From an uncultured delta proteobacterium (GTDB taxonomy: Bacteria > Desulfobacterota > Syntrophia > Syntrophales > Smithellaceae): DNA of 64,000 nucleotides. The notes beneath the pieces are model-generated. The model made no database searches. It was given only the letters and a program-made list of their open reading frames with translations, and was not told where the DNA came from. The translations under genes and the position numbers were made by a program. The stretch's first letter is position 1, and every line of letters begins with the position of its first letter. The stretch covers positions 319,387 through 383,386 of the forward strand of contig CAVQAL010000003.1 of the NCBI GenBank assembly GCA_963710575.1, read 5' to 3'. Shown one piece after another: positions 1 through 64,000 of the stretch.

Positions 1-264
1 AATATCTAAAGTGTCGCCTAGTTTGACTACCGATGCCTGAAACGCCTGCGTTAATTGTTCTCTATCTCCTAAATTACCTTTTATGCCAAAAACTTTAGCT
101 CCAGAGCTGCCGATTTCATTTGCTATTGCATCAATCTGGTCAGTTATGTCGATAATTGCGACCTCAGCGCCTGCTTCGTGTAGTCCTTCGACCAAACCTC
201 TGCCTAACCCGCTGGCACCGCCTGTCACTATTGCTTTCTTTCCAGTCAAATCAAACATATTCAT
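1..264 (-). CDS. Short-chain dehydrogenase/reductase (5' part; runs off the left edge)
   Basis: Manual translation MNMFDLTGKKAIVTGGASGLGRGLVEGL, with TGxxxGxG Rossmann motif; AGGAAGG RBS upstream; not in ORF track because truncated. Confidence 0.85.
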   Translation of the reverse strand, partial: MNMFDLTGKKAIVTGGASGLGRGLVEGLHEAGAEVAIIDITDQIDAIANEIGSSGAKVFGIKGNLGDREQLTQAFQASVVKLGDTLDI

Positions 265-355
265 AACAATCTACCTTCCTTATTTAGATGACCCAATATC
301 TCTAAAAAAAACTTTTCCCTCTTTTCCAACGGATCATGCATTTGCCTGTGCATTT

Positions 356-1486
356 TTATTTGATCATTTCCGTAAAACTTTGAATTCTATTTCTGATTTG
401 TTCCGCCGAATCCATTTTTTGTTCGATTTCCAAATACAGCGTGGGAATCCCGGCAGCTTCAAGTTCCTTCTTGTATATTGGATAGTCAAATTCTTCAGGA
501 TTACAGAACTTCATCATACAAACCACCACCCCGTCGGCATGATTATCCCTGACTAATTCAATTAGCAGTTGTCCATGTTTCTTTTCTTCATCGTATAAGA
601 GGGAGCAGCCGTCATGATCCGCAATCCGGTAGGCCAACCTTTCGAGCGCCGTTCCTTCGCTGCGGGCGCACGTTCTGAACTGTCTTGACTCATGCGCCAG
701 ATCGTCGGCAACAAAAACCATCTTGTTTTCGACAAAAGCATCAAGCAATGCATTCGTTTCTGCAAGAATTCCTGTAATGACCATTTTTATACCATCAAAA
801 TTTTCTGCCGGAAGCTTTTTCAATTCTTCCATGAGTTCTTTAACTTTGGCGGTATAGTGGCTTTTGTCCATGAAATATGCTGCCTTGATAATTAAGTGGC
901 GCGTTTTCGCGTTCAACGTTTTAGGATACTTGCCAACAATTGCCGTAAATTGTCGCATGGTTTTCCGATAGTCTTCGTAAATGGCGATACTGTTTTCCAG
1001 ATCTTGCTCGGTTATTTTTCTGCCGGCGACAGTTTCAAACTCTTTTTTCACCCTTTTATATTCATCGATTAGATAGGCAATCCCGGCAGCAATTTTTCTA
1101 TGTTGCGGGTAAACAATGGGGATCAAATATGTTTTTGGAACGGCAACCTGCCAGTTATCACAGATACATTTTAGGGTATCACAATAAGTCGGAATAACAA
1201 CAGCAGACAAAAAATCATACATCCCTTTCATGCCTTGCTCAACATTGATGCGCATGATGGAACAACAGAAGCTTTGTAAATACTTGTCCGCCTCTTTGAT
1301 CTCAGTCTGCCCTCCCCAAAGGCCGACAGGCAACAGGCCTGCCGCATAGATGATTTCATCAGGCGTATAATAAGGAAAACATCCTACCGCCTTTTTCCCT
1401 GTTTCCTTCATTGACGCCTTTACAGCTTTTGCCGGATGGTTTGCTGTTTCTTGCAAATCAGCTATGATTTCCCCAATACGATTCAT
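356..1486 (-). CDS. 2-hydroxyacyl-CoA dehydratase family subunit (HgdB/FldC/BcrC-like)
   Basis: Motifs YLQSFCCS, PTYCDTLKC, MMKFCNPEEFDYP and C-terminal RIQSFTEM; overlaps partner subunit by 4 bp. Confidence 0.85.
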   Translation of the reverse strand: MNRIGEIIADLQETANHPAKAVKASMKETGKKAVGCFPYYTPDEIIYAAGLLPVGLWGGQTEIKEADKYLQSFCCSIMRINVEQGMKGMYDFLSAVVIPTYCDTLKCICDNWQVAVPKTYLIPIVYPQHRKIAAGIAYLIDEYKRVKKEFETVAGRKITEQDLENSIAIYEDYRKTMRQFTAIVGKYPKTLNAKTRHLIIKAAYFMDKSHYTAKVKELMEELKKLPAENFDGIKMVITGILAETNALLDAFVENKMVFVADDLAHESRQFRTCARSEGTALERLAYRIADHDGCSLLYDEEKKHGQLLIELVRDNHADGVVVCMMKFCNPEEFDYPIYKKELEAAGIPTLYLEIEQKMDSAEQIRNRIQSFTEMIK

Positions 1487-2709
1487 TGTCCACTAGGCCT
1501 TTCTTTTTTTCTTTGTTCCATCATTTCCATAAAAGCTTCTATTCTTGTTTCATATTGCGCCAGGGAAAATGCCCGCGGATCGGTCTGATCCCCGTCGAAA
1601 ATAACGGACGCCGTACCGGTCTGCTTCTGGACTTGACGTTGCACTTCGTATTGTCTGAAATCCATTAACTTGCAGCTTCTGTTCGAATGATAAATAATGC
1701 CGTCTAAAGAAAAATCTTTCACAATCTGTACGATTTTATTGATTCCATAATTCAGGTTCCTGTTTGCATAATTGGCACTGTAGGCTCTGGCCATAGCATC
1801 CAAATCATCATTGTCATATACGATGGTCCAGGAGTCGGGATATGTCGAGGTGACCATATTGATCCCGTTTTTCCTTAATATTTTGGCTGTATCAGACAAA
1901 TGCGGCCAGCAGGCAATGCCGTCCCACATGATGCGGTATTTTTCTTCCTGATCTCTCCAGGGGCCTTCACCGCGGTCAATTTTCCCCTGCAGTTCTTCCG
2001 CCCAGAGCTTGAAGAGGTCCAGCCCTTCCTGTTTCCCCCTCATACACACGATAACCGCCATGTAATTGAATAAATCGAAGCCATTGAAAGGCGAGGGTTT
2101 TGCTACCGCCAGGGCCGTTGCTTTTTTCCACCACTGGGCCGTCTCTGTGGAAATTTTCATAACATCACGGAAACGGTCGCGATCGAATTTTCTGCCGGTA
2201 ATTCCTTCCAATTGACTGATGGCATTTTCGAACTGGCCCCGGATATATTTGACGCTATGCTCCGGGATCTCGTCTGTATGGTTGAAAGGCGTATCAATTA
2301 GAATCATGGGGATACGCATATCCCGGGCAAGGTTCTCGTACCATTTGATGGCGGTGCTGCAAATGTTGCTGCAGCAAAATATAAAATCCGGCATGGGAAT
2401 ATTGCCGGCAACACTTTCTTTAAGCCTAGTATAGCCCATATTGACCCGTGCGTAAGAACATAAATCCGTTGAATAGCCATTGCTTTCGGCATTGTCGAGA
2501 AACGCCTGGGCATCTTTTCTCGCTCCAATAACCGCCGCATGGTTTTCCGGATAAACTACCTTGATGTCCATGGTTTCCAAAAGCTCTTGGGGGGCAATGG
2601 AGGTGGACCAAGCGACAAGTTCGCCCGCCGCTTTGGCTGCAAAGGCATCTTCATAATGACGGGAAAGCAACTCTCCCAACATTTGTTTTGAAGAAATAGT
2701 CGTATCCAT
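1483..2709 (-). CDS. 2-hydroxyacyl-CoA dehydratase family subunit (HgdA/FldB/BcrB-like)
   Basis: YPENHAA, DLCSYARVN, CCSNICST, HSNRSCK, FDGDQTDPR motifs. Confidence 0.85.
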   Translation of the reverse strand: MDTTISSKQMLGELLSRHYEDAFAAKAAGELVAWSTSIAPQELLETMDIKVVYPENHAAVIGARKDAQAFLDNAESNGYSTDLCSYARVNMGYTRLKESVAGNIPMPDFIFCCSNICSTAIKWYENLARDMRIPMILIDTPFNHTDEIPEHSVKYIRGQFENAISQLEGITGRKFDRDRFRDVMKISTETAQWWKKATALAVAKPSPFNGFDLFNYMAVIVCMRGKQEGLDLFKLWAEELQGKIDRGEGPWRDQEEKYRIMWDGIACWPHLSDTAKILRKNGINMVTSTYPDSWTIVYDNDDLDAMARAYSANYANRNLNYGINKIVQIVKDFSLDGIIYHSNRSCKLMDFRQYEVQRQVQKQTGTASVIFDGDQTDPRAFSLAQYETRIEAFMEMMEQRKKERPSGQ

Positions 2710-2714
2710 ATTTT

Positions 2715-3854
2715 TTATTTCAATAGTTCACGTGAAATGATTAATTTCATAATCTGGTTTGTTCCCTCGTAGATCTGGGTAATTTTTGCATCCCTCATCA
2801 TACGTTCAAAGGGATACTCTCTCATATACCCGTAACCGCCGGCAATCTGGAGTGCATCCGTTGTAATTTTCATCGCCGTGTTGGAGGCAACAAGCTTGGA
2901 CGCCGCGGAAAGATAGCTTTTGTTCGGATCATTAGCATCAATCAGCCTTGCTGCCTGATAAACGAGGCTTCTGGCCGCATCGAGTTCTGCGGCCATATCT
3001 GACAGCATCCAACCTATACCCTGGAATTGGCCGATGGGTTTTCCAAACTGAATCCTTTCTTTTGCGTATTTGATTGCAAGTTCCAGGGCGCCACGTGCAA
3101 CACCACAGGCTTGTGCAGCAATAACAGGCCGTGATGTATCGAGGGTCTGCATAGCATATACAAACCCCTTCCCTTCTATGCCAATAAGGTTTTCTTCTGG
3201 TATCTCGACATCCTCAAAAACCAGTTCTCCTGTAGGTGATCCCTTTATGCCCATCTTTTTTTCCCACTTGCCGATTGAAAATCCCGGCGATTTGGTAGGT
3301 ACAATGAAAGCGCTTATTCCTTTGACACCCTTCGATGCATCCGTCATGGCAAATACCGTGATGAGATCGGCTACCGGACCATTGGTAATGAAACATTTTG
3401 TTCCATTGATTATGTATTTATCACCTTTTTTCACCGCTCGTGTCTTCATAGCCCCGGAATCGGACCCGGCACTTGGTTCAGTCAGTCCATAAGAGATGAT
3501 AACATCTCCAGAAGCTACCATCGGACCATACTTTGCCTTCTGTTCCTCGCCGCCTCCAATCAGGATCGGCTCCCATCCCAACGCCTGACCCTGTACAATC
3601 AGTGATGAGCTGACGCAGGCCCTGGCAATCTCTTCCACGGCAAGACACGTAAACATATGTCCTTGATCGGTGCCGCCATATTTTTCCGGAACCGCCAGTC
3701 CGAGAAGCCCCATGTCTGCAAATATCTTTTTCAAATCCCAGGGAAATTCCTCTGTCTCATCGATCTCCGCGGCCCGGGGCACAACTTTATCATCAACCAT
3801 TTTCCGCAGTTGATCTACAAACAATCTCTGGTCTTTATTATCAAGCAAATACAT
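2715..3854 (-). CDS. Acyl-CoA dehydrogenase (butyryl-CoA dehydrogenase-like)
   Basis: GLTEPSAGSD, GTKCFITNG, GGYGYMREYPFERMMRDAKITQIYEGTNQI. Confidence 0.95.
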   Translation of the reverse strand: MYLLDNKDQRLFVDQLRKMVDDKVVPRAAEIDETEEFPWDLKKIFADMGLLGLAVPEKYGGTDQGHMFTCLAVEEIARACVSSSLIVQGQALGWEPILIGGGEEQKAKYGPMVASGDVIISYGLTEPSAGSDSGAMKTRAVKKGDKYIINGTKCFITNGPVADLITVFAMTDASKGVKGISAFIVPTKSPGFSIGKWEKKMGIKGSPTGELVFEDVEIPEENLIGIEGKGFVYAMQTLDTSRPVIAAQACGVARGALELAIKYAKERIQFGKPIGQFQGIGWMLSDMAAELDAARSLVYQAARLIDANDPNKSYLSAASKLVASNTAMKITTDALQIAGGYGYMREYPFERMMRDAKITQIYEGTNQIMKLIISRELLK

Positions 3855-3908
3855 AACCTTTTCTCCTCACTTTTTTAGAATTACAAGTATAATACTACTG
3901 TTTTCTTT

Positions 3909-5360
3909 TTATCCTTTAATCCCGGCAATTTCTTTAGCCAGTTTTTTCTTTTGTTCCAGATTGCCCTGGCGTGAAATCATAATTCGCTGAGCCTGCGGCG
4001 AACCCGCGCCATGCATGGATTCCGTACGATAGCCTACTGCGGCTGTGCCTAAAGTAATATTCTCCACCAATCTTAAAATGCGGCAGCGATTCTCCGTGGA
4101 TACCGAAGCGACTCCTTTAAAATATTTTTCGACTAATTTGCCGATTTCCGGGTGACGTAAATCTTTTTCCGAACCCATTGTGACCATTAATCCACCGGCA
4201 ATATCTTCGGCCAGCCGTGATATTTCATAAGGAAACCTGGTAACGTTCTGTTTGCAGACATTGGCCAGCAATAAATCAATCAGGTAGTTGCCGGAAGCGG
4301 TCTTATGTCCCTGCGCAGAGCAGGCGATGCCACAGGAGTAAAGAGTTTCGTTCAGATGTATCATTTCAATCAGTTTATCTTTGACGTGTGATGCTTTGGA
4401 AGCGCCATTGTAATCGGCAGCCAGAGCAGCCGCGCCAATGAGCACGTCGCCGACGCCGACTTTGCATCCGCCGTAACTCTGGCGATGATATCCGGCAAAG
4501 CGTTCCACCAAAGCGCCGCTAAATTCATATTCGCCGCACATAAGTACGTTTTCCCAGGGAACAAACAAATTATCAAAAACCATAAGAGCCTCATGGCCGC
4601 CGAACTGCCGGTTGCCCACGTCTATTTCACAGCCTTCCAGTTTTCGAGTATCGCAGGATTGCCGGCCATAAATATAGGATATGCCTTCCGCGTCGGCAGG
4701 CGCGACAAAAGAAAGGGCGTAATCGGCATCTTCTTTGGTCATGGCGATAGTCGGCATCACCAGAATCCAGTGGGAATTGATGGCTCCTGTCTGGTGCGCT
4801 TTGGCGCCCCGAACGACAATGCCATCTTTTCTTTTTTCCACGACATGTGTATAGAGATCGGGATCGGCCTGCTTGCTGGGAGACAGGCTGCGATCTCCTT
4901 TGGGATCAGTCATAGCGCCGTCAACGACGAGATCTTCTTCCTGGATCATTTTAAGAAATTTGATAAAACGATCATGATACTTAGTGCCCAGTTTTTCATC
5001 CATTTCGAATGTTACGCTGTCCACGGCATTGATGGCATCCATCCCAACACAGCGCTGAAAACAGGAACCTGTTTTCTGTCCCAGCAGGCGCTGCATTTTT
5101 ACTTTCTTAATCAGGTCTTCAGTACTTTGGTGCAGGTGGCAGAACCGGTTTATTTTTTCCCCTGTCAGATGGGATTTCGCCGTCATCAGATCTTCATGCT
5201 GGGGATCTTGAGCTAAAGCGTAGGTCATTTTTACGGAATTCATGGATGGCCTTATAATAGGATTATCCACCGGGTTTTTAACCAGTTCGCCCAGCAGATA
5301 GACTTTAAAATTCATTTTACGTAGGCTTTCTTCATATTGTTCAGCAGTTTTTAATGCCAT
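3909..5360 (-). CDS. abfD: 4-hydroxybutyryl-CoA dehydratase / vinylacetyl-CoA isomerase
   Basis: SCFQRCVGMDA and GYHRQSYGGCKVG carry the [4Fe-4S] Cys/His ligands of AbfD; C-terminal ESMHGAGSPQAQR. Confidence 0.9.
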   Translation of the reverse strand: MALKTAEQYEESLRKMNFKVYLLGELVKNPVDNPIIRPSMNSVKMTYALAQDPQHEDLMTAKSHLTGEKINRFCHLHQSTEDLIKKVKMQRLLGQKTGSCFQRCVGMDAINAVDSVTFEMDEKLGTKYHDRFIKFLKMIQEEDLVVDGAMTDPKGDRSLSPSKQADPDLYTHVVEKRKDGIVVRGAKAHQTGAINSHWILVMPTIAMTKEDADYALSFVAPADAEGISYIYGRQSCDTRKLEGCEIDVGNRQFGGHEALMVFDNLFVPWENVLMCGEYEFSGALVERFAGYHRQSYGGCKVGVGDVLIGAAALAADYNGASKASHVKDKLIEMIHLNETLYSCGIACSAQGHKTASGNYLIDLLLANVCKQNVTRFPYEISRLAEDIAGGLMVTMGSEKDLRHPEIGKLVEKYFKGVASVSTENRCRILRLVENITLGTAAVGYRTESMHGAGSPQAQRIMISRQGNLEQKKKLAKEIAGIKG

Positions 5361-5378
5361 TCTATTTGTACCTCGACC

Positions 5379-6476
5379 TTATATTTGTTTTCTTTCCATA
5401 CCCTCTTCGTCAGCGATCTTGATCGAAGCAAGAACTAACTCGGGTGTTACAGGCATCAGCTCATTGTGAATGGTTTCTTTCGCGGCACAGGCAATCGAGG
5501 CTGCCTTCTCCAAGTCCTCATCAGACGCACCATCCAGACCGAGCGCAGCCAGTGTCGTGGGTAAATCAACCGACTCGCAAAATGAATACACCTCATCTAT
5601 CACGCTTGCTGGTTTGTCTGTCATGAACAGAGAGGCCAGCACGCCAAAGGCAACTTTCTCCCCATGGTAATATGCATGACCTTTATCGAGGGCATTGAGC
5701 CCGTCCTGTATAGCATGGGCAGCCGCAAGGCCGGCACTCTCAAAACCGATGCCACTCAATAGTGTGTTGGCTTCAACAACATGTTCAAGCGCCGGGATGA
5801 CGACATGTTGTCTGCAAGCCATCTTCGCGGAAAGACCGTATTCCATAAGAGTTTCATAACAAAGACGAGCCAAAGCCTGGGCTGTCATGGAACTATGGGC
5901 CCTCACCATGTTTTTTGCATATTTCATTCTGCACGATTCTGACTCAAACCACGTAGCTAATGCATCCCCCATACCTGCAATCAGGAACCTCTCAGGGGCT
6001 TTTGCAATAATATTCGTATCGACAAGCACGACGTCTGGATTCCGTCGAAGCATGAGCACGCGCTTGATACGTCCTGTATCCGGTCGATAGATGACCGACA
6101 GGGAACTGCAGGGAGCATCAGTCGATGCCACCGTCGGTGCTATAATGACGGGAACGTCCATCTCATGAGCTACTGCTTTCGCTGTATCGAGTGTTTTCCC
6201 TCCACCAATGCCTATTACAACATCGCAGGCCTCCTTGCCTGCTATCGCCATTAATCGTGTAATCTCTTCATCAGAACATTCCCCTGCAAATTTCTCGACC
6301 ACCACTGGAATTACTTCTTTTATTGAAGCATGGATACCGGGTATGACCTTTTCACATACCGAGGGACTACAGATAATGGTGCCTTTCTTTCCATAGCGCG
6401 GTATCAGTTCCTTTAGCTCTTTAATAGCGTCGTAGCCCTGTATGTACTTTCCGGGAAATAATGTAGCTGTGATCAT
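5379..6476 (-). CDS. gldA: Glycerol dehydrogenase-like iron/zinc-containing alcohol dehydrogenase
   Basis: GIGGGKTLDTAK, PTVASTDAPCS, GMGDALATWFE, AAAHAI, HGEKVAFG. Confidence 0.85.
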   Translation of the reverse strand: MITATLFPGKYIQGYDAIKELKELIPRYGKKGTIICSPSVCEKVIPGIHASIKEVIPVVVEKFAGECSDEEITRLMAIAGKEACDVVIGIGGGKTLDTAKAVAHEMDVPVIIAPTVASTDAPCSSLSVIYRPDTGRIKRVLMLRRNPDVVLVDTNIIAKAPERFLIAGMGDALATWFESESCRMKYAKNMVRAHSSMTAQALARLCYETLMEYGLSAKMACRQHVVIPALEHVVEANTLLSGIGFESAGLAAAHAIQDGLNALDKGHAYYHGEKVAFGVLASLFMTDKPASVIDEVYSFCESVDLPTTLAALGLDGASDEDLEKAASIACAAKETIHNELMPVTPELVLASIKIADEEGMERKQI

Positions 6477-6634
6477 CTTACGATGGTTTTCCTTTTCTGA
6501 TATACTTCATCGTTCCGTTTTATCCTTTTATCCGCGCTAGTTTTCATGAAACTTTTGAGAGTTCATGATACTCTCCCCCTTTTACAAAAAAAAGGGGGGG
6601 AGTATCACCTGGTAAGATTTAACTGCTTTTGCAT

Positions 6635-7321
6635 TTATTGAACCAGGAGAAGGAATTCATCATGAGTCACTGGGTGTGAGAAAGTCGGGAAATTTTCCTT
6701 TACAGTAAAATCTTGAACCGCCTGTGATCCGGCTGCAGTAACGTCAGTCATAGTAAAAACATTGTAACCTCTTTCATAAGCTGAGCGCATGGTGGACTCG
6801 ACGCAGATATTGGTGACAAAACCGGCGAGAGCTACGTTCTTGATACCCATCGCCCGCAAAATAAAATCAAGGTTTGTGGTACTAAAAGCATCAGGAGCGC
6901 GCTTGCCTTCGATGATAACATCACCCTTAACCGGTGTTAATTCATCGACAATCTTCGTGTTCCACGTATTTTTCTTGAATGCTCCGACAGACTTCACGTA
7001 TCCACCGACACCATAAGCTTTAGGTCCCACTTCACAAACATCAGTTGCGAACCAAATGGGTACATGCATGATTGTGATGCCCTTTTCGCGCGCTTTTGCA
7101 ACCAGGTCAACGGCATTGGCAAGAACATTGTTTTTGTCCACCACGGGTTTTAACCATTCATAATTCTTTCCACCGGGCTTGAGCATCTCATTCTGGAATT
7201 CGATCAACACGACTGCAGTTTCACTGGCTTTTATTTTTTCCAACTTTTCTGCAGCAAATACCGCCGTGGAAAAGAAAAGCAGACACAGACCAACTAACAC
7301 ACACGAAATTGTTTTCTTCAT
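6635..7321 (-). CDS. Isochorismatase-family cysteine hydrolase with signal peptide (copy 1)
   Basis: VLIEFQNE / GKRAPDAF / GFVTNICVEST triad positions; N-terminal MKK + hydrophobic stretch + AVFA cleavage site. Confidence 0.85.
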   Translation of the reverse strand: MKKTISCVLVGLCLLFFSTAVFAAEKLEKIKASETAVVLIEFQNEMLKPGGKNYEWLKPVVDKNNVLANAVDLVAKAREKGITIMHVPIWFATDVCEVGPKAYGVGGYVKSVGAFKKNTWNTKIVDELTPVKGDVIIEGKRAPDAFSTTNLDFILRAMGIKNVALAGFVTNICVESTMRSAYERGYNVFTMTDVTAAGSQAVQDFTVKENFPTFSHPVTHDEFLLLVQ

Positions 7322-7455
7322 TATTTGTTCCTCCTTGTTTTGATATGAACTTCACTTTTATTTTATTATACGCTACAGCATGTGGCAATAAAGTCACTTT
7401 TTTGTTATCTACTTAAACAGTTATACGCTTAGCTTAACACCTATGCCCCCTTTAT

Positions 7456-7471
7456 GAAGCAAGCTTCGGGG
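7456..7471. repeat. GCAAGC-centred hairpin (IS200/IS605-end or REP-like), copy 1
   Basis: gaagcaagcttcgggg; related to 8521-8540 and 21094-21113. Confidence 0.45.
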
Positions 7472-7509
7472 TGGGGATATCGCCCAGTAAGAGTTAACTG
7501 CTTTTGCCT

Positions 7510-8199
7510 TTATTTCATAATCAAGCCCAAGAATTCTTTATGAGTCATTGGGTGTGAAAAAGTCGGGAAATTTTCCTTTACAGTAAAATCTTGAACCGCC
7601 TGTGATCCGGCTGCAGTAACGTCAGTCATAGTAAAAACATTGTAACCTTTTTCATAAGCTGTACGCATGGTGGACTCGACGCAGATATTGGTGACAAAAC
7701 CGGCGAGAGCTACGTTCTTGATACCCATCGCCCGCAAAACAAAATCAAGGTTTGTGCTAAAAAAAGCATCAGGAGCGCGCTTGCCTTCGATGATAACATC
7801 ACCCTTAACCGGTGTTAATTCATCGACAATCTTCGTGTTCCACGTATCTTTCTTGAATGCTCCGACAGACTTCACGTATCCACCGACACCATAAGCGTTA
7901 GGTCCCACTTCACAAACATCAGTTGCAAACCAAATGGGTACATGCATGATTGTGATACCCTTTGCGCGCGCCTTTTTAACCAGATCAACGGCATTGGCAA
8001 GAACATTGTTTTTGTCCACCACGGGTTTTAACCATTCATAATTCTTTCCACCGGGCTTGAGCATCTCATTCTGGAATTCGATCAACACGACTGCAGTTTC
8101 ACTGGCTTTTATTTTTTCCACCTTTTCTGCAGCAAATACCGCCGTGGAAAAGAAAAGCAGACACAGACCCATTAACACACACAACATTGTTCTCTTCAT
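7510..8199 (-). CDS. Isochorismatase-family cysteine hydrolase with signal peptide (copy 2)
   Basis: Near-identical paralog of 6635..7321. Confidence 0.85.
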   Translation of the reverse strand: MKRTMLCVLMGLCLLFFSTAVFAAEKVEKIKASETAVVLIEFQNEMLKPGGKNYEWLKPVVDKNNVLANAVDLVKKARAKGITIMHVPIWFATDVCEVGPNAYGVGGYVKSVGAFKKDTWNTKIVDELTPVKGDVIIEGKRAPDAFFSTNLDFVLRAMGIKNVALAGFVTNICVESTMRTAYEKGYNVFTMTDVTAAGSQAVQDFTVKENFPTFSHPMTHKEFLGLIMK

Positions 8200-8271
8200 T
8201 ATTTGTTCCTCCTTGTTTTGATATGAACTTCACTTTTTATTATACGCTGCTGCATATTGATTGCATTAAAA

Positions 8272-8287
8272 AGCAAGACGTATGCCA
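8272..8287 (-). promoter_or_regulatory. sigma54 -24/-12 promoter for the hydrolase-gldA-abfD operon
   Basis: Minus strand TGGCATACGTCTTGCT = GG-N10-GC. Confidence 0.85.
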
Positions 8288-8289
8288 TG

Positions 8290-8498
8290 TTAAAAAAGAT
8301 GCAATATCGATCGATGATATTATAAAGGAATGGTATCTGATATTGTTGAATAGATTGATCTTATTTGATATTGATGCATCGATATTTTGTTCATATTTAC
8401 AATTGGAGAATTGTTATATTAATAAATAGATTGATCAGTTTATGAGCCCTTTTGCTTTTTTTGTATAATTTTTGAGCATTTTCCAGTTTTTCATTATT
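8290..8498. repeat. Duplicate of 10310-10526 (enhancer region plus last ~21 codons of the EBP gene, frameshifted)
   Basis: Near-identical sequence; T7 versus T6 run near 8456 shifts the frame. Confidence 0.9.
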
Positions 8499-8520
8499 TG
8501 CAGGCATGAAAAATAAACAA

Positions 8521-8540
8521 CCCCTCCGCAAGCGACGGGG
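8521..8540. repeat. GCAAGC-centred hairpin, copy 2
   Basis: cccctccgcaagcgacgggg, about 20 bp from the duplication breakpoint. Confidence 0.5.
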
Positions 8541-8624
8541 ACTTTAACCATAGAGACTAAAACAAATACACGAAGTTCCGGATGCTTTTTTGAATACGAG
8601 GGCTTTGCAGTACCCCCCCTAATC

Positions 8625-8746
8625 GTCATACCGGCGGAGGCCTGTATCCAGGACATCTCCTGAGCCAGCCGAAGAAAACCATTGCTAATACTGGATTCAC
8701 CCTGAAGGGCACTTCGCCGTGTCGCGCTTCGCTTGTACGGAATGAC
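8625..8746. repeat. GTCAT...ATGAC palindromic REP/RPE-like element, copy 1
   Basis: gtcatacc..tatccag..ctggattc..gtgtcgcgcttcgcttgtacggaatgac; shared with 40054-40154. Confidence 0.75.
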
Positions 8747-8833
8747 AATATTCTTAGTTTTATATGTCTGTGCAAAACTCTCGCATGCAAGATTAATCTG
8801 AATATGTTTTAATAAAAAATAATGTATTCAGAT

Positions 8834-9292
8834 TTAGAAAAAAATCATAGTTAGTGCCTGCGCGATACAAGCCGGTTTTTCTTGTCCCTCTATCTCTATC
8901 GTATGTGTTTGAGTCATCAGTATTCGGTTATCAGGCTTTGGTTCCAATAATGAAAGGACAATGCGGTCGCGGATTTTTGCACCGGAAATAACGGGATTGA
9001 TAAACCGCACTTTATCGAGGCCATAATTGATTAACATCTTTGACCCTTCAAATTTGAGAGGTACCTGGTAGCTGAAAAAGGGCAAATGGGAGAGCGTGAG
9101 AAACCCATGTGCAATGGTTTTGCCGAAAGGTCCTTTAGTCGCTTTTTCCATGTCCACATGAATCCACTGATGATCTTTTGTGCTGTCGGCAAATTGATTA
9201 ATCTGCTCCTGTGTGACCTGTGTCCAGTCCGAAAGAAATATTTCCCACCCAATCAATTTTTCCATATCCTTCAATACTTCTGCTACAGACAT
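8834..9292 (-). CDS. MaoC-like (R)-specific enoyl-CoA hydratase
   Basis: FADSTKDHQWIHVD, TIAHGFLTLS, NYGLDKVRF. Confidence 0.9.
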   Translation of the reverse strand: MSVAEVLKDMEKLIGWEIFLSDWTQVTQEQINQFADSTKDHQWIHVDMEKATKGPFGKTIAHGFLTLSHLPFFSYQVPLKFEGSKMLINYGLDKVRFINPVISGAKIRDRIVLSLLEPKPDNRILMTQTHTIEIEGQEKPACIAQALTMIFF

Positions 9293-9401
9293 GATTGCCT
9301 TTCTCCCTTCTCATTATTATTCCAATACGAACATAGTAACAGGCCGTTGATGAATTCGACGACCTGTTGCTGTTTTTATTGTCGGCTTAAAATACCAGTG
9401 C

Positions 9402-10151
9402 TTAAATTTTCATACCGCCGTCGCAAAATATAATCTGTCCGGTGATAAATGAACTCTCGTCAGAGGCCAGAAAAAGCGCCAGATTGGCAACGTCCAAAGG
9501 CGATCCCTTGCGGTTCAGGGGTACTATGGAAGATAGTGTGGCATCCATTTGCTTAATAAATTCGGGCGGCATATTCTTCATCATATCTGTCCAGATCATA
9601 CCCGGAGCAATGGCATTGACATTAACACCCTTTGGCCCCATTTCCTTGGCAACTGTTTTGGTCATGCCGATAACTCCGGCCTTGGAGGCGGCATAGTTAA
9701 TCTGCCCGACATTGCCTAAAGCACTGGTTGACGAAATGTTGATGATTTTTCCGTAGCCTTTCTCCCGCATAACCCTGCCCGCGCACTGCATCCCGTAAAA
9801 CACGCCGGTCAGATTGACTGCGATAACCTGATCCCACTGCTCATCGGTCATCTTATGCATGATTACGTCACGGGTAATGCCCGCGTTGTTGACAATAATG
9901 TCAACTGTACCAAATTCTTTAATGGCCGTATTAACCATTTTCTGTACCACTTCCCGTGAGGCCACCGAGCCGACAACGGCCACAGCCTTGCCGCCATTGG
10001 CTTTGATCTTTTCCACAACGCTTTTTGCGTCCGCCTCATTAACATCATTCACGATCAATTTTGCACCTTCTTCGGCAAAGCGCAAAACGATGCCTTCGCC
10101 AATACCACGTCCTGATCCTGTTACAATTGCCACTTTGTCTTTCAATCTCAT
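9402..10151 (-). CDS. fabG: 3-oxoacyl-(ACP/CoA) reductase, SDR family
   Basis: TGSGRGIG, NNAGITRD, YAASK, NAIAPG. Confidence 0.85.
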   Translation of the reverse strand: MRLKDKVAIVTGSGRGIGEGIVLRFAEEGAKLIVNDVNEADAKSVVEKIKANGGKAVAVVGSVASREVVQKMVNTAIKEFGTVDIIVNNAGITRDVIMHKMTDEQWDQVIAVNLTGVFYGMQCAGRVMREKGYGKIINISSTSALGNVGQINYAASKAGVIGMTKTVAKEMGPKGVNVNAIAPGMIWTDMMKNMPPEFIKQMDATLSSIVPLNRKGSPLDVANLALFLASDESSFITGQIIFCDGGMKI

Positions 10152-10290
10152 TGGTAAAAATCTCCTTAGAATATTTTAATTATCTATCTTCAATTCCAAA
10201 TTCCGTATAATAATAAATTCCCAAGGCTGATAATTGTCAGCGACTGGATTTAATTTTTTCAATACGCCGCGTAATTCGATTGCGTACATA

Positions 10291-10306
10291 AGCATTACGC
10301 ATGCCA
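10291..10306 (-). promoter_or_regulatory. sigma54 -24/-12 promoter for fabG-maoC
   Basis: Minus strand TGGCATGCGTAATGCT = GG-N10-GC. Confidence 0.8.
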
Positions 10307-10463
10307 AAGTAAAAAAGATGAAATATCGATCCATGATATTATAAAGGAATGGTATCTGATATTGTTGAATAGATTGATTAAATATTGATTTTATTTGTAT
10401 TGATGCATCAATATTTTATTCATATTTACAATTGGAAAATTGTTATATTAACAAATAGATTGA

Positions 10464-12503
10464 TCAGTTTATGAGCCCTTTTGCTTTTTTGTATAATTTT
10501 TGAGCATTTTCCAGTTTTTCATTATTCTGGATTTTTTTATATAATGTATTTCTTGCCATACCTAATTTCTTTGCTGCTCGGGATAAGTTTCCTCCTTCCT
10601 TTTGCAAAACGATATTAATCGCTATATCTTCCGCAGTTTTCATTATGTCAATTTGGTCATCATTATTACTTATTAATTTCTCATGAATATTCTTCACATC
10701 GTTTTCATTATTTTGCTTATTTAAAAAAAATCCTTCCGGCAAATGTTCAACACCAATTCCGCTTTCTATATCAGATATCAATAGGGCTCGTTCAATTATA
10801 TTTTTCAACTCCCTTATGTTTCCCGGCCAAGAATGATTTAATAAAGCCCGATAAAATTCAGGTGTAACATTTAAGCTGCTTAAACCAAACTTTTCCCCAT
10901 AATAATTAAAATAATGTTTTGCCAAAACAGGGATATCTGATTTCATTTGATTTAAGGCAGGTAATTTTAAAGTAACAATGTTAATACGATAATATAGATC
11001 TTCCCGAAAATTGCCCTTATTGATTTCCTGTAATAAATCTTTTTTTGTAGCCGAGATTAAACGAAAATCAGTGGGAATTTCTTCAACTCCCCCAACCCTG
11101 ACAATATGATTGCTCGATAGAGCTCTTAACAATTTTATTTGAACGTTTAAGGGCATGCTTTCAACCTCATCCAAAAAAAGAGTCCCCCCCGAAGCTATCT
11201 CTAACTTACCGAGCTTACCGCCTTTTAGTGCTCCCGTGAAAGAACCAGGTTCATATCCAAATAACTCACTTTCGATGATTTCTGACGAAATTGCGCCACA
11301 ATTAATTGCTACAAAATGTTTGTCCTTTCTTTGACTGGCAGCATGTATCGATTGGGCAAACATTTCTTTGCCTGTTCCACTTTCGCCATAGATAAGCACA
11401 GATGAACCAGACATAGCAATTTTTTTTGCTAGGGATTTTGCTTTTATCAATTCAGGATTATTACCAATGATATCATCAAATTTATATATCGTTTTGGCGC
11501 TATTCAATTTAGAGCCTATTTTTTGTATAATGCTTACATCCGCAAAGAAACATGCTAATCCATTTTTTTCATTAAGAAGGCGTGTTGAAACAAGAAAAGA
11601 TTTGACTTTCTTATTCTCAATTTTAATTTCTATTTCTTCATTATTCATTTCTTGAATATTCTTATTGCCAGTAATTACTTTAAGATATTGATCCAGCTTT
11701 TTAATGATTAAAGGCCTATCACTGCTAGGATCAATTCCAAAATACTGAAGAGCTTTTTGGTTATAACGTTCTATTCTTTTATCAAGCATATTTATATAAA
11801 CTACGCCTTCGGTCATGTAATCCATCATTACACCCAAATTTCCCATCGTAGCGCTTACAGCTAATTCATTTTCTATCGCCTGCCCAATGCTTGTAACCAA
11901 TCCCAATGTTTCACGTGTTTGTTCGGCTATAACACTAGCAATGTTTATAGCGCCAATGATTTCGCCATAGGCATTATGGATAACTGTACATGAACAGTTT
12001 ACGTCATGATGTGGTTCATTATAATGCTCAGCGCCAAGGAGTTGAACAGGCTTATTGTGCATCAAAGCCAAACATACTGCATTTGTACCTGCTGTTTTTT
12101 CCGATCTGTTGCTGCCGACACAAAATCCTATTTCATCATCTTTTGGATTTACATCTTTATCGTCAGTCAACTTTAAGCAATAACCATCCGCATCAAAAAG
12201 TGATATGCGCAAGCCATTGCCGGTAATAATTTCATCCATCATTTTCATATACTTTCCTGACACATTAATAAGTTCGTACGAAGCTTTTTCCCTTTTTGAA
12301 ATCTCTTCTTGATTTGGTAAATCAACATCGATTTTTCCATATTCACTAACTTTATATTGTTTGCTTCTCTGCCAGGATTCATAAACCTCTTTCGAAATTA
12401 TTTCTCTGTCAACTTTTTTATTGTTGACGAACTTTTCCCATTCATTTTTTATTTTAATAGCCTTCTCATTCATTAATTTTTTATATTGATTATCCATATT
12501 CAT
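10464..12503 (-). CDS. sigma54-dependent enhancer-binding protein (AcoR-like, GAF-PAS-AAA+-HTH)
   Basis: GESGTGKE, ESELFGYEPGSFTGA, LFLDEV, FREDLYYR, WPGNIRELKN, Fis HTH; start moved to MNMDNQ by RBS. Confidence 0.92.
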   Translation of the reverse strand: MNMDNQYKKLMNEKAIKIKNEWEKFVNNKKVDREIISKEVYESWQRSKQYKVSEYGKIDVDLPNQEEISKREKASYELINVSGKYMKMMDEIITGNGLRISLFDADGYCLKLTDDKDVNPKDDEIGFCVGSNRSEKTAGTNAVCLALMHNKPVQLLGAEHYNEPHHDVNCSCTVIHNAYGEIIGAINIASVIAEQTRETLGLVTSIGQAIENELAVSATMGNLGVMMDYMTEGVVYINMLDKRIERYNQKALQYFGIDPSSDRPLIIKKLDQYLKVITGNKNIQEMNNEEIEIKIENKKVKSFLVSTRLLNEKNGLACFFADVSIIQKIGSKLNSAKTIYKFDDIIGNNPELIKAKSLAKKIAMSGSSVLIYGESGTGKEMFAQSIHAASQRKDKHFVAINCGAISSEIIESELFGYEPGSFTGALKGGKLGKLEIASGGTLFLDEVESMPLNVQIKLLRALSSNHIVRVGGVEEIPTDFRLISATKKDLLQEINKGNFREDLYYRINIVTLKLPALNQMKSDIPVLAKHYFNYYGEKFGLSSLNVTPEFYRALLNHSWPGNIRELKNIIERALLISDIESGIGVEHLPEGFFLNKQNNENDVKNIHEKLISNNDDQIDIMKTAEDIAINIVLQKEGGNLSRAAKKLGMARNTLYKKIQNNEKLENAQKLYKKAKGLIN

Positions 12504-12626
12504 ATCCCTTTTCCGAGGCAAGATTAATAAATAACAAACGCTCTCGTAAAGTACATTAGAGCGAAAATTCCATAACAATGCAAGCGGAAAAATGCTCAAA
12601 ATTTAAGCAAAATAACAAAAATGCTC

Positions 12627-12644
12627 ATAGATTGATCAATCTAT
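12627..12644. promoter_or_regulatory. 18-bp perfect palindrome, candidate upstream activator site
   Basis: atagattgatcaatctat; partial copies at about 8426 and 10455. Confidence 0.6.
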
Positions 12645-12684
12645 TTGTTAATATAACAATTCTCCAATTGAAAATATGAACAAT

Positions 12685-12702
12685 ATATTGATGCATCAAT
12701 AT
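12685..12702. promoter_or_regulatory. 18-bp perfect palindrome, candidate upstream activator site
   Basis: atattgatgcatcaatat; near copies at about 8368 and 10398. Confidence 0.6.
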
Positions 12703-12792
12703 TTTTTAAGATCAATATTTAATCAATCTATTCAATACTATTGATACTATTCCTTTGGAATATCATCGCTCGATACTTCATCTTTTTTACCA

Positions 12793-12808
12793 TGGCATGC
12801 GTCTTGCT
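12793..12808 (+). promoter_or_regulatory. sigma54 -24/-12 promoter for the porin gene
   Basis: TGGCATGCGTCTTGCT = GG-N10-GC. Confidence 0.85.
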
Positions 12809-12871
12809 CTTTGGTACGATCAATATACTGCAGCGTATAATAGTTCATATCAAAACAAGGAGGAACAAATA

Positions 12872-14233
12872 ATGAAGAGATTTTGGTCAGTAATGCTATC
12901 GCTAGGTTTAGTCCTAGCTTTTAGCGCGTCGGCTATGGCAGTCGATGTAAAAGTTAGCGGCGAATTTTACGTCGGTGGATTGTATTTAGATAAAACTAAT
13001 TTAACGAAAGATGTGGAACCTAACCCGAGTACCGCATTCTATTATCAGAGGTTAAGGGTCGAGACTGATTTTATCGTAGCTCCTGGTCTGAAGCTGGTCA
13101 CCCGCTTTGACACCATGGACAGAATCTGGGGCGGTGCGAGATCTGCACCCGGAACACCTGATTCACAATCTATAGCAACACGGGCTGAAGTTGAAAACAT
13201 CGCTTTCGATTGGGCCTACATTAATTATGACTCACCTATCGGTACATTCATGGTAGGCTATGGGCCCGATAGGTTCTGGGGAACCGCTTTCGGCGATAGC
13301 ATCAACGGCCATGCCACCGGTCAAATAGCCTATTTTAAGCCTGTAGGTGATTTCTTTTTTGGCGCTCTCGTTTACAAAGAAGGTGATAACAGTAAATCTG
13401 CTGTAACTACAGGAACAACAACCACCGATCAAGACGCCGATAAGTACGTTGTATTTGTAGATTATACTGTCAACAAGAACATCAAAACCGGTTTACTTGC
13501 ATGCTACTATCGTGACGCTTCGGGTAGAAACTTCAGCAGTTGGTACAATGGCGTTCTTGGCCCCAATACACCAGCCTATGGCACCATGTCAGCGTACTAT
13601 TTATGGCCTTATTTCAAAGCCAAATTCGGCCCTGTAGCTTTAGAAGGAGAACTCGAATACGCTTGGGGTTCGATTACTTCTGAAACTACCGGTGACCCTA
13701 ATGTGAATGTCCAAGACTTGGATATTTACCTTGCGGCAAATGTCACTTTAGGCATGTATTATTTTGGTGGCCAATTCGCCTATCTCCAGGGCGATGATCC
13801 CAATTCTAAAACACGCTCGGGCGGCATTACCGGTCAAAACGGTGGTACGGATTGGAATCCAACCTTGATTATGTTCAATCAGGATCTTACCTACTATGCG
13901 GGCCCAATTGGTGGCTATGACAATACTGCTAATGCCAGTGTGATGACCAATGCTTGGTTCTTCCAGGGCAAAGTTGGCTTACATCCTATTCCAGCATTGG
14001 ATATCAATGCATCTCTTTCTTTCGCCCAAGCAGATCAGAAACCAGTAGGTGTTCTCAACAGTGCATACGGCTGGGAAGTTGACGTTACCGGTACTTACAA
14101 AATCACCAATAACCTTTCTTATATGCTGGGTGCCGGTTACTGGTTCGTTGGTGACTATTACAAAGGCGATAACAATAACAACCAGCTCAGAGATGAGTAC
14201 ATGCTAATCAACAAGCTTACTTTGACCTTCTAA
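12872..14233 (+). CDS. Outer-membrane beta-barrel porin (deltaproteobacterial type)
   Basis: Signal peptide MKRFWSVMLSLGLVLAFSASAMA, alternating beta-strands, C-terminal ...LTLTF; GGAGG RBS. Confidence 0.8.
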   Translation: MKRFWSVMLSLGLVLAFSASAMAVDVKVSGEFYVGGLYLDKTNLTKDVEPNPSTAFYYQRLRVETDFIVAPGLKLVTRFDTMDRIWGGARSAPGTPDSQSIATRAEVENIAFDWAYINYDSPIGTFMVGYGPDRFWGTAFGDSINGHATGQIAYFKPVGDFFFGALVYKEGDNSKSAVTTGTTTTDQDADKYVVFVDYTVNKNIKTGLLACYYRDASGRNFSSWYNGVLGPNTPAYGTMSAYYLWPYFKAKFGPVALEGELEYAWGSITSETTGDPNVNVQDLDIYLAANVTLGMYYFGGQFAYLQGDDPNSKTRSGGITGQNGGTDWNPTLIMFNQDLTYYAGPIGGYDNTANASVMTNAWFFQGKVGLHPIPALDINASLSFAQADQKPVGVLNSAYGWEVDVTGTYKITNNLSYMLGAGYWFVGDYYKGDNNNNQLRDEYMLINKLTLTF

Positions 14234-14262
14234 TAACAAAAGAGTTAATTGTTATTTTTACA

Positions 14263-14297
14263 CCCCGGGGGGGCGGGTAACCTCCCGGGGATTTTTA
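14263..14297 (+). terminator. Intrinsic terminator after porin
   Basis: ccccgggggg-loop-cctcccgggg followed by attttt. Confidence 0.7.
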
Positions 14298-14584
14298 TGT
14301 AATGTTGATGATTTAATTATAACCACTGGCTAAAAATTAAGCACTATCTTAAATGGAAAGGAACTATTTTAGAGACGGTAAAACATACCGCAAATTGATA
14401 AAAATAAAAGTCGGCAAAGGGATTGTGGAGATTTCTGTTCTGATTTTTTTGTGGAGAAAAATATTTTTTTTCAAATAAGAGCGTTTTAATTTATTACAAA
14501 GTATTTTGAAACGCCATTTCCTTAAAAAGAAATCCTGTAAATACTTTTAGGTTATCATATAGACAGATAATAAGAATGAGGTGA

Positions 14585-14887
14585 ATGATGAAAAGAACAT
14601 TGATAATATTTTTAGCCGTTATTTTCCTGTTTTCTTTTTCGGGGCTGGTTTGTGCCACAGAAAGAATTGTCCAATTAACCATACCCGGCTGTTCCTCCTG
14701 TGGTGGCACCTTCGGCATGGTAGGTTCTATCCTGAAAAAAAGTAACGGCATAAAGCAATACGAGTATAAAGGTAATGACCTAGTGAATATTACTTTTGAT
14801 GACGAAAGGACTACCCTCAACATTATTCTGGATGAACTGAAAAAAGGGGAGATTAAATTAACGGGCGATCCGGTGTATATAAAGTAA
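14585..14887 (+). CDS. Exported heavy-metal-associated (HMA)-like domain protein
   Basis: Signal peptide, IPGCSSC motif, VNITFDDERTTLNIILDELKK typical of the HMA fold. Confidence 0.65.
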   Translation: MMKRTLIIFLAVIFLFSFSGLVCATERIVQLTIPGCSSCGGTFGMVGSILKKSNGIKQYEYKGNDLVNITFDDERTTLNIILDELKKGEIKLTGDPVYIK

Positions 14888-14952
14888 TACCTCTTCTAGA
14901 GGAAACATCTACCATACTGGCAAATATTCTCGGTAAGGAGAGGTTTATTTTA

Positions 14953-15219
14953 TTATGCGCTCCCCTCCCTTCGGTGTACGTTAACGTTCAAAGCGCTATC
15001 TTTGATTTCAAAGTGGTACAAGCCGACGGCTCTCTTCTTTTTTGCCGCTTCCAACGTATCAACCACTTTCCTTACATCTTGTGAGCAACCTTTTTTACAA
15101 ATCAGCAAGGTGTCTTTGGTCTCTACTATTATTAAATCCTTTAATCCGACAACAGCGACAAGCTTTTTCGGACTGTAAGCAAGAGTACCTTCAGTATCTG
15201 TAAAGATTGCGCTCCCACT
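14953..15219 (-). pseudogene. 3' fragment of mannose-1-phosphate guanylyltransferase (ManC-like)
   Basis: Manual translation ...AYSPKKLVAVVGLKDLIIVETKDTLLICKKGCSQDVRKVVDTLE...; in-frame TAG directly upstream and no start codon. Confidence 0.7.
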
Positions 15220-15536
15220 CTAATTACACATAATCAAGCTAAGTATATTTATCGTCTGTGATGAATTGTGTTTATTACGGATTGAAGTCTAGCATTTTGT
15301 TGAAATTAGCGTTTTGTTTCTGACAGGAAGAAGTAAATGCCCTCGCATTTATAAAAATCACGTACCTAAATATCACTATTTCATTCTGAAATCAATAAAA
15401 TGGGGAGTGTGTTTTATTCTATCTTAGTATTTGAAGACTCGATTTTCATAAAGACAATATGTTGTCAACTGAAGTAATAATTTTGCATCGTCTTTGCAGT
15501 TGATGTCAAGAAAACTCTGTCCACCGACAGTTAATT

Positions 15537-16769
15537 TTATACTGTTGTTTTCTTAAATGGCAATACTTTGGCTCCTACTTTTAATCCATCAAGATAATCA
15601 GCCCAAGTCTGCATCATCTTCCGTCTTTCGTTCAGGTGTTGAGTTCTGTTATAACTTCGGCCTAGTGGGTCGCTGACGCGGTGTGCTAATTGTGCTTCAA
15701 TAAAATCCGGTCTTATTTGTAAGACTTCATCAATGATTGTCCGTGCCATTGCTCGGAATCCATGGGGTGTCATTTCGTCTTTTGTATATCCCATGCGGCG
15801 CAGTGCGGCTAAAATGGCATTATTTGACATTGGCCGGTCATAAGTTCTACCGGAAGGAAAAGCATATTGACTTGTGCCTGTCAGTTTTTGAAGTTCTTCT
15901 AGAATTTTTCTTGCTTGCTTTGATAATGGTACAAGATGCGGTTCTCTCATTTTCATTTTCTCTGCCGGAATACTCCATAGAGCATTTTCAAAATCAACTT
16001 CTTTCCATTCCATGTGTCGCAATTCGCCGGGACGGACAAAAACAAGTGGTGATAACTGCAAAGCTAATTTTACAACATAACTACCAACGTAACCGTCAAT
16101 TGCTAGAAGTAATTCTCGCACTTCTTTAGGTTCGGTTATGGCGGCCAAGTGTTTTTCTTTTGCCGGTGGTAATGAACCGATTAAATCTTGTGCCGGATTT
16201 CTTTCAGCACGTCCGGTGGATATTGCATAACGGAAAATCATATTGCATATTCCTCTCACACGGTGCGCTCCTTCCAATACGCCCCTTGATTCGACACGTC
16301 TTAACACTGTCAAAAGTTCAGGTGCTTTGATTTCTTTAATCGGACGTGAGCCAATCCATGGAAAAACGTCACGTTCTAAACATCGCATTAATTTATCCGC
16401 GTGACCTTCCGTCCATGTTGATTTAAATTTTTCGTGCCATTCTCTGGCTATAACTTCGACGGTTTCAGTGTCTTCAACTTTTGCCTGTTTCTGCGCTTTG
16501 CGGATTGCACCGGGATCAACGTTGTTTGCCAGCAGTCTTCTAGCATCCTCACGCCGTTGTCGTGCATCTAGGAGGCTTATTTCCGGATATGTACCAAAAG
16601 CGAGAAGTTTTTGTTTGCCGTCATATCGGTATTTGAAACGCCATAGCTTCCCACCGCTGGGCGTGACCATAAGGAATAAACCACCGCCATCAAATAGCGT
16701 GACATTCTTACCTTTTGATTTTGCTTTTTGAATCTTCATGTCGGACAAAGGAATAATTCGCTTAGGCAT
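15537..16769 (-). mobile_element. P4-like tyrosine integrase with N-terminal arm-binding domain
   Basis: LFDGGGLFLMV..GGKLWRFKYR; catalytic R (RPGEL), HGFR, HR..Y; lies next to a tRNA 3' end. Confidence 0.93.
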
Positions 16770-16787
16770 TAGCATCCTCCTTTTTTT

Positions 16788-16847
16788 GGTGTATATTAAA
16801 ATTATGGGTGTATATTAAAAGCTCGTATATACCCAAAATGGGTGTAT
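16788..16847. repeat. Integrase arm-type binding repeats
   Basis: ggtgtatattaaaa twice (16788, 16807), inverted tatataccc, third gggtgtat. Confidence 0.65.
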
Positions 16848-16947
16848 TCTGTAAAACCTTATAACACGTCTTTGGATAATAGACAATAGAAAAGACGCTA
16901 TTTCTAGCGCCTTTATGAACTTTATTGGATTATTTTGGATTAGGTTT

Positions 16948-17023
16948 TGGTGGAGATGAGGGGGATCGAACCCCTGGCCTCGGCGTTGCGAACGCCGCGC
17001 TCTCCCAGCTGAGCTACATCCCC
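16948..17023 (-). tRNA. tRNA-Ala (anticodon CGC)
   Basis: GGGGATGTAGCTCAGCTGGGAGAGC...cggcg TT CGC AA cgccg...TTCGATCC...CCACCA, 76 nt. Confidence 0.97.
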
Positions 17024-17281
17024 AATATTCCCAATTTCCATAGGGGAAAAACGTAGGAGAGCATATATTATTGCTTGTCTTAGTGTCAAGAAATTGTTAA
17101 TATGACTCTTGAGTTGGCAAACTTATTGATTTTTTCTATATTCACAAGTAATTTTTTATAAATGGAAAACTGGTAAAAAATATCTATGCGGTCATAAAAT
17201 TTGCACCCGTTAAATTATTTTATTCTTTTCTCGCAAGAAAAATGATAGAAGATAATCAATTCCCAACGAGGAGAAAAATAC

Positions 17282-18364
17282 ATGGCGAAAATTGATGCTT
17301 TTTTTCATCTTATGCATGAGCAGGGTGCATCAGATCTGCATCTTGTTTCCGGTCAACAACCGGCTCTTAGAATCCGCGGTGACATTGAGCGGATTAAATA
17401 TGACATTCTCACCACTGATTCTTTAAAAGTACTTCTCTACGAAATCACGCCGGAATTTAAAATTAAACTTTTTGAAGAAACAGGCGACGTTGATTTTGCT
17501 TATGAAGTCCCTTCACTCGCACGCTACCGCGTCAATTATTTCCGGCAAAAAAACGGTATAGGTGCCGTATTTCGCGAAATACCCGATAGAATTTCATCTT
17601 GTGCAGAACTGGGACTCCCTAGCGTGATATCAAAATTAGCTGCTCTTCCGCGTGGTCTTGTGCTGGTCACCGGCCCTACGGGCTGCGGCAAGTCCACAAC
17701 ACTGGCGGCCCTTATTGATGAAGCTAACCGCCTGCGCAAGGACCATGTCATTACAATTGAGGATCCTATTGAATTTGTTCACAAGAGTCAAGGTTGTATT
17801 GTGAACCAACGGGAAGTGGGACTCCATACTAAATCTTTTGCGACAGCACTGCGTGGAGCCTTGCGTGAAGATCCGGACATTATTCTAGTTGGTGAAATGC
17901 GCGATCTCGAAACTATTTCGCTCGCTGTGGAAGCCGCATCCACCGGCCATCTGGTTTTTTCCACTGTCCATACAACCAGTGCGGCGAAAACAGTTGATCG
18001 AATAATCGAGGTTTTCCCGTCAACCGAACAATTGCAAATCCGCTCTACACTAGCCGATGGGTTGCGCGCGGTTGTTTCACAGGTTCTGTTCAAGAGAGTG
18101 GACATCAAAAGCCGCTGTGTTGCTCTGGAGATTTGCATTGCCACCCCCGCCGTGCGTAATTTGATCCGCGAATCTAAAACCTATCAAATTCCTTCCATGA
18201 TGCAAACGGGTAAAAAATACGGAATGCAACTTTTGGACGACGGAATTATGGATCTTTACAGCCGCGGTTGGATCAGCGCTGACGAGGCTTACATCAAAGC
18301 GAACGATAAAGCCAGATTCCGTCCGCTTTTGAAACATCCACCAACAGACTTTACCGAAGCATAA
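17282..18364 (+). CDS. pilT: Type IV pilus retraction ATPase PilT
   Basis: GASDLHL, GPTGCGKSTT, TIEDPIE, ALREDPD, GEMRD, TGHLV. Confidence 0.93.
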   Translation: MAKIDAFFHLMHEQGASDLHLVSGQQPALRIRGDIERIKYDILTTDSLKVLLYEITPEFKIKLFEETGDVDFAYEVPSLARYRVNYFRQKNGIGAVFREIPDRISSCAELGLPSVISKLAALPRGLVLVTGPTGCGKSTTLAALIDEANRLRKDHVITIEDPIEFVHKSQGCIVNQREVGLHTKSFATALRGALREDPDIILVGEMRDLETISLAVEAASTGHLVFSTVHTTSAAKTVDRIIEVFPSTEQLQIRSTLADGLRAVVSQVLFKRVDIKSRCVALEICIATPAVRNLIRESKTYQIPSMMQTGKKYGMQLLDDGIMDLYSRGWISADEAYIKANDKARFRPLLKHPPTDFTEA

Positions 18365-18383
18365 ATTATTATTAGAATAGCTT

Positions 18384-19568
18384 ATGAGAAAACCGGAAAT
18401 AGACCATATACTGACAAGAATGCTGGAATCCAACGTGGAAATTTCCGATTTTATCTTAACGGTAGATAGGCCTTTTCAGGTAGAGGCCGCCGGCCAATTA
18501 GTCCGCGTTGAGTTAAGGCCGCATTTCGAAAAACTTACACCGTTTCAAACAGAAATTTTTGCTCTAAACTTGATTAATCAGGACCATCGGCTGATGGAAA
18601 GGTTGATTAAAGAAGGTTCCTGCGATTTATCATACGAGTTGCCGGATGTTGCCCGTTTCCGCGTAAATATATTTTCACAGCGCGGCCATTACTCTATTGT
18701 TTTAAGAAAACTTGAAACTCAAATTCCTACTTGCGCAGAGCTGTTATTACCAGATGCTTATTACAACATCGCGTCTGAAAAAAACGGCATTGTTCTGGTA
18801 ACAGGCGCTACAGGTAGTGGTAAAACCACATCTCTTGCTGCGGTTATCAATGAAATCAATGAAAAATATTCTTATCATATCATTACACTGGAAGATCCGA
18901 TAGAATATACACACTCTCAAAAAATGTCCACTATCAATCAGCGCGAATTGGGTAAGGATTTTGACAGCTTTGCCAATGGTTTACGCGCAGCTTTGCGCCA
19001 GGCGCCAAAGGTAATTCTTGTAGGTGAAATGCGTGACCGTGAATCTGTGGAAATTGCGCTAAATGCTGCTGAAACAGGTCATTTAGTGCTGAGCACTTTG
19101 CATACAATTAATGCCGGTCAAACAATCAACCGTATTCTTGGCATGTTTCCTGTGGATGAAGAAAACCAGATACGCACGCGTCTTGCTGATTCGCTTCGCT
19201 GGATTATCTGTCAACGCCTTCTGCCAAAAGTTGGCGGTAGCCGTGTTGCCGCCTTCGAAGTGCTGAATACAAGCCTGCGTGTCAAAGACGTTATCCTGCA
19301 TGGAGAATCTGAGGATAAAACATTTTCCGATATTATCCAGCAAGGAAAAGCTTTTGGCATGATTACTTTTGACGATTGCATTATCGATCTTGTTGCAAAA
19401 GGCTTGATTACTGAAGATACGGCGATCGCTTATGCTTCGAATAAGGCTATCGTGAATCGCGGGATAGACGCACTAAAAAGCGCCCGTGGTGAAAAAACCA
19501 CCGATTTGGGGACGCTTGAAGTTGACAAAGCATATGGCAAGACTAAAGACCCATGGAAAAAACAATGA
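18384..19568 (+). CDS. pilU: PilT/PilU-family ATPase (second paralog)
   Basis: GATGSGKTT, TLEDPIE, ALRQAP, GEMRDRE, ETGHLV. Confidence 0.8.
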   Translation: MRKPEIDHILTRMLESNVEISDFILTVDRPFQVEAAGQLVRVELRPHFEKLTPFQTEIFALNLINQDHRLMERLIKEGSCDLSYELPDVARFRVNIFSQRGHYSIVLRKLETQIPTCAELLLPDAYYNIASEKNGIVLVTGATGSGKTTSLAAVINEINEKYSYHIITLEDPIEYTHSQKMSTINQRELGKDFDSFANGLRAALRQAPKVILVGEMRDRESVEIALNAAETGHLVLSTLHTINAGQTINRILGMFPVDEENQIRTRLADSLRWIICQRLLPKVGGSRVAAFEVLNTSLRVKDVILHGESEDKTFSDIIQQGKAFGMITFDDCIIDLVAKGLITEDTAIAYASNKAIVNRGIDALKSARGEKTTDLGTLEVDKAYGKTKDPWKKQ

Positions 19569-19614
19569 GAATCATTTTAATACCGTGCAGAGAAATGATT
19601 ATTAGGACATTAAC

Positions 19615-20127
19615 ATGAAGGAAGAAAAATCAACATCGACTTCAGTAGCAGAAGAAATAGATTATTCTGGGCGGCCTTTTGGTTATCAAGATACAAATAA
19701 TGAAACAGCCATGATTTGCGAACAGGATCCTGTCATCAGGCAAAAGATCAGCAGCACATTGAAATCACTTGACTTTAACATAATTGAACCGATCACATTG
19801 AAAGAAGCTTTAAAATACTTAAGTTTTCACACCTTTAATATCATTGTCGTTGATGAAAATTTCGCTACCGGCACTGATGGAGTCAATCATCTTCTCGACC
19901 ATTTAGAACATTTATCGATGTCTATCCGTCGGCAAGTTTTTGTTGTTTTAATCAGTGAAACTTTCGCGACTATGGACTACATGCACTCTTTAAATAAAAG
20001 TGTCAATTTGATAATTAATAAAGATGAGGTTTCGGAAATGGGGTTGATCCTTAAAAAAGAAATGGAGGAAAATGATTATTTTTACCATGTATTTAAGGAG
20101 TTTAATCGCAAATACGGAAAAATTTAA
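19615..20127 (+). CDS. Receiver-like (CheY-fold) hypothetical protein
   Basis: ICEQDP..IR, IIVVDENF, FVVLIS pattern resembles a REC fold. Confidence 0.5.
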   Translation: MKEEKSTSTSVAEEIDYSGRPFGYQDTNNETAMICEQDPVIRQKISSTLKSLDFNIIEPITLKEALKYLSFHTFNIIVVDENFATGTDGVNHLLDHLEHLSMSIRRQVFVVLISETFATMDYMHSLNKSVNLIINKDEVSEMGLILKKEMEENDYFYHVFKEFNRKYGKI

Positions 20128-20129
20128 TC

Positions 20130-21074
20130 TTATTTGATTTTTTCCACTTCATGCAGAATTTTCTCAGCCTGATCATCAAGGCCCATCCCTTTGTAAGCAG
20201 ACGCAAGACTAATATAGTAAGGACGTGCTGGTTCATAATTTATGGCCGATTTAAAAGCATCAACCGCCTGTAAAAAATGGTTTGTCTTCATTAGCGTGTG
20301 GCCTAACCGGTTATAGTAAGCTCCAGCCCTGGAATTATCGTACTGCACAGCCTTCTCATAAGCCGCCAAAGCTTCCTTGATTTGCCCCAAACCAGCGAGG
20401 CTGTCTCCTAACGAACAATGATATAGTGGATTGGACGAGCTCGCATTAATGCATTTATCTAATAATCTTTTAGCTTCTCTATGATTTCCCGCAAGCTGAA
20501 ATAAAACAGCGATTTTGAAGTAATATTGGTCAGGATGATCAGGATCAATTTCGCCGGCCCGCAGATAGGCTTTTTCACTTTCCTGAATCAACCCGGCAGC
20601 AAACAAAGCGGCACCCCAATGGCAGTAGAGAGCGGAGTTGTCGCTTTCGATTCCGATGAGTTTTTCATAAACGCCGCAAGCTTTCTCAGCCTGGCCTGAT
20701 TGAAGATAAGCATTGCCCAGTTCTGTTAAAAGTCCTGTATCTTCCGGTTGCACGGCAACTGCCTTTTCGCAAATTCCCACTAATGTGTGGAAATTTTTTT
20801 CCTGTTTATAGATGCGCACAAGTTCATCAAATGCAAAACCTGTAAAAACTTTTCGTTTAAGCTCCCTCTCCAATAGTGTATTTAAATGTTTTACAGCTTG
20901 CTCAGTGTCGCCGCTGTCATAATATGCCCAGGATAACATTAACAGGACGGATTCTTCTTCCGGATAAGCCTTGTGAATTTCTTCACAAAGAGCAATAGCC
21001 TCTCGATATTTTCCCTGCCGGAGAAGATTTTCGGCAGAATCAATTTTCTTTTGAGTTTTGTTGTCTTCAATCAT
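20130..21074 (-). CDS. Tetratricopeptide repeat protein
   Basis: Repeated helical TPR pattern (ELGNAYL, LGDSLAGLG, RLGHTLM). Confidence 0.85.
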   Translation of the reverse strand: MIEDNKTQKKIDSAENLLRQGKYREAIALCEEIHKAYPEEESVLLMLSWAYYDSGDTEQAVKHLNTLLERELKRKVFTGFAFDELVRIYKQEKNFHTLVGICEKAVAVQPEDTGLLTELGNAYLQSGQAEKACGVYEKLIGIESDNSALYCHWGAALFAAGLIQESEKAYLRAGEIDPDHPDQYYFKIAVLFQLAGNHREAKRLLDKCINASSSNPLYHCSLGDSLAGLGQIKEALAAYEKAVQYDNSRAGAYYNRLGHTLMKTNHFLQAVDAFKSAINYEPARPYYISLASAYKGMGLDDQAEKILHEVEKIK

Positions 21075-21093
21075 GATTAATCACGGGTATGAA

Positions 21094-21113
21094 CCCCAAA
21101 GCAAGCTGCGGGG
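21094..21113. repeat. GCAAGC-centred hairpin, copy 3
   Basis: ccccaaagcaagctgcgggg. Confidence 0.5.
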
Positions 21114-21124
21114 TATTATACCCT

Positions 21125-21240
21125 CCGCTTTGCGGGATAATTCGACTAACGCTTCAAACTTCACTTTGTTCGTTTTCAGCTAGTCTCATTACAACTTACC
21201 AATTCCGCTACGCTTCGCTTTCGGAATTGGAGTTTCAACA
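21125..21240 (+). repeat. Dispersed intergenic repeat family A, copy
   Basis: ggataattcgact..caaa..ttcacttt..agtctcattacaact; also at 33275, and inverted at 46870 and 26645. Confidence 0.7.
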
Positions 21241-21268
21241 AAAAAAGGGGAGGAAAATTCCTCCCCCC
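21241..21268 (-). terminator. Intrinsic terminator after the HesB-like gene
   Basis: ggggagga-aaat-tcctcccc stem with U-tract on the minus strand. Confidence 0.65.
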
Positions 21269-21275
21269 GAAATTT

Positions 21276-21593
21276 CTAGCAACTGCAACAGGAGCCGCAA
21301 GCGCCGCCGGCAGCAGGAGCAAGACTGGAATCTATTTTAAATCCAGACCCGTGCGGCGTATCCACAAAATCAACATTGATCGGTTTTGCCTGATTATAAA
21401 TATCTTTATCAATGACAAATTTTGTTCCTTTTTCTTCAAACACTTCATCTGTATTCACAGGCTCGTCCAGAGCCATACCCAAAGCGGGTCCGGAACAGCC
21501 CATAGCTAATGTAATCCGCACCGCGGAATCCGCTTTTTTCTCTTTGATAAAGTCTTTGATTACTTCCAATGCCTTATCTGTAACTGTAAACAT
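21276..21593 (-). CDS. IscA/HesB-family protein
   Basis: MFTVTDKALE, MGCSGPALGMALDE, C-terminal CGSCCSC; AGGAGG RBS. Confidence 0.85.
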   Translation of the reverse strand: MFTVTDKALEVIKDFIKEKKADSAVRITLAMGCSGPALGMALDEPVNTDEVFEEKGTKFVIDKDIYNQAKPINVDFVDTPHGSGFKIDSSLAPAAGGACGSCCSC

Positions 21594-21760
21594 TAAACAT
21601 CCTCCTTTTATCGACGAACATTTTTCCATTCATCCTTTTTCTAAAATAGTCATACTTGACAATATGTCAATTAAATTCTGGAAATATTCCATATAATTGT
21701 TTTTATTATTTCTGAATTTCCGGCTGGATTGCCAACAAAGACGGCACGTTAAGTTATAAG

Positions 21761-21888
21761 GTAATGCCAAGTTGCATTCAAAAGATAACGAGGCGGCAAG
21801 AAGGAGGCGACGAGGCGTATTTTACACGTGTGACCTTCAGGTTATACGTTGAGGAAGCCGACGACGAAGCCAACAAAGTTAGCTAAAG
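21761..21888 (+). repeat. Dispersed repeat family B (MITE-like), copy
   Basis: gataacgaggcggcaag..aggcgtat..tacgttgaggaagc.gacgacg.agccaacaaagttagc; matches 29225-29350. Confidence 0.8.
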
Positions 21889-21969
21889 ACCGGAGTCGCA
21901 TCCCGCATGGGAGCGCATAGCAAATAAAGTTTTTACCTTACCGGTAATTACCATCTGCAAGATGGTAAC

Positions 21970-22545
21970 TTACATGCGACTCGGTAGTAAGAATCTCCAT
22001 GGAGCTTCTCTATGTTCTTTACTGGCATAATCAATGCCTATCCGTGGAGTTGTTATGATGGATTTGGCCGGGATTTTTTTGTAATCAGCCACCCACAGTT
22101 CTTTGCCGCGGGTTAAATCCCAGCCGTTCAAAGACTTGTCTATTGACAACGCTTGACAGAGCTTGGCAGGACCGTTCGTTAATTCAGCTCCTTTTCTCTT
22201 TCGGCGAACTTCCATCGCTTCAATTCCGGTAAGCGGCAATATCGATCGAATAAGCACAGCGCATGGATTGTCTTTCGCTTCAGTCACCAGGTTGAGCATG
22301 TAGTGCATGCCGTAAGTAAAATAAACGTAAGCATGACCGGGTTCGCCGAACATAACAGCATTGCGCGCAGTTTTGCCTCGGTGAGCATGGCAGGCGCCGT
22401 CCGTTTCGCCACAGTATGCTTCGGTCTCCACAATCATTCCGGCAAGCTCAAGGCCGTTGATTTGTCGCACCAATTTTTTTCCTAAAAGCGTGCGGGCAAC
22501 TTGCAGTGTATCGCGCCGATAAAATTTTCTGTCCAATATGCTCAT
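21970..22545 (-). CDS. mpg: DNA-3-methyladenine glycosylase (MPG)
   Basis: IVETEAY, MFGEPGHAYVYFTYGMH, NGPAKLCQAL, TPRIGI. Confidence 0.93.
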   Translation of the reverse strand: MSILDRKFYRRDTLQVARTLLGKKLVRQINGLELAGMIVETEAYCGETDGACHAHRGKTARNAVMFGEPGHAYVYFTYGMHYMLNLVTEAKDNPCAVLIRSILPLTGIEAMEVRRKRKGAELTNGPAKLCQALSIDKSLNGWDLTRGKELWVADYKKIPAKSIITTPRIGIDYASKEHREAPWRFLLPSRM

Positions 22546-22777
22546 GATTAATCCAGCTTCTTAAATATTTTTTCCAGCAGGTACTCGTATAAAGCCGGAA
22601 GAACATTGTCTGTCTTGATGTTAGACAAATTTTCCATGTTTTACGAAGTTCGCTTTTGGTGCTTATTACCACGAAATACGAAATGCTGTAAACGGGTATT
22701 TATTTGTAATTATGTAAGATTTTTATTTCCTAGAAAAAGAACATATGCTAGTATGATATCCAAAATATCGGAAAAAG

Positions 22778-22803
22778 CGAAGTTCGTATATTAATTGTTA
22801 TGC
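22778..22803 (+). other. attI-like motif ending in core site GTTATGC
   Basis: cgaagttcgtatattaattGTTATGC; 21/22 identical to 59627-59648; core complementary to GCATAAC at 23394. Confidence 0.5.
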
Positions 22804-22808
22804 CGTGA

Positions 22809-23390
22809 GTGATGACAATGAATAATGACTTTGAAATAGTCAAATCCATTTTGGCCGAGCTGAGATCTGATTACATTGCAGGTTGTAAACTTGATAAAAT
22901 GGATCAAAAGGCTCCAATAACTGAACGTGATATCGTAGCTGAGATTTATTGCAGGCTTAAAGATTTCTGTAGCAAAAATGGATTGAGCGTTCACTGCGAA
23001 ATAAAGCCTGCAACTGATGAAAATGCAGAAACCAAACATTTAATAGGACTTCCCAAGATAGATGTTGGCATTCTCTCAAATATTAATGAACGAACTTGGA
23101 TATCATCGGCGATGAAACTTCAAGATAAATATAAGAAAGGCCTCATCGAGGCGAGGTTCTCATCAATTTCAGTTGAGTTTTTTCACACTGCAATAGAAGT
23201 GAAAATCCAAAGCAATTTAAATGATGCAAAGAAGGATATAAACATCCTCAAACATCTTCATGATTCAAACAAAGCATGTAATTGCTTTTTCGTTCTACTG
23301 AATGCAAGGGGTCAAAGGTCAGATCATGATGCCATACAGAAATTTGCTGATCGTGAAGGTATCTGTGTTCTTGAATACACTTGCAGATAA
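22809..23390 (+). CDS. Cassette-borne hypothetical protein, PD-(D/E)XK nuclease-like
   Basis: TERDIVAEIY, PKIDVGI and AIEVK spacing; AT-rich; promoterless arrangement between core site and attC. Confidence 0.5.
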   Translation: MMTMNNDFEIVKSILAELRSDYIAGCKLDKMDQKAPITERDIVAEIYCRLKDFCSKNGLSVHCEIKPATDENAETKHLIGLPKIDVGILSNINERTWISSAMKLQDKYKKGLIEARFSSISVEFFHTAIEVKIQSNLNDAKKDINILKHLHDSNKACNCFFVLLNARGQRSDHDAIQKFADREGICVLEYTCR

Positions 23391-23393
23391 AAG

Positions 23394-23454
23394 GCATAAC
23401 ACGCAAATCCAGCGGACGGCTTACGCCGCCGCTGATCAGCACGCTCCGTTGGCA
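23394..23454 (+). other. Integron attC recombination site
   Basis: R'' GCATAAC, L'' atccagcgg, central hairpin, L' ccgctgat, R' GTTGGCA; 61 bp directly after the stop codon. Confidence 0.75.
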
Positions 23455-23496
23455 CACGTACTTCTTCTTTTATATCCTAATAAGGAGGACAATGTA

Positions 23497-23952
23497 ATGA
23501 ACGTAAACGTGAATGTTAAGCGCAAATTTAAAATTAACGGAAAAGAATACAACTCTATCGATGAAATGCCTCCCGATATCCGCAACGTTTTTGAAAAGGC
23601 GATGGCTTCACAGACGGGCCCAGGCCAACCGCTAAACCCGGCAACGATGCAGACTAAAATTATTTTCAACGGCACAGAATACCCTGGCATTGACGCGATG
23701 CCGCAGGACGTCCGCCAATTATACGAACAAGTATTGAAGGCGGCGGAAACCGGCGCTGCGCCGGCTAACATTATTACAGCAGGCGACATAAGCGGCATGC
23801 AGGCAGGGCCTAAAAACTACGGGACCACCGGCATGGGAAATGTGGTAACGCCGATAAAGACAGAGCCTGCTATTTCTCCACGAACGTTGATTATCGGCGT
23901 TATGATAATCGCATTAGTTATTCTGTTTTATTTTGTGTTTCATGGCCGATGA
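23497..23952 (+). CDS. Hypothetical protein with two internal repeats and a C-terminal TM helix
   Basis: INGKEYNSIDEMPPDIR / FNGTEYPGIDAMPQDVR repeat; AGGAGG RBS. Confidence 0.7.
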   Translation: MNVNVNVKRKFKINGKEYNSIDEMPPDIRNVFEKAMASQTGPGQPLNPATMQTKIIFNGTEYPGIDAMPQDVRQLYEQVLKAAETGAAPANIITAGDISGMQAGPKNYGTTGMGNVVTPIKTEPAISPRTLIIGVMIIALVILFYFVFHGR

Positions 23953-24206
23953 TAGAAGATTGGATTAAAAGATATTTCGCTGAGGAACAGATTCCGGAAG
24001 TCCTGGATATATTATCCGGGTACGGCACGGAATCATGGCACAGGGAAGAAGATCGAGTGAAACGTGATATAGTTATTATTTCCGCCGGATCTATGGAAAA
24101 GCTCAAAGCCACGGTAATGCTGGCCAAGAACGATTATCGGGATGTGCTCATTGGTGAATCAATCGACCCATTGGTTATCGGAGAACTCAGCAAATACAAA
24201 ACTTAA
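23949..24206 (+). CDS. Small hypothetical protein
   Basis: 85 aa ORF translationally coupled (ATGA overlap). Confidence 0.65.
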
Positions 24207-24252
24207 CAAATCATTTATACGCAAAGATAATGAGGAGGCGAAAAATAAATCT

Positions 24253-24762
24253 ATGACCAGGTTACGGGCGCTTCAGGCAAACATTGTTACCCTTTCGGTT
24301 GATGCAATCGTCAATGCGGCGAATTCATCGCTTCTTGGCGGAGGCGGAGTCGACGGCGCGATCCATCGCGCCGCTGGGCCGGAACTGCTTGAAGAGTGCC
24401 GAAAGCTCGGTGGTTGCAAAATCGGCGAGGCAAAACTGACAAAGGGGTATAAACTTCCCGCGCGATTTGTCATCCACACCGTGGGGCCGGTTTGGAGAGG
24501 CGGGAAAAATGGCGAGCCGGATCTGCTTGCGTCCTGTTATCGCAACTCTCTGACCATCGCTGCCAAGCACGAGATGCGATCAATCGCTTTCCCCAGTATC
24601 AGCACCGGAGTCTATGGATATCCAATTGAGCTGGCGGCTCGAATTGCTGTGGACACTGTCTGTGCTGTGGTGCAAAAATCGTCAAAGATAGAGGAAGTGA
24701 TATTCTGCTGCTTTTCGCCAAATGATCTTGCCGTTTACGAATCCCTTCTGCTAAAGGGCTGA
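24253..24762 (+). CDS. Macro-domain O-acetyl-ADP-ribose deacetylase (YmdB-like)
   Basis: [46 protein letters not shown]. Confidence 0.93.
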
Positions 24763-24796
24763 ATAAACGGATAATCCGCCGGGAGATAAACAAACC

Positions 24797-25312
24797 ATGA
24801 GCATAATCGATAATATTGATAAAGCCGACTTGAAGGAATTGCTGATCAAAAACTGGATGACTCATGACGCGATGTGGCTGTATCATTGCGTGAATGAATG
24901 CGGAATAGATGCCGCGAATGCCATAAACCAGGCCGCCGTAAAATCGATGGCGTCAATAGAGATTCAAAGGATCCGCAAGCTCCTGGGAATTCCGAAAGAT
25001 AAAAAAATTGAAACTATAGCTGAATTTATGACGATTTTTGATTGTGCAATGGAAATTGTAAAGGGTGAATTCATGGACTTTTCTTACTCGAACATAGCTG
25101 ATGGGGTATTTTCCTGGAAATGGAACAAGTGTTTCGCATATGAAGGCATCAAAGGTCTCGGCCTGTTAGATCATTACAAGTGCGGCATATTAACCCGCAT
25201 TAATTCCTGGTTCGATACGCTTGGCATCCGATATGAATTATCGCCGGTAATTGATAAATGTATCATGCATACTAAAGGAAGTTGTGAAGGGCAATACAGG
25301 ATATTTTTATAA
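24797..25312 (+). CDS. Conserved hypothetical protein (V4R-like / DUF6125-like)
   Basis: WMTHDAMW, KCFAYEG, KCG...C..C metal-site pattern. Confidence 0.45.
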   Translation: MSIIDNIDKADLKELLIKNWMTHDAMWLYHCVNECGIDAANAINQAAVKSMASIEIQRIRKLLGIPKDKKIETIAEFMTIFDCAMEIVKGEFMDFSYSNIADGVFSWKWNKCFAYEGIKGLGLLDHYKCGILTRINSWFDTLGIRYELSPVIDKCIMHTKGSCEGQYRIFL

Positions 25313-25316
25313 TGAA

Positions 25317-26360
25317 CTACAGTTTTTTTGTTTTCTTACGAGTTGTTTTGCGCACCCGGCCCCATACCGGATGCCTCTTAGCAGCCATGCGGACGATAAG
25401 GCTGCCCATTTGTCCGTAACTGATACCGGCAACCTCGGCGGCGCACGCCATGCTGGCGTCAATGCTGATATCCGCGTTGGGATTTACATCCAGAACGTAA
25501 AAGATGTTATCCCGCAGACGGATGTCCATACGTGCGTAATCCCGGCATCCTAAAGCCACGTAGGCGTTCTTGCAAACCAGTTCCAGCGCCTCGGTTTCAT
25601 CGCTAGTCAGGGAGGCGGGCAGCAAGGTTTCGATTTTTTCATAATGCTCGGAGCCGGGAATAAATTTGGAATCATAAGTGCATAGCCGGTCTTTGACATT
25701 GCCGAAAAATGAAAAGTCCATTTCCGCGGGGGGTAACACCGTCAGTGTTTCGTTACCCCAGACGGAGACATGAAATTCACGCCCATCGATTAAATCCTCC
25801 ACCAGAGCCGGTTGGCGATATCGATCCAGAATGAAGGATATGCGCTTTTTCAATTCCGGTTGATTCAGCACTACGGCGTCCGGTGTAATACCCATGGAGC
25901 AATGTTCATTCATCGGCTTGACAATTGCCGGAAATATATTCCAGTCGCATGTTTCGGGGGAATGAAAGACACGCCAGGCCGGCGTGGGAATGAAGGCCTG
26001 ATCCATGATGACTTTTACACGGTATTTATCCTGCGCAAGGGCGAGCGTTTCAGAATCCGCGCCGGTGAAGGTAAAGCCGAGCATCTCGAGCCGTTTTGCC
26101 ACGAGCCATTCACTGTGCTCGATTCCGGGAAGGCCTTCGCACCAGTTAAAAACAATATGATCGGCAGGATCGAAGCAATCAAGATGGCTGGAGATATCGT
26201 CGTCCGCAACGGGAACAAGAACCATGGGATGTCCCATATCCATCAACGCGTGACCAAGCTGCGTGGTCAGATGGATCACTTCATCTTTTTCAACTTGCGT
26301 CCAGTCCGGATCAACACTGTAAAGTAATATAATCGGAATTTTCGCGGACTGGATGTCCAT
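25317..26360 (-). CDS. D-Ala-D-Ala-ligase-like ATP-grasp enzyme (non-canonical)
   Basis: VFNWCEG, DKYRVK, VKPMNEHCSMGI, EDLIDGREF, YARMDIR, VLDVNPN; lacks the Ddl N-terminal GGxSxE. Confidence 0.85.
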   Translation of the reverse strand: MDIQSAKIPIILLYSVDPDWTQVEKDEVIHLTTQLGHALMDMGHPMVLVPVADDDISSHLDCFDPADHIVFNWCEGLPGIEHSEWLVAKRLEMLGFTFTGADSETLALAQDKYRVKVIMDQAFIPTPAWRVFHSPETCDWNIFPAIVKPMNEHCSMGITPDAVVLNQPELKKRISFILDRYRQPALVEDLIDGREFHVSVWGNETLTVLPPAEMDFSFFGNVKDRLCTYDSKFIPGSEHYEKIETLLPASLTSDETEALELVCKNAYVALGCRDYARMDIRLRDNIFYVLDVNPNADISIDASMACAAEVAGISYGQMGSLIVRMAAKRHPVWGRVRKTTRKKTKKL

Positions 26361-26606
26361 CGGCGCTATGCCACCGCCACAATTAATATCGATACCTCGC
26401 TCTCCTTATATTTATTTGTGAGTTATAATATACATGTTTTTAAATAATATTCCAAGAATGATTTTATTTTTTGTCGATTTTTTAAAACAAAAAAATAGGA
26501 TTACAATCGAGATATCTATGATACGTTGCTTCAGTAGTAAGCCAAACATTCGCTGGAGCAAAACCCGGCGGCTCATTGCTTTTATATTCTTACCAAAGTA
26601 AGAGAT

Positions 26607-26645
26607 AAAAAAACCCCGGCCTTCGGAAAAAAGGCCGGGGTTTTA
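26607..26645. terminator. Bidirectional intrinsic terminator
   Basis: A7-ccccggcc-loop-ggccgggg-T5. Confidence 0.75.
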
Positions 26646-26745
26646 CGATTCAATGAGACTCAAATATTACAAGCATAGCGCGGTAATATTTGTTAGCCGA
26701 ATTAATGAAACCCAGATATTGTAAACGCAGTGCAACAATATCTGA
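26645..26745 (-). repeat. Dispersed repeat family A, partial inverted copy
   Basis: aatgagactcaaatattacaag..gtaatatttg..gcaacaatatctg; resembles 46870-46925. Confidence 0.5.
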
Positions 26746-26783
26746 TGATTGAATTATCCCGTAGCCTTTGGCTATCGGGGAAA

Positions 26784-27866
26784 TTATTTAACCAGTTTCA
26801 GATAATTTTTGACCAGATACTCCGCTGTTTGCAGAGCGCCTTTGGCCGCGCCCAGTTTGGTGTTATGCGCCAGGCAAACATACTTGATTCCGTTTTCAAT
26901 GATCGGATCTTTACGAATACGCCCGACCGTAACCGTCATGCCGCCGCCTTTGTCACGATCCACACGAGGCTGAGGACGGAAAGGATCATCGGTAACATCG
27001 ATCAGATGCGCCGGAGAACTGGGCAGATGCAGTTCGGCAAAATTCTTGCCGTAATTCATCATCGCCTTTTTAACATCTTCCGGCGAACAGGGTTTTTCTG
27101 TCTGCACAAATGCGCAAACCATGTGGCCGTCAAGCACAGGCACGCGGGTACAGGTCGCGGTAATGCCGAAAGCGGCGTTCTGAATAGATGAGCCCCTAAA
27201 TGTACCTAAAATTTTCTGCGGCTCGGTTTCCACTTTGGGCTCTTCGCCTGGTATATAAGGAACTATATTCTCCGTCATATCCATCGCCGATAATCCCGGG
27301 GTTCTTCCCGCTCCCGACATGGCCTGAAGTGAAGTCATTATCACCTGTTTGACTCCGAACAAGTCCTGAATCGGCTTTAAAGAGACAACCAGACCGGCTA
27401 TCGTGCAATTAGGTTTCGGAGAAACAAATCCTTTCCAGCCGCGATTCTTCTGTTGCACCGCGAGCAGGGCAGCGTGATCCATATTCACCCCTCCGACAAG
27501 GATGGGCGTATCATCTTCGTAACGGAACGCCGATGCGGTGCTGATGACCGGTGTGGTCTTGGCATACTTCGGCTCTAATTCTTTGGCGGCTCCCGCATCC
27601 ATCGTGGAAAAAATGATATCAACCGAAGTGGCATCGAAAGACGCCGCCTCTTCCACAACCATATTGGCGATATCTTCAGGCAGTTCCTCGGTGCACCACC
27701 AGCGCGAAGAGCCGTTGGCATCCTTAAGAGCTTCACTGTATTTCTTTGCCGCTGAACGTTCCGAAGCTACCAGCTTTGTTATTTTAAACCAGGGGTGCCC
27801 GATCAGGCTGACAATAGCCTGCTGACCGACTATCCCGGTTGCGCCTACAATAGCAATTTTTAACAT
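26784..27866 (-). CDS. asd: Aspartate-semialdehyde dehydrogenase (archaeal/second-form type)
   Basis: GATGIVGQ, KPNCT catalytic Cys, QAMSGAG, CTRVPVLDGH, HNTKLGAA. Confidence 0.9.
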   Translation of the reverse strand: MLKIAIVGATGIVGQQAIVSLIGHPWFKITKLVASERSAAKKYSEALKDANGSSRWWCTEELPEDIANMVVEEAASFDATSVDIIFSTMDAGAAKELEPKYAKTTPVISTASAFRYEDDTPILVGGVNMDHAALLAVQQKNRGWKGFVSPKPNCTIAGLVVSLKPIQDLFGVKQVIMTSLQAMSGAGRTPGLSAMDMTENIVPYIPGEEPKVETEPQKILGTFRGSSIQNAAFGITATCTRVPVLDGHMVCAFVQTEKPCSPEDVKKAMMNYGKNFAELHLPSSPAHLIDVTDDPFRPQPRVDRDKGGGMTVTVGRIRKDPIIENGIKYVCLAHNTKLGAAKGALQTAEYLVKNYLKLVK

Positions 27867-27897
27867 CGTTTACTAACCCCCATCTAAATTTTCTTTG

Positions 27898-28842
27898 TTA
27901 TTTATTTCCAATATCCTTAAGCAAAATTAATCTTGCTTTTTCCACATCCGCCGCGATCTGCTTCTTCAACATTTCGGGACTATCAAATTTGATAATTTCC
28001 CGCAACTTCTCCACAAACTCAGTATTTAGTCTTTTGCCTCTGAGATCACCGGAAAAATCAAGTAGATGAACTTCAAAAGTAAAAGTATAATCAGCAAAGG
28101 TCGGCTTCTCGCCGATATTTAGAGCCGCCATATGGCGTTTCCCATCCACATCGACAAAGGCGGCATATATGCCCGCCGGCGGAAGCAACTCTTTCTCCGG
28201 ATCTATGTTTGCCGTGGGAAAACCAAGCCCGACACCGCGACCTTTTCCCGAAACCACAATACCGGCTACATTATACCATCTTCCCAGTAAATTAGTTACA
28301 GATTTAAAATCACCTTTAATGATCAAATTCCTTACAAGCGTGCTGCTGACTATATCTTCTCCCACTTTAAAAGCATCAATAACCTCAACCGCGAAACCCA
28401 TTTCGCGTCCACAGGATATCAGATAATCGCTGTTCCCTTTTTTGCCCCGGCCGAAAGTATAATCATGGCCGATGATAATTTTTTTAATCGCCAGCTTTTG
28501 CCCGAGAAATTCCCGGACAAATTGTTCGGCGGTCACCTGGGAATAATCAAGGGAGAAAGGTATCACCAACGTTCCATCAATTCCGCAATCTTCCAGCAAT
28601 TTCAGTTTTTCTTCCAGGGTGGTGATCAGATAAAAAGGTCTGATCGCAGGATGAAGAATCATTTTGGGGTGCGGATCAAAAGTAATAATCAGCGCTTTTG
28701 TCCCTGCTATCCTTGCTTCCTCAGCAAGCTTGCGGCAAATTAACTGGTGGCTTAAATGTACGCCGTCAAAGTTGCCGATCGTGACAAACGATCCGCGAAA
28801 ATCTTCCGTTATGTTTTCTATTCCCTTAAATATAATCATCAT
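27898..28842 (-). CDS. ribF: Bifunctional riboflavin kinase / FAD synthetase
   Basis: IGNFDGVHLSH, FDPHP, VSSTLVR, LGFPTAN, FEVHLLDF. Confidence 0.95.
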   Translation of the reverse strand: MMIIFKGIENITEDFRGSFVTIGNFDGVHLSHQLICRKLAEEARIAGTKALIITFDPHPKMILHPAIRPFYLITTLEEKLKLLEDCGIDGTLVIPFSLDYSQVTAEQFVREFLGQKLAIKKIIIGHDYTFGRGKKGNSDYLISCGREMGFAVEVIDAFKVGEDIVSSTLVRNLIIKGDFKSVTNLLGRWYNVAGIVVSGKGRGVGLGFPTANIDPEKELLPPAGIYAAFVDVDGKRHMAALNIGEKPTFADYTFTFEVHLLDFSGDLRGKRLNTEFVEKLREIIKFDSPEMLKKQIAADVEKARLILLKDIGNK

Positions 28843-28914
28843 TTCCTACTAACATTTAAGATATTCAGCGAGGTAACATAACATTTTGGGAATTAAATTC
28901 AAGCTCATTTTATC

Positions 28915-28942
28915 TTGACAAGAGGAAGTTGATCGGTATAGT
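28915..28942 (+). promoter_or_regulatory. sigma70 promoter of tRNA-Leu
   Basis: TTGACA-N16-TATAGT, 14 bp before the tRNA. Confidence 0.7.
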
Positions 28943-28956
28943 GCACTCTCTCAAGT

Positions 28957-29043
28957 GCCGAAGTGGCGGAATTGGTAGACGCGCTAGGTTCAGGGTCTAG
29001 TGGGTGTACGCCTGTCCGGGTTCAAATCCCGGCTTCGGCACCA
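28957..29043 (+). tRNA. tRNA-Leu (anticodon CAG)
   Basis: GCCGAAGTGGCGGAATTGGTAGACGCG..ctagg TT CAG GG tctag, long variable arm, TTCAAAT, CCA; 87 nt. Confidence 0.97.
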
Positions 29044-29224
29044 TTTTTTTGCCCGCGTTAACTTTTAAATAATAATCATCCTTGGATTAATGCCGATGTA
29101 AGCCGGATTTACTTCATGAAGGGATTGTGAACCGGCACGTGTGACCTTCAGGTTATACACCGGTCTGCGCTACGCTCTGCTTTTTACTTGACGTCTGAAG
29201 GCAATTTCTCTATCTTGTCGGCAA

Positions 29225-29350
29225 GTAATACCATTTCGATTTCAAAGGATAACGAGGCGGCAAGGAGGATGCTCCGCAGGCGTATTATTAATACGTTGAG
29301 GAAGCTGACGACGCAGCCAACAAAGTTAGCCAAAGAAAGCGAATTGGTAT
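29225..29350 (+). repeat. Dispersed repeat family B (MITE-like), copy with terminal inverted repeat
   Basis: ataccatttcg...cgaattggtat ends; core matches 21761-21888. Confidence 0.8.
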
Positions 29351-29369
29351 AAAATCAAAACAAAGGCAA

Positions 29370-30092
29370 ATGGTAATGATTGAAAATCTGGTCAATAATT
29401 TATCTTTATATATGCAAGGTTCGGTGCTTTTAGCCTTTTTGGCCGCTTATCTGGGCGGGCTTGTGATCAGCTTTACTCCCTGTACGTATCCTTTGATTCC
29501 GGTAACCGTCGGATTTATTGGAGCGCAGGGTTCATCATCCAAACTTCGCGGATTTTTTCTTTCGCTGTTTTATGTCGGAGGAATCGCTGTTACTTACTCG
29601 ATTTTAGGCGGAGCGGCCGCTTTATCGGGCAGAATTTTCGGACAAATGCAAACGACGCCCTGGACGTATGTAATCATGGGCAATTTATGCCTTATCATGG
29701 GTCTGTCCATGCTCGATGTTTTCAGTATTTCTCTGCCCGCTCCGCAAAAACTTATTAAGTTAACCGATCATAAAAATAATAAAGGGTTTTTGAGCAGCTT
29801 CTTAATGGGCGCCGTATCCGGTGTGGTTATAGGTCCCTGCACCGCTCCCGCCCTGGCCGTTTTACTGGGTTATGTAGCTGTAAAAACGAATATTTTACTG
29901 GGCATGAGTCTGCTTTTTGTTTTCGCCGCCGGCATGGGTACATTGCTGATTATCGTCGGCACATTTGCCGGGGCTATTGCCGCCTTGCCGAAATCGGGAG
30001 AATGGATGACGAAAATAAAATTTATTTTCGGTTTGATATTAATTGGCGCGGCTGAATATTTCCTGTATACTGCTGGCGTTTTATCAATATAA
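29370..30092 (+). CDS. ccdA: CcdA/DsbD-type transmembrane disulfide reductase
   Basis: SFTPCTYPLIP and IGPCTAP Cys pair, six TM helices. Confidence 0.85.
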   Translation: MVMIENLVNNLSLYMQGSVLLAFLAAYLGGLVISFTPCTYPLIPVTVGFIGAQGSSSKLRGFFLSLFYVGGIAVTYSILGGAAALSGRIFGQMQTTPWTYVIMGNLCLIMGLSMLDVFSISLPAPQKLIKLTDHKNNKGFLSSFLMGAVSGVVIGPCTAPALAVLLGYVAVKTNILLGMSLLFVFAAGMGTLLIIVGTFAGAIAALPKSGEWMTKIKFIFGLILIGAAEYFLYTAGVLSI

Positions 30093-30107
30093 AGAAACGA
30101 GGTTTTG

Positions 30108-30614
30108 ATGAATAAAAAAATATTATTAGTTTTGACGATCTTGCTTATCTGCGTTCCCTGCGCTCTATCATTCGGACAATACAGATCAAGTGTTTTTTCT
30201 AAACAGAAAAAATTTCCGGCGCCGGATTTTTCACTCAATGATATTCAGGGCAAGACATTTAAACTGAGCAGTCAGAGGGGAAATCCGGTGGTAATTTTTT
30301 TCGGCGCCACCTGGTGTCCCGCCTGCCGCGGAGAGATGCCTTTCTATAAAGCCCTTTATGAAAAATACTCGGGGCGCGGATTGATATTTCTTTATATCGA
30401 CATAAACGAATCCAGCAAAAAAGTGGCGTATTTTGCCAAAGAAAATTCATTCCCTTATCGTGTCTTGCTGGATTCAGACGGAAGTGTTGCCAACGACTAC
30501 AACCTTGTCGGCATACCGACATTAATTCTCGTAGATAAGGAAGGAAATATCATCGGTATAAGTCATCAGGTATCGGATTTGCCGCTGGATGCGATTTTTC
30601 CCGCTAAAAAATAA
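30108..30614 (+). CDS. TlpA/ResA-like thioredoxin
   Basis: APDFSL, FGATWCPAC, cis-Pro GIPT. Confidence 0.88.
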   Translation: MNKKILLVLTILLICVPCALSFGQYRSSVFSKQKKFPAPDFSLNDIQGKTFKLSSQRGNPVVIFFGATWCPACRGEMPFYKALYEKYSGRGLIFLYIDINESSKKVAYFAKENSFPYRVLLDSDGSVANDYNLVGIPTLILVDKEGNIIGISHQVSDLPLDAIFPAKK

Positions 30615-30684
30615 AACGGTAGAATTTATAAAAATCAGTATAAATAAAAAATCGAACCCGTAAAATCATTGTGAGGAAAAAGCA

Positions 30685-30906
30685 ATGACAGAGAAAAACT
30701 GGCTGCAAGCTTTCACAAAATCGGAGAGAGACCATTGGCTGGGCGGCATTTGCGGCGGGTTAGGCGAAACCACTCCTCTTCCTTCCTGGGCCTGGCGTCT
30801 GTTGTTCGTTTTACTCTTCGCGATAACTTATGGTATGGGATTATTCATATACATTTTACTTTGGATATTCGTCCCGGCCAAATCAAAAACAGAGGATCAG
30901 CAATGA
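30685..30906 (+). CDS. PspC-domain membrane protein
   Basis: DHWLGGICGGLG..WRLLFVL..YILLWIFVP. Confidence 0.85.
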   Translation: MTEKNWLQAFTKSERDHWLGGICGGLGETTPLPSWAWRLLFVLLFAITYGMGLFIYILLWIFVPAKSKTEDQQ

Positions 30907-31568
30907 AATTAAAAAATGATATTTACGTTTACGAATGGACAAATCCTTATGAGAATAACTGCAATAGTTACTATATAGGCGGCGGCGTACAGGCATTAAT
31001 TGATCCGGGCCTGACCGGTTATGTGCCCAATTTGCTCGATCAGATGTCTGCTGACGGAATCAAGAAAGAAGATATTCGTTACGTTATCAACACCCATTCG
31101 CACCCCGACCATTTTCAGGGCTCTGAAGTTTTTGATCAGGAGAAGATCAAGGTTGGCCTGCATACAAAAGAAATCGAATTTTTAAAAGGAGCAGGCGGTG
31201 AACTCTACAGCCTTTTCGGAATCAATGCCCCAAGAATGAATGTAAATTTCCCGCTGGAAGAGGGTGATGTAGTTTTAGGAGACCAGACATTTAAAATAAT
31301 GCTTGCCCCCGGACATTCGCCCGGTTCTATCGGCCTTTACTGGCCTGGACAAAAAACTTTATTCTGCGGCGATGTAATTTTTGATCAAAGTGTCGGGCGC
31401 ACCGATTTTCCCGGCGGAAAAGGCGCTCTATTAAAGAAAAGCATTCTTGCATTTTCTAAACTTGATCTGGAGTTGATTCTTCCCGGACATATGGGCATCA
31501 TCTCCGGCAAAAACAACATTCAGAATAATTTTAATCTGATCATTCAGGGTATATTCCCTTACATTTAG
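30903..31568 (+). CDS. Metallo-beta-lactamase-fold hydrolase
   Basis: THSHPDH, PGHSPGS, FCGD, PGH. Confidence 0.9.
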   Translation: MKLKNDIYVYEWTNPYENNCNSYYIGGGVQALIDPGLTGYVPNLLDQMSADGIKKEDIRYVINTHSHPDHFQGSEVFDQEKIKVGLHTKEIEFLKGAGGELYSLFGINAPRMNVNFPLEEGDVVLGDQTFKIMLAPGHSPGSIGLYWPGQKTLFCGDVIFDQSVGRTDFPGGKGALLKKSILAFSKLDLELILPGHMGIISGKNNIQNNFNLIIQGIFPYI

Positions 31569-31596
31569 AATCAGACTCACGGAGAACAAGCTTTTT

Positions 31597-33282
31597 ATGG
31601 CCAATGAAGTAAATAAAGTAATTTACTCCATGATCGGGGTAAGTAAAATTTATGAAAAAAAGCCGGTGCTCAAAGACATTTATCTGTCTTATTTTTACGG
31701 CGCAAAAATCGGTGTTATCGGTTTAAACGGTTCGGGAAAAAGTTCCCTTTTAAAAATTCTTTCCGGTGTCGATACTGATTATCTCGGCAAGACAATCCTT
31801 TCCGCGGGTTATACCGTGGGCTATCTGGAGCAGGAACCGCGTCTGGACGAATCCAAGAGCGTGCGGCAAATCGTGGAACAAGGTGTGCAAAGCACCATGG
31901 ATTTGATTCACGAATACAATGAAATAAATGAAAAATTTGCCGAGCCGATGTCGGATGACGAGATGACGAAACTCTGCGACAGGCAAGCCGCCGTGCAGGA
32001 AAAATTGGACGCGCTTGACGCATGGGATATAGATTCACGGCTGGAAATGGCGATGGACGCTCTGCGCTGCCCACCCGGCGATACACAGGTAAAAGTTCTC
32101 TCCGGCGGTGAAAGACGCCGCGTTGCTTTGTGCCGTCTGCTTTTGCAAAAGCCGGACATTTTGCTTCTGGATGAACCGACCAACCATCTGGATGCCGAAT
32201 CTGTCGCCTGGCTGGAACATCACCTGCAAAAATATGAAGGCACCATTATTGCCGTTACTCACGATCGATATTTTCTGGATAATGTTGCCGGCTGGATTTT
32301 GGAGCTCGACCGCGGCCAGGGCATTCCCTGGCAAGGGAACTATTCTTCCTGGCTGGAACAAAAACAAACCCGCCTGAAGAATGAAGAAAAGGTGGAAGGG
32401 GAAAGAATAAAAACCCTGGAGCGCGAACTGGAATGGATTCGTATGTCACCCAAAGGCAGGCACGCCAAATCCAAGGCGCGCATTAACGCTTACGAAGAGT
32501 TGCTGGGAAAGAATCAGGAAAAGGAATCCGGCACACGCGAAATCTTTATTGCTCCCGGTCCGCGCCTGGGCGATCTGGTAATAGAAGCGCAAGATGTCAA
32601 TAAAGCTTACGGTGAAAAGCTCCTTGTGGAAGGCATGACCTTTGCTCTTCCGCCCGGTGGCATTGTCGGTGTTATCGGTCCCAATGGCGCGGGCAAGACC
32701 ACGCTGTTCCGCATGATTACCAGACAGGAAAAGCCGGATTCGGGCACAATCAGGATTGGCGATACGGTGAAGCTTGCCTATATTGATCAGAGCCGTGATG
32801 CGCTCGATCCCAATAAAAATATCTGGGAGATGATTTCCGATGGACAGGATATCGTTGCCATTGGAACGAGGCAGATCAATTCCCGTGCGTATGTTTCGCG
32901 ATTTAATTTTTCCGGCACCGATCAGCAAAAAAAGGTCGGGACGCTCTCCGGCGGTGAACGCAACCGCGTTCATCTGGCACGCATGCTAAAAGAGGGGGCC
33001 AATGTGCTTCTGCTCGATGAACCGACAAACGATCTGGATGTCAACACCCTGCGGGCGCTGGAAGACGCGTTGGATAATTTTGCCGGCTGTGTTGTCGTCA
33101 TCAGCCATGATCGCTGGTTTCTAGACAGAATCTGCACGCACATTCTGGCGTTTGAAGGCGAAAGTAAGACTCTCTTGTTTGACGGCAATTATTCCGAATA
33201 CGAAGAAGACCGCAAGAGAAGATTGGGCGCCGCCGCTAATCAACCCCACCGCATAAAATATCGCCAGTTGACCCGCCGATAA
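31597..33282 (+). CDS. ettA: Energy-dependent translational throttle ABC-F ATPase
   Basis: YFYGAKIGVIGLNGSGKS, two ABC domains, ELEWIRMSPKGRHAKSKAR. Confidence 0.93.
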   Translation: MANEVNKVIYSMIGVSKIYEKKPVLKDIYLSYFYGAKIGVIGLNGSGKSSLLKILSGVDTDYLGKTILSAGYTVGYLEQEPRLDESKSVRQIVEQGVQSTMDLIHEYNEINEKFAEPMSDDEMTKLCDRQAAVQEKLDALDAWDIDSRLEMAMDALRCPPGDTQVKVLSGGERRRVALCRLLLQKPDILLLDEPTNHLDAESVAWLEHHLQKYEGTIIAVTHDRYFLDNVAGWILELDRGQGIPWQGNYSSWLEQKQTRLKNEEKVEGERIKTLERELEWIRMSPKGRHAKSKARINAYEELLGKNQEKESGTREIFIAPGPRLGDLVIEAQDVNKAYGEKLLVEGMTFALPPGGIVGVIGPNGAGKTTLFRMITRQEKPDSGTIRIGDTVKLAYIDQSRDALDPNKNIWEMISDGQDIVAIGTRQINSRAYVSRFNFSGTDQQKKVGTLSGGERNRVHLARMLKEGANVLLLDEPTNDLDVNTLRALEDALDNFAGCVVVISHDRWFLDRICTHILAFEGESKTLLFDGNYSEYEEDRKRRLGAAANQPHRIKYRQLTRR

Positions 33283-33420
33283 GCGGGACAGTTTCCAATA
33301 GCCAAATGGCGTTGGATAATTCGACTTACAAAGTTCAGTTCACTTTGCTCCTGAATTTTGAGTCTCATTACAACTAACAAATTTCCGTTTACTACGTAAC
33401 TGCAATTTGAGTTTCACTGC
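33275..33420 (+). repeat. Dispersed repeat family A, copy
   Basis: gcggga..ccaatagcc..ttggataattcgact..ttcacttt..agtctcattacaact..gagtttca. Confidence 0.7.
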
Positions 33421-33528
33421 CGCCGCCAGCCAGCCCCACAGGATAAAGTACCGGCAACTCACCAGAAGATAGCACCCCTTCTAAAGGAAGTTTTTGCCAT
33501 GCTGGAGAAAATTACCGGCTGAAGCGAT

Positions 33529-33984
33529 TTACTGTCGGGCTTTGCCGCTGATTTCCAGTATGCACACACGAAGAACCAGAGTTTTTTGCAGAATTTTTTC
33601 TGAAAAATCCCAAGCGCCGCTTCCGTACTGACGCATAATACATTCCAGCGCTTCTTTTTTAGCTTCCAGCTCATCTATTATTTCCGCCGTGCCTGATCCT
33701 ATGACACTCTCGTATTTCGCTCCCCATTTGCAGGCCTGCTGTGCTGTTACAATATCATGAAGAATATCAAACTCGAAACTTACACGATTATTTTTCTTGA
33801 TAATGTCAATTTTTCTTCCCTCAGGCGCGGTGTGTAAGTAGAGAAAGCGGCCATCGTAACCAAAATTGAGAGGAACAATATAAGGCTGACCATCGTCACA
33901 CAAGGCAAGACGACAAACCCGGCAGCGTTTTATGACGCCGTCAATATCTTTTCTGTCTTTTATTTCTCTCTCATTACGACGCAT
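33529..33984 (-). CDS. Pyridoxamine 5'-phosphate oxidase-like flavin-binding protein (NimA-like)
   Basis: CRLALCDDGQPYIVPLNFGY..YLHTA..GRK, YESVIGSG. Confidence 0.85.
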   Translation of the reverse strand: MRRNEREIKDRKDIDGVIKRCRVCRLALCDDGQPYIVPLNFGYDGRFLYLHTAPEGRKIDIIKKNNRVSFEFDILHDIVTAQQACKWGAKYESVIGSGTAEIIDELEAKKEALECIMRQYGSGAWDFSEKILQKTLVLRVCILEISGKARQ

Positions 33985-34028
33985 TCTTTTTCTCCAATTC
34001 GAGATCTCTGCAACCGGTCGTTCGGCAA

Positions 34029-34832
34029 TCATTTGTTTCCAACGGCCTTAAAGAACGTGTAACAGAAAACCCCTTCTGCCTCTGTGGTTCGATATAAATC
34101 TTTTATTCCCTGATCAAAATCGTGTGGTTCAATTATTCCTGCCTGGAGTGCCGATTCACGGACACCTTCTGTCATAGCCGTGAATGTCTTTTTCGTGAAC
34201 CCTTCGACCAGTTCTGGCTTGCTGGAATCAACGTAAACCATTCGTGGAGATACATGAACGGATTTAAAGCCTGCCTGACGCAACAGAGGATACAGTTCTC
34301 TTCCTATCATGGCATTGCCGCCGGCCCGCCGTTGCAGTTCAATCTGACACTGAATCGCTTTATGCGCTGCATCGCTCTCCGGATGAAAATAGACAGAGCC
34401 ATGATCTCCTTCAATAACCGTAATCGTGCCGCCTTCCCTCAAATATTCTTTTAACGCATTGAGCGCCTGGACCGGCCGGGAGAGATGTTCCAGAACGAAA
34501 CAAACAAAAATATGATCGAAAAATTCCGGCACAAAAGGCAGATTGAAAATATCCGCCTTTTCAAAGTAAACATTAGTCACGCCCGCCGCCGCTGCCTTTT
34601 TCCTGGCTTCAATAAGAGAGGTCTCGGATATATCGACAGAAGTAATCAACGCATCCGGACTGTTTTTCGCGAGGGCGACAGTTTGCGCACCGACGCCGCA
34701 ACCGGCTTCCAAAACACGGCTTCCCGCCGGATACGAGGTGTCGGAGTGCAGTAGCTCCAACAAAGTAGAGGCCTGATCCTGCAACCGTATATTTTCCCGA
34801 TGATCGTAACCGTGAACGTATGCTTTTTTCAT
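34029..34832 (-). CDS. Class I SAM-dependent methyltransferase
   Basis: VLEAGCGVG, VDIS, FDHIFVCFVLEH. Confidence 0.9.
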   Translation of the reverse strand: MKKAYVHGYDHRENIRLQDQASTLLELLHSDTSYPAGSRVLEAGCGVGAQTVALAKNSPDALITSVDISETSLIEARKKAAAAGVTNVYFEKADIFNLPFVPEFFDHIFVCFVLEHLSRPVQALNALKEYLREGGTITVIEGDHGSVYFHPESDAAHKAIQCQIELQRRAGGNAMIGRELYPLLRQAGFKSVHVSPRMVYVDSSKPELVEGFTKKTFTAMTEGVRESALQAGIIEPHDFDQGIKDLYRTTEAEGVFCYTFFKAVGNK

Positions 34833-34873
34833 GCTTCCCCTTTCGTGATGGATGCGGATTTCGCAACCCTGTG

Positions 34874-35299
34874 TCAGGCATCCTTTGCTCGAGGTGATTG
34901 TATAATCATTTGAGTCTGAATAACTACAGCAACAAGTTGTTCTCGGGAGTCTTGAACCTCCGTATATAGCAGCATAAGCGTACGTCCTTTATTAAGTAAC
35001 TTACTTCTTGCCGTTAATGTCTCACCTAGTTTGCCGTGACGAATCATGTTGGTTTTAGATTCTATGGTAGTCGTTCTTGAGTTTGGCGGCAGATTTAAAA
35101 ATGAACAGATGGCACCCATGGTATCCGCAAAAGCCATAATAGCACCGCCATGTGCAACCTTACCAATTGTGCAAAGATTTTCTTTTATTTCCAGAGTGCC
35201 CACTACTTCTTCCGTTGTCGCTTTAATTACTTGCATACCTAAATATCCGAGCAACAGATTACTAAATGCTTCTTGAATCATTTTAATTATATCTTCCAT
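34874..35299 (-). CDS. PaaI-family hot-dog thioesterase
   Basis: AHGGAIMAFADT, TTIESKTN. Confidence 0.88.
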   Translation of the reverse strand: MEDIIKMIQEAFSNLLLGYLGMQVIKATTEEVVGTLEIKENLCTIGKVAHGGAIMAFADTMGAICSFLNLPPNSRTTTIESKTNMIRHGKLGETLTARSKLLNKGRTLMLLYTEVQDSREQLVAVVIQTQMIIQSPRAKDA

Positions 35300-35449
35300 A
35301 TGCACACCTTTTTTGTTCAAAAATGTAAGGCAACACGATTTATTAGTCAAGCTGATTATGGCGTATAATCAAACTGATTGCAATTTGACAAACAAGCTTA
35401 TCAATTGTATGAACTGAAGCCGGAAGAAATTTTATTATGGGAAAATAAT

Positions 35450-35779
35450 ATGCCTGTTTATTTACAAATACTACTGCTGGTTGCCGCCTTTGTTGCCATT
35501 GTTGTCCTGATTCTTTACATGGGTGGTTTGGCTGTTCAGAAGACATGTTTAAAAATTATCGCCGAAATGGAAGAAGCCAGAGCCTTTAAAGAAGCGAGGG
35601 CTGTTGCTATTCAAGATGAACGGAAAAATTTCTTCCGCGTGGGAGTTAAAAACATTCGCCCCAAAGCGCTGAACCTGCTGATTGCTGATGGTCTGGTAAT
35701 CAAAACAAATAACGGGAAATATTATCTGGATAAAGAAAAACTCTCTCAGGCTAAAGCTCAGCTAAAAATTAATTCCTGA
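35450..35779 (+). CDS. Hypothetical membrane-anchored protein
   Basis: N-terminal TM helix; start estimated. Confidence 0.6.
   Translation: MPVYLQILLLVAAFVAIVVLILYMGGLAVQKTCLKIIAEMEEARAFKEARAVAIQDERKNFFRVGVKNIRPKALNLLIADGLVIKTNNGKYYLDKEKLSQAKAQLKINS
35711..35764 (+). repeat. Direct repeat, copy 1 (3' end of the 35450 gene)
   Basis: aacgggaaatattatctggataaagaaaaactctctcaggctaaagctcagcta. Confidence 0.8.
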
Positions 35780-35865
35780 AAAGATTTTTATGTTCTTGAG
35801 AGAAGAGGTTTGTTTTCCCTAATAGCAACCGCATCTCCATCAATTCTTCTGTCGGGTTTATTGTA

Positions 35866-36834
35866 TTATAAACGGATCTTGTCCGCGTCATATATTGCTT
35901 CGTTCTTTTCCAGGAGGCGGAGTTTATCGTAATCAACTAATTGCTCTGTCGGAATATAATGAGAAGATGTCCACGCGGATGTTTTCACCGTCGAATTGGC
36001 GCGTAATTTACCAATTCCGCCAAGACAGTAACGGCACGAGTTCAGCGGTTCTTTAGACAATAGATAATTTTTAAGTATATCCTGAAAATTGGAATCGCCG
36101 GTAATCCGAATACCGTCTTTTTTGTAATCATGGGCAGCGGATTGATCAATAATTCTTGGAATATATATACACTGAGCACACTTGAAAAAATATCCCTCGT
36201 AGATTGAATGACACCCCCAAATACGTGCTCTTAAACACGTTCTGTATATACACCTTATGAGCGACATATCACTCGTTCCGATCAGCGAAAATGGAATCCG
36301 GAAATTTTCATAAAGAATCATGGTGAGCTTGACCTTGTGCTTTTCGGCATTTTGCCGAATGACCGGCATATGCATATCCAGCATCTTTCTTGTTTCCGGA
36401 TAGACGGAAAGTTCAACCTCATCAAGTACCTCCCAAATATCACTGCCCATTTGATGCAAAAGCATTCCATTGGTAACAAGAAAAATATGATTGCATATGC
36501 CGCTTTTACGGCCGGCGCGAATTACAGAAAGCAAGTCCGGATGCAGCAGCGGCTCCCCGCCGATAATTTTCAGCGCTTGGGCTTTGTACGATTTGGACAA
36601 AAGCGAAAGATCGCGAAAAACAATATCAGGATCGGCAAATTTTGGAACCATCGCGGGCGCTGCGTGATCGCAATCAGTACATCTGCGATTACAGTGATCG
36701 ACCACGTTTATTTCAAAACTGTATGGCGGAGCAATTTTGCCGTCAACGATACGGAAGCAGCGCCAGTCATCCGGAGTCTTAGTAACAGCGGGTCTTAAAA
36801 ATGACCTGAAGGACGAAAATAATTTGTTGACCAT
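35866..36834 (-). CDS. Radical SAM protein of unknown function
   Basis: HCNRRCTDC, GGEPLLHP, LVTNG, Cys-rich C-terminus. Confidence 0.88.
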   Translation of the reverse strand: MVNKLFSSFRSFLRPAVTKTPDDWRCFRIVDGKIAPPYSFEINVVDHCNRRCTDCDHAAPAMVPKFADPDIVFRDLSLLSKSYKAQALKIIGGEPLLHPDLLSVIRAGRKSGICNHIFLVTNGMLLHQMGSDIWEVLDEVELSVYPETRKMLDMHMPVIRQNAEKHKVKLTMILYENFRIPFSLIGTSDMSLIRCIYRTCLRARIWGCHSIYEGYFFKCAQCIYIPRIIDQSAAHDYKKDGIRITGDSNFQDILKNYLLSKEPLNSCRYCLGGIGKLRANSTVKTSAWTSSHYIPTEQLVDYDKLRLLEKNEAIYDADKIRL

Positions 36835-36988
36835 AATTGCAATAAAGTCCCTTGGCTATCTGCTTTCGATGAATTGTTTTTTTCACAGCTACTGAAAATG
36901 TATAAGACATGAACGTTTGTCATGTCAATGAAATACCGACAAAAAAATGCGGAAAAAACATAGATCAAATTAATTGAAATTCACGATG

Positions 36989-37042
36989 AACAGGAAATAT
37001 TATCTGGACAAAGAAAAACTCGCACAGGCCAAAACTCAATTA
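36989..37042 (+). repeat. Direct repeat, copy 2
   Basis: aacaggaaatattatctggacaaagaaaaactcgcacaggccaaaactcaatta. Confidence 0.8.
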
Positions 37043-37118
37043 GGTTCTTAATTTAAAGACGAAAAATACTTTGTTTTTATTTTAACACTGCGTCACCTGA
37101 GCATAAGTGAGCTGAAAG

Positions 37119-37874
37119 TTATCTGATCTTTTTAGTTTTATAACGTGAAATCTTTTCAAGTGTGGCTTTTACTAATCCGTCATGTCCCACTTTATAATAG
37201 TCCAAATAACCAATCGTTGAGGTAATACCTGGAATCTCAGTTTCATCCAATTTAACTGGAAGAATATACTCTCTATTCTCCATAAGCGCCCTTGCTTGGG
37301 CCGATTTACGCTCGTGGTTTGTCCAAACTTTAGTTGCATAATGTCTTGATAAAAAGATTATACAGAAATGTGCTTTTAATCGATATATGGTGTCAAATGT
37401 ATCATAAAGGTTGGTTCCCCAAAGATCAACCTCTTCAAAGTCAGCATAGAATATTTTGAGACCGTGATTCTTAACCGCTTCAGCGTATGACTGCACAATT
37501 AATCTGTCTTCTCCAGCAAAGGAAATAGCTAAATCATATTGAACTTCTTGAGGACGAGATAAAACATTTGCTTCTGGTTTTGCAGTACGTATTTTTTCGA
37601 TACCTATTTGCGGTCGTTCTAATACACCAAGCCCTTTACATGTTGGACAGATAGATCCTTGCGAAAATAAATCGGCAAGGTCAACCCCTGTTATTATTCC
37701 GCGGCCACCACAAAATTTACACGTCGTTAATTTTTCCGGAGGCACATTTAGATCAAACTCGCCAGCCCCTTTGCAGGAAGGGCAAGGCTTTCTACCTTGA
37801 CTTAGAATATTACTAAAGGGGTCGTTAGTCAGAATTGAGCCACTACCACCGCAAATCTTACACTTTATTATCAA
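37119..37874 (-). CDS. DnaJ-type zinc finger fused to a TIR domain
   Basis: Four CxxCxGxG motifs; YDLAISFAGEDR, IIFLSRHY, WTNHER, YILPV; TTG start. Confidence 0.85.
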   Translation of the reverse strand: MIIKCKICGGSGSILTNDPFSNILSQGRKPCPSCKGAGEFDLNVPPEKLTTCKFCGGRGIITGVDLADLFSQGSICPTCKGLGVLERPQIGIEKIRTAKPEANVLSRPQEVQYDLAISFAGEDRLIVQSYAEAVKNHGLKIFYADFEEVDLWGTNLYDTFDTIYRLKAHFCIIFLSRHYATKVWTNHERKSAQARALMENREYILPVKLDETEIPGITSTIGYLDYYKVGHDGLVKATLEKISRYKTKKIR

Positions 37875-37999
37875 TATTCATCCTTATATGGCAATTATTA
37901 ATAAGTATTAAAATACTGTCTTTGCTTTTTTTGATACTTTGGATGCAAAAAAAATAACATAACTTTCTGATTTTCAAAAGCAAAAAAATCAATTTTTAG

Positions 38000-38119
38000 G
38001 GCTGTTCAAAAATACTCAGATGCAAGGCGCGTAAAAAGCGAACCGCGAGGCGTATATGGCAATACGTTGAGCGGTACGGTTTGCAGCGCAACGCAGTAGA
38101 TGAGCGGTTTTCAACAGCC
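38000..38119. repeat. MITE-like element with terminal inverted repeats
   Basis: ggctgttcaaaaa...ttttcaacagcc; core aggcgta..tacgttgag shared with family B; overlaps the mnmG stop codon. Confidence 0.75.
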
Positions 38120-39991
38120 TTTCAGTTCGTGTTTTTTCATCATAATTAACACGGCCGATATGGCGCCTTCGGTCATACCGATAATGCGCTCCATCTGGCC
38201 CAGCGTTTGCGGCGCTATTTTGGTGAGTTTTGATTTCAATTCATTGGAGAGCCCGGGGACGGAGTTGTAATCAAAATCCAGCGGTATTTTCTTTTTTTCC
38301 TGATCTTTTAATTTTTTCACAGCATCGAACTGCCGCTTGATGTAGCCTTCATATTTCGTTTCTATTTCGATCTGCTGTTTGACAAAAGAATCACTTTGCG
38401 GCTCCCATCCGGGAAACACGGCCAGATTGTCATAAGAGATTTCATAACGTTTCAGCAGACCGTAAAGAGTGGAGTGATTATTCAAAGGCGGCGATGGGAT
38501 GTTTGCCAATGCTTCGTTTATTTCCGGCGTCGGATTGATTGATGCTGCTTTCAGCAGCGAAATGCCCTGCTCGATTTGATGTATTTTATCCTGTAAAGAT
38601 AAATAATGCTCTCTATCAATCAACCCCAGTTCCCAGCCTTTGCCCATCAAACGGATGACGGCATTATCTTCTCGCAGAATGAGGCGGTATTCGGCGCGCG
38701 ATGTGAACATGCGATAGGGTTCATCCACGCCGCGCGTGACCAGATCATCGATCATAACGGCCATGTAAGCCTCGGAGCGATCCAGAATAAACGCGGGTGC
38801 GCCCTGCACAGAGCGCGCGGCATTGATTCCCGCCCAGAGACCCTGCGCCGCCGCTTCCTCATAACCGGATGTGCCGTTTATCTGGCCGGCCAGATATAAG
38901 CCCTGAACCAATTTTGTCTCCAGAGTGGGTTTGAGCTGTGTCGGCTGAACAAAATCATATTCAATAGCGTAGGCCGGGCGCATGATCTGCGCCTGTTCCA
39001 ATCCCTTTACGCTACGCACAATCTTATATTGCAATTCCAGCGGCAGGCAGTTGCCCAAACCTTTGGCATAAACTTCCTGCGTGTCCAGTCCTTCATGCTC
39101 CAGCACCACAGGATGACTTTCGCGCTCGCTAAAGCGCATGACCTTATCTTCCAGCGAAGGACAGTAGCGGGCGCTCACTCCTTTGATGACGCCGGAATAA
39201 AGGGGCGAATATTGAATATTCTCCCGAATCACACGATGTGTTTCGGCTGATGTGGCGGAAAAATACGAAGGCAGACGCTCAGGCCGCAGTGCGGCGGTGG
39301 TAAAAGAAAAAGGCTTAGGATCGGGGTCGCTGTCCTGTCGCTCTAATCGGGAAAAATCAATAGAGGATGCGCACAGGCGGGGCGGTGTTCCTGTTTTCAT
39401 TCTGCCGATATCAAAACCAAGCCCTTTGAGATTATTGGCAAGCCCGATGGAAGCCAGTTCTCCGGCGCGTCCCGAAGGTGTTTGCGAAGCGCCGACATGC
39501 ACAAGACCATTTAGAAAAGTTCCGGTGGTAATAACAACTTTTTTCGCTCCGTAAAAATGTTCGCTTTGATCAAGTACGCCGATTACTGTGCCGTCTTCAA
39601 TTACAAGGCTTTCAATCATGGCCTGTCTAATATAAAGATTGGGTTGATTCTCGACCACTGCTTTCATTGTCAGGCGATAAAGTTGTTTATCACACTGCAT
39701 CCGGGAAGAATGAACTGCCGGGCCTTTGGAGGCGTTGAGCATGCGAAAATGCACGGCGGTTTTATCGGTAACCTTGCCTATCTCACCGCCAAGAGCATCA
39801 ATTTCCTTGACCAGTTGTCCTTTGGCTAAGCCCCCGATGGCCGGGTTGCAGGACATAAGCGCTATCGAATCCAAATTAATATTGAATAAAATTGTCCGGT
39901 AACCCATGCGCGCTGAAGCCAAGGCCGCTTCGCAGCCGGCATGCCCGCCGCCGATTACCGCAACATCATAGTTGTCAATTAAATTATCCAT
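38111..39991 (-). CDS. mnmG: tRNA uridine-5-carboxymethylaminomethyl modification enzyme
   Basis: [53 protein letters not shown]. Confidence 0.97.
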
Positions 39992-40053
39992 TTCTTAAAT
40001 CAAACACTTGCTCTTGTATGAAATCAATAGTAAAAAACAATTCGTCACTATAT

Positions 40054-40154
40054 GTCATACCGTTGAATACCCTAAAGGGCACAAGTAACGGTATCCAGTA
40101 AAACAAACTATTATTTCCTGGATTCCGTGTCGCGCTACGCTTGCACGGAATGAC
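40054..40154. repeat. GTCAT...ATGAC palindromic REP/RPE-like element, copy 2
   Basis: gtcatacc..gtatccag..ctggattccgtgtcgcgctacgcttgcacggaatgac. Confidence 0.75.
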
Positions 40155-40215
40155 AAAAGGTATTGTGGTTTTTTACGGCATAGACTGTAAAAACACAACA
40201 AAAAAAGAGGCACCC

Positions 40216-41157
40216 TTGACTAAACCGGATTTTTGGAAAAACGAAAAGCGATATAATGATCTGAAAAGCTACTGGCGAAATCTGTTCGGCTGTAATGTTC
40301 ACAAACTACAGATTGACGCAGGCTTTACCTGCCCAAGCCGTGACGGGCAGGTGGCCACCGGCGGCTGTATTTACTGCAATGGCAGAGGTTCAAAATTGCG
40401 CCAGAAAGGTGAACTACCATCTGTTACCGAGCAGATTGCTTTCGGTAAAAAATATTACAAGCCGCAAGCTTCAAAATTTATCGCTTATTTCCAAACATTT
40501 ACGAATACTTACGCGCCAGTAGAAACATTACAGACGCTCTATGACGAAGCATTAGCGCAGGAAGATATCATCGGTCTTTCCATCGGCACAAGACCGGATT
40601 GCCTCGGACCCGATGTTATCGAGTTATTAAGCGGATACGCTAAAAAACATCATGTCTGGGTGGAGTTGGGACTGCAATCTGTTCACGACAGGACTTTACA
40701 GTTCATCAACCGGGGACATAATTTTCAGCAATTCCTGGACGCGGTGAATGCTTTGGCCGGATACGGCATGAACATTTGTGTTCATATTATTATTGGTTTA
40801 CCGGGAGAAAGCAACGATGATGTATTAACTACAGCAAGAACTCTTGCAAATTTACCTGTAAACGGCATCAAAATTCATTCTCTTCTGGCTCTGGAGGGAA
40901 CCGCTCTTGGAGAAATGTATAAAAAAGGGAACGTAAACATGATAACTAAGGAAAAATATGTTTCTTTAGTGGCTGACGTTCTGGAGATATTGCCACCCGA
41001 AATGGTTATTCAACGCTTGACTGCCGACGGCTACCGCGATATTTTCCTTGCACCGGACTGGGCAATGAATAAATTAGATGTGCTGAACTCCATTACCAAG
41101 GACTTAAAAAGGCGAGGCTCGTATCAGGGAAAGCATTATATCGAGGATAAAAAATAG
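40216..41157 (+). CDS. TIGR01212/YhcC-family radical SAM protein
   Basis: DAGFTCPSRDG..GGCIYCN, YFQTFTNTY, IGTRPDC, VELGLQS; start estimated (TTG after AAGAGG). Confidence 0.9.
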   Translation: MTKPDFWKNEKRYNDLKSYWRNLFGCNVHKLQIDAGFTCPSRDGQVATGGCIYCNGRGSKLRQKGELPSVTEQIAFGKKYYKPQASKFIAYFQTFTNTYAPVETLQTLYDEALAQEDIIGLSIGTRPDCLGPDVIELLSGYAKKHHVWVELGLQSVHDRTLQFINRGHNFQQFLDAVNALAGYGMNICVHIIIGLPGESNDDVLTTARTLANLPVNGIKIHSLLALEGTALGEMYKKGNVNMITKEKYVSLVADVLEILPPEMVIQRLTADGYRDIFLAPDWAMNKLDVLNSITKDLKRRGSYQGKHYIEDKK

Positions 41158-41220
41158 CTGTAAATTGAGCACAAAAATTGCTAAGTGCATATTTATTAAA
41201 GTTTTGCGATGAGAGAATAG

Positions 41221-41853
41221 ATGATCGCTATTATTAACTATAACGCCGGAAATATTACGAGTGTGGCACGGGCTCTGCAAAACATCGGGCAGGATTTTGT
41301 CGTAACTGACAATATAAAGAATCTCTATGCGGCGTCGCGTGTGATTTTTCCTGGAGTGGGCGCGGCAGGCGAAGCGATGGCTTACCTGCGCCAAAAAAAG
41401 CTGGATATCTGGCTGAAAAATTGGTTATCAACCGGAAAGCCGCTAATGGGAATCTGTCTGGGCACACAGATTGTTCTGGACTACTCCGAGGAAAATGGCA
41501 CTGACTGTATCGGCCTTGTCGCCGGTTCAACAAAACGCTTCCCCGATAAATTAACTTCAAACGGCGCGGCATTGAAGATTCCGCACATGGGCTGGAACAG
41601 AGTTACTTTTCGCCGCCGTCATCCTGTATTTCAGGATATTTCGCCGGATGCCGAATTTTATTTTGTGCATTCCTATTATCCGGCGCCATCTGATGAATCA
41701 GCGGTGTTAGGTATAACTGATTATGGTATAAACTTTTGCTCAGTTCTGGCTGTAAATAATCTGGTGGCCATGCAGTTTCACCCGGAAAAAAGCGGGCGTC
41801 CCGGCTTGCAGATTTTGAAGAATTTCTGCGCATGGAGGGGCAATGCTCAGTAA
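41221..41853 (+). CDS. hisH: Imidazole glycerol phosphate synthase, glutaminase subunit
   Basis: [37 protein letters not shown]. Confidence 0.92.
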
Positions 41854-42622
41854 AAGAATTATTCCATGCCTGGATGTGCGCGATGGCAAGCTTACCAAAG
41901 GCATTAAATTCAAAAGCAACGTGGATATCGGCGATCCGGTGGAAGCGGCTCGGGAATACTATGAGCAGGGCGCGGACGAAATTGTTTTTTATGATATTAC
42001 AGCATCATCCGACAAACGCGACATCATGATTGACGTGGTACGACGTGTGGCGGAGACGATTTTTATTCCGTTTTCCGTAGGCGGCGGCATCCGAAATCTG
42101 GAAGATATGCGCCGCGTAATTCTGGCTGGTGCGGAAAAAGTAAGCGTAAATTCGGCTGCTGTTGATGAGCCGGAAATAATCTCTCAGGGGGCTAAGGCGT
42201 TCGGCAGTCAATGTGTTGTACTGGGCATGGATGTAAAAAAGGTGGAAGTATCCGGCAAAATTCCTTCAGGTTACGAAATAGTAATCCACGGCGGCAGAAA
42301 AGTTACCGGTATCGATGCTCTCTGGTGGGCAAAAGAAGCTGAAAAGCTGGGCGCCGGTGAAATTTGCCTGAATTCCATTGATGCTGACGGCACACAGACA
42401 GGCTATGAGTTGAATTTAACGGCGTTGATTTCCGAAAATGTGCGTATTCCAGTTATCGCTTCGGGAGGGGCGGGAAAACCTGAGCATCTGGCGGAAGTGT
42501 TGACCACCGGAAAAGCCGATGCGGCTTTGATTGCTTCGATGGTGCATTACCGCACTTATACGATCACTGAAATCAAGAAATATCTGTCTGCGCAAGGCAT
42601 TAAAACCCGAGTGCTGTGGTAA
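41843..42622 (+). CDS. hisF: Imidazole glycerol phosphate synthase, cyclase subunit
   Basis: [40 protein letters not shown]. Confidence 0.95.
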
Positions 42623-42699
42623 TTTGATCATTTTTTTTCACTAGGCAATACACTTGTGAAGTATTATAATAAAGGTATTAATTCAGGAGGCGAATTAAC

Positions 42700-43581
42700 G
42701 TGGATGCAAAAAGGTATGAACTGAATGTCCAGCTGGCGCAAATGCTCAAAGGCGGCGTCATTATGGATGTAACTAATGTTGAGCAGGCAAAAATCGCGGA
42801 AGAAGCAGGGGCTGTGGCGGTCATGGCTCTGGAACGCGTGCCTGCTGATATTCGCAAAGACGGCGGAGTAGCCAGAATGTCCGATCCGGCAATGATTGCC
42901 GCAATTAAAAAATCTGTAACAATTCCGGTTATGGCCAAGGCGCGCATCGGTCATTTTGTGGAAGCGCAAATTCTGGAAGCTTTACGTATTGACTATATCG
43001 ATGAAAGCGAAGTTTTAACTCCAGCGGATGAAGAATGCCATATTGATAAGACGAAATTTTCGATTCCTTTTGTTTGCGGCGCGCGCAATTTAGGCGAGGC
43101 GCTGCGCAGGATTGCCGAAGGCGCGGCAATGATACGCACAAAAGGGGAAGCGGGAACGGGTAATGTTGTCGAAGCTGTCCGCCATATGAGAACGATGAAC
43201 CGTGAAATTCGTCAACTGACGCAGATGCCGGTGGAAGAAGTCACCGGTTTTGCCAAAACAAACGGCATGCCCTACGAACTGGCCTTAAAAGTTAAAGAGT
43301 TGGGGCGCCTGCCGGTGGTTAATTTTGCGGCGGGAGGAATTGCCACGCCGGCAGATGCCGCGTTGATGATGCAGTTGGGATGCGACGGCGTTTTTGTCGG
43401 CTCCGGTATTTTCAAATCTGCCGATCCGGCTCCGCGGGCACGAGCCATAGTCAAGGCAACAGCCTATTTCAATGATCCGAAAAAAGTATTGGAAGCGTCC
43501 ATGAGTTTGGGAGAAGCCATGCCCGGCCTGGAAATTTCGCAAATCCCGCCCGAACAAATTTTAGCAGGACGAGGCTGGTAA
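42700..43581 (+). CDS. pdxS: Pyridoxal 5'-phosphate synthase, lyase subunit
   Basis: [45 protein letters not shown]. Confidence 0.97.
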
Positions 43582-43589
43582 GTTTTTTT

Positions 43590-44264
43590 ATGACACTGCA
43601 TTTAGTAAACGATAAACCTTCTGTCATTGGAATTCTGGATTTGCAAGGCGGAGTGCATGAGCATCTGGATCACCTGGAACGCCTGGGAATTTCTGCGAGA
43701 AGAGTAAAGCAACCCTCTGATTTTGCCGGTCTGGCCGGTTTAATTATTCCCGGCGGTGAAAGTTCCTGTATATCCAGGCTGCTTAATATTTTTGAAATCA
43801 AGGAAGTATTACTCAAGGCTCATAGCCGGGGTATGAAAATTTGGGGCACATGCGCGGGAGCAATTTTGCTGGCCAGAACCGTGGTCGGTGAAAGGTCTTG
43901 CCTGGGCTTGATTGATATGAAAATCGAGCGCAACAGCTTTGGCAGCCAACTCGATAGTTTTACCAGTGAAGCGTTGATTCCCGCTGTCTCTGCCAAACCA
44001 ATACCCTTGACGTTTATTCGCGCGCCAAAAATTACCGGTGTGGGCAAAGAAATTAATGTTCTTTTAAAAATTGATGATTATATAGCTGCAGCGGAAAGCG
44101 AAAATATTTTAGTGACGGTTTTTCATCCGGAATTAACCGGGTGCCTGGCCCTGCATCAATATTTCGTCATTAAATGTGGGTTGAAACTTGCGGCTAATGA
44201 GCATTGTTATATTGATCCGCTTTGGAAAAGTTCGAGTTGGACAAAACAAGCCGGCATTGCCTAA
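43590..44264 (+). CDS. pdxT: Pyridoxal 5'-phosphate synthase, glutaminase subunit
   Basis: LQGG, PGGES, WGTCAG, RNSFGSQ, FIRAP, FHPEL. Confidence 0.93.
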   Translation: MTLHLVNDKPSVIGILDLQGGVHEHLDHLERLGISARRVKQPSDFAGLAGLIIPGGESSCISRLLNIFEIKEVLLKAHSRGMKIWGTCAGAILLARTVVGERSCLGLIDMKIERNSFGSQLDSFTSEALIPAVSAKPIPLTFIRAPKITGVGKEINVLLKIDDYIAAAESENILVTVFHPELTGCLALHQYFVIKCGLKLAANEHCYIDPLWKSSSWTKQAGIA

Positions 44265-45044
44265 ATGGATTTAATCAAACATATTGAAGAAAATTTTTTT
44301 GCCGTCTGCCGTTACTGGGGAAGCTTAAATTCCTCGCTGATTAAAGCCGGATCAATCGGGGCAATGAACACAGGCGTAGCTATTTCCGATATCAACTGGG
44401 TCTGGAATGAAAAGCCTTTAACTAATGATGATGCCAAAACCATCGCAGACATAAAAAAAATTTACCAAAAATTAAATCTGCATTTCTGGTGGTGGATATA
44501 TCCCTGCGGGCAATCGCCGGCAACCGGAAAAATGCTACAAGATGCGGGATTGCGTTTGGTTGAAAAAGTGCCTTGTATGGCCGCAGATTTGAACGATTCG
44601 GTATCAGATAAAATCCCTGACCATGTAACAATCTCTTCGGTTAAAGACAAAAATGATTTGCTTCTCTGGGGAGATATCTCTTTCCATGGCTTTGAAATGC
44701 CCCAGCGCGCCAGGAAGCAGTATGGCGCTTTTGTTTCTTCATTTGATCTTGGTGCGCAATCTCCACAAAAACTTTTTCTTGCTTTCTGCAATGGAAAAGC
44801 CGTAGCTACCTCGCTCCTCTTCACACACAAAAAATCAGCGGGAATCTACTATGTTTCTACTCTTCCCACTTACAGGAAGAGAGGATTCGGCCTGATAATC
44901 ACGCGAGCCGCTATGCGGGCGGCAAAAGAAGCTGGTTTTAAAGATGTAATTTTGCAGACAACGCCATTGGGGGCTAAGGTTTACATAAGGGCTGGTTTTA
45001 AAGAATGCTGCCGTGCTGATGTTTACAAGCTATCCATTTCGTAA
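44265..45044 (+). CDS. GNAT-family acetyltransferase
   Basis: YVSTLPTYRKRGFG acetyl-CoA motif. Confidence 0.85.
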   Translation: MDLIKHIEENFFAVCRYWGSLNSSLIKAGSIGAMNTGVAISDINWVWNEKPLTNDDAKTIADIKKIYQKLNLHFWWWIYPCGQSPATGKMLQDAGLRLVEKVPCMAADLNDSVSDKIPDHVTISSVKDKNDLLLWGDISFHGFEMPQRARKQYGAFVSSFDLGAQSPQKLFLAFCNGKAVATSLLFTHKKSAGIYYVSTLPTYRKRGFGLIITRAAMRAAKEAGFKDVILQTTPLGAKVYIRAGFKECCRADVYKLSIS

Positions 45045-45210
45045 TGTTAATATATGATCTTTAAAAATTCAATTTGCCACCTTTGAAGCTCTCTACGGTA
45101 AGCGGCGGAGCACTTTCGATTCTTAAGGAACAAAACCTTTCTGCATTCGCGCGCATTCCCCGTCGGTTGCTGCGGGGAATGCGGCCACATCCGAATTCAA
45201 TAATATATTA

Positions 45211-45238
45211 TTGACAAAAATAAGGCTATCGTTATATT
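45211..45238 (+). promoter_or_regulatory. Putative sigma70 promoter of the protease gene
   Basis: TTGACA-N16-TATATT. Confidence 0.5.
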
Positions 45239-45319
45239 ATTTAAAATTATTAAGTAAATTAATTTTAGAAAACATGGCAAAGTAGCCATATTTTTTTAAA
45301 CAACAAGACGGAGGATAAT

Positions 45320-46792
45320 ATGGAGAGTAAAAACCGTAAAACATTTTTCATGTTCTTAACCGCGTTTTTGGTTGCTTTTTTTATTGTTTCTTTTGTAGAG
45401 GTTCTGCGATCTTCTTTTTTTCCTGCGGGAGCGCCTGAAATTCAAACAGCATCAGCAGTGTCTCCCTCTGAAACAGGAACTCCTGCTTCTTTTGCCGATC
45501 TGGCTGAGCGTGTTAAGCCTGCAGTTGTAAACATCAGCACAACAAAAACATTTAAAGGACGAAATGGTTTGGGTACACCCTTTGGCCGGTCGCCTTTTAG
45601 CGGACGTTTTGGAGATGATTTTTTTGAACACTTTTTTGGCGATATACCTCAACGTGAATTTAAACAAAGAAGTCTTGGTTCCGGTTTTATCATCACCAAC
45701 GACGGATACATCTTCACCAATAATCACGTGGTAGAACAGACAGATAAAATTCTGGTTAAAGTCTCAGACGGCAAGGAATATGAAGCGAAAATTATTGGCA
45801 CCGATGCTAAAACTGATATTGCTTTAATCAAGATTAAATCTGATCATAGCTTGCCTTTTGTGGAGATTGGCGATTCTGATGCAGTAAGGGTTGGTGAGTG
45901 GGTCATTGCGATTGGCAATCCTTTTGGCTTGGAGCAAACCGTTACCGCCGGCATCGTCAGCGCAAAGGGACGTGTCATTGGAGCAGGCGCTTACGATAAT
46001 TTTATTCAGACCGATGCATCCATTAATCCGGGCAACAGCGGCGGACCATTATTTAACATGGGCGGAAAAGTTATCGGCATCAACACGGCAATTGTTGCCC
46101 AGGGGCAGGGCATCGGTTTTGCCATACCGATGAACATGGCGAAAAGCATTTTGGCGGACCTGAAAACCAAAGGCAAAGTAACTCGAGGATGGTTAGGTAT
46201 TTCAGTACAGGACATTTCGGAAGATATAGCAAAAAATTTGAATCATAAAAATAAGAATGGTGCTTTAGTATCCGATGTTTTTAAAGATGATCCGGCAGAC
46301 AAAGCCGGAATTAAAGTTGGTGATATAATTACGGAAATTAACGGAAAGTCTATAAAAGACACCCATGAATTACTACTGACAATTGCCTCCTTGCATGTTG
46401 GCGAAAAAGTATTAATTAAAGGATTGCGCGACGGCAAGGCAATATCGTTCCAGGTTGCTGTGGCTGAACGGAAAGACAAACCTGAAATAGCGTTAGCAAA
46501 CAAAGCAACTGGATATTTTGGCATTACTGTTCAGGAAATAACTAAAGAAATAGCACAACAACTGGGAATTGCTCGTGATGCTGGTGTAATAGTCACTGAT
46601 GTGGAAGAGGGCAGTCCGGCGGATGATGTCGGTATTCAAGCACAGGATATAATTGTTCAAGTAAACAAAATAAAAGTGTCCTCCATGAAACAATACAATA
46701 CGGAAATGACTAAAGCCGCCGAAAAGAAAAGTGTGATGTTCCTAATTAAGCGCGGCAAATCGACTTTTTATGTTGCATTGCACATAGAATAG
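45320..46792 (+). CDS. degP: HtrA/DegP-family serine protease with two PDZ domains
   Basis: GSGF, TNNHV, TDIAL, INPGNSGG catalytic triad. Confidence 0.92.
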   Translation: MESKNRKTFFMFLTAFLVAFFIVSFVEVLRSSFFPAGAPEIQTASAVSPSETGTPASFADLAERVKPAVVNISTTKTFKGRNGLGTPFGRSPFSGRFGDDFFEHFFGDIPQREFKQRSLGSGFIITNDGYIFTNNHVVEQTDKILVKVSDGKEYEAKIIGTDAKTDIALIKIKSDHSLPFVEIGDSDAVRVGEWVIAIGNPFGLEQTVTAGIVSAKGRVIGAGAYDNFIQTDASINPGNSGGPLFNMGGKVIGINTAIVAQGQGIGFAIPMNMAKSILADLKTKGKVTRGWLGISVQDISEDIAKNLNHKNKNGALVSDVFKDDPADKAGIKVGDIITEINGKSIKDTHELLLTIASLHVGEKVLIKGLRDGKAISFQVAVAERKDKPEIALANKATGYFGITVQEITKEIAQQLGIARDAGVIVTDVEEGSPADDVGIQAQDIIVQVNKIKVSSMKQYNTEMTKAAEKKSVMFLIKRGKSTFYVALHIE

Positions 46793-46815
46793 AAATATTA
46801 ATTTCTTTGTAGTAT

Positions 46816-46848
46816 AAAAAAGGCAGGCTGTTGTAGCCTGCCTTTTTT
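46816..46848. terminator. Bidirectional intrinsic terminator
   Basis: A6-ggcaggct-loop-agcctgcc-T6. Confidence 0.85.
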
Positions 46849-46869
46849 ATTAGTGAAATTCAAATTAAT

Positions 46870-47070
46870 GAACCTCCGATATTACAAGAGAAGCGCAACA
46901 ATATCTGCAAGTTGTAATGAGAATCACTGACTATAGGAGGTGTTAGTCGTAGTGAGACTCTTTGAAAACGAGCATAGCGAATAACCTAAAGGTCACTATA
47001 GATTTGAAGAGTAAGCCGAACTATCCAATAGCCAAAGGCTATTGGACACTATCCCGCATAAGCGGAATTG
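46870..47070 (-). repeat. Dispersed repeat family A, inverted composite copy
   Basis: Reverse complement contains gcgggatag..ccaatagcc..ttggatagttcggct..gagtctca..tctcattacaact. Confidence 0.7.
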
Positions 47071-47254
47071 AATACTCCGCCGCTTGCTGCGAAACGTTTT
47101 CAAAACTTATTTTGAAATTCATGCCATTGATTTTATTAAATTTTATACCTTGACTAAAAATGTTTCACGTGAAACATTACCGTTACATTGAATGGTGTTT
47201 TATTAGTATGGACAATGTGTTTTGGCTTTTAATCTTACCAGAATAATTAATTGC

Positions 47255-49438
47255 TTATCCGTTCCGCCACTGAGCATATTGATACATTTTACCCAATGCC
47301 TTAACGGCTCGCTCAGGAGTAATAAAATTTACTCCTTTATATTTGCAGCCATCGACATCGGTAATTGTTCGCGATTTATCATCGTTGAGTAAATAAACCC
47401 CTATTATCGGTTTATCATATTTTTCCATTAATCTTACCGTTCGCTCGATAGATTGTTGTTCAAAATCTTCCAGGTAACGCAAATAATCTTCTACAAATTT
47501 ATAATCACGTTTTTTATCTACAAAGACAGCCGATTCCAGCGTCGCTTTTATCATTATTATTCTTCCGATAATACCCATGTGGATTATGGCATCACATTCA
47601 GGCCATTGAAGAAGTTCTTCGAGAATTGTCATATATGTCTTGGTATTCATCTCCCCGACGACATCTATCGGATTAGCATGGCTCCAAAACGGCGGCAGCA
47701 ATTTATTAATTCGAAAAATTACATCTTCTGATAATTTTGGCACCTCCAAACCATTTTCCACGCATAAATCTGAGGCGACAACACCCCAGCCTCCTCCTAA
47801 AGTCATAATGCCAACTTTTTTTCCTTTAGGCAGCGGCAAAGAGGAAAATGCCGCAGATAGATCCAGCAAGTCCATGGGGTTTTCAACCTGTACGATACCT
47901 GCTTGCCGGCACGCTGCTTTAAACACTTTTATATTAGAAGCCATCGCGCCCGTATGGCTAGCTGCTGCGTGGGCCCCTGCCTCTGTGCGCCCGCCTTTTA
48001 AGGCGATAATCGGTTTTTTCTTACCACATCGTTTTGCCGCTTCAAAAAACCTTCGGCCGTTTTTAATGCTTTCTATGTACAAAACAACTGTTTTAGTCAG
48101 CTCATCAACCTCAAATCCCTCCATAGCGTTTTCAATTGTTATCATTGCTTCATTGCCTGAACCGCCAAACGCGCGGATTCCAATGCCTTCTTTTTCAGCA
48201 AAAGCCAATAACTGCGTTCCCAAATTACCTGATTGAGTAACCAAAACTGTGCTTCCTGCTTTTGGTCTCACATGCGTTCCTGTGCAATAAAGTGAGATAT
48301 AGGGATTACATATTCCCATCGTATTGGGGCCAAAAATTAAAATTCCTGCTTCTTGCGCTTTTTCTACCAACTTATCTTCCAAGGCTTTGCCTTCCGCGCC
48401 TGTTTCGGAAAAACCAGACGAGATAAGCAATACATTTTTTATTTTCTTTTTCTTCAGTTCAGGTATTAAGGATAAAACTCTATTTGCGGGAATTGTAACA
48501 ACAGCAAGGTCAACCGGATCGGGAATTTCGGTTACTGATTTAAAAACTTTTCTATCGGCAATTTCTTCTCCTTTGGGGTTTACCAAATAGATTTTTCCCT
48601 TATATTTTCCGGCAAGAACATTAGTGAATATCAAATTCCCCCATTTGCCAACCTCTGCGGAAGCGCCAATAAATGCAATTGCTTTGGGATAGAATAAACG
48701 TCCTATTGCCTTAGGCGCTACGGCAACATGAGTTATTTTTTTTTCGGGTACTTCCCCCAAAACTATGAGGGCGTCAACCGCTGTTACTTCACCGTCGGCA
48801 GTAACTAATAATGGATTAATATCAATCTCTCTTATTTCCGGTATCTCTGTTCCAATTTTTGATAAACCCACGATTGTTTTAATCAATGCTTTTTTGTCTG
48901 CAGCTTTTTCCCCGCGAAATGCGCCAAGTAATTTCTGTGCGTGCAACTCGTCAATCATCTTTCGTGCTTCGTTATCATCAAGAGGGGCCAGATGAAAAAC
49001 AACATCTCCGACTGCTTCTGTAAAAATTCCGCCTAATCCGAACATTACTGTAGCGCCAAATTGTTCATCATGGAAAAGACCGGCAACAAACTCTCTTTTG
49101 CCTTCCAGCATCGGCTGAATTAAAAAACCCTCCAAATCACTTCCGGCCGTTTCCTTTATATATAGTGCAGCAGAGCGAACATCTTCCTTGTTTTTTAAGT
49201 TCAGCTTAACCAATCCTTTTTCTGTTTTATGCGTAAGACGAGATCCCAGCCCCTTTAAAACAATAGGATAACCTGTTTCTTGTGCTGCCCGCTCTGCTTC
49301 CTCTATCGTTTTAACGGCTTTTTCTTCTATTACCGGAATGCCATATTTTTTTAACACTTCCTTTGCTTCGGCTTCTGTTAGTGTTGCCCGCTTTTGAGAT
49401 TTTGCTTTTTCAATGATTTCTAATTTTTTCATTTCCAT
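47255..49438 (-). CDS. ADP-forming acetate/acyl-CoA ligase, fused beta(ATP-grasp)-alpha
   Basis: HKTEKGLV, DINPL, IGAS, GPNTMG, QSGN, ASHTG phospho-His. Confidence 0.9.
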   Translation of the reverse strand: MEMKKLEIIEKAKSQKRATLTEAEAKEVLKKYGIPVIEEKAVKTIEEAERAAQETGYPIVLKGLGSRLTHKTEKGLVKLNLKNKEDVRSAALYIKETAGSDLEGFLIQPMLEGKREFVAGLFHDEQFGATVMFGLGGIFTEAVGDVVFHLAPLDDNEARKMIDELHAQKLLGAFRGEKAADKKALIKTIVGLSKIGTEIPEIREIDINPLLVTADGEVTAVDALIVLGEVPEKKITHVAVAPKAIGRLFYPKAIAFIGASAEVGKWGNLIFTNVLAGKYKGKIYLVNPKGEEIADRKVFKSVTEIPDPVDLAVVTIPANRVLSLIPELKKKKIKNVLLISSGFSETGAEGKALEDKLVEKAQEAGILIFGPNTMGICNPYISLYCTGTHVRPKAGSTVLVTQSGNLGTQLLAFAEKEGIGIRAFGGSGNEAMITIENAMEGFEVDELTKTVVLYIESIKNGRRFFEAAKRCGKKKPIIALKGGRTEAGAHAAASHTGAMASNIKVFKAACRQAGIVQVENPMDLLDLSAAFSSLPLPKGKKVGIMTLGGGWGVVASDLCVENGLEVPKLSEDVIFRINKLLPPFWSHANPIDVVGEMNTKTYMTILEELLQWPECDAIIHMGIIGRIIMIKATLESAVFVDKKRDYKFVEDYLRYLEDFEQQSIERTVRLMEKYDKPIIGVYLLNDDKSRTITDVDGCKYKGVNFITPERAVKALGKMYQYAQWRNG

Positions 49439-49607
49439 CCTCTATGCAACTGCAAATTTTTTACAATTATAAGCCAAATCATTTTATTCGTATTATATCA
49501 AAGGCTTATACAAATACCGACTGTTATTCTAAATAATTAATCATTAATAGATGTTTGAACCTTTATTATAATTCTTGCATCTTTAAACTTTTGCCATTTA
49601 TGAAATA

Positions 49608-50219
49608 TCATCTTGATTCCTTGTCACCCAGAGGCGCGACTACTTTCCAGAAAAAATCAAAAAAATTGTTTATTGTTTCTGCTAGTTTCCATTTCATTCC
49701 ATGGACATACCAGTTTTGTATGTGCCTGTGCATAATCATTATATAAAGATCGGCAAAATAATTATTTTCTATATCCGAAATAACCGCGCCTCTTTTTTTG
49801 GCCTTTGCAACTATCCCGTTCAATATATCTATTTCTGTTTCCCTTTTATAAGACTTGTTCGCCATAAAGCTTTTCAATGGAACTGTAATAAAAGCCGTAA
49901 TGGCAAGTTCAGGATTGTCGTCGAAAAAATTCATTGTAACCCAGAATAACTTTCTGAACATCTCGCGTATATCCTCGGTGCCCGCAAGATGCATTCGCAA
50001 CAATGATGCAAGATCGCGCAATTTTTCGTCAATTATTGAAAAAAGAAGATCTTCTTTTGATGAAAAATACTTGTATATGGTTCCCGTGCTGATTCCACTT
50101 TCTTTTGAAATATCGCGTATATTGACGGCATGGAAATCTTTCAGAGAAAATTGCCGCAACACAACGGGATATAGGCGTTCTTTTAATTTTTCAGGAATTA
50201 TAGGTTTTGCTGTCGCCAT
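49608..50219 (-). CDS. TetR/AcrR-family transcriptional regulator
   Basis: NIRDISKESGISTGTIYKYFSSKEDL. Confidence 0.92.
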   Translation of the reverse strand: MATAKPIIPEKLKERLYPVVLRQFSLKDFHAVNIRDISKESGISTGTIYKYFSSKEDLLFSIIDEKLRDLASLLRMHLAGTEDIREMFRKLFWVTMNFFDDNPELAITAFITVPLKSFMANKSYKRETEIDILNGIVAKAKKRGAVISDIENNYFADLYIMIMHRHIQNWYVHGMKWKLAETINNFFDFFWKVVAPLGDKESR

Positions 50220-50436
50220 ATTACCTTTAATCTTCTTTTTTTCTATGAAAGCAAAATATGAAACATTGTTTTAAATGTCAAGTGATAATTGAAACGTTGT
50301 TTTATTAATTACAAATAACATTATGATATCTATACCTTACATTGAAAGTTTCCATATAAAGCCTTTATAAAAATATTTTTTGTTCTTGACGAAATCCTCA
50401 TCCATCAATAAATTAAGATAAATAATATTTCTTAAT

Positions 50437-50946
50437 TTGACAAATATGACTGACGATAAAATAAAACAAATTATGATTGATGGCCGAATGGTTGGTATTG
50501 CAGGTTTAGACGATGCGATAAAAAAAATAAATTTGTCGGAAAACAGTGAAGAAGAAATTAAAAAGAATTTACTTAAAGAAATTTCTGCCAATAACTATGT
50601 GCCATCTTCTGCGCGCGATGCATACGGCAAGGCACTTTTCATGGAATTCCAGATAGCGCAGGGGCTGGCTGTTACTGACGAACCGGTCCTCGGATTGAAT
50701 ATATTTATTTTGGGAATGGCGTGTGCACGTTGCGGTCAACTGGAAATCGATATCCGGAATTTATTATCAGAGATGAAAATCGCTGCCAACTTACAACACG
50801 TTACCGATTTAAAAGAGATAGAGCGCTATAAACTTTTAGACTCGCCGGCACTTGTAATCAATAATAAGGTTGTCTGTGTCGGCGAAGTGCCTCCGAAAAG
50901 TAAAATCCGTGAATGGATTATAGAAGCTTACACTACCAATCAATAA
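50437..50946 (+). CDS. Thioredoxin-fold redox protein (MTH895-like C-terminus)
   Basis: ILGMACARC, SPALVINNKVVCVGEVP. Confidence 0.75.
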   Translation: MTNMTDDKIKQIMIDGRMVGIAGLDDAIKKINLSENSEEEIKKNLLKEISANNYVPSSARDAYGKALFMEFQIAQGLAVTDEPVLGLNIFILGMACARCGQLEIDIRNLLSEMKIAANLQHVTDLKEIERYKLLDSPALVINNKVVCVGEVPPKSKIREWIIEAYTTNQ

Positions 50947-50966
50947 TTTTTCAATTATCATTTGGG

Positions 50967-51740
50967 TTATTTTTGACAATCGGGACAGTAAAAAGTACTT
51001 CTTCCTCCCTGTTTTATTCGGCAAATAGTGCCGCCGCAAATTGAACAGCGCTTTCCCTCCTGCCCATAGGCTTTTAATTCGTGCTGGTTTTCGCCTTGGC
51101 GACCGTACAAATCTCTCCAGTCGGAAATTGACGTGCCCCTTTTTTTAATTGCCATCTTTAATATGGCTTTTGCCTGACGAAAGATTTTTTTCCAGCCATC
51201 TTGCGTCAGAGTCGCCGCTACCTGTTCGGGATGAATACCGGTTCGATGTAAAATCTCACACGCATAAATGTTACCTATTCCCTCCACGGCTTTTTGATCC
51301 ATAATAAGCGATTTAACTTTTGTCCGGCGGCTTCCATGATTTTTCAGGAAAGTGTTAAGATCAAATGTTTTCAAAATATCTTTCGCGGATTCGCTTTCCA
51401 CATTTTTTACTACTTTGATTGTTGCAAAGCGGCGCGGATCGATAAGAAAGACGTTCCCATCAGCAAAAGCCATTTTCCAACGACTATGTTTCGGCCTTGC
51501 CGAACCATTCTGCCAAAAAAGTCTCCCCGTCATGCGCAGATGTATTAACACGAAATTTCCATCTTCAAGCACAATGGATACTATTTTGCCCCGGCGTTCG
51601 ACCGCCGTGACGCTTCTTCCTTTAAGATTTTTGACAGCGGCCAGTTTATCGTCGTATACTGCGGTGGCTAATATTTTTTTGCCACAAATCTTGTCTTGCA
51701 GTTGGCGGCTTAGAGTTTCTACCTCGGGCAATTCAGGCAT
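50967..51740 (-). CDS. mutM: Formamidopyrimidine-DNA glycosylase
   Basis: MPELPEVET, HLRMTG, GIGNIYACE, C-terminal zinc finger ..GGRSTFYCPDCQ. Confidence 0.95.
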   Translation of the reverse strand: MPELPEVETLSRQLQDKICGKKILATAVYDDKLAAVKNLKGRSVTAVERRGKIVSIVLEDGNFVLIHLRMTGRLFWQNGSARPKHSRWKMAFADGNVFLIDPRRFATIKVVKNVESESAKDILKTFDLNTFLKNHGSRRTKVKSLIMDQKAVEGIGNIYACEILHRTGIHPEQVAATLTQDGWKKIFRQAKAILKMAIKKRGTSISDWRDLYGRQGENQHELKAYGQEGKRCSICGGTICRIKQGGRSTFYCPDCQK

Positions 51741-52265
51741 TGGCTTTCTCCATTTCTATCAGCACACGGGTCTCTTCTGTTTCTATTGTTACTAAAAAAT
51801 TATTTTTTTGCCTACTTTTTTTTCCCGTTATGACCAACATACCCCGAGCTTTCAATAAATGCGATCAAGTCACCAGACGATCTACATCGAAACATAATTT
51901 CGCATCGACGGACCTTTCCATCCATTTTTCAAAAAGGATTTATGTCTCCTTTGAAACATTCCACGGCAGCGTCCATCCTGCGCTGATATAGGTTCCATGG
52001 GCATTTGCGAGACAGCGGATATTTCATATTGTGCTTGATATAGTAATCTGATTTGCATATTAGGCGGTCATAAATAATCAAGGAACGGTCGAAATAATTA
52101 TTCCCGAGGCAAACTCCTTCAAAAAATATTTTAATTTTTTTTTACAAAAATGCAAAAAAGTGTTGACAAATATTTCTGTATGAGTACATTCGATAATTAA
52201 GTGTTTGTAATTTTTTATTGCAACATAATTTCACGGGAGGGAAACCTGCCAAAAGGAGGAACAAA

Positions 52266-53573
52266 ATGGAAAGCGAGACCCTGTTTACTGAGGAGGAGGA
52301 ACCTCCTGGTCCATTGACCGGTCTTGTTAATGCTAAAAATAATGTAAGTGACTTTTTGTTATTCAAAGAAGATGTCTCTCATTACCCGATTAAACAAAAG
52401 TCAGATAGCGTTTTATTTCCTTTTAAAGATTCCGCCCGCTCCCGCATTTTCCGAACACGAAATTATCCCGAAATTACACGCCTGGAATGGTTTGACTGGC
52501 ACTGGCAAATGCGTAACGCCATTAGGGAGGTTGATGCTCTGTCTCAAATAATCAATCTTTCGGACAATGAACGCCAGGCAATGATGCATCATGCAGGTGC
52601 ATTGCCCGTTTCCATTACGCCTTATTATGCAAGTCTGCTTAATCCCAATGATCCTGCTGATCCTTTGCGCCGTTGCGTTGTTCCTGTGGTCGATGAATGT
52701 CTCCATACTGCCGGAGAAGAGGAAGATCCTCTCTGCGAAGATGTCGATTCTCCGGTGCCGGGCATTATTCATCGCTACCCTGACCGCGTGCTGTTTCTTG
52801 TAACCGACAGTTGTTCCACCTATTGCCGTTATTGCACCCGGTCCCGCATTATTGAACGGAGCAAGCACCATTTGATAAACTTGGAAAAATGGGAAAAGGC
52901 TATTCAATACATTGCCAACAATAAAAATATCAGGGACGTACTGCTTTCCGGCGGCGATCCTTTAACCCTTTCCGATGAAAAACTGGAATGGTTGTTAACG
53001 CGGCTGCACAAGATCCGTCATGTCGAAATTATACGAATCGGCACTAAAGTGCCAGTTGTTATGCCCCAGAGAATAACACCGGCTCTGACAGCCCTGCTGA
53101 AAAGATATCATCCTTTATGGATGAGCATTCATATAACTCATCCGAAAGAACTGACACCGGAGATGAGCGCCGCCTGCATTCGTCTGGCCGACGCCGGCAT
53201 TCCGTTGGGAAGCCAGACCGTGCTGCTTTCCGATATCAATGATGATGTTGTTACCATGACCAGATTGGTGCATGGCCAACTGCAAATCAGAGTTCGTCCT
53301 TATTATCTGTATCAGTGCGATCCCATCCCGGGCTCTTCTCATTTCCGGACACCGGTAAACAAGGGCATTGAAATTATTCAGGGCATGCGTGGACATACTA
53401 CCGGTTACGCTGTGCCTACTTATGTTGTTGACGCGCCCGGCGGTGGCGGCAAAATTCCTTTGCTTCCCGAATACGCCATGGGATGGGAAAATGGCGATTT
53501 AATTCTGCGTAACTATGAAGGCAATACTTTCCGCTACCCCGACAATCACGCAAAATCGAAGGATATACATTAA
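52266..53573 (+). CDS. kamA: KamA-family radical SAM/PLP aminomutase (lysine 2,3-aminomutase type)
   Basis: HRYPDRVL, CSTYCRYC, LSGGDPL, YLYQCD, VVDAPGGGGK. Confidence 0.9.
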   Translation: MESETLFTEEEEPPGPLTGLVNAKNNVSDFLLFKEDVSHYPIKQKSDSVLFPFKDSARSRIFRTRNYPEITRLEWFDWHWQMRNAIREVDALSQIINLSDNERQAMMHHAGALPVSITPYYASLLNPNDPADPLRRCVVPVVDECLHTAGEEEDPLCEDVDSPVPGIIHRYPDRVLFLVTDSCSTYCRYCTRSRIIERSKHHLINLEKWEKAIQYIANNKNIRDVLLSGGDPLTLSDEKLEWLLTRLHKIRHVEIIRIGTKVPVVMPQRITPALTALLKRYHPLWMSIHITHPKELTPEMSAACIRLADAGIPLGSQTVLLSDINDDVVTMTRLVHGQLQIRVRPYYLYQCDPIPGSSHFRTPVNKGIEIIQGMRGHTTGYAVPTYVVDAPGGGGKIPLLPEYAMGWENGDLILRNYEGNTFRYPDNHAKSKDIH

Positions 53574-53588
53574 ACTGGCAGAAATTTA

Positions 53589-54629
53589 TTGCAGGGGGTA
53601 GATAATTTAACCGTGAGTCGTGTCGGTAAAAAATTGATAATTGGCATAACCTACGATTTACGCGATGATTATTTGAAAGAAGGATATAGTCTCGAAGAAA
53701 CGGCGGAATTCGATCTTCCCGATACAATTGCAGCTATTGAAAAGGTAATTTTAGATAACGGTTTTCTTGCTGATCGAATTGGCAATGTAAAAGCATTAAC
53801 TCGCCGGCTTGCGGCAGGCAATAGCTGGGATCTTGTTTTTAATATTACCGAAGGCATGTATGGTTTTGGCCGTGAAGCGCAAGTTCCCGCTTTATTGGAC
53901 GCATATAACATCCCCTATACCTTTTCCGATCCCCTTGGTCACACCATCTCCCTCCACAAGGGAATAACCAAGCATGTTCTGCGCGATCTGGGAATACCCA
54001 CACCCGATTTTGCCGTCGTTAACAGTGACGCGGAAATTGATAAAGTTAATCTTCCGTTTCCTCTTTTTGCCAAACCGGTAGCGGAAGGAACAAGCAAAGG
54101 CATAACGGCGCTGTCCAAGATAACTAACCGTGCAGAATTGTCTCAGACCTGCAAACATATTTTACAGACATTTAAGCAGCCTGCGCTGATCGAAACATAT
54201 CTTCCCGGCCGCGAATTTACCGTCGGCATATTAGGTTCCGGAAAAGATGCGAAAGTACTTGGAGCAATAGAAGTGATTTTAAAGCCGACTGCGGAGCAAA
54301 ATGCTTATTCCTATGAAAACAAGGAACATTATGAAAATCTTGTCCAATACGTACTGGTTGATGATGACGAAGCCAGGCAAGCCAGCGAAATAGCCCTTAA
54401 AGCATGGCGTTATTTGGATTTAAAAGATGCCGGACGTGTGGATTTGCGCTCTGATGCTCATGGAACGCCGCATTTCATAGAAGTTAATTCTCTTGCCGGA
54501 CTAAACCCTAAGCGCTCGGACTTGCCCATCCTCTGTAATTTGCTGGGCGTGAGCTATCATGTATTGATCGGCAAAATTATTGAATCGGCCCTGCGGCGCG
54601 CTAAGATAACCAACAAAACGTTAAACTAA
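53589..54629 (+). CDS. D-Ala-D-Ala-ligase-like ATP-grasp enzyme A
   Basis: VFNITEG, FAKPVAEGTSKGI, ETYLPGREF, RVD, IEVN; non-Ddl acidic N-terminus. Confidence 0.88.
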   Translation: MQGVDNLTVSRVGKKLIIGITYDLRDDYLKEGYSLEETAEFDLPDTIAAIEKVILDNGFLADRIGNVKALTRRLAAGNSWDLVFNITEGMYGFGREAQVPALLDAYNIPYTFSDPLGHTISLHKGITKHVLRDLGIPTPDFAVVNSDAEIDKVNLPFPLFAKPVAEGTSKGITALSKITNRAELSQTCKHILQTFKQPALIETYLPGREFTVGILGSGKDAKVLGAIEVILKPTAEQNAYSYENKEHYENLVQYVLVDDDEARQASEIALKAWRYLDLKDAGRVDLRSDAHGTPHFIEVNSLAGLNPKRSDLPILCNLLGVSYHVLIGKIIESALRRAKITNKTLN

Positions 54630-54639
54630 GTCTGTTCAA

Positions 54640-55641
54640 ATGCGGGAAAGCTTAATGATGAAAAAAGTTGTAATTTTACACAGCGATGTTTCTCCCGATG
54701 CCACAGAGGATGAACTTGATTGTCTCCAGCAAGCCCAGGCAATCTCTCAGGCCTTGCGTCAGCTGAATTACAAACCTATTCTTTTGCCGTTTGGCCTTGA
54801 TTTAAATCAGGCAATAATAAAATTGAAATCATTAAAACCGCTGGCCGTTTTTAATATTGTGGAAACTCTGGCATCCAGAGGCAGTTTGATCTATTTTGCT
54901 CCGGCCATCCTCGATACTTTGCAGATTCCTTATACCGGCTGCGCCACGCAAGCCGTGTTTCAAACATCGAATAAATCTCTGGCCAAAAAAATCATGCGCG
55001 ATGCCGGTATCGCTACTCCGGATTGGATAACACATGATGGTTTGGGTTCCCAAAAAGATACTGCCAGGAAATATTTAATCAAGTCGTCCTGGGAACATGC
55101 TTCCATCGGCCTTGATGAAAATGCTCTTATCAACCATACAAATAAAGCCAGGATACTAAAAGAAATGAACCGCCGTAAAGAAAAGCTTGGCGGCACCTGT
55201 TACGCCGAAGCCTATATTGATGGCCGCGAATTTAATGTCGCCCTCATATCCGACACAAATAGCGTTAAAGTATTGCCGGTCTCTGAAATGTTATTTCAGG
55301 ATTATGCTCCGGAAAAACTAAAAATCGTTGATTACAAAGCCAAATGGGACACGGATTCCTTTGAGTACAATAATACGATACGAAAATTTGATTTTCCCCA
55401 AAAAGATGCTAATCTAATATCGGCTTTGCGTAACATTGCCTTGCGTTGCTGGAATCTTTTCTCTTTGCGCGGGTACGCGCGCGTTGATTTTCGCGTCGAC
55501 AATAACGGCAAGCCATGGGTACTGGAAATAAATTCTAACCCCTGTTTATCGCCGGACGCCGGTTTTGCCGCCGCTCTTCAACAGGCAAAAATTAAATATC
55601 ACGAAGCCATCGGTTTGATAATCGATAATGCGATGAAATAA
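54640..55641 (+). CDS. D-Ala-D-Ala-ligase-like ATP-grasp enzyme B
   Basis: VFNIVE, IKSSWEHASIG, EAYIDGREF, YARVDFR, LEINSNP. Confidence 0.88.
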   Translation: MRESLMMKKVVILHSDVSPDATEDELDCLQQAQAISQALRQLNYKPILLPFGLDLNQAIIKLKSLKPLAVFNIVETLASRGSLIYFAPAILDTLQIPYTGCATQAVFQTSNKSLAKKIMRDAGIATPDWITHDGLGSQKDTARKYLIKSSWEHASIGLDENALINHTNKARILKEMNRRKEKLGGTCYAEAYIDGREFNVALISDTNSVKVLPVSEMLFQDYAPEKLKIVDYKAKWDTDSFEYNNTIRKFDFPQKDANLISALRNIALRCWNLFSLRGYARVDFRVDNNGKPWVLEINSNPCLSPDAGFAAALQQAKIKYHEAIGLIIDNAMK

Positions 55642-55666
55642 TGTTATAGCAAACTGGATTGTTTTT

Positions 55667-56149
55667 ATGAATGATTTTATCTATCGTCAGCATATACAGC
55701 ATTCCGATATCGGAGCCATTGCCGATATTGTAAAATCCAGCGGATTTTTTTCCGTCGAGGAAATAGATATCGCGCTGGAACTGGCGGAAGAAAAGCTCAC
55801 ACAGCCCCATGACAGCTCTTACCAGTTTTTATTTGCCGAAGATAAACAACACGTTGTTGGTTATACCTGCTTCGGCCTTATCCCGGCAACGTCCGGCAGT
55901 TACGATCTATACTGGATTGCTATCGATCAGCAATTACGAGGCACTGGCCTGGGCAAAGACTTAATGAAGAGAACAGAAAAAATTATTTACGATTTGGGCG
56001 GCAAACGAATTTACGCGGAAACATCTTCCCGTCACCAGTATCAACCCACGCATGGTTTTTATGAGAGTTGCGGATATCGAAAAGAAGCTGTCTTAAAAGA
56101 TTTTTATACGGAAGGCGACAGCAAAATTATATACGTCAAAACTCTTTAA
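55667..56149 (+). CDS. GNAT-family N-acetyltransferase
   Basis: LYWIAIDQQLRGTGLG, FYESCGY. Confidence 0.9.
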   Translation: MNDFIYRQHIQHSDIGAIADIVKSSGFFSVEEIDIALELAEEKLTQPHDSSYQFLFAEDKQHVVGYTCFGLIPATSGSYDLYWIAIDQQLRGTGLGKDLMKRTEKIIYDLGGKRIYAETSSRHQYQPTHGFYESCGYRKEAVLKDFYTEGDSKIIYVKTL

Positions 56150-56169
56150 TAACATACCATACGCCCACA

Positions 56170-56211
56170 AAGCAGGGGTATCCTGCCTTTAAAACCGCTT
56201 GCTTTTTTTTT
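56170..56211 (+). terminator. Probable terminator closing the kamA operon
   Basis: Imperfect aagcaggggt/accgcttgctt stem followed by T9. Confidence 0.5.
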
Positions 56212-56284
56212 CATAATTCGCTAGAGGACTGCCAGTATTTACTAACTTTTTGTACGCTATAAAGGAAAGAAGGAGGATTTATTG

Positions 56285-56905
56285 ATGCGCTTGTTTCCTA
56301 AAACAGATAATTTTTTTGAACTTTTTGATGAGCTGGCCGACAAAATTGAAGAAGGCGGCAAGCTTTTTCTGGAAATGGCTCAAACTCGTGATTTTTCTGA
56401 GGAGAGAGTCGCCAAGCTCAAGGAAATTGAACACGAAGCCGACGGCATTACCCATAAAACATATGAAAAGATGCACAAGACTTTCCTAACGCCTATTGAC
56501 CGTGAAGACATTTACGCTCTTGTCAATAAAATGGACAGCATTCTGGATGTCATTGAAGCCACTGCCGTCCGCGTTCATCTTTATAAAGTCAAAAAGCCGG
56601 CGGATGAAATAATCAAGCAAGCGCAAATATTGAGTGACGCAATAAAAAAAGTCAAAAGCATTATTCAGGCGATGCGCAACATGAAAAACTCCGAAATGAT
56701 TCTAGCCGGTTGCGTGGAAATCAACACACTGGAAAATGCCGGCGATATTGTCTTAAGAACTATCATGGCCAATCTTTTTGAAAACGAAAAAGACGCTATC
56801 GAACTTATAAAATGGAAAGATATTTTTCAGCTCTTGGAAGAAGCAATTGATGTTTGTGAAGATGTTTCCAATATCGTGGAAGGAATTGTCCTGAAACATG
56901 CTTAA
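56285..56905 (+). CDS. DUF47/PhoU-like phosphate transport regulator
   Basis: EHEADGIT..FLTPIDREDI, ENAGD; coupled to pit. Confidence 0.88.
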   Translation: MRLFPKTDNFFELFDELADKIEEGGKLFLEMAQTRDFSEERVAKLKEIEHEADGITHKTYEKMHKTFLTPIDREDIYALVNKMDSILDVIEATAVRVHLYKVKKPADEIIKQAQILSDAIKKVKSIIQAMRNMKNSEMILAGCVEINTLENAGDIVLRTIMANLFENEKDAIELIKWKDIFQLLEEAIDVCEDVSNIVEGIVLKHA

Positions 56906-57899
56906 TTCTATGGCGTTTGTCATTTTTCTTGTTCTTGTCGCACTGGTTTTTGATTTTCTTAACGGTTTTCACGATTCAGCTAATTCCATTTCTACCGTTG
57001 TTTCCACCCGTGTTCTTTCGCCAAAATATGCGGTGGTCTGGGCGGCTTTTTTTAATTTTGCCGCCGTATTTTTTGTGGGTACAGCGGTCGCACATACTAT
57101 TGGCAAGGGAATCATTCATATTGACATTGTCGATAATCTGGTGATTCTATCTGCATTAGGCGGCGCGATCATCTGGAATATTGCGACTTGGTATTACGGC
57201 CTACCCAGCAGTTCTTCACATGCCTTAATCGGCGGTCTTATCGGCGCGGCTGTATCCAAAGCCGGAACAAGCACATTAGTCTGGTCGGGCATTACCAAAA
57301 CAACTGTTTTTATCATTGTTTCCCCTGCTATAGGCATGGTGCTCGGTTTTACTTTTATGGTTATTACTATGAATCTGAGCCATAATTCCAATATGGCCAA
57401 ATCCGATAAACTCTTTCGTAAACTCCAGCTTTTTTCCGCAGCAGTTTATTCATTGGCACATGGCATGAATGACGCGCAAAAAACGATGGGTATTATCGCT
57501 ATGGCTCTTTTCAGCAAAGGCTTGCTGGGTAAAACATTTTATATTCCCATTTGGGTGATTATCGCCTGTTACTCGATGATTTCTCTAGGAACCATGTTCG
57601 GCGGCTGGCGGATTGTCAAAACTATGGGAACTAAAATTACCAAGCTTCGCCCCATGGGTGGTTTTAGCGCGGAAGCTGCAGCGGCCTGTTCAATCATCGG
57701 TGCAACAATAGCCGGAATTCCCGTGAGCACAACCCACACGATCACCGGAGCTATCGTCGGCGTCGGCGCTACCAAAAGACTTTCTTCCGTGCGCTGGGGA
57801 GTTGCCGGAAACATCATCTGGGCATGGCTTTTAACAATACCCGTTTCCGCCGCCATTTCTGCCGTCATTTATCTTTCTATAGAATACTTTGCACGTTAA
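56898..57899 (+). CDS. pit: Inorganic phosphate transporter, PiT family
   Basis: NGFHDSAN, HGMNDAQK, PVSTTH. Confidence 0.93.
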   Translation: MLNSMAFVIFLVLVALVFDFLNGFHDSANSISTVVSTRVLSPKYAVVWAAFFNFAAVFFVGTAVAHTIGKGIIHIDIVDNLVILSALGGAIIWNIATWYYGLPSSSSHALIGGLIGAAVSKAGTSTLVWSGITKTTVFIIVSPAIGMVLGFTFMVITMNLSHNSNMAKSDKLFRKLQLFSAAVYSLAHGMNDAQKTMGIIAMALFSKGLLGKTFYIPIWVIIACYSMISLGTMFGGWRIVKTMGTKITKLRPMGGFSAEAAAACSIIGATIAGIPVSTTHTITGAIVGVGATKRLSSVRWGVAGNIIWAWLLTIPVSAAISAVIYLSIEYFAR

Positions 57900-58003
57900 T
57901 TTATCTGCTTCTTCCTCAAAATAATATTGATAATTTTTATTTTTTACCGTAAATTCATTCTATCATTATATGCCACTTTCATACTCTAATGAGGGAGAAT
58001 TTT

Positions 58004-59269
58004 ATGCCGGAAAAACCATTGCCTTTTACGAAAAATCAAATTGAAAAAATCATAAAACAATATCCGACGCCTTTTCACCTTTATGATGAAAAATCCATTC
58101 GGGAAAACGCACGCGCTTTTAAAAACTCCTTCGCCTGGAATGAAGGTTTTAAAGAATTCTTTGCCGTCAAAGCCGCTCCCAATCCCTACCTGATAAAAAT
58201 CCTGCACAAGGAAGGCTTCGGCGCTGATTGCAGCTCGCTGGCGGAACTGATTATGGCGCAAAAAACGGGAATCACCGGAAAAGAAATCATGTTTTCTTCC
58301 AACGACACACCCGTGGAAGAATTTCTTCTGGCAAAAAAATTGAAAGCCAATATCAATCTGGATGATATCAGCCATATTGAATATCTGGAAAAATGCGCCG
58401 GACTACCTTCCTTGATTTGCTTCCGCTACAATCCCGGCCGGTTGAAAAAAGGAAATTTCATTATCGGCCATCCCGAGGAGGCGAAATACGGCTTCACTCG
58501 AGAACAACTTTTTGAAGGCTATAAAATTTGCAAAGACAAAGGCGTCAAACGATTCGGCATTCATACCATGGTCGCTTCCAATGAACTCGATGCCCATTAC
58601 TTTGAAGAAACAGCGGAAATATTATTTAAACTGATTGCGGAAATTTCACAAAAGCTAAAAATCAAATTTGAATTTGTTAATATCGGCGGGGGAGTGGGTA
58701 TACCTTACCAGCCGGAACAAAAACGCATAGACTTAAAAGCAATGAGCCGCGGCATCAAGAAAAAATACGACGAAATCATTGTTGCCAACGACCTTGCCCC
58801 CCTTAAGCTTTTTACGGAATGCGGCCGCTACATTACCGGCCCTTACGGCTATCTGGTTTCCCGCGTCCTGCATATTAAAAACACTTATAAGAAATTTGCT
58901 GGTCTGGATTCCTGTATGGCCAATTTGATGCGCCCCGCGCTTTACGGCGCTTATCATCACATCACTGTTGTGGGCAAGGAAAGCAAACCTCATGATTTTA
59001 GCTATGATGTAACGGGATCTCTTTGTGAAAACAACGATAAATTCGCCATTGACCGCGCTTTACCCAAACTGGAAAGAGGCGATATTGTTGTTATTCATGA
59101 TGCCGGCGCGCATGGCTTCGCCATGGGCTTCAATTATAACGGCAAACTCCGCTCGGCGGAATTGCTTTTACGAGAAAACGACGAAGTTGTACAAATCCGT
59201 CGCGCCGAAACAGTAAAAGATTATTTCTCTACTTTAGATTTCAACAAATTGGCAAATTTTCAGGTGTAA
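58004..59269 (+). CDS. lysA: Diaminopimelate decarboxylase
   Basis: FAVKA PLP lysine, NIGGG, ECGRY, GSLCENND, GAHGFAMG. Confidence 0.9.
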   Translation: MPEKPLPFTKNQIEKIIKQYPTPFHLYDEKSIRENARAFKNSFAWNEGFKEFFAVKAAPNPYLIKILHKEGFGADCSSLAELIMAQKTGITGKEIMFSSNDTPVEEFLLAKKLKANINLDDISHIEYLEKCAGLPSLICFRYNPGRLKKGNFIIGHPEEAKYGFTREQLFEGYKICKDKGVKRFGIHTMVASNELDAHYFEETAEILFKLIAEISQKLKIKFEFVNIGGGVGIPYQPEQKRIDLKAMSRGIKKKYDEIIVANDLAPLKLFTECGRYITGPYGYLVSRVLHIKNTYKKFAGLDSCMANLMRPALYGAYHHITVVGKESKPHDFSYDVTGSLCENNDKFAIDRALPKLERGDIVVIHDAGAHGFAMGFNYNGKLRSAELLLRENDEVVQIRRAETVKDYFSTLDFNKLANFQV

Positions 59270-59439
59270 GGCTAAGGATGAAGTTATCGTACACACTGCT
59301 TCCGGTAGTCTTCAAATCGTCAATTTCAACAAAAATACAACATTTCAATCAATAATCAATGATGTTGTGTATTTTTCTTTTAAAAAAAAAATGAATAGTG
59401 CTATTATTATATTCAATAAAAAAGAATAGGAGGCGGATT

Positions 59440-59604
59440 ATGGAATATAAGATTATTTCTAGTAGTGCATGGTCAGTGGACGCTGCAGTTAATATATTAG
59501 AAAAAAAGGTTAATAATTTAATAAAAGAAGGATGGGAACCTGTAGGTGGTGTTATGATAGTTGCTTTCAATGACCATGTCTACCAATCACTTATAAAAAG
59601 ATAG
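59440..59604 (+). CDS. Small DUF1737-like protein
   Basis: LEKKVNNLIKEGWEPVGGV..YQSL; GGAGG RBS. Confidence 0.65.
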   Translation: MEYKIISSSAWSVDAAVNILEKKVNNLIKEGWEPVGGVMIVAFNDHVYQSLIKR

Positions 59605-59626
59605 ACAGCCTGTAATAAGGGATAAT

Positions 59627-59654
59627 CGAAGTTCGGATATTAATTGTTCGGATA
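59627..59654 (+). other. Second attI-like motif
   Basis: cgaagttcggatattaattGTTCGGA. Confidence 0.45.
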
Positions 59655-59707
59655 ACAAGAATTGGTGTCGAATAGGCTGGAAAAGATTACGGCCGGAGGA
59701 AAAGATT

Positions 59708-60106
59708 ATGAACAAAGTCGTAGCACGGTTTGCTGATGGTAACCTGATCAAGGGCACGACAACCGACTTCTTTTCGGAGGTAGAGGTTTTTCATGTGAGC
59801 ATGTTGGACGCACCAGCCGAGGAAAAGCCTTGCGAAATCTACACGAGGAATTTGAAAGCGCTGTTCTTTGTTAAGGACTTCCTAGGTGATCCGCATTACG
59901 TCAATCGAAACGAATTCGATCCAAACCGTCCTACGATCGGGCTGAAAATAAGGGTGGAGTTCAAGGACGGCGAAGTTCTTGTGGGAACCACAACAGAATA
60001 CCACCCCGGACGTTCTGGGTTCTTCATCTTGCCGGCGGATACTAATACAAACAATGAGCTTTGTTATGTAGTCGTAGAAGCCACTAAAGAGATTAGAGTA
60101 CTGTGA
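59708..60106 (+). CDS. Hypothetical protein with internal duplication (DUF6982-like)
   Basis: KVVARFADGNLIKGTTTDF / KIRVEFKDGEVLVGTTTEY. Confidence 0.7.
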   Translation: MNKVVARFADGNLIKGTTTDFFSEVEVFHVSMLDAPAEEKPCEIYTRNLKALFFVKDFLGDPHYVNRNEFDPNRPTIGLKIRVEFKDGEVLVGTTTEYHPGRSGFFILPADTNTNNELCYVVVEATKEIRVL

Positions 60107-60330
60107 CCTGAATAGCAGCAACGGACGCTGATTCTTACTCTCTTTCAATTGGTAATCTTCAGTTTTCCGGCTTCATAAATCTATTGGTTTATCGGTGTAA
60201 CCAACGAGCAAACTTTGACAATTTTCTTCTCAAAAATATCGACAAGAAATCTTGCTATATTCTGATTAGTTATGATAAACGTCTTCGCAGTAGTAACCTT
60301 ATATAAATATTTTAAAGTAGAATATAACTC

Positions 60331-61137
60331 GTGCATAAAAAAGCAAATCGTTTCATAGGTGTCTTCGATTCCGGTATTGGCGGCCTGACGGTCGTCCGTT
60401 CTTTAATGGAACGTCTGCCTTTTGAAAACATCATTTATTTTGGCGATACAGCGCGCGTGCCCTATGGCATTAAATCGGTGGAAACAATCAACCGCTACGC
60501 GGCGCAAATTACTGAATTTCTTATCAAGAAAGACGTAAAACTATTGATTGTCGCGTGCAACACTATGGCGGCTGTCGCTTATCAGACAATTGTTGATTTA
60601 TCGCCGGTGCCTGTGCTGGAAGTAATTGACGCCAGCGCGCGCATCGCTATCCAGCATACCAAGACAACATCAATTGGAGTCATCGGAACACCCGCAACTA
60701 TCAATAGTAACGCTTACGCCCGGTCTATTCATCTTTTGGATAAGGAAGCGAAGGTTTTTTCGCAAGCCTGTCCCCTTTTTGTGCCGCTGGTGGAAGAAGG
60801 ATGGTTCGATCATCCGGCAACAAAGCTTGTCGCTCAAGAATATTTAAAGCCGGTTATTGCCGAACAAATTGACACGCTGGTTCTGGGCTGTACCCATTAT
60901 CCGCTTTTAAAACCATTGCTGCAGGATATTCTGGGGAAAGGAGTAAAGCTCATTGATTCGGCGGAAGCTATGGCCGATATCACCGCCGATTTGATTAACA
61001 CACAAAACATGGGCAATCAAAATTGTTCGCCGCCGGATTATACTTTTTATGTAAGCGATTTACCTTATCGCTTTCAAACGATCGGTGAACGTTTTCTGGG
61101 ACGCACGCTCGGCCGTGTTGAGTTGGTGAGCCTTTAA
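60331..61137 (+). CDS. murI: Glutamate racemase
   Basis: FDSGIGG, GDTARVPYG, ACNT, LGCTHY. Confidence 0.96.
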   Translation: MHKKANRFIGVFDSGIGGLTVVRSLMERLPFENIIYFGDTARVPYGIKSVETINRYAAQITEFLIKKDVKLLIVACNTMAAVAYQTIVDLSPVPVLEVIDASARIAIQHTKTTSIGVIGTPATINSNAYARSIHLLDKEAKVFSQACPLFVPLVEEGWFDHPATKLVAQEYLKPVIAEQIDTLVLGCTHYPLLKPLLQDILGKGVKLIDSAEAMADITADLINTQNMGNQNCSPPDYTFYVSDLPYRFQTIGERFLGRTLGRVELVSL

Positions 61138-61140
61138 AAT

Positions 61141-62616
61141 ATGAAAATTCTTCTTGCCGGCTACAATTTGGATTATGATCTCATCCGCACTCTGAAAGAT
61201 AAAAGCGGTCTGAAACAGGATTTAACACCTGAAACTATTTCGGCAGCTTACGCGCGTATCAGCCGCAGCCCGAAACCGGTCAATGAATTGCGCGCAATCT
61301 CCAGCGAGGAAGTGGATAAAGCGCGTCAATCCAACCGCAACATAGTTTTTGAAATGGGGCACAGCTCCGTTGCCGAACATGCAGTATTTAATATTGATGT
61401 CATCGGCGTATCCCGGCTGCTCGTCGAAGAAATTGAAAAATTCCGCCTGTGTTCTTTCACGGAAAAATCTCAACGCTATGTTCTTTTTAATAAGGATTTT
61501 GTTGTGCCTGAAGCAATCAAGCAGACAAACCTGACCGATCTGTTCACAGATACCGTCCAAACTCAAAACGACTATTATCATGCACTCTACGAAAAATTAA
61601 GACCGTACATCTTTGACAAACATAAAACGCTCGCAAAAGACTCTGCTAACAAATCGCTTCTGGAAGGCTGGGCTAAAGAAGACGCCCGCTATGTAATATC
61701 ACTTGCAACAGAAACACAACTGGGCATGACCATTAACGCCCGGAATCTGGAACTCATGCTGCGGCGGCTTGCCGCACTGCCTTCCACTGAAGCGCAGGAA
61801 TACAGTAAAAAACTATACGCGGCAACAAAGGACATCGCGCCTTCCCTTATCCGTTATGCTCAGGCTACAGACTATGACCGGTTTACAAGACAAAATTTAC
61901 GTAGTCGAGCTTCCGCTTTCTTACAAAAATATCCTCATCAATCAGAGAGTGCTAAAAAATTGTCTGCTGCACGATTGACTTTTATCTCTGGCGCTGCCGA
62001 TAACCGGATTGCTGCCGCCTTGTTGTTTTCTTCATCTAATTTAAATTATTCTTCTTGTTTAGGCCAAGCAAACCAAATGACATTAAGAGAAAAAAAAGTT
62101 GTGTTTAAAACGGCTTTTGAGCAATTACAGGCTCACGATGCCGTGCTGCGGGAATTGGAAAATGTTGATCTGCAATTTGAGTTAATATTGAGTGCCAGTT
62201 GCTTCGCGCAATTTAAAAGACATCGTATGTCAACGATTATCGCACAAGAATATGACCCGCAATTGGGAGTCACCATTCCTCCAGCCGTACGCGCAATCGG
62301 CCAGCAAAAGAATTTTATGGATATTATGCATCATACAAAAAAAGCGTATGAGCAAATTAAGAAAAAAACGCCGCTGGCCGCCACTTATGTTTTGACCAAT
62401 GCGCATCGTAAACGGGTTTTGATGAAACTCAACGCCCGCGAAATGTATCATCTGGCACGTATGCGTGCCGATGCGCACGCCCAGTGGGATATTCACGACT
62501 TGACGGATAAAATGCTTAAGCAGGCCCAAAAAATTATGCCCCTCACGTTCATGATGGCCTGCGGCAAAGATAGTTTTAAAGATGTTTACAAAAAGGTCTT
62601 TTCGCCTCATACTTGA
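61141..62616 (+). CDS. thyX: FAD-dependent thymidylate synthase with two ThyX-like domains
   Basis: MGHSSVAEH, SFTEKSQRY, EDARY, INARNL; second domain KRHRMST, LNAREMYH..AQWDI. Confidence 0.8.
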   Translation: MKILLAGYNLDYDLIRTLKDKSGLKQDLTPETISAAYARISRSPKPVNELRAISSEEVDKARQSNRNIVFEMGHSSVAEHAVFNIDVIGVSRLLVEEIEKFRLCSFTEKSQRYVLFNKDFVVPEAIKQTNLTDLFTDTVQTQNDYYHALYEKLRPYIFDKHKTLAKDSANKSLLEGWAKEDARYVISLATETQLGMTINARNLELMLRRLAALPSTEAQEYSKKLYAATKDIAPSLIRYAQATDYDRFTRQNLRSRASAFLQKYPHQSESAKKLSAARLTFISGAADNRIAAALLFSSSNLNYSSCLGQANQMTLREKKVVFKTAFEQLQAHDAVLRELENVDLQFELILSASCFAQFKRHRMSTIIAQEYDPQLGVTIPPAVRAIGQQKNFMDIMHHTKKAYEQIKKKTPLAATYVLTNAHRKRVLMKLNAREMYHLARMRADAHAQWDIHDLTDKMLKQAQKIMPLTFMMACGKDSFKDVYKKVFSPHT

Positions 62617-62630
62617 TAAACTGTAATTAA

Positions 62631-64000
62631 ATGATTGATAAAAAACAACTTTACATTCTCCTTCTCGCCACCACTCTAAGTTCGTTTCTCACACCCTTTA
62701 TGGGATCGGCACTTAACGTAGCATTGCCCATTATGGCCAAAGAGCTGTCCATGACCGCCTTATCTTTAAGCTGGGTGGCGTCCTCTTTTATTCTTGCCGC
62801 CGCGATAACCCTTGTTCCTTTGGGACGGCTGGCCGACATTTACGGCCGCAAAAAAATCTTTCTTTATGGCGCGATAATTTTTACCGCAGCCTCCGGGCTT
62901 TGCGCGTGGTCTCCGACACAAACTTTTTTAATTGCAATGCGCGTGATACAGGGGATTGGCGGCGCGATGATCTTCAGCACCGGTACGGCCATGTTGGTTT
63001 CCGCTTATCCACCGGAGGAAAGAGGTAAAATATTAGGAATCAATACAGCGGCCATTTATATCGGACTCACCATTGGTCCTTTTATCGGCGGATTGCTGAC
63101 ACAGCATTTAGGATGGAGATACATTTTTATTTTTACGGCGGTTCTGGGCATCATTAGTATACTAATTGTTGCTGCCATGATTAAGGAAGAATGGTCGGGA
63201 ACCAATGGCGAAGGTTTTGACTTTGCCGGCTCCTTGCTTTATGCAATTGCTCTTTTTACCATTATGTATGGATTCTCCTTACTGCCCGCATGGAGGGCCG
63301 GACTACTAATCGGTCTGGGTGTGTGTTGCCTGATTTTCTTTATTTTTCAGCAGCTAAAACGGCCTTTCCCTTTATTGAATATCCATTTGTTTTTGGATAA
63401 CAAAGTTTTTGCTTTTTCCAATTTAGCGGCTTTGATCAATTACTGCGCAACTTTCGCAGTTACATTTTTACTTAGTCTTTATTTGCAACATATCAAAATG
63501 CTGACACCGTCTCATACAGGAATAATTCTTGTTGCCGCGCCTTTTGTGCAGGCGCTTTTTTCACCTTTGGCCGGAAGGCTATCTGATCGCTTTGAGCCGC
63601 AGATTATCGCTTCCATTGGCATGGCCCTGAATGTAATCGGGCTTGTTCCGCTAATATTTATCCATAACGATACGGGCATTTATTACATTGTATTTTGCCT
63701 TGTTTTACTGGGGCTTGGTTTTGCACTCTTTTCCTCACCCAACGTCAACGCAACAATGAGTGCGGTAGAAAATAAATTTTACGGCGTTGCTTCGGCTACA
63801 CTGGGCACAATGAGGCTTATTGGTCAAATGTTCAGCATGGGCATTACGATGCTGGTTTTTGCCGTTATTTTAGGAAACCATCCAATTTCGGAAGCTAATA
63901 ACACACTCCTTTTAAAAAGCACCCATATGATTTTTGCCATCCTGGCTATTATTTGCTGCGGTGGCATCCTTGCGTCGCTGGCACGGGGAAAAGTACATCA
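62631..64000 (+). CDS. MFS drug:H+ antiporter (DHA2-like); runs off the right edge
   Basis: Manual translation MIDKKQLYILLLATTLSSFLTPFMGSALNVALP..GRLADIYGRKK; motif A present. Confidence 0.88.
   Translation, partial: MIDKKQLYILLLATTLSSFLTPFMGSALNVALPIMAKELSMTALSLSWVASSFILAAAITLVPLGRLADIYGRKKIFLYGAIIFTAASGLCAWSPTQTFLIAMRVIQGIGGAMIFSTGTAMLVSAYPPEERGKILGINTAAIYIGLTIGPFIGGLLTQHLGWRYIFIFTAVLGIISILIVAAMIKEEWSGTNGEGFDFAGSLLYAIALFTIMYGFSLLPAWRAGLLIGLGVCCLIFFIFQQLKRPFPLLNIHLFLDNKVFAFSNLAALINYCATFAVTFLLSLYLQHIKMLTPSHTGIILVAAPFVQALFSPLAGRLSDRFEPQIIASIGMALNVIGLVPLIFIHNDTGIYYIVFCLVLLGLGFALFSSPNVNATMSAVENKFYGVASATLGTMRLIGQMFSMGITMLVFAVILGNHPISEANNTLLLKSTHMIFAILAIICCGGILASLARGKVH

What the first reader, a model, noticed from the sequence alone, without database searches (positions are those of the whole stretch)
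1..14233. Self-contained sigma54 regulon for anaerobic breakdown of an unknown hydroxy-acid/amide substrate
Seen: SDR, HgdAB-like dehydratase pair, acyl-CoA dehydrogenase, AbfD with intact Fe-S ligands, GldA-like dehydrogenase, two exported cysteine hydrolases, MaoC, FabG and a porin, all behind three similar sigma54 promoters flanking one enhancer-binding protein. Established: 2-hydroxyacyl-CoA dehydratases and AbfD are separate radical dehydrations, normally in different fermentations (amino acids versus 4-hydroxybutyrate). Inference: having both, plus a polyol dehydrogenase and a periplasmic hydrolase, suggests a pathway that takes up an amide, ester or lactone, hydrolyses it and removes both 2- and 4-hydroxyls from a C4-C5 acyl-CoA (e.g. 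a 2,4-dihydroxybutyrate-like compound). I know no described pathway with this combination. The ATP-dependent activator and CoA-transferase are not in the window and may lie left of base 1.
Basis: partly seen in the sequence, partly recalled or inferred. Interest (0 to 1): 0.72.

Follow-up and report, generated by a model that had tools for sequence, protein, structure and literature searches.

The report
Mobile sigma-54 hydroxy-acid breakdown gene cluster
A peat-dwelling Smithella carries, next to an integrase and a tRNA gene, a sigma-54-switched gene cluster that is transcribed in wetlands and probably breaks a small hydroxy acid down to acetyl-CoA using two different oxygen-sensitive radical dehydratases; the substrate is unknown, and one essential helper enzyme is encoded elsewhere in the genome.

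Summary
All listed genes are present, and three copies of one ~300-bp module each carry a sigma-54 promoter around a single enhancer-binding protein.

The operon continues left of base 1 with a glutaconate-type CoA-transferase, an MFS acid transporter and a thiolase. It is not self-contained: the ATP-dependent activator of the HadBC-type dehydratase is absent here and in all near-identical copies, although 22 of 23 other orthologous loci have one adjacent. The genome encodes activators elsewhere.

The cluster lies beside a P4-type integrase and tRNA-Ala. HadB orthologues occur in only 6 of 116 family genomes. Near-identical copies occur in peat metagenomes, and wetland metatranscriptomes cover the structural genes.

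The cluster is a mosaic:
- Natural variants lack GldA-AbfD, or lack everything from the porin to AbfD.
- The AbfD copy has recombined with the host's conserved core AbfD.

HadBC plus AbfD recurs in at least three other independent architectures, some next to sugar-acid genes. I slightly favour stepwise removal of a 2-OH and a 4-OH from one small C4 polyhydroxy acid (about 0.4). Two feeders converging on crotonyl-CoA is the main rival (about 0.3). I found no published pathway. This is a new variant of a known kind, of moderate interest.

The parts
1..264 (-). N-terminal part of a KduD/gluconate-5-dehydrogenase-like SDR. The 252-aa gene continues to 494 bases left of the window.
   Evidence: Pfam adh_short. 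Full length gives KduD models at 237 bits. Closest solved structure is 4Z9Y, 2-deoxy-D-gluconate 3-dehydrogenase. SDR orthologues at 46-56% identity recur beside HadBC orthologues and at 47% in L200.
356..1486 (-). HadC-like beta subunit of a 2-hydroxyacyl-CoA dehydratase.
   Evidence: PF06050 at 286 bits. NF052456 HadC at 511 bits, below the cut-off of 700. Colinear with 3O3M_B and the cysteine motifs are kept.
1483..2709 (-). HadB-like alpha subunit of a 2-hydroxyacyl-CoA dehydratase.
   Evidence: PF06050. NF052455 HadB at 541 bits, below the cut-off of 750. 436 bits to 3O3M_A with the cysteine motifs kept. 2525 relatives found; orthologues at 60-97% identity.
2715..3854 (-). Short-chain (butyryl-CoA dehydrogenase / acryloyl-CoA reductase-like) acyl-CoA dehydrogenase.
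   Evidence: All three ACAD domains present. Best NCBIfam hit is AcrC at 467 bits, below the cut-off of 640. Closest structures are short-chain ACADs and the Bcd of the Bcd-Etf complex, 5OL2.
3909..5360 (-). 4-hydroxybutyryl-CoA dehydratase / vinylacetyl-CoA isomerase (AbfD). This is a second copy of the host's conserved core gene.
   Evidence: 782 bits to 1U8V. C100, C104, H292 and C299 present. 94.8% nt identity, confined to the ORF, to C6:198922-200367. Closer to the genome's own core copy than to the AbfD of the sister cluster.
5379..6476 (-). Glycerol-dehydrogenase-family (GldA) polyol/hydroxy-carbonyl dehydrogenase.
   Evidence: NF006941 at 489 bits, above the cut-off of 336. 465 bits to T. 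maritima GldA, 1KQ3. GldA (81%) next to AbfD also occurs in L070 without HadBC.
6635..7321 (-). Iso1, an exported isochorismatase-family cysteine hydrolase.
   Evidence: PF00857. Sec-type leader; E41, K140 and C173. Closest structure is 3KL2, of unknown function.
7510..8199 (-). Iso2, a tandem duplicate of Iso1 (92% aa identity; 93.8% nt identity including flanks).
   Evidence: Relatives above 90% identity occur only in metagenomes. The 50-60% relatives lack the leader.
8191..8498 (-). Promoter/enhancer module copy 1, with a sigma-54 promoter at 8272-8287, 73 nt before the Iso2 start. It carries a relic of the EBP 3' end.
8834..9292 (-). MaoC-type (R)-specific enoyl-CoA hydratase.
   Evidence: PF01575 at 80 bits.
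9402..10151 (-). FabG-type 3-oxoacyl reductase / (R)-3-hydroxyacyl-CoA dehydrogenase.
   Evidence: NF004198 at 304 bits, above the cut-off of 296.
10254..10551 (-). Promoter/enhancer module copy 2, with a sigma-54 promoter at 10291-10306, 140 nt before the FabG start. It overlaps the EBP 3' end.
10464..12503 (-). One-component sigma-54 enhancer-binding protein (GAF/PAS sensor, AAA+ domain, Fis-type HTH). DhaR/AcoR-like and AT-rich (33% GC).
   Evidence: PF00158 at 217 bits and HTH_8. Full-length match to DhaR at 306 bits, below the cut-off. Weak GAF and PAS hits. GC content.
12549..12880 (+). Promoter/enhancer module copy 3 (inverted), with a sigma-54 promoter at 12793-12808, 64 nt before the porin start.
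12872..14233 (+). Outer-membrane porin-like protein with a signal peptide.
   Evidence: Weak match to NF033939. Four paralogues at 46-50% identity in the genome. Shares its 5' UTR and first codons with Iso2. Terminator at 14263-14290.
15537..16775 (-). P4-type tyrosine integrase.
   Evidence: Arm-DNA-bind_3, Phage_int_M and Phage_integrase domains.
16948..17023 (-). tRNA-Ala(CGC), flanking the lineage-specific DNA.
   Evidence: ARAGORN. No second copy of its 3' end on the contig.

Best explanation
This is a horizontally mobile, sigma-54/EBP-switched catabolic cluster of a peat Smithella.

Shown:
- One promoter/enhancer module, present three times, precedes (i) a porin, (ii) FabG-MaoC and (iii) a long operon: Iso2-Iso1-GldA-AbfD-ACAD-HadB-HadC-SDR-GctA/B-type CoA-transferase-MFS-thiolase. 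The last part of that operon lies left of base 1.
- The genes are intact and are transcribed in wetlands.
- The cluster has no activator gene for HadBC.

Inferred flow:
1. A precursor enters through the porin and is hydrolysed in the periplasm by the two cysteine hydrolases.
2. The released small polyhydroxy or oxo C4 acid is imported by the MFS symporter. A 2-keto-3-deoxy-tetronate or 2,4-dihydroxybutyrate type is the working candidate.
3. The KduD-like SDR, and perhaps GldA, set it to the (R)-2-hydroxy form.
4. The glutaconate-type CoA-transferase makes the CoA ester.
5. HadBC removes the 2-OH by ketyl-radical chemistry. It is primed in trans by one of the genome's HgdC-type ATPases.
6. The Bcd-like ACAD reduces the resulting 4-hydroxy-enoyl-CoA.
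7. AbfD removes the 4-OH to give crotonyl-CoA.
8. MaoC, FabG and thiolase convert crotonyl-CoA to two acetyl-CoA.

The GldA-AbfD pair is a later, separable addition, recruited from and still recombining with the Smithella core genome.
For: - Gene identities.
- Three sigma-54 promoters sit inside three repeat modules, and rpoN is present.
- No strong - strand terminator lies between Iso2 and the thiolase.
- Contigs from four wetland metatranscriptomes cover the structural genes through the thiolase but largely skip the EBP gene.
- The same gene order is found in an independent peat assembly, L106/L120.
- HadBC and AbfD sit in one operon in at least three other architectures with non-orthologous transporters, CoA-transferases and beta-oxidation enzymes: L102, L146 and L154/L158. 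Each has only one transporter and one CoA-transferase.
- Sugar-acid-type partners recur around HadB orthologues: a KduD-like SDR in 7 of 23 loci, GldA-like genes in L156 and L174, and a UxaA-type dehydratase in L104, L154, L158 and L174. Such dehydratases make 2-keto-3-deoxy acids, which carry a 4-OH (my own knowledge).
- AbfD is followed directly by an ACAD both here and in L146.
- An Iso + porin-like + SDR + MFS set recurs in L200.
- Island context: integrase next to tRNA-Ala; HadB orthologues in 6 of 116 family genomes; 7-10 kb of other DNA at this site in two relatives.
Against: - No enzyme here has been assayed, and no substrate is identified.
- Twenty-one of 23 HadB-orthologue loci have no AbfD but do have Crt, Hbd and Thl, so the HadBC product usually enters beta-oxidation directly.
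- GldA-AbfD is missing from natural variants of this very cluster: L099, a joint in an RNA contig, and G027.
- GldA-AbfD also occurs without HadBC, in L070.
- None of the 80 closest AbfD loci has HadBC nearby.
- GldA has no necessary role in the proposed route.
- L102 has no obvious enoyl reductase.
- Isochorismatase-family enzymes are known as amidases or vinyl-ether hydrolases. No amide of a C4 hydroxy acid is an obvious peat substrate.
- Trans-activation by a 48%-related activator is assumed, not shown.
- Contig depth is a poor measure of expression.
Confidence: 0.4

Rival explanations
1. Two-feeder hub. HadBC and AbfD act on different substrates: a 2-hydroxy acid such as 2-hydroxybutyrate or 2-oxobutyrate, and 4-hydroxybutyrate or a precursor handled by GldA. 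Both deliver crotonyl-CoA to one shared trunk. In that trunk, MaoC, FabG and thiolase lead to acetyl-CoA, and the ACAD leads to or from butyryl-CoA. Under this reading the co-location is regulatory convenience, not one pathway.
For: - The HadB-orthologue module usually stands with Crt, Hbd and Thl and without AbfD (21 of 23 loci).
- GldA-AbfD is separable: it is absent in L099, in G027 and in an RNA-contig joint, and present alone in L070.
- The AbfD protein is 99% identical to the core copy. AbfD orthologues at 84-97% identity are common in Smithella-like genomes, with no HadBC nearby in the 80 closest loci. By contrast, 110 of 116 family genomes lack a HadB orthologue.
- (R)-2-hydroxybutyryl-CoA is dehydrated to crotonyl-CoA by lactyl-CoA dehydratase (PMC8473912).
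- Convergence of butyrate routes at crotonyl-CoA is established (my own knowledge).
Against: - There is only one transporter and one CoA-transferase in each of the four architectures that combine the two dehydratases.
- The cluster has no 4-hydroxybutyrate dehydrogenase of the usual type, no GABA transaminase and no AbfT.
- UxaA-type sugar-acid dehydratases sit beside the AbfD-containing L154/L158 operons.
Confidence: 0.32
2. Reductive, Stickland-like or acrylate-like branch used as an electron sink. A 2-oxo acid is reduced by the SDR, activated, dehydrated by HadBC, and the enoyl-CoA is reduced by the ACAD with Etf to a saturated acyl-CoA. Its CoA is recycled by the transferase. This would let a syntroph ferment without a partner. 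AbfD and the beta-oxidation genes would be peripheral.
For: - The order SDR-CoAT-HadBC-ACAD mirrors the ldhA-hadA-hadIBC-acdB logic of C. difficile (my own knowledge).
- The best ACAD model is acryloyl-CoA reductase AcrC, and the ACAD resembles the Bcd of Bcd-Etf complexes.
- The CoA-transferase is closest to glutaconate CoA-transferase, 1POI.
Against: - No etf genes lie in the cluster.
- A thiolase, MaoC and FabG under the same promoters point to oxidation to acetyl-CoA.
- The periplasmic hydrolases, porin and dedicated importer suggest use of a carbon source rather than a sink.
Confidence: 0.12
3. There is no single coherent pathway. The region is a recombination-prone mosaic of modules on an island, partly decaying, and the apparent completeness is coincidental.
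For: - At least four structural variants exist among near-identical copies.
- The activator has been lost.
- AbfD is exchanged with the core copy.
- The promoter module has been copied three times together with gene fragments.
- An Iso orthologue at 90% identity sits in an unrelated Mo-hydroxylase cluster, L108.
Against: - All ORFs of the full form are intact.
- The proteins are 92-99% identical between assemblies whose DNA is about 94% identical, which indicates purifying selection.
- The genes are transcribed in several wetlands.
- The three promoters tie the parts to one regulator.
Confidence: 0.08

Closest known systems
(R)-2-hydroxyisocaproyl-CoA dehydratase system of Clostridioides difficile (ldhA-hadA-hadI-hadBC-acdB-etfBA; PDB 3O3M)
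   Same: - Two homologous HGD-D subunits, colinear with HadB and HadC, with the cysteine motifs kept.
- Neighbours are a dehydrogenase, a CoA-transferase and a Bcd-like ACAD.
   Different: - Scores are below the NCBIfam equivalog cut-offs (541 against 750, and 511 against 700), so the substrate is probably different.
- There is no adjacent activator and there are no etf genes.
- The dehydrogenase is a KduD-like SDR, not a D-2-hydroxyacid dehydrogenase.
- The CoA-transferase is the two-subunit Gct type, not the family III HadA type.
- Control is by sigma-54, and the cluster has periplasmic hydrolases and a porin.
[quoted passage not shown]
   Same: - A short-chain 2-hydroxyacyl-CoA is dehydrated to an enoyl-CoA and followed by an AcrC/Bcd-like flavoenzyme. 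AcrC is the best ACAD model.
- This is the chemistry that links a 2-hydroxy C4 acid to crotonyl-CoA (PMC8473912).
   Different: - I did not test sequence relatedness to LcdAB, because no Lcd model or sequence was to hand.
- Here the enoyl-CoA is also linked to MaoC, FabG, thiolase and AbfD.
4-aminobutyrate / 4-hydroxybutyrate fermentation of Clostridium aminobutyricum (AbfH, AbfT, AbfD; PDB 1U8V)
   Same: - AbfD scores 782 bits and is colinear over residues 3-482 with 1U8V, with all four cluster ligands present.
- A group-III alcohol-dehydrogenase-family gene sits directly upstream, as abfH does in that pathway's logic.
   Different: - There is no AbfT-type CoA-transferase and no aminotransferase.
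- The upstream dehydrogenase belongs to the GldA subfamily, not the 4-hydroxybutyrate dehydrogenase type (25 bits to NF058672).
- AbfD shares an operon with a 2-hydroxyacyl-CoA dehydratase.
Hydroxyglutarate pathway of Acidaminococcus fermentans (gctAB-gcdA-hgdCAB)
   Same: - The CoA-transferase alpha subunit is closest to glutaconate CoA-transferase GctA, 1POI (E = 7e-49).
- It is paired with a radical 2-hydroxyacyl-CoA dehydratase.
   Different: - There is no glutaconyl-CoA decarboxylase and no activator.
- The dehydratase is closer to HadBC than to other family models.
E. coli atoDAEB with the sigma-54 activator AtoC (short-chain acid / acetoacetate use)
   Same: - The order of the tail is the same: CoA-transferase alpha, CoA-transferase beta, transporter, thiolase.
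- It is sigma-54 dependent (my own knowledge of ato).
   Different: - The transferase is of the Gct type, with an alpha subunit of 314 aa.
- The regulator is a one-component GAF/PAS EBP, not a two-component response regulator.

Membership tests
2-hydroxyacyl-CoA dehydratase system (HgdAB/HadBC plus activator) | Two homologous HGD-D (PF06050) subunits encoded side by side. | tested here: met
   PF06050 at 286 and 274 bits. The genes overlap by 4 nt.
2-hydroxyacyl-CoA dehydratase system (HgdAB/HadBC plus activator) | Closer to dehydratases than to benzoyl-CoA reductases or double-cubane reductases. | tested here: met
   HadB and HadC models score 541 and 511 bits, against 161-164 bits for BcrB and BcrC and 67-147 bits for the double-cubane model.
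2-hydroxyacyl-CoA dehydratase system (HgdAB/HadBC plus activator) | Cysteine motifs of the [4Fe-4S] clusters are kept. | tested here: met
   Residue-by-residue alignment to 3O3M_A and 3O3M_B keeps the DLC..YAR, CC.NIC, NRSCKLM, GCFP, CDTL.C and CMMKFC motifs. I did not check which cysteines are the ligands against the structure.
2-hydroxyacyl-CoA dehydratase system (HgdAB/HadBC plus activator) | A dedicated ATP-dependent activator (BcrAD_BadFG, HgdC/HadI) encoded with the dehydratase. | tested here: not met
   No PF01869 match lies within C3:299387-336000. Matches occur only at C12, C14, C2 and C3:36806. An activator is adjacent in 22 of 23 other HadB-orthologue loci. The best copy in this genome is only 48% identical to the orthologous type.
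2-hydroxyacyl-CoA dehydratase system (HgdAB/HadBC plus activator) | Equivalog-level identity to a characterised enzyme, which would indicate substrate specificity. | tested here: not met
   Scores are below the curated cut-offs of 750 and 700 bits.
4-hydroxybutyryl-CoA dehydratase / vinylacetyl-CoA isomerase (AbfD) | The [4Fe-4S] ligands Cys-x3-Cys and His-x6-Cys, and high identity to the solved enzyme. | tested here: met
   C100, C104, H292 and C299 present. 782 bits, aligned over residues 3-482, to 1U8V.
4-hydroxybutyryl-CoA dehydratase / vinylacetyl-CoA isomerase (AbfD) | Pathway partners AbfT (4-hydroxybutyrate CoA-transferase) and 4-hydroxybutyrate dehydrogenase. | tested here: not met
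   No AcetylCoA_hydro-family gene lies in the cluster. The neighbouring dehydrogenase is of the GldA type.
Sigma-54-dependent regulon | -24/-12 promoter elements (GG-N10-GC) upstream of the transcription units. | tested here: met
   TGGCAT-N5-TTGCT occurs twice and TGGCAT-N5-ATGCT once, at equivalent places in the three repeats.
Sigma-54-dependent regulon | An EBP with a Sigma54_activat AAA+ domain and an HTH, and rpoN in the genome. | tested here: met
   PF00158 at 217 bits and HTH_8. An RpoN box, ARRTVAKYR, is encoded on C15.
Sigma-54-dependent regulon | The EBP binds upstream sites and transcription depends on it. | not testable with these tools
   Conserved palindromes such as ATTGATGCATCAAT occur in all three modules. 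That is only suggestive.
tRNA-associated integrative genomic island | A tyrosine integrase next to the 3' end of a tRNA gene. | tested here: met
   Integrase at 15537-16775 and tRNA-Ala at 16948-17023.
tRNA-associated integrative genomic island | A direct repeat of the tRNA 3' end marking the far boundary. | tested here: not met
   No second copy exists on contig C3. The ancestral neighbour gene of the tRNA now lies on contig C9, so the site has been rearranged.
tRNA-associated integrative genomic island | Patchy distribution among relatives. | tested here: met
   HadB orthologues occur in 6 of 116 family genomes, and in 2 of the same-genus genomes listed. Two relatives hold 7-10 kb of different DNA at this site.
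Isochorismatase-like cysteine hydrolase | Catalytic Asp-Lys-Cys triad. | tested here: inconclusive
   Lys140 and Cys173 align with those of RutB, but Glu41 replaces the Asp. The same Glu is present in the closest structure, 3KL2.

The most novel reading that the evidence does not exclude
The cluster encodes an undescribed anaerobic route that strips both the 2- and the 4-hydroxyl from one small sugar-derived C4 acid as its CoA ester. The candidate substrate is of the 2-keto-3-deoxy-tetronate or 2,4-dihydroxybutyrate type. It would use the two known ketyl-radical dehydratase systems in series, with the ACAD between them. A variant would use AbfD's isomerase activity plus GldA, passing through 4-oxobutyryl-CoA. 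The route would be fed by periplasmic cysteine hydrolases acting on a still unknown peat-derived amide, ester or lactone. It would give syntrophic Smithella in peatlands a fermentable substrate.
Probability: 0.3. Interest if true: 0.75.

Novelty: new variant of a known kind. Interest (0 to 1): 0.5.

Why it matters
Smithella are key syntrophic propionate and alkane degraders in methanogenic peat. A transcribed, mobile cluster for a hydroxy acid would widen their known diet, and with it the carbon flow that feeds methane production.

The repeated joining of the two radical dehydratase systems with sugar-acid genes across unrelated anaerobes points to a fermentation route for small polyhydroxy acids that I could not find described. 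The enzymes are ordinary enough that the idea can be tested directly with CoA-ester assays.

The locus is also a clear example of how an operon is assembled in nature:
- a promoter module is triplicated,
- a core gene is recruited and then homogenised by recombination,
- an essential helper gene is lost and outsourced to the host.

Tried and rejected
- **Benzoyl-CoA reductase or double-cubane reductase for the HGD-D pair.** Rejected on model scores.
Rejected. There is no PF01869 match within 20 kb to the left or 17 kb to the right.
- **AbfD as a diverged paralogue with a new function.** Rejected. It scores 782 bits to 1U8V, has all the ligands, and is 99% identical in protein sequence to the core copy.
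- **AbfD as a simple recent duplication.** Rejected in favour of recombination or gene conversion. Each cluster copy matches the core copy of its own lineage better than it matches the other cluster copy.
- **Defining the island by an att repeat.** No repeat was found. Comparison with relatives shows rearrangement rather than a clean insertion.
- **L105 as evidence that module 1 is separate from module 2.** Left open. It may be an assembly chimera across the repeated AbfD gene, and its AbfD is frameshifted.
- **Logan contigs for structural variants.** The pieces are too short to settle arrangements.
- **Literature searches.** I searched for Smithella with AbfD, for the two dehydratases together, and for 2,4-dihydroxybutyrate with a CoA-transferase. 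None gave a description of such a pathway.
- **Cross-activation of dehydratases by foreign activators.** The one paper I read did not state it, so it rests on my memory only.
- **3-hydroxybutyrate/acetoacetate (ato-like) use as the main function.** Considered because of the order SDR-CoAT-CoAT-transporter-thiolase. Ranked low because the transferase is of the Gct type and is tied to HadBC in close relatives L124 and L126.

Full report
**Where the window lies**

The window is C3:319387-383386 of a 3.05-Mb, 19-contig genome with about 43.5% GC. The closest AbfD relatives, at 84-97% identity, are nearly all Smithella, Smithellaceae or Syntrophaceae MAGs from bogs, fens and peat. DNA about 94% identical to the cluster is held by many peat and permafrost metagenomes.

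**Check of the observation**

- The HGD-D pair is of the 2-hydroxyacyl-CoA dehydratase type. HadB and HadC models score 541 and 511 bits, against about 160 bits for benzoyl-CoA reductase models. The pair is colinear with the C. difficile HadBC structure and keeps its cysteine motifs.
- The AbfD gene is a true 4-hydroxybutyryl-CoA dehydratase: 782 bits to 1U8V, with C100, C104, H292 and C299.
- The ACAD is of the short-chain Bcd/AcrC type.
- GldA passes the glycerol-dehydrogenase subfamily cut-off.
- The two isochorismatase-family genes are a tandem duplicate with Sec-type leaders and a Glu-Lys-Cys set in place of Asp-Lys-Cys.
- The porin assignment is weak. It rests on a 66-bit match to a Desulfovibrio-type porin model and on a signal peptide.
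- Three sigma-54 promoter matches lie at equivalent positions in three ~300-bp repeats. They sit 73, 140 and 64 nt before the starts of Iso2, FabG and the porin.
- The repeats also carry conserved palindromes and a relic of the 3' end of the EBP gene. The Iso2 and porin copies share the 5' UTR and the first codons, so the regulon was built by copying one module.
- rpoN is present in the genome.

**True extent of the unit**

The left flank continues the operon with the rest of the SDR, a two-subunit CoA-transferase, an anion-type MFS transporter and a thiolase.
- The alpha subunit of the transferase is closest to glutaconate CoA-transferase, 1POI.
- The best model for the MFS transporter is the D-galactonate transporter family.
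- No convincing - strand terminator lies between Iso2 and the thiolase. Terminator-like structures follow the thiolase, and a strong terminator follows the porin.
- Beyond the thiolase lie unknown ORFs, a Fic protein and a TOTE-type defence system.
- To the right lie a P4-type integrase and tRNA-Ala.

**Not self-contained**

The ATP-dependent activator that every enzyme of this family needs (PMC8473912) is not in the cluster or its flanks.
- The genome has activator genes at four other loci. The best is on C12, beside another dehydratase pair.
- That C12 copy is only 48% identical to the activator type that accompanies HadB orthologues elsewhere.
- Of 23 metagenomic loci with a HadB orthologue (60-90% identity) and at least 4 kb on both sides, 22 have the activator adjacent.
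- All near-identical copies of this cluster lack it.
- Function therefore requires trans-activation, which is an inference.

**Distribution and mobility**

- HadB orthologues occur in 6 of 116 genomes of the family and in 2 of the listed same-genus genomes.
- In two good assemblies of the genus, the tRNA-Ala site holds 7-10 kb of other DNA and no integrase. The gene that neighbours the tRNA there lies on another contig in this genome.
- No att repeat was found.
- The region is thus lineage-specific DNA at a rearranged tRNA site. It is not a cleanly bounded island.

**A mosaic in flux**

- An independent peat contig (L106, the same record as L120) has the full order MaoC-Iso-Iso-GldA-AbfD-ACAD-HadBC-SDR-CoAT.
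- L099 lacks GldA and the first two-thirds of AbfD.
- One wetland RNA contig joins 3931 to 6595, which skips exactly GldA-AbfD. This is weak evidence, with only 40 nt on one side.
- G027, of the same genus, together with L140, has a truncated porin gene fused to the ACAD upstream region. G027 contains no DNA for GldA through the EBP.
- L105 joins porin-EBP-FabG-MaoC-Iso-Iso-GldA-AbfD to the context of the core AbfD locus. That may be a real recombinant or a chimera across the repeated gene.
- The AbfD gene has its own history. The window copy is 94.7% identical in DNA to this genome's core copy (C6:198922-200367) but only 89.6% identical to the AbfD of the sister cluster L106. That L106 copy is in turn 99.6% identical to a core copy from a bog MAG.
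- The flanking genes are about 94% identical between the two clusters.
- The cluster copy and the core copy therefore recombine within each lineage.
- The core copy in this assembly carries two 1-nt deletions. I could not check them against reads.
- The thiolase also has a core paralogue at 92% identity, which lies beside a 66% AbfD paralogue.

**Expression**

Contigs from four wetland or peat metatranscriptomes, at 90-99% identity, cover the operon from Iso2 through GldA, AbfD, ACAD, HadBC, SDR, CoA-transferase and MFS to most of the thiolase. They also cover FabG, MaoC and the porin.
- In three of the first four runs laid, the EBP gene is almost uncovered. That argues against mere DNA carry-over.
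- This shows transcription in situ. It does not show induction by any particular compound.

**What the relatives say about function**

- The closest HadBC relatives outside the island lineage (80-86%, Smithellaceae) stand as transporter (TRAP), CoA-transferase, HadBC, activator. The transferase is either of the Gct type or of the AbfT family.
- More distant orthologues (60-75%; Anaerolineae, Clostridia, bioreactor and gut metagenomes) are usually joined to a thiolase (19 of 23), Hbd (16), crotonase (16) and an AbfT-family transferase (19). They are often joined to a PAS-type sigma-54 EBP, a Bcd-like ACAD (10) and a KduD-like SDR (7).
- The product of this dehydratase group therefore normally enters short-chain beta-oxidation or butyrate metabolism.
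- AbfD shares the operon in L102 (HadB 79%, AbfD 81%), in L154/L158 (64%, 70%) and in L146 (65%, 68%). These differ in transporter, transferase and beta-oxidation enzymes, and each has only one transporter and one transferase.
- UxaA-type sugar-acid dehydratase genes lie beside L104, L154, L158 and L174. GldA-like genes occur in L156 and L174.
- By contrast, none of the 80 closest AbfD loci has HadBC nearby. One of them, L070, has GldA-AbfD with an aldehyde:ferredoxin oxidoreductase, an aldolase and an MBL hydrolase.
- The exported hydrolase recurs at 62% identity with an SLH-domain protein that may be porin-like (not tested), an SDR (47%), an MFS (43%) and a 2-oxoacid:ferredoxin oxidoreductase in L200. 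It recurs at 90% identity beside a molybdenum hydroxylase in L108.

**Reading**

The well-supported part is this. A sigma-54-switched cluster, acquired by this lineage, is transcribed in situ. By inference from its gene content, it takes up a small carboxylic acid, activates it by CoA transfer and dehydrates it radically. Again by inference, it then leads through crotonyl-CoA-type intermediates to acetyl-CoA by (R)-specific beta-oxidation.

Whether the two radical dehydratases work in series on one 2,4-dioxygenated C4 acid or in parallel on two acids cannot be decided by sequence.
- For the serial route: a single transporter and a single transferase in every combined architecture; the recurrent sugar-acid genes, whose products carry a 4-OH; the AbfD-ACAD adjacency; and the lack of any 4-hydroxybutyrate-forming enzyme.
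- For the parallel route: most HadBC modules lack AbfD, and GldA-AbfD is a separable pair whose AbfD is interchangeable with the host's core enzyme.
- I put the serial route at about 0.4 and the hub at about 0.3. The substrate of the periplasmic hydrolases is unknown in either case.

**Comparison with what is known, and novelty**

Each part belongs to a known family. The HadBC-CoA-transferase-ACAD core, the AbfD step and sigma-54 control of short-chain acid use all have precedents.

What departs from the known systems:
- the two radical dehydratases are joined in one regulon,
- the activator is outsourced,
- a periplasmic hydrolase and porin form the front end,
- the host is a syntroph.

My searches found no paper describing the combination.

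Earlier notes of this scan on other genomes report the same combination. They reached both the serial and the parallel readings. I treat them as leads, not as support.

Noticed in passing
G000 contig C6:198922-200367 (locus L118 8922-10367): The core-genome AbfD copy is 99% identical in protein sequence to the window copy over the aligned part. In this assembly it has two 1-nt deletions, one of them in an A5 run, which break the frame after about 88 codons. This is either a pseudogene made redundant by the island copy or an assembly error.
   Followed up: partly
G000 contig C6:50000-61000 (locus L119): A core cluster holds Hbd (79% to the L102 type), a crotonase-like gene, a 621-aa ACAD-like gene, an AbfD paralogue (66%) and a thiolase that is 92% identical to the island thiolase. 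The genome has five AbfD-family genes in all.
   Followed up: partly
L001 5474-9695 (window -14526 to -10305): A TOTE conflict-system AEP primase-helicase ORF is followed by a ResIII/PLD ORF. The two overlap and may be one split gene. A DUF4172-Fic protein lies in the same lineage-specific stretch as the catabolic cluster.
   Followed up: no
window 8150-8560, 10160-10600 and 12500-12900: Each promoter module contains a relic of the last ~20 codons of the EBP gene. The Iso2 and porin copies share an identical RBS and first codons, so whole promoter-plus-gene-start units were copied.
   Followed up: partly
window 10464-12503: The EBP gene has about 33% GC against about 43.5% for the genome and 47-48% for the HadBC-AbfD stretch. 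This suggests a different origin from the enzymes it controls.
   Followed up: no
L108 (ENA ERZ27247850 k141_393288) 4421-11160: An exported hydrolase 90% identical to Iso1 and Iso2 sits in an unrelated cluster with a xanthine-dehydrogenase-type molybdenum hydroxylase and a Liv-type ABC transporter. The hydrolase gene therefore moves between catabolic contexts.
   Followed up: partly
L070 (CAIVDK010000319.1) 3897-11452: The order is UPF0261, MBL hydrolase, class II aldolase, ferredoxin, aldehyde:ferredoxin oxidoreductase, GldA (81%), AbfD (85%), behind a Liv-type ABC transporter. This is a second, HadBC-free context for the GldA-AbfD pair.
   Followed up: partly
L001 14683-14730 (window -5317 to -5270): A 48-nt near-perfect palindrome lies about 330 nt downstream of the thiolase stop, next to a terminator-like hairpin.
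   Followed up: no
L001 about 1395-1510: A ~100-nt element is repeated on many contigs of this genome and of same-genus genomes at 85-95% identity. It looks like a REP/MITE-like repeat.
   Followed up: no
G000 contig C9:33143-34165: The 341-aa gene that neighbours tRNA-Ala in two same-genus genomes lies on another contig here. The tRNA-Ala site has therefore been rearranged, not merely used for an insertion.
   Followed up: partly

Follow-up and report, generated by a model that had tools for sequence, protein, structure and literature searches.

The 64,000-nucleotide stretch of DNA analysed here (the window) contains a genuine mobile integron gene cassette, and the locus in which this cassette lies most probably derives from the decay of a chromosomal integron, the type being common in the genus, with a single cassette captured at the attI crossover by attI x attC recombination. 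From left to right (Table 1), the locus consists of the mpg gene, a 29-codon stub of the integrase gene intI, the spacer between intI and attI, an attI leader bearing a predicted promoter, the cassette joined at G|TT, its attC site and a resident operon. We envisage that an integron integrase would have captured the cassette with the folded attC bottom strand as its substrate, that the cassette would be transcribed from the promoter in the leader, and that integrase supplied in trans would have allowed cassette exchange after the local intI had been truncated.

Table 1. Features of the cassette locus, with window positions, strand and the evidence used to place them.
Feature	Position	Strand	Evidence
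mpg (methylpurine-DNA glycosylase), left neighbour, not part of the element	21970-22545	-	PF02245, E 2e-70
intI remnant, ATG + 28 codons, MENLSNIKTDNVLPALYEYLLEKIFKKLD*	22549-22637	-	DNA collinearity with type-B intI
Platform spacer, intI start to cassette promoter, including motif ATTACCACGAAATACGAAAT	22638-22733	+	aligns beside intact intI in G001, G014 and G101
Putative Pc-like promoter and attI leader	22734-22797	+	occurs beside intact intI in G001, G014, G015 and G101
Gene cassette, 651 bp, TT of left core to G of right core	22798-23448	+	core complementarity, bounded homology, GC content
Cassette ORF, 190 aa, probable PD-(D/E)xK nuclease	22818-23390	+	invariant residues, AF2 model, Foldseek
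attC site	23394-23454	+	model R1 match, L055 homology, right flank common to G016 and G047
R'' GCATAAC	23394-23400	+	part of attC
L'' AAT(C)CAG	23406-23412	+	part of attC, C23409 unpaired
attC stem	23410-23434	+	A23416 bulged
L' CTGATC	23432-23437	+	part of attC
R'-like GCTCCGT at canonical position	23443-23449	+	placed by model R1
Junction core actually used, GTTGGCA	23448-23454	+	part of attC
Resident operon: 151-aa and 85-aa proteins, then macro-domain protein (PF01661)	23497-24762	+	synteny with mpg in relatives

The original prediction of an integrated cassette, an ORF with attC between complementary core sites, was borne out. Direct reading places the left core site GTTATGC at 22797-22803 and its counterpart GCATAAC at 23394-23400, 3 nt past the stop codon, exactly as predicted, and their complementarity in fact extends over 8 nt rather than 7 (GTTATGC(C), 22797-22804, and (G)GCATAAC, 23393-23400; GTTATGCC vs GGCATAAC). 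The cassette has a GC content of 0.33-0.37, compared to 0.45-0.53 for its flanks. A homologue of the cassette (P0004, 78% amino acid identity) was found within an array of five attC sites, recognised with the covariance model R1 described below, on the unrelated 55-kb contig L055 (JGI metagenome contig Ga0335070_10000327). The site located 5' of the P0004 gene ends in GTTATGC, and the attC of P0004 itself reads GCATAAC-CAGCA-AATCCAGCAGAC...CCGCTGATC-TGTCC-GTTCGGC. The DNA homology between the window and L055 begins exactly at GTTATGCC and stops at the end of attC, with both flanks being unrelated, while the related genomes G047 and G016 lose homology from the left G|TT onward and regain it within attC or beyond. 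The same unit is thus present in two contexts with recombination cores as its limits, and is therefore by definition an integron cassette.

The AAC and GTT of the core sites are fixed by the motif, and the five free bases agree, for which the chance is approximately 1/1024. Complementarity of 7-9 nt between the junction and R'' recurs in four other leader-cassette pairs of the same genome (assembly G000) and in four of relatives, and together with the independent match to an attC model this excludes chance as the source of the complementarity. We therefore attach next to no weight to a reading without any integron element, in which the hairpin would be a terminator or a REP-like repeat and the 7-8 nt complementarity fortuitous: the hairpin does follow the stop codon, and related hairpins are repeated in the genome, but neither the match to the attC covariance model, nor the junction complementarity at eight other loci, nor the presence of the same cassette in the cassette array on L055 is accommodated by it.

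Folding of the attC site gave a GC-rich stem with A23416 bulged and a second unpaired base in the 5' arm, C23409; its bottom-strand counterpart would be the extrahelical G that is typical of canonical attC. In the pairing of the L'' box AAT(C)CAG with CTGAT, C23409 stays unpaired, A23416 is bulged, and the R'' and R' cores follow the RYYYAAC/GTTRRRY pattern, with the GTT kept in the R' core GTTGGCA and its outer bases belonging to the flank, as expected. The predicted imperfect palindrome with L boxes, extrahelical bases and GTTGGCA is thus present. As a candidate terminator the stem was rejected, having no T-tract and not being called terminator-like.

The covariance model (R1) was trained on 36 clean attC sites from intI-linked arrays of relatives, none of them from G000. 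A heuristic attC finder (163 matches in real DNA vs 74 in shuffled DNA) was used solely for choosing these clean training sites. In the training alignment 89.5% of the cells were paired, and the covariation exceeded that of all 500 shuffles and all slid controls. With filters switched off, R1 gave a single significant match in the 64-kb window, at 23394-23449 on the forward strand (27 bits, E 5e-4), so that the outcome named as refuting the original prediction, no attC match from covariance models together with a bottom strand lacking the R/L box hairpin, did not arise. This match has the lowest score among the 12 full-length R1 matches in G000. The accompanying check, folding of the bottom strand, came out in part: in an unconstrained fold (z-scores of -2.1 and -1.6 for the two strands) the central stem forms on the bottom strand and the R box is absent. 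This is no surprise, as R' takes its outer half from the flank, and unconstrained folding is uninformative for an integrated attC. Rfam, which holds no attC family, returned only two tRNAs at gathering thresholds.

The spacing on the right side of the site is not canonical, with 10 nt from L' to GTTGGCA compared to the usual 5-6 nt, and with GCT instead of GTT at the canonical R' position. Since the homologous attC on L055, which belongs to the same cassette, has a normal 5-nt spacer, the window attC has gained 5 nt; it may be impaired and no longer a good recombination substrate, and the right boundary of the cassette is uncertain by these 5 nt. The right flanks agree between genomes (TTGGCA in G000, TTGGAT in G016 and TTTGGCA in G047), which places the junction in G000 at G23448|T and not at the GCT with canonical spacing. 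A GCT at the canonical R' position is also found in the G000 attC at C7:304908, and an ATT in those at C3:17270 and C10:220391, which suggests that several orphan cassettes were fixed through loss of the cleavage triplet. A promoter-like sequence (TTGGCA-18 nt-TATCCT, 23449-23478) overlaps R' and the flank just 5' of the resident operon, and could keep this operon expressed independently of the cassette.

The nature of the left junction becomes apparent from comparison with intact integrons of the same genus. Window positions 22546-22800 align end to end with the stretch from the intI start to attI in G001 and G014, which encode an intact 438-aa IntI (>410 bits to TIGR02249), with the alignment running to the contig end at the leader. 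G015 and G101 likewise encode an intact IntI (>400 bits to TIGR02249) and have assembled arrays, and in these two genomes the first cassette next to intact intI is joined at ...ATTAATTG|TT or ...ATTAATAG|TT. The individual joins read ...GGTATATTAATAG|TT in G015 and ...GGTATATTAATTG|TTATGG in G101, and the attC of the first G101 cassette begins with CCATAAC, the complement of its junction. In the window the core reads ...TATATTAATTG|TT, with the crossover after G22797. Because the intact relatives join their first cassette at the same G|TT, the leader can be taken as the attI of a type-B integron, for which both the adjacent intI and the joining of the first cassette are provided by homology.

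The intI stub, separated at its end from the start codon of mpg by 3 nt, is collinear in DNA alignment with where type-B intI begins in G001 and G014 (MENLSDCRKNDVLPEFQAFLLDKK...), and blastn of window positions 22591-22682 against L032 gave 74% identity over 93 nt (E 3e-9). The tblastn match at the protein level (48-52% over 23 aa, E ~2) is not significant alone, and the remnant is thus significant through its DNA collinearity only, not as a protein match. Further copies of the platform spacer are located in G000 at C12:14551 and C11:117098. The leader contains an extended -10-like sequence (TGCTAGTAT, 22746-22754) and the palindrome CGAAgTTCG (22778-22786). Most leader copies have a conserved extended -10-like motif, TGCTAKTAT, at a distance of approximately 45 nt on the 5' side of the crossover. 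A simple sigma-70 scan did not call the leader promoter; its conservation makes the motif a candidate promoter, from which the cassette is probably transcribed.

The same locus was identified with different cassettes in three relatives (G047, G016 and G020) and without a cassette in two others (G017 and G022), in which 159-216 bp lie between mpg and the operon and the leader has diverged. The synteny of the resident operon with mpg is kept in relatives with or without a cassette, and the platform and cassette are now located 5' of the operon. In G047, the leader, mpg and a 29-codon stub identical in kind to that of the window are collinear with window positions 21983-22799 (89% identity), followed at G|TT by a different cassette of 559 bp (GTTCGGTAT / ATACCGAAC) encoding a 170-aa membrane protein. 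In the attC of this cassette (ATACCGAAC...) the core is near-identical, the spacer has a canonical length of 6 nt and R' reads GTTTGGC, and the homology to G047 resumes from window position 23408 onward at 86% identity. The cassette at the same leader in G016 has the boundaries GTTAGCTG / CAGCTAAC, while the one in G020 has an R1 match of 29.8 bits. Across four genomes, four different cassettes have thus been joined at one and the same base. The last 121 nt of the leader (22679-22799) are 99% identical to G047:C2, compared to 86-89% for the adjacent mpg gene and operon, an excess that suggests either strong constraint or gene conversion between copies of the leader.

As G000 and G047 share the intI truncation and carry different cargo, at least one exchange must have taken place after the truncation. 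This calls for an integrase acting in trans, except if the two lineages resolved an ancestral array of two cassettes in different ways, and one of those two routes also requires IntI. The orphan site therefore probably kept swapping genes after the loss of its integrase, with the exchange presumably being catalysed by integrase provided in trans. The action of an integrase encoded elsewhere, which formed part of the original prediction, may hence still hold, given the same stub with a different cassette in G047. The other part of that prediction, ectopic insertion next to mpg, does not stand, since the left junction is an attI homologue and an intI stub lies between this attI and mpg.

Neither the window nor the G000 assembly (3.05 Mb, 19 contigs, 92% complete) contains an intact intI, as had been noted before for the window; at this completeness, an intI may lie in the part of the genome outside the assembly. 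The best TIGR02249 match in G000 is Xer-like, with 82.7 bits against a cut-off of 265 bits, so that the integrase of a complete integron is missing from this assembly, and tblastn with type-B IntI only yields the 23-aa stub. IntI is present in 53/101 genomes of the family and in 19/34 genomes of the genus. Two tyrosine recombinases near other leader copies of G000 were considered as the missing enzyme and dropped, since neither is IntI: the one at C3:13874-15030 is P4-like and located beside a tRNA, while the one at C10:179207-179899 has 230 aa and a degenerate C-terminus. In G047, an intI-like gene of type A is present but has a TAA in frame; no type-A intI-like gene was found in the other genomes with multiple leader copies.

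Single and clustered attC sites without an integron integrase are known as SALINs and CALINs, respectively (PMC4889954; PMC9024848; bioRxiv 10.1101/2022.09.11.507474). That SALINs are common, that insertion at attG sites has been shown experimentally (bioRxiv 10.1101/2022.09.11.507474) and that the assembly has no intact intI would all be compatible with an ectopic, attG-type insertion, which requires only a GWT/GTT triplet and an integrase encoded elsewhere. The target is however not an arbitrary GTT, as it consists of the conserved crossover of an attI homologue with an intI stub adjacent to it, and the repeated use of this one base in four genomes is likewise at odds with such an insertion, which we consider very improbable for this locus.

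Copies of the leader, which constitutes the last 35-70 bp of the 250-bp gap between mpg and the cassette, were found with nhmmer at 27 places in G000. They read ...ATCGGAAAAAGCGAAGTTCGTATATTAATTG|TT, preceded by an extended -10-like sequence (TGCTATTAT), and past the GTT the copies diverge into GTTRRRY-like cores. The leader variant GCGAAGTTCG is multi-copy (8-16 matches with <=3 mismatches) in G000, G047, G114, G020, G016, G006 and G071, none of which contains an intact IntI, while the variant ACCAAGTTGG is found once or twice per genome with type-B IntI, beside intI. The palindrome is kept in both variants by compensatory change. Many of the leader loci are orthologous between genomes and others are not, and the genes 3' of the leaders are mostly small and AT-rich, with products that are secreted or of unknown function.

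Six leader copies in G000 are followed by attC-bearing cassettes, with exact complementarity between junction and R'' in 5/6. In the relatives, 73 leader loci from six genomes (177 kb) contained 11 attC sites (R1, E <= 1), all 11 in the leader orientation and four with junction complementarity of 8-9 nt, while approximately 0.4 correctly oriented matches were expected from a density of 14 sites per 3.05 Mb on both strands. This density is that of the genome-wide R1 search in G000, in which 14 sites reached E <= 1, six of them in two clusters of three, and G000 hence has several integrase-less attC loci. The two clusters (C3:161593-169417 and C11:252921-255953, 32-53 bits) have no leader or integrase nearby and represent classical CALINs.

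These copies also allow for a reading in which no integron was ever present at this locus, and in which the promoter-attI module is itself a dispersed, duplicating element (~27 copies per genome), at times with a fragment of the 5' end of intI attached, and provides many docking and expression sites filled with cassettes by an integrase encoded elsewhere. The copy number in G000, with similar numbers in six relatives lacking IntI, fits this reading, as do the six copies followed by attC-bearing cassettes, the uniform orientation of the attC sites downstream of 11/73 leader loci in relatives, the presence of the intI-proximal part in two other G000 copies, and the 99% identity of the leader between G000 and G047 next to flanks of 86-89%. 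The collinearity of the window copy with a complete platform however includes the start codon of intI and ~14-23 codons of this gene, and the synteny of stub, mpg and operon in G047 fits the decay in situ of one integron; in addition, no spreading mechanism was found for the module, and no empty module with recombination scars was seen. We therefore consider it unlikely that the locus arose in this way, and retain the decayed integron as the preferred explanation.

For the module copies as a group, we tentatively propose, as a possibility that we rate below an even chance, that in an integrase-poor subclade the promoter-attI module has multiplied to ~10-27 copies per genome, which would act as dispersed docking and expression sites that are filled and emptied in trans. 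If true, this would represent a distributed integron and a general source of many of the isolated cassettes (SALINs) in bacterial genomes, and if the extra module copies are also used, the textbook picture of one attI per integron needs widening.

A recurrent 3' element (GTTRCACCTTTCAA..GTAATCCTCAATTC and a hairpin) follows several attC sites and is also present upstream of many leaders. In G000 it was noted as (G/A)TTRCACCTTTCAA..GTAATCCTCAATTC with a short hairpin at C7:304914(-), C14:181095, C3:17330, C10:220396(-), C10:88954(-) and C7:78842. In several attC sites the R' core marks its exact start, and many leaders have a copy 60-150 bp on their 5' side. The 3' element, promoter and leader may form one inter-gene module of roughly 210 bp. 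An empty slot, with the leader joined directly to the 3' element, was found in none of the leader copies.

Several other observations were made on leader and attC loci. The window itself contains a second leader copy within 59398-60106 (...AATCGAAGTTCGGATATTAATTG|TTCGGA, GTT at 59646-59648), located between a 68-aa ORF (59398-59604) and a 132-aa ORF (59708-60106). The unit of 68-aa ORF and leader is duplicated at G000 C6:193473, and both G006 and G047 have orthologues of this leader locus, of which that in G047 is followed by different DNA. At G000 C3:16202-18395, a leader is followed by a frameshifted rsgA-like GTPase gene as cassette (GTTCGGTG / CACCGAAC), with a transposase of the IS110 family, members of which target attC sites, immediately beyond its attC. 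The intact integron array on L038 (G015:C31) contains on its reverse strand, at ~240-2790, three near-identical GC-rich palindromic elements of ~230 bp without genes, inserted at GTT junctions, the first directly at attI; they resemble a module that propagates itself, in the form of an empty cassette or a hairpin.

With regard to the cargo, the open reading frame begins with GTG at 22809, 5 nt after GTTATGC, which is the distance originally predicted, and has in-frame ATG codons at 22812 and 22818 and a TAA stop codon at 23388-23390; the family alignment (consensus MNxDF) shows that the real start is the ATG at 22818. The protein of 190-192 aa has no Pfam, NCBIfam or PADLOC family and a sequence search of the PDB was empty, while 148 homologues with 50-92% identity were found in several phyla. 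Residues E63, D84 and E129-x-K131 are invariant in the alignment of 36 homologues, as are other residues. The AlphaFold (AF2) model has a pLDDT of 91.4, and Foldseek gave weak matches (TM ~0.45, E ~1e-3) to NucC, SgrAI, BbvCI, Bse634I, NgoMIV and EndoMS, with NucC and the type II restriction endonucleases as best PDB structure matches and EndoMS lower. The restriction-endonuclease-like fold, albeit with weak fold matches, and the E...D...ExK motif make this a probable small nuclease of the PD-(D/E)xK fold. It would act as a nuclease, and a role in defence or another accessory function is plausible. Other homologues adjoin IS21, AIPR, HipA and NERD genes without attC sites, and since no attC was found in four other contexts (L051-L054), the gene family is not exclusively cassette-borne. 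With this cassette, the known cargo of integrons gains a further family of small nuclease-like proteins, which is widespread and has no name.

The origin of SALINs is debated between integron decay and ectopic attG insertion, and on the preferred reading the window locus settles one case. Loss of the integrase has been proposed as the origin of CALINs by Cury et al. 2016 (PMC4889954), who found recognisable intI pseudogenes near only 15/279 CALINs in a search with C-terminal profiles and >50% coverage. Such a screen would miss the stub in the window because this represents the 5' end of intI. SALINs outnumber CALINs in genomes (3400 vs 2961; bioRxiv 10.1101/2022.09.11.507474). The window locus is by definition a SALIN itself, with one attC-bounded cassette, a single significant attC in 64 kb and intact intI lacking both within 4-10 kb and from the assembly as a whole, but it differs in having retained attI and a 5' intI stub, from which its origin is directly readable.

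Cassettes inserted at attG are located outside att sites, with a GWT consensus (Loot et al., bioRxiv 10.1101/2022.09.11.507474). The window cassette resembles these in being isolated, with a resident promoter close by and resident genes downstream of it, while its target is an attI homologue and not a degenerate GWT site. There is also a clear likeness to sedentary integrons with inactivated integrase, with a fixed locus by a housekeeping gene, a decayed intI and arrays differing between related species. The ilvD-linked integrons of Xanthomonas are reportedly sedentary chromosomal integrons of this kind, with an inactivated integrase. In contrast to such integrons, the array in the window consists of one cassette, intI has been almost wholly deleted rather than inactivated by point mutation, and the attI-promoter module has many extra copies in G000. 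Natural evidence for continued cassette exchange at an orphan attI, presumably via integrase in trans, comes from the comparison with G047. Overall, the locus fits a kind of element that is already known, a SALIN or CALIN formed by integrase loss, here with unusually complete relics, and it is the multi-copy attI modules which are the more novel lead.

Follow-up and report, generated by a model that had tools for sequence, protein, structure and literature searches.

No simpler immune switches are known than TIR systems made of a single protein, and the key question for any of them is how infection is sensed. This question is raised by a gene in a stretch of 64,000 nucleotides from an uncultured delta proteobacterium (the window), whose product joins a DnaJ-type zinc finger to a TIR domain. 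An earlier note on this DNA had proposed the protein as a candidate stand-alone defence protein and knew of no characterised system with such an N-terminal sensor; our literature search likewise found no description of an architecture combining a DnaJ-type finger with a TIR domain. According to the data presented below, the protein is probably a stand-alone TIR effector acting in conflict or defence. For the complete reading, a horizontally acquired one-protein abortive-infection switch in which the zinc finger binds the trigger and the TIR domain serves as NADase effector, we consider the chances to be evenly balanced.

The open reading frame occupies exactly positions 37119–37874 on the reverse strand and encodes 251 amino acids (Table 1). 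An AAGGA sequence precedes its TTG start codon (37874) with a spacer of 6 nt, and a TGA in the same frame directly ahead of the TTG makes a longer reading impossible. Two Pfam domains scored above their cut-offs, DnaJ_CXXCXGXG (PF00684, 38.9 bits vs a cut-off of 32.7) and TIR_2 (50 bits vs 28, E=5e-13, residues 117–228), which bears out the initial reading of four CxxCxGxG repeats followed by a TIR domain. The four knuckles are CKICGGSG (residues 5–12), CPSCKGAG (31–38), CKFCGGRG (52–59) and CPTCKGLG (76–83). Six-frame translation of the 64-kb window yielded five CxxCxGxG motifs in total, four of them in this frame within 80 codons. An ~18-residue linker, predicted by AF2 with low confidence, connects the two domains; neither a coiled coil nor any other oligomerising element accompanies the zinc finger, linker and TIR domain. 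The full-length AF2 model was of moderate quality overall (pLDDT 72.8).

Table 1. Features of the zinc-finger-TIR gene, its product and the borders of the insert (positions in the window; res, protein residues)
Feature	Position	Strand	Basis
Left border: 50-nt repeat of the small conserved gene's 3' end (35711-35760; copies 88% identical)	36989..37038	+	Repeat search
Right border: REP/MITE-like hairpin repeat (~130 nt) directly after the mnmG stop	37984..38120	-	DNA comparison, folding
CDS, 251-aa zinc-finger-TIR protein	37119..37874	-	TTG start, TAA stop
Shine-Dalgarno AAGGA	37881-37885	-	Consensus match
Predicted promoter-like site: AAGACA, 17 nt, AATAAT	37922-37894	-	Consensus match only
N-terminal DnaJ-CR-type zinc-finger module, res 1-92	37599..37874	-	Pfam PF00684, PDB profile search
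Four CxxCxGxG knuckles	Starts at nt 37862, 37784, 37721, 37649	-	Motif reading
Hypervariable inter-knuckle loops	res 13-30 and 60-75	-	Column entropy
Variable linker, zinc finger to TIR, res 93-110	37545..37598	-	Entropy 2.28 bits; AF2 pLDDT <50 for res 93-106
TIR domain, res 111-230, AbTir/BtTir/TcpB-like bacterial class	37185..37544	-	TIR_2, phmmer, Foldseek
WTNHE (WxxxE catalytic motif, putative catalytic Glu188), res 184-188	37311..37325	-	Alignment to BtTir/AbTir
C-terminal Lys-rich helix, res 231-251	37122..37184	-	AF2 helix res 226-250; conservation moderate

The TIR half has well-characterised structural relatives. A phmmer search against the PDB aligned residues 111–207 with BtTir (7uxr, 6.9e-8) and AbTir (7uwg/8g83), and the W184-T-N-H-E188 stretch fell column for column on WTEYE of BtTir and WTNYE of AbTir, confirming that the catalytic glutamate is retained as had been claimed. 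In alignments of 30 and 99 homologues of the protein, W184, T185, N186, H187, E188 and R189 were invariant in the former and at least 95% conserved in the latter. Foldseek, run on the AF2 model, returned BtTir, TcpB/BtpA, PdTIR and AbTir as the best matches (7uxr, 4lqc, 3h16 and 7uwg), each with a probability of 1.00. Judged by its modelled fold, the TIR half belongs structurally with AbTir, BtTir and TcpB. With this class, which provided the best matches in both sequence and fold, it has the WxxxE motif and the SxxxED box in common, whereas the class carries an N-terminal coiled coil where our protein has a zinc finger, and the identity is only ~23–30%. From the motif and its conservation, we infer a TIR domain of the NADase-competent bacterial class, predicted to cleave NAD+.

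Among defence HMMs, the best matches of the protein were PDC-S66 (6.5e-16), followed by ThsB1 (5.5e-8) and RT-TIR. PDC-S66 is a PADLOC candidate for single-gene phage defence and itself only a prediction; it was the best PADLOC match here, and the tested members of the TIR clade described below all matched it best as well, on the TIR domain. The match was limited to positions 138–240 of the 282 in the profile, corresponding to the TIR, and what PDC-S66 carries N-terminally is something other than this zinc finger. We therefore rejected the idea that the protein is a full-length PDC-S66, as the TIR part of the model alone matches. In the literature, PDC-S66 was found only as a listing in genome papers. 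NCBIfam offered no equivalog, the best match being the TIR of a retron-TIR antiphage model at 40 bits vs a cut-off of 600.

The zinc-finger half resembles the cysteine-rich (CR) domain of DnaJ, a class A Hsp40, with which it shares the four CxxCxGxG knuckles, the PF00684 score and a profile match in the PDB. This match, to the E. coli DnaJ CR domain (1exk, E=1.6e-4), spans all four motifs; the zinc module of UvrA was matched at about the same level (2–5e-4), and Anti-TRAP models also matched. Anti-TRAP and BSD2 are stand-alone relatives of the DnaJ CR domain. All eight cysteines are invariant among the homologues, and the sequence supports a predicted two-zinc hairpin topology pairing knuckle 1 with 4 and knuckle 2 with 3. 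In the full-length AF2 model, the knuckles reached pLDDT values of 74–89, with strands at residues 2–4 and 84–86, and the zinc finger modelled alone gave a pLDDT of 49. Compared to DnaJ, the protein has no C-terminal substrate-binding domains, and its finger is fused to an effector. Moreover, no match to a J-domain was found in it, and the DnaJ equivalog model scored 29.8 bits vs a cut-off of 377. Because the J-domain is absent, the protein is not a DnaJ. The spacers differ as well: whereas those of E. coli DnaJ measure 17 and 14 residues, knuckles 1–2 and 3–4 are here separated by a longer 26 and 24 residues from Cys to Cys, and these stretches are hypervariable. The host has a DnaJ of its own encoded elsewhere in the genome (L126), which is 34% identical to the zinc finger over 53 amino acids, essentially the Cys and Gly residues. 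The possibility that the finger arose as a recent copy of the host CR domain, in the manner of a decoy, was rejected, since the likeness exists at the motif level only.

The two halves of the protein are conserved to different degrees. Mean pairwise identity amounts to 69% for the TIR domain and 52% for the zinc-finger module, and drops to 23% in the first inter-knuckle loop (residues 13–30). The glycines of the knuckles, WTNHER and a large part of the TIR show little or no variation, and some family members possess six knuckles. In the 99-sequence alignment, the entropy of the loops was 2.5–2.8 bits, compared to 0.5–0.9 bits for the knuckles, and both loops (residues 13–30 and 60–75) vary in length, too. 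The loops may be variable for want of constraint. Their variability would fit a finger that binds the trigger, a role to which we assign close to an even chance. Another view of the module holds that the protein is a suicide or dormancy toxin set off by stress or nucleic acids, and not a sensor of phage proteins; the finger would then bind non-native host proteins, and so report a collapse of proteostasis or the hijacking of chaperones, or bind DNA like the UvrA zinc module, or do no more than keep the protein inactive or oligomeric. Unfolded substrates are bound by the DnaJ CR domain, the Anti-TRAP zinc module is an oligomerisation unit, and the finger, matching 1exk, the UvrA module and the Anti-TRAP models, is mildly basic (pI 8.5), all of which would suit such a toxin. 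However, the likeness to the host DnaJ goes no further than the motifs and the J-domain is missing, the hypervariable loops are better suited to diversifying recognition than to a generic sensor of unfolded proteins, and a TIR that was oligomeric at all times would have to be held in check by an antitoxin, none of which is conserved. We regard this explanation as unlikely, though not far-fetched.

The genomic setting of the gene is that of an acquired element. The zinc-finger-TIR ORF has a GC content of 0.385 and a GC3 of 0.286, compared to 0.494 and 0.522 for mnmG, and a DNA comparison with 22 other genomes of the same genus revealed no counterpart of the segment ~36935–37926, while both flanks were present. 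The view of this region as an AT-rich insert between mnmG and a radical-SAM insert is upheld by these values. The conserved flanks consist, on one side, of mnmG and a second radical-SAM gene and, on the other, of a small gene of 133 amino acids and a methyltransferase gene. What lies between mnmG and the small gene is different in every related species examined: a GINT1_N-like protein; an HTH-HATPase-DUF4325 protein; a 132-aa TIR-like/Nuc_deoxyrib_tr protein (CBASS TIR-effector model, 1.6e-12) followed by a 200-aa protein of no identity; three genes without identity; HicA with proteins of 714 and 404 amino acids that have no identity; or a DUF2971 protein. All of these alternative cargo genes are low in GC. 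The zinc-finger-TIR gene is a foreign, low-GC single-gene cargo in a hypervariable slot.

Both borders of the insert are marked by repeats. Two 50-nt copies (35711–35760 and 36989–37038) bracket a radical-SAM cassette at 35866–36834, and the same repeat of ~60 bp lies between cassettes in related species, with three copies in one of them (L114) and two in another (L116). The REP/MITE-like hairpin at the opposite border occurs in ~20 copies in the genome, and many were present in every other same-genus genome searched; it folds at −44.6 kcal/mol with a z-score of −4.35. Rfam gave no match for the intergenic repeats. An imperfect inverted repeat of 20 nt that flanks the gene (37114–37133/37948–37967) was dismissed, being AT-rich, one of nine such pairs within 2.9 kb and attributable to chance.

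The earlier note had also suggested a search for the same domain architecture, and this revealed that it recurs. Among 5.8 billion protein clusters, 572 homologues were detected at E≤1e-3, nearly all of them ~250 amino acids long and carrying the same two Pfam domains. Identities range up to 80%, a Firmicutes MAG and Candidatus Methanoperedens being among the sources, and the ~570 clusters with the zinc-finger-TIR architecture come from metagenomes, bacterial as well as archaeal. With one genome taken per species, the full architecture is present in 8 of 185,579 species genomes, namely in Desulfomonilia (two), Oligoflexales, Zixibacteria, Methanoperedens, Chloroflexia (two) and Planctomycetales. 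The copies in the Desulfomonilia and Oligoflexales MAGs are 72–80% identical to the window's protein, and that of the archaeon Methanoperedens 50%. The gene was absent from the 35 other same-genus species; one of them encodes a TIR of the same clade behind an unrelated N-terminus. Carriage by phages or plasmids was rejected, as no full-length copy was found in 72,556 plasmids or in 50,697 phage genomes, and 2.9 million viral contigs yielded only three relatives, all TIR-only.

Each half of the protein also occurs with other partners. The TIR clade, defined by WTNHER and the YILPVRLDDTEIPG box, is found at 45–60% identity over residues ~105–245 in more than 240 further species genomes, joined to different domains. 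These fusions include TIR-TIR-TPR arrays, a 1379-aa STAND NTPase, Mrr_cat, an HNH-like Cys-rich domain on a viral contig, a PD-Lambda-3_B N-terminal domain (1e-33) and many unassigned N- and C-terminal extensions. The zinc finger alone (residues 1–105), used as a phmmer query against 1.84 billion representatives, retrieved only 54 proteins at E≤1e-3, indicating that housekeeping DnaJ proteins did not swamp the search. Other zinc-finger fusions were read from those of the matches that were scanned. [quoted passage not shown] P0135 likewise couples the finger to PNP_UDP_1, P0143 and P0158 to a CAP12/Pycsar-type TIR (PDC-S35, 5e-51), and P0141 to PF27235, whose relatives include one match to HEPN_RiboL-PSP (HEPN-like). 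PNPase and TIR domains have been described as NAD+/nucleotide-processing effectors that are fused to bDLD3 in conflict systems (Kaur et al., PMC8195603); this survey of Death-like domains makes no mention of a DnaJ-type finger. Swapping of both halves, as read from these sequences, is a classic signature of immune sensor-effector proteins. In P0122, the position of the finger beside a Death-like adaptor hints that the trigger may there come via another protein; the zinc finger therefore need not be the sensor.

Neighbouring genes provide a further line of evidence. The gene is flanked by the radical-SAM cassette and mnmG, consistent with the claim that no ThsA-like partner is adjacent. The radical-SAM gene at 35866–36834 was rejected as a partner: it is an independent cassette, because it is bracketed by the 50-nt direct repeat. 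It adjoins other cargo in three related species and matches viperin/MoaA models over the radical-SAM core only, far below their cut-offs. Two all-against-all comparisons across ~14 independent contexts, drawn from the window, MAGs and metagenome contigs, brought out no conserved neighbour of the zinc-finger-TIR gene, only generic ABC-ATPase similarity. Defence and toxin-antitoxin genes accompany some family members. In an Oligoflexales MAG (L015), an OLD-family nuclease lies 90 bp upstream (Old HMM, 2.7e-58), and other contexts contain PIN/VapB, PhD/PIN, HigB/HTH and RelB pairs, HNH, SIR2 and a Shedu SduA match. Others are plainly housekeeping, with gyrase, pyrimidine synthesis, IMPDH/GuaA and LepA genes. 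Of the proposal that homologues cluster in defence islands, the company of defence and toxin-antitoxin genes holds for some neighbourhoods, but several are housekeeping; since the contexts are mixed, the enrichment is suggestive and not demonstrated. Taken as a whole, sporadic occurrence as foreign cargo, the missing conserved partner and the exchange of domains with known defence domains lend good support to a candidate stand-alone defence protein.

The housekeeping contexts, together with the place of TcpB/BtpA among the best Foldseek matches, could speak for a non-catalytic TIR scaffold, a housekeeping regulator or a secreted effector like TcpB/BtpA. Yet the catalytic motif is strictly conserved in the family, neither a signal peptide nor a secretion context was found, the hosts are free-living anaerobes and archaea, and absence from all other same-genus species searched argues against a housekeeping role, so that we consider any of these functions highly improbable.

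In a Thoeris-like role, the TIR would generate a signal, either an ADPR conjugate or an isomer of cADPR, and thereby switch on an effector whose gene lies in another part of the genome. The protein is similar in size to the TIR protein ThsB, the ThsB1 HMM matches its TIR domain, and cADPR isomers are made by AbTir and BtTir, its nearest relatives of solved structure. SpbK, discussed below, itself makes N1-cADPR (PMC12847820). In contrast, in the Thoeris types described, TIR and effector genes always form one operon (PMC12847820), whereas the zinc-finger-TIR gene has no conserved neighbour in the ~14 contexts and moves between phyla alone. In the 92%-complete genome, it is the single match to TIR_2, and STALD (ThsA SLOG) gave no match, a weak negative, as control genomes were also silent. 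Since no conserved operon exists, and neither a ThsA-type effector nearby nor a SLOG-type one genome-wide was found, the protein is not a Thoeris component by the operon rule, and we judge signalling to a distant effector to be distinctly unlikely.

A closer parallel is offered by single-chain TIR immunity. SpbK of the Bacillus subtilis element ICEBs1, an abortive-infection protein, is a single-chain TIR NADase that becomes active when its N-terminal domain binds the dodecameric phage portal and the TIRs cluster there (PMC12847820). Like our protein, SpbK is one polypeptide of ~250–270 amino acids in which a TIR follows an N-terminal domain (for recognition in SpbK, putatively so here), is encoded on horizontally mobile DNA and lacks a partner gene. 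The two differ in that their N-terminal domains are unrelated, a predicted DnaJ-type two-zinc finger taking this place here; SpbK was neither among the PDB sequence matches at E≤1 nor among the top 50 Foldseek matches. In E. coli, the single-protein TIR systems TIR-I to TIR-IX protect against phage and recognise diverse phage proteins (Wang et al. 2024, PMC11350192). The portions of this study consulted describe no zinc-finger architecture among them (PMC11350192). By analogy, the zinc-finger-TIR protein would work like SpbK and the single-protein TIR systems of E. coli.

In the mechanism that we favour, the TIR domain, with its WxxxE motif intact, would act as effector by hydrolysing NAD+, and would do so only after head-to-tail TIR assembly. 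This requirement is known for TIR NADases, which have their active site between neighbours, and an accessory domain gathers the TIRs in SpbK, STING-TIR, SAVED-TIR, SARM1 and plant NLRs (PMC12847820). The zinc finger, carried on a flexible linker of ~18 residues, would be in charge of regulation and recognition, and its pair of hypervariable loops would bind a multimeric or abundant component of the invader, most likely a structural or replication protein of a phage. Binding of this putative trigger would concentrate several copies of the protein, allowing the TIR domains to assemble and to deplete NAD+ while the phage cycle is still incomplete; cyclic ADPR isomers may arise as by-products. The earlier note had suggested that the finger may sense phage or unfolded proteins and set off TIR oligomerisation; such a candidate mechanism would fit the hypervariable loops, the absence of another oligomerisation domain and the precedent of SpbK.

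What would be new here is a portable, previously undescribed zinc-finger module in an otherwise known form of single-chain TIR immunity. The family offers a presumably metal-stabilised module of ~90 residues with two hypervariable loops, placed in front of at least four effector domains in bacteria and archaea; if the finger is a sensor, it would represent a new compact recognition scaffold of chaperone ancestry. In a broader version, which we hold to be improbable, the DnaJ-type zinc finger would be a general portable immune sensor derived from a chaperone's client-binding domain and coupled to suicide effectors that can replace one another (TIR, PNP nucleosidase, Pycsar-type TIR, HEPN-like). 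Its targets would be phage proteins that are non-native or in the course of assembly, or, as for an integrated decoy, phage factors directed against DnaK/DnaJ. If true, surveillance of proteostasis would be linked directly to the depletion of NAD+ and nucleotides in bacteria and archaea. With its 250 residues, the protein should be tractable for studying how target binding switches on TIR assembly, and more candidates could be sought in the cargo hotspot that this genus has 3' of mnmG.

The variable slot that holds the zinc-finger-TIR gene lies between mnmG and a small gene encoding a 133-aa protein, which was kept in every related species examined, at 72-92% amino acid identity. A 50-nt direct repeat around the neighbouring radical-SAM gene proved to be a duplicate of the 3' end of this small gene, and the same repeat, there about 60 bp long, recurs in two related species, where it divides one cargo gene from the next. 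Cassettes apparently use the 3' end of the 133-aa gene as their target for insertion. Because the repeat both duplicates this end and separates the cargo in relatives, the sequences suggest that single-gene cassettes have been inserted here repeatedly and in a site-specific manner; no integrase was seen near the repeat-bounded cassettes.

The cargo of the slot is low in GC and different in each related species. One carries a 132-aa TIR-like/nucleoside-deoxyribosyltransferase-like protein, matching a CBASS TIR-effector HMM (1.6e-12), together with a 200-aa unknown, and another carries HicA with unknowns of 714 and 404 aa. Further species harbour, respectively, three unknown genes, an HTH-HATPase-DUF4325 protein, a DUF2971 protein and a GINT1_N-like protein. 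The mnmG-side hotspot may be a source of new defence genes.

Both halves of the zinc-finger-TIR protein recur in other combinations. The same DnaJ-type zinc finger is joined to a PNP nucleosidase and a bacterial Death-like domain 3 in protein P0122, to PNP alone in P0135, to a Pycsar/CBASS-type TIR (PDC-S35-like) in P0143 and P0158, and to PF27235 (HEPN_RiboL-PSP-like) in P0141. At the P0122 locus, the 8 kb downstream contained no adjacent STAND or Death-domain partner. Conversely, a TIR of the same WTNHE-type clade follows the N-terminal 126 residues of PD-Lambda-3_B (PADLOC match, 1e-33) in a recurrent 269-aa protein. PD-Lambda-3_B belongs to an E. coli defence system discovered by experiment.

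Features of the slot and of related loci
Feature	Position	Remarks
133-aa gene	window 35378-35779 (+)	no family match
50-nt direct repeat	window 35711-35760 and 36989-37038	88% identical; flanks radical-SAM gene 35866-36834
~60-bp repeat copies	L114 3440/4706/5484; L116 4865/6767	slot in related species
20-nt imperfect inverted repeat	window 37114-37133 / 37948-37967	85% complementary
~130-nt repeat	window 37984-38120	directly 3' of mnmG stop codon
~130-nt repeat, other copies include	G000:C3:390477, C11:30615, C14:70250, C9:58965	source genome
269-aa PD-Lambda-3_B-TIR protein	L036:1980-2789; also L044, L055, L069	L036, Labilibaculum
P0122	L120:1334-2770	

Two further repeats accompany the zinc-finger-TIR gene. 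The arms of a 20-nt inverted repeat bound it almost exactly; since its arms are AT-rich and nine pairs of this kind, itself included, occur within 2.9 kb, its placement is probably due to chance. At the 3' end of mnmG, a repeat of about 130 nt is present in some 20 copies within the source genome. All other genomes of the genus that were searched likewise contain it many times over, at 85-93% identity. An Rfam search with it returned no match. Its predicted fold, at -44.6 kcal/mol (z -4.35), is an imperfect hairpin of considerable length, and the repeat resembles either a REP/MITE-like element or a terminator module.

Follow-up and report, generated by a model that had tools for sequence, protein, structure and literature searches.

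The four co-oriented open reading frames at positions 52266–56149 (+ strand) of the window, as we term the whole 64,000-nucleotide stretch of a Smithella genome analysed here, encode the aminomutase KamA, the ligases Lig1 and Lig2, and a GNAT, and are likely to represent one instance of a self-contained biosynthetic cassette that is widespread, occurring in many bacterial phyla. We propose that the cassette product is a di- or tri-amide of beta-lysine, N-acetylated, cytoplasmic and of unknown identity, a proposal that we regard as no likelier to prove right than wrong: the enzymatic steps are all inferred from sequence, a product has yet to be observed, and no publication describing one was found in the literature that could be searched. 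An earlier note, made from the DNA letters only, had inferred that a lysine 2,3-aminomutase (LAM), two non-Ddl ligases and an acetyltransferase would lead to an uncharacterised beta-lysine product, as opposed to N-epsilon-acetyl-beta-lysine. This core inference is supported by the gene order, gene fusions, invariant KamA residues and altered ligase sites, by a Ddl encoded elsewhere in the genome, by the lack of an AblB-type GNAT, by the failure of a search without a positive control to find kamD, and by RNA contigs.

The arrangement is far beyond chance, because the same order, KamA-Lig1-Lig2-GNAT, is found at 48 of the 80 best Lig2 loci, a set drawn from ~15 phylum-level labels; the survey of gene order that the earlier note had proposed thus finds the order co-conserved. 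Most of the remaining loci are truncated at contig ends. Where both flanks are available, all four genes are present at 40 of 50 loci, with no GNAT detected nearby at six of the 50. Fusion proteins in other genomes join Lig1 to Lig2 and, often, Lig2 to the GNAT. Relatives of Lig2 form >1000 clusters at E < 1e-30, fusions included, and at least 571 of the pattern-matched stretches from a species-representative genome collection, which number 600 or more, encode one. All four of the weak, 36% Lig2 matches that were checked lie in full cassettes. Four genomes carry Lig2-GNAT without adjoining Lig1, KamA or both, and each has a KamA orthologue, either elsewhere in the genome (L016 and L028, in one case adjoining Lig1) or directly upstream of Lig2 (L026 and L081). 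The cassette is near-core in this lineage: of 151 genomes from the window's class, 112 have a Lig2 orthologue, and so does every one of the 18 sampled from its genus, the present genome included.

The four genes are likely to form a single operon, given intergenic gaps of 15 bp (KamA/Lig1), 10 bp (Lig1/Lig2) and 25 bp (Lig2/GNAT), one conserved promoter and ribosome-binding site, and RNA contigs of relatives that span the junctions. A sigma-70-like promoter, TTGACA-16-TACATT, is found at 52163–52190 (+; promoter scan, 10/12 matches), with an imperfect palindrome, TGTATGAGTACA, at 52177–52188 overlapping its -10 hexamer; the block at ~52140–52195 is almost invariant across four other, related Smithella loci. 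An AGGAGG ribosome-binding site, read from the sequence at 52254–52259 (+), lies 6 nt 5' of the ATG at 52266 and is also conserved in related Smithella loci. All four genes are represented in wetland metatranscriptome contigs from close relatives (85–95% identity), and each junction is bridged: KamA/Lig1 by RNA-library contigs 53421–53620 and 53375–53597, Lig1/Lig2 by 54410–54702 and Lig2/GNAT by 55510–55713. Co-transcription, the absence of which the earlier note had named as refuting its reading, is indicated in relatives; these contigs do not come from the present strain, and a contribution from DNA carry-over cannot be ruled out. RNA contigs of relatives start at ~52225–52249. The in situ source of the cassette transcripts is wetlands and peat. 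The layout previously described, four tightly spaced co-oriented genes behind their own promoter, holds, with gaps of 10–25 bp vs the 15–25 bp claimed. The "closing terminator" holds only in part: at 56169–56211 (+) there is a weak terminator-like hairpin followed by T9 (fold -10.8 kcal/mol, z = -0.98), which was not called by the terminator scan and which is crossed by one metatranscriptome contig of a relative.

KamA (52266–53573, +, 435 aa) is a KamA-type lysine 2,3-aminomutase of the radical SAM and PLP kind, scoring 355.6 bits against TIGR00238 (cut-off 199), with LAM_C and Radical_SAM domains also called. It matches Clostridium subterminale LAM (2A5H) at E = 2.5e-133 with identity in the 60% range. 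In this alignment the CxxxCxxC motif is kept, and the Asp of YQCD, the Asp of VVDAP and the Lys of GGGGK correspond to D293, D330 and K337, respectively (equivalences counted by hand). The Fe-S cysteines, the PLP lysine K337 and the lysine-specifying aspartates D293 and D330 are invariant in 56 of 56 cassette aminomutases, so the acidic residues of YQCD and VVDAP to which the earlier note had pointed are present, aligned and conserved. Because of these invariant residues and its identity to the clostridial enzyme, KamA is predicted to be lysine-specific, its likely substrate being free L-lysine and its product beta-lysine, an assignment that rests on sequence alone. KamA lacks the C-terminal zinc-cysteine region that the clostridial enzyme has, and it falls below the equivalog cut-offs of both AblA (497, cut-off 525) and EpmB (260 bits, cut-off 369). 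As for the claim that kamDE are absent, no kamD was found in the genome, in a search that lacked a positive control.

The lysA gene downstream, which had been suggested to supply the precursor, is housekeeping synteny and not a part of the cassette, because it is the sole lysA in the genome above the family cut-off and is linked to the cassette at just five Smithella/Syntrophales loci, and not in the close relative L009.

Lig1 (53589–54629, +, 346 aa; 338 aa from an alternative GTG start at 53613) and the more divergent Lig2 (54640–55641, +, 333 aa; 328 aa from an alternative ATG start at 54655) are both Ddl-fold ATP-grasp proteins with a Pfam Dala_Dala_lig_C domain. Lig1 is the better conserved of the pair and usually adjoins KamA; its AlphaFold2 model (pLDDT 90) has exclusively Ddl among its top PDB matches (TM 0.76–0.83). 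Of the ATP/Mg catalytic residues, K97, K144, E180, K215, R255, D257 and N272 show 100% conservation in Lig1 and Lig2 families alike, as do E187 and E270 in Lig1; in Lig2 these last two are kept in 66 of 67 and 65 of 67 members, the exceptions being Asp. The D-Ala sites are altered, by H63E, E68R and L282D (invariant) and Y216E (most members) in Lig1, and by Y216W and G276C (invariant) and L282G (66 of 67) in Lig2. These replacements, NCBIfam Ddl scores (<=151 bits for Lig1 and <=110 bits for Lig2) under the cut-off of 243, and a genuine Ddl on another contig of the genome (456 bits, cut-off 262) lead us to read the two as non-Ddl; they are likely to be distinct ligases with intact catalytic residues, their activity being inferred from sequence. 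The donor and acceptor site assignments rest on an alignment to E. coli DdlB, the N-terminal part of which is ambiguous. Of the ligase features claimed earlier, the motifs AYSYENKE and IVDYKAKW and the acidic N-termini are all present. The claimed lack of the GGxSxE site holds in part: the glycine-rich loop is replaced, and an acidic residue is retained opposite Ddl E15, as E40 in Lig1 (one alignment) and D24 in Lig2 (family alignment). A Lig1-Lig2 heterodimer is not shown, because a natural Lig1-Lig2 fusion modelled with AlphaFold2 (pTM 0.53, with a disordered linker) gives no confident inter-domain arrangement.

The last gene (55667–56149, +) encodes a small, 160-aa GNAT N-acetyltransferase (Pfam Acetyltransf_1) whose closest solved relative, matched over its full length, is PDB 2R7H (E = 1.1e-36), a functionally uncharacterised protein named "putative D-alanine N-acetyltransferase". 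Its RGTGLG motif is consistent with the acetyl-CoA loop. Identification as AblB was rejected, as there is no TIGR03827 match; nor was AblB found elsewhere in the genome. After 2R7H, its best named matches are RimI and archaeal Nat, which are N-terminal protein acetyltransferases, and a peptide or protein substrate remains possible. In 25 of the 80 cassettes, not including that of the present window, there is in addition a GNAT fused to an acetylpolyamine-amidohydrolase-type deacetylase, the deacetylase domain matching 9GKZ at E = 1.6e-70 and acetylpolyamine amidohydrolases at 1e-64 to 1e-70. Enzymes of this clade remove acetyl groups from acetylputrescine and acetylcadaverine (PMC11532494), and we count the accessory protein as support for small-molecule amine chemistry.

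In the pathway that we envisage, KamA would convert free L-lysine to beta-lysine (3,6-diaminohexanoate), Lig1 and Lig2 would each form one amide bond through an acyl-phosphate, and the GNAT would cap a free amine using acetyl-CoA; in ~30% of cassettes the acetyl group might be removed again by the fused GNAT/deacetylase. Beta-lysine would enter at least one amide bond. As the cassette holds no further biosynthetic gene, the remaining partners would be ordinary metabolites of the cell, and the product is read as cytoplasmic because no transporter, nor any other neighbour, was found to be conserved around it. The cassette divides into two sub-modules, KamA with Lig1 and Lig2 with the GNAT. Our most specific guess, which is inference only, starts from the acidic residues that are conserved in place of those at the donor and acceptor sites of Ddl: Lig1 would couple beta-lysine to a second basic amino acid, either beta-lysine again or lysine, and Lig2, the acceptor pocket of which seems enlarged, would extend or conjugate the Lig1 product.

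The rival explanation that survives best, though we consider it unlikely, is that one or both ligases act repeatedly to give an oligo-beta-lysine or a beta-lysyl-polyamine conjugate, a polyamine-like counter-ion or nitrogen reserve the charge of which would be toggled by the GNAT, together with the polyamine-type deacetylase in cassettes that have one. The acidic H63E, L282D and Y216E of Lig1 fit a basic donor and acceptor, and the deacetylase type and the near-core, exporter-free cassette agree with this view, as does the rarity of carboxynorspermidine decarboxylase (5 of 151 class genomes, three of the five without the cassette). Against it, spermidine-synthase-like genes and the cassette do not cleanly replace one another across genomes (of those with a good speE-like match, about half have the cassette as well), and no degrading peptidase is linked. 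Sequences cannot tell an iterative ligase from a single-turnover one.

The remaining alternatives are all very unlikely, two of them, an antimetabolite and a peptidoglycan or protein modification, having been raised by the earlier note. The ligases might place beta-lysine on a protein, by analogy with RimK, TTL or LysX or with the beta-lysylation of EF-P, or on a peptidoglycan precursor, with the GNAT acetylating the modified site. The RimI and Nat matches of the GNAT, weak local matches of Lig2 to TTL and sugar-transfer ATP-grasp models, and the Ddl fold of both ligases speak for this. However, the aminomutase is a LAM-type enzyme, which acts on free lysine, and not EpmB; the cassette loci have neither a carrier protein nor a Mur ligase nor a conserved target gene linked to them, and no conserved small ORF was found across them; the genome has its own true Ddl; and the accessory deacetylase belongs to a polyamine and not a protein-deacetylase clade. 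Alternatively, L-amino-acid-ligase-type enzymes might make an exported beta-lysine antimetabolite or antibiotic, with acetylation as self-protection. Paired ATP-grasp ligases do make small peptide antibiotics such as rhizocticin (RizA/RizB), beta-lysine N-acetylation is a known streptothricin resistance step, and the cassette is compact and present in many phyla. Its near-core inheritance across a whole class of syntrophs, the failure to find any exporter, immunity, regulator or mobility gene conserved around it, and its in situ transcription in wetlands and peat argue against such a role. Least likely of all is that Lig1 and Lig2 serve a separate function, for example as a spare Ddl: the known N-epsilon-acetyl-beta-lysine pathway does need only KamA and an acetyltransferase (PMC3543383, citing Pfluger et al. 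2003), but neither GNAT nor genome matches AblB, in other genomes the ligases occur fused with one another and with the GNAT, the four genes are conserved together, and the Ddl scores fall far under their cut-offs.

The acetylated beta-lysine amide that we favor has partial parallels in several known systems. As in the AblA/AblB pathway of methanogens and some bacteria (KamA/YodP in Bacillus), a LAM with the same lysine-binding aspartates comes first and an acetyl-CoA-dependent GNAT lies within the operon; in contrast, the cassette GNAT is of the 160-aa 2R7H type and not of the AblB family, the aminomutase scores just under the AblA equivalog cut-off (497 vs 525), and two ATP-grasp ligases are integral, being fused together or to the GNAT elsewhere. 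The ligases have the three-domain fold of Ddl (TM 0.76–0.83) and its ATP, Mg and acyl-phosphate residues, whereas at the positions that bind D-Ala1 and D-Ala2 they carry conserved, family-specific replacements, and no cell-wall genes lie near them. In EpmB/EpmA beta-lysylation of elongation factor P, too, a KamA-family aminomutase supplies beta-lysine for ligation, although there the ligating enzyme is a LysRS paralogue and here they are ATP-grasp proteins. RizA/RizB offer a precedent for two sequential ligases giving a tri-amide. The accessory deacetylase domain matches bacterial acetylpolyamine amidohydrolases (cluster 4 of PMC11532494; 9GKZ, 6PHR, 3Q9B), yet it carries an N-terminal GNAT-like domain and sits inside a beta-lysine cassette. 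Finally, NAGGN synthesis in Sinorhizobium and Pseudomonas employs Ngg, a fusion of a GNAT and an ATP-grasp ligase, together with AsnO. There, as is proposed here, a GNAT and an ATP-grasp ligase, in some cases fused, yield a cytoplasmic solute, an N-acetylated dipeptide, with neither NRPS nor ribosome involved; the cassette differs in that its ligases belong to another ATP-grasp clade, in having no amidotransferase, and in its dedicated aminomutase, predicted to give a beta-amino acid, and its two ligases.

The four genes of the cassette lie on the forward strand at 52266-56149, with intergenic gaps of 15, 10, and 25 bp. As judged by Pfam and NCBIfam domains, they encode, in order, a KamA-family radical-SAM/PLP aminomutase (KamA, 435 aa), two ATP-grasp proteins resembling D-alanine--D-alanine ligase (Ddl), here termed Lig1 (346 aa) and Lig2 (333 aa), and a GNAT acetyltransferase (160 aa). 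The earlier note had described four co-oriented genes with gaps of 15-25 bp, which holds apart from the 10-bp gap, and had called for a survey of the gene order. A scan of a species-representative genome collection with the Lig2 family alignment matched at least 600 stretches, at least 571 of which encode a relative, and the best 80 of these loci were taken as the comparison set. The order does recur: KamA-Lig1-Lig2-GNAT is found on one strand in 48 of the 80, most of the others being truncated at contig ends, and all four genes are present in 40 of the 50 loci having at least 3 kb on each flank. The record titles include Smithella, Syntrophales, Desulfobacterales, Desulfovibrionaceae, Planctomycetes, Phycisphaerae, Bacteroidota, Spirochaetota, Acidobacteria, Verrucomicrobia, Kiritimatiellia, Lentisphaerae, Anaerolinea, Dependentiae, and Patescibacteria, among others, and the carriers span some 15 phylum-level labels.

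Rosetta-stone fusions, moreover, tie the parts of the cassette together. Among the 50%-identity representatives there are both Lig1-Lig2 fusions (640-730 aa) and Lig2-GNAT fusions (490-550 aa), and the 80 loci include at least 10 with a Lig2-GNAT fusion. A natural Lig1-Lig2 fusion, modeled with AlphaFold2, shows two well-folded halves whose mutual orientation is not fixed (pTM 0.53), with a 19-residue disordered linker at 337-355. Four genomes were inspected in which Lig2-GNAT appears without adjacent Lig1, KamA, or both, and every one retains a KamA orthologue. For two of these (loci L016 and L028) KamA is distant from Lig2-GNAT in the genome, in one case directly adjoining Lig1, while for the remaining pair (loci L026 and L081) it sits immediately 5' of Lig2. 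This placement of KamA leads us to view the cassette as two sub-modules, KamA+Lig1 and Lig2+GNAT. The median identities of distant loci to the window are 58% for KamA, 55% for Lig1, 45% for Lig2, and 47% for GNAT, and the lower values of the last two suggest that the Lig2+GNAT half evolves faster.

KamA likely converts L-lysine into beta-lysine, although this is inferred from sequence alone. The protein matches the structure of Clostridium subterminale lysine 2,3-aminomutase (2A5H) with E = 2.5e-133. Its CxxxCxxC cluster motif (CSTYCRYC, residues 183-190), its K396 (GGGGK), which aligns with the PLP lysine K337 of 2A5H, and its D352 and D389, which align with D293 and D330, are each kept without exception in all 56 cassette homologues. 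In the clostridial enzyme, D293 and D330 bind the epsilon-ammonium group, and glutamate 2,3-aminomutase has Lys/Asn at these positions. Because D352 and D389 are kept, the substrate is expected to be basic, most simply L-lysine, as the earlier note had argued from the retention of both acidic residues. KamA falls below the AblA equivalog cut-off (TIGR03820; 497.4 vs 525.4 bits) and above that of the subfamily model TIGR00238 (355.6 vs 199.2 bits); AblA is nevertheless its best equivalog model, those for the glutamate, arginine, and EpmB enzymes scoring far lower. The zinc site of the C. subterminale enzyme is composed of C268 and C-terminal cysteines. In KamA, on the other hand, C268 is replaced by Asp, and the protein stops some 40 residues past GGGGK without the Cys cluster.

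The sole solved relatives of both ligases are Ddl enzymes (E = 2e-22 and 3.5e-12). The AlphaFold2 model of Lig1 (pLDDT 90.1, pTM 0.88) has only Ddl-type proteins among its top 50 PDB matches, including one D-Ala:D-lactate ligase, with TM no higher than 0.83. The Ddl three-domain ATP-grasp fold is thus the likely one, predicted for Lig1 by its model and for Lig2 by sequence only. When 61 Lig1 and 67 Lig2 sequences are aligned to E. coli DdlB, whose numbering is used here, the ATP, Mg, and transition-state residues K97, K144, E180, K215, R255, D257, and N272 are 100% conserved in both families; E187 and E270 are likewise 100% conserved in Lig1 and are found in 66 and 65, respectively, of the 67 Lig2 sequences, the exceptions being Asp. 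From this conservation we infer that both ligases should be active.

The D-Ala site is another matter. Every Lig1 member has Glu in place of H63, Arg in place of E68, and Asp in place of L282, and most have Glu in place of Y216, with S281 retained and Thr at the S150 position. Every Lig2 member has Trp in place of Y216 and Cys in place of G276, and 66 of the 67 have Gly in place of L282, with Ala or Ser at position 281, Ala at 150, and a variable residue at 63. Both ligases had been said to lack the GGxSxE site; this is only partly correct, as the loop is replaced in each by an acidic segment, but an acidic residue aligns with E15. The best Ddl scores are 151.5 bits for Lig1 and 109.6 for Lig2 against a curated cut-off of 243, while the genuine Ddl of the genome, on another contig, scores 456 against a cut-off of 262. 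It is conceivable, by inference only, that Lig1 binds a basic donor together with a basic, carboxylate-bearing acceptor, and that the acceptor site of Lig2 is roomier. A third Ddl-like ATP-grasp paralogue (347 aa), nearest to the Lig2 type at ~31% identity, is encoded at 25317-26360 on the reverse strand, and it too scores far under the Ddl cut-offs; it is solitary, lies 3' of an aspartate-semialdehyde-dehydrogenase-like gene, and adjoins a macro-domain protein. Counting the genuine Ddl, the genome has four Ddl-fold genes.

The GNAT has a single close solved relative, 2R7H (E = 1.1e-36 over the full length), a structural-genomics entry titled 'putative D-alanine N-acetyltransferase' for which we found no functional study in the literature searched. 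In 25 of the 80 loci, a protein of ~600 aa stands between Lig2 and GNAT; its N-terminus is GNAT-like, and its HDAC domain is nearest the acetylpolyamine amidohydrolases (E = 1.6e-70 to 9GKZ). The clade to which 9GKZ belongs deacetylates acetylputrescine, acetylcadaverine, and acetylspermine (PMC11532494). This match points to a small molecule, rather than a protein, as the target, and the deacetylase substrate is likely, by inference from the domain match, to end in an N-acetyl-aminoalkyl group, for instance N-epsilon-acetyl-beta-lysyl. A CxxCxxCC metal-binding protein is inserted after KamA in nine loci, the named ones being mostly planctomycete.

Taken in sequence, KamA would make beta-lysine, Lig1 and Lig2 would each form one amide bond, and the GNAT would cap an amine. 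The product we favor, an N-acetylated di- or tri-amide of beta-lysine that stays in the cytoplasm, is inferred from sequence, and we would give it about an even chance of being correct.

The strongest of the rivals, itself unlikely, is that the ligases act iteratively to give an oligomer or polycation. A bolder form of this reading, which we also consider improbable, posits an unrecognized class of polycation, either an oligo-beta-lysine or an amide conjugate of beta-lysine. N-acetylation would switch its charge, as would deacetylation in those carriers that have the fused deacetylase. Were this true, the polycation would serve as a nitrogen reserve or as a counter-ion in the manner of polyamines, and would be a near-core metabolite of Syntrophia, the window's class, with carriers under some 15 phylum-level labels. 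As to the distribution of polyamine genes in the class, carboxynorspermidine decarboxylase (nspC) is rare (5 of 151 genomes), three of its five carriers being without the cassette, and speE-like genes often coexist with the cassette, such that a clean anticorrelation is absent. Many Syntrophia genomes also encode a spermidine-synthase-like partial domain (for example at 156947-157426 of contig C7 in sampled genome G000, and in many relatives), within frames that are often ~730 aa and sometimes up to ~1290 aa and that score well under the speE cut-off.

Modification of a macromolecule is very unlikely, and the acetylpolyamine-type deacetylase domain speaks for a small-molecule target. An exported antibiotic is also very unlikely: when all ORFs of the 80 loci were clustered, no conserved neighbors or transporters emerged beyond the core, the deacetylase fusion, and the CxxCxxCC protein, with the proviso that ORFs in high-GC loci were picked only crudely. 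That the product is plain acetyl-beta-lysine, with the ligases unrelated to it, is also very unlikely; the fusions join ligase to ligase and ligase to GNAT, and AblB (TIGR03827) is absent genome-wide, the best match scoring 18.6 bits (cut-off 205). A graspetide/microviridin-type RiPP cluster was considered and rejected, there being no conserved precursor-peptide gene and the ligases matching Ddl rather than RimK-type models. No small ORF is conserved across cassette loci. The sole recurrent one (~80 aa, without a Pfam family) is absent from the window and occurs in 6 of 80 loci (L011:2868-3113, and L012, L017, L024, L036, and L055), on the same strand as KamA and a few hundred bases 5' of it, under titles naming Syntrophus, Deltaproteobacteria, Acidobacteria, or just 'bacterium'.

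Returning to the cassette itself, it behaves as a near-core, vertically inherited trait in Syntrophia. Lig2 orthologues are found in 112 of 151 sampled genomes of the class and reach 42 of its 53 genera; within the window's own genus, none of the 18 genomes sampled (the window's included) is without one. Four of the weaker matches, at 36% identity, were inspected and all proved to be complete cassettes. The Lig2 gene is split in two or carries a stop codon in sampled genomes G035, G087, and G101 (same order) and in G010, G012, and G112, which may reflect pseudogenes, sequencing errors, or split genes. The window's own genome, to which the genome-wide searches refer, is 3.05 Mb and 92% complete, and the organism is a relative of Smithella, the name that the closest homologues carry.

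No public sequencing run contains the window's strain, none having more than 10% of its words. Contigs of four wetland RNA libraries nonetheless cover all four cassette genes at 85-95% identity, and bridge the KamA/Lig1 (53421-53620 and 53375-53597), Lig1/Lig2 (54410-54702), and Lig2/GNAT (55510-55713) junctions. Co-transcription in situ in close relatives is thus likely, with the caveat that assembled RNA-library contigs may contain DNA. Upstream, a sigma-70-like promoter (TTGACA-16-TACATT, 52163-52190, forward strand) precedes KamA, with a 5' UTR of ~70 nt and an AGGAGG site 5' of the first gene. The promoter block at 52140-52195 is near-identical across five Smithella loci (the window's and four others), while the remainder of the 525-bp spacer is not invariant. 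Within this block, an imperfect palindrome, TGTATGAGTACA, overlaps the -10 hexamer and could be an operator, its regulator being unknown. An Rfam scan of 49000-61000 gave no match at E <= 1. The closing terminator claimed previously holds only in part: a hairpin followed by T9 does exist after GNAT, but it is weak (-10.8 kcal/mol, z = -0.98), and a terminator scan did not report it. One RNA-library contig of a relative, 56039-56289, runs from GNAT across this hairpin as far as the beginning of the DUF47 gene, which might be read-through into DUF47-PiT or DNA carry-over.

The genes 3' of the cassette (56282-59269) encode DUF47 (PhoU-like), a PiT phosphate transporter, and lysA (57989-59269). 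The earlier note had offered lysA as a source of precursor, a suggestion that fails insofar as it would make lysA part of the cassette: this is the genome's only lysA above cut-off, and only just (301 vs 298), and DUF47-PiT-lysA follows the cassette solely in some Smithella/Syntrophales loci, lysA itself in about four to five. Its proximity is housekeeping synteny. Upstream, at 47255-51740, we read on the opposite strand a 727-aa ADP-forming acetyl-CoA synthetase-like protein, a TetR-like regulator, and an Fpg/MutM-like glycosylase, and on the forward strand a protein with a C-terminal MTH895/ArsE thioredoxin-like domain (Pfam/NCBIfam); beyond Smithella, none of these genes is a conserved companion of the cassette.

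Such a cassette implies that beta-lysine gives rise to one more widespread metabolite, with neither NRPS nor ribosome needed to make it. The cassette is carried by most members of a class of syntrophs driving methanogenic carbon turnover, and its transcripts occur in wetlands and peat. If the product were identified, functions could be given to two large families annotated 'D-alanine--D-alanine ligase', to the 2R7H GNAT, and to the large GNAT-deacetylase fusion family, and anaerobes might turn out to have a new solute, polycation, or cofactor. The full-text literature searched nowhere describes an aminomutase together with two Ddl-like ligases and a GNAT and, as far as that search reaches, the combination of beta-lysine chemistry with ATP-grasp amide ligases is likely new.

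Three known systems invite comparison. In lysine fermentation, kamA is accompanied by kamDE, kdd, kce, and kal, whereas no beta-lysine 5,6-aminomutase gene lies within the 80 cassette loci; as to the absence of kamDE claimed in the earlier note, PF09043 gave zero matches in the genome, but this probe was also silent in all 14 control genomes. The AblA/AblB pathway to N-epsilon-acetyl-beta-lysine places an AblB-family acetyltransferase beside the aminomutase, while the cassette is without AblB, its GNAT giving no match to the AblB model (TIGR03827). With Ddl, finally, Lig1 and Lig2 have the predicted fold and the ATP/Mg residues in common, and they part from it in their D-Ala-site residues and in their scores.
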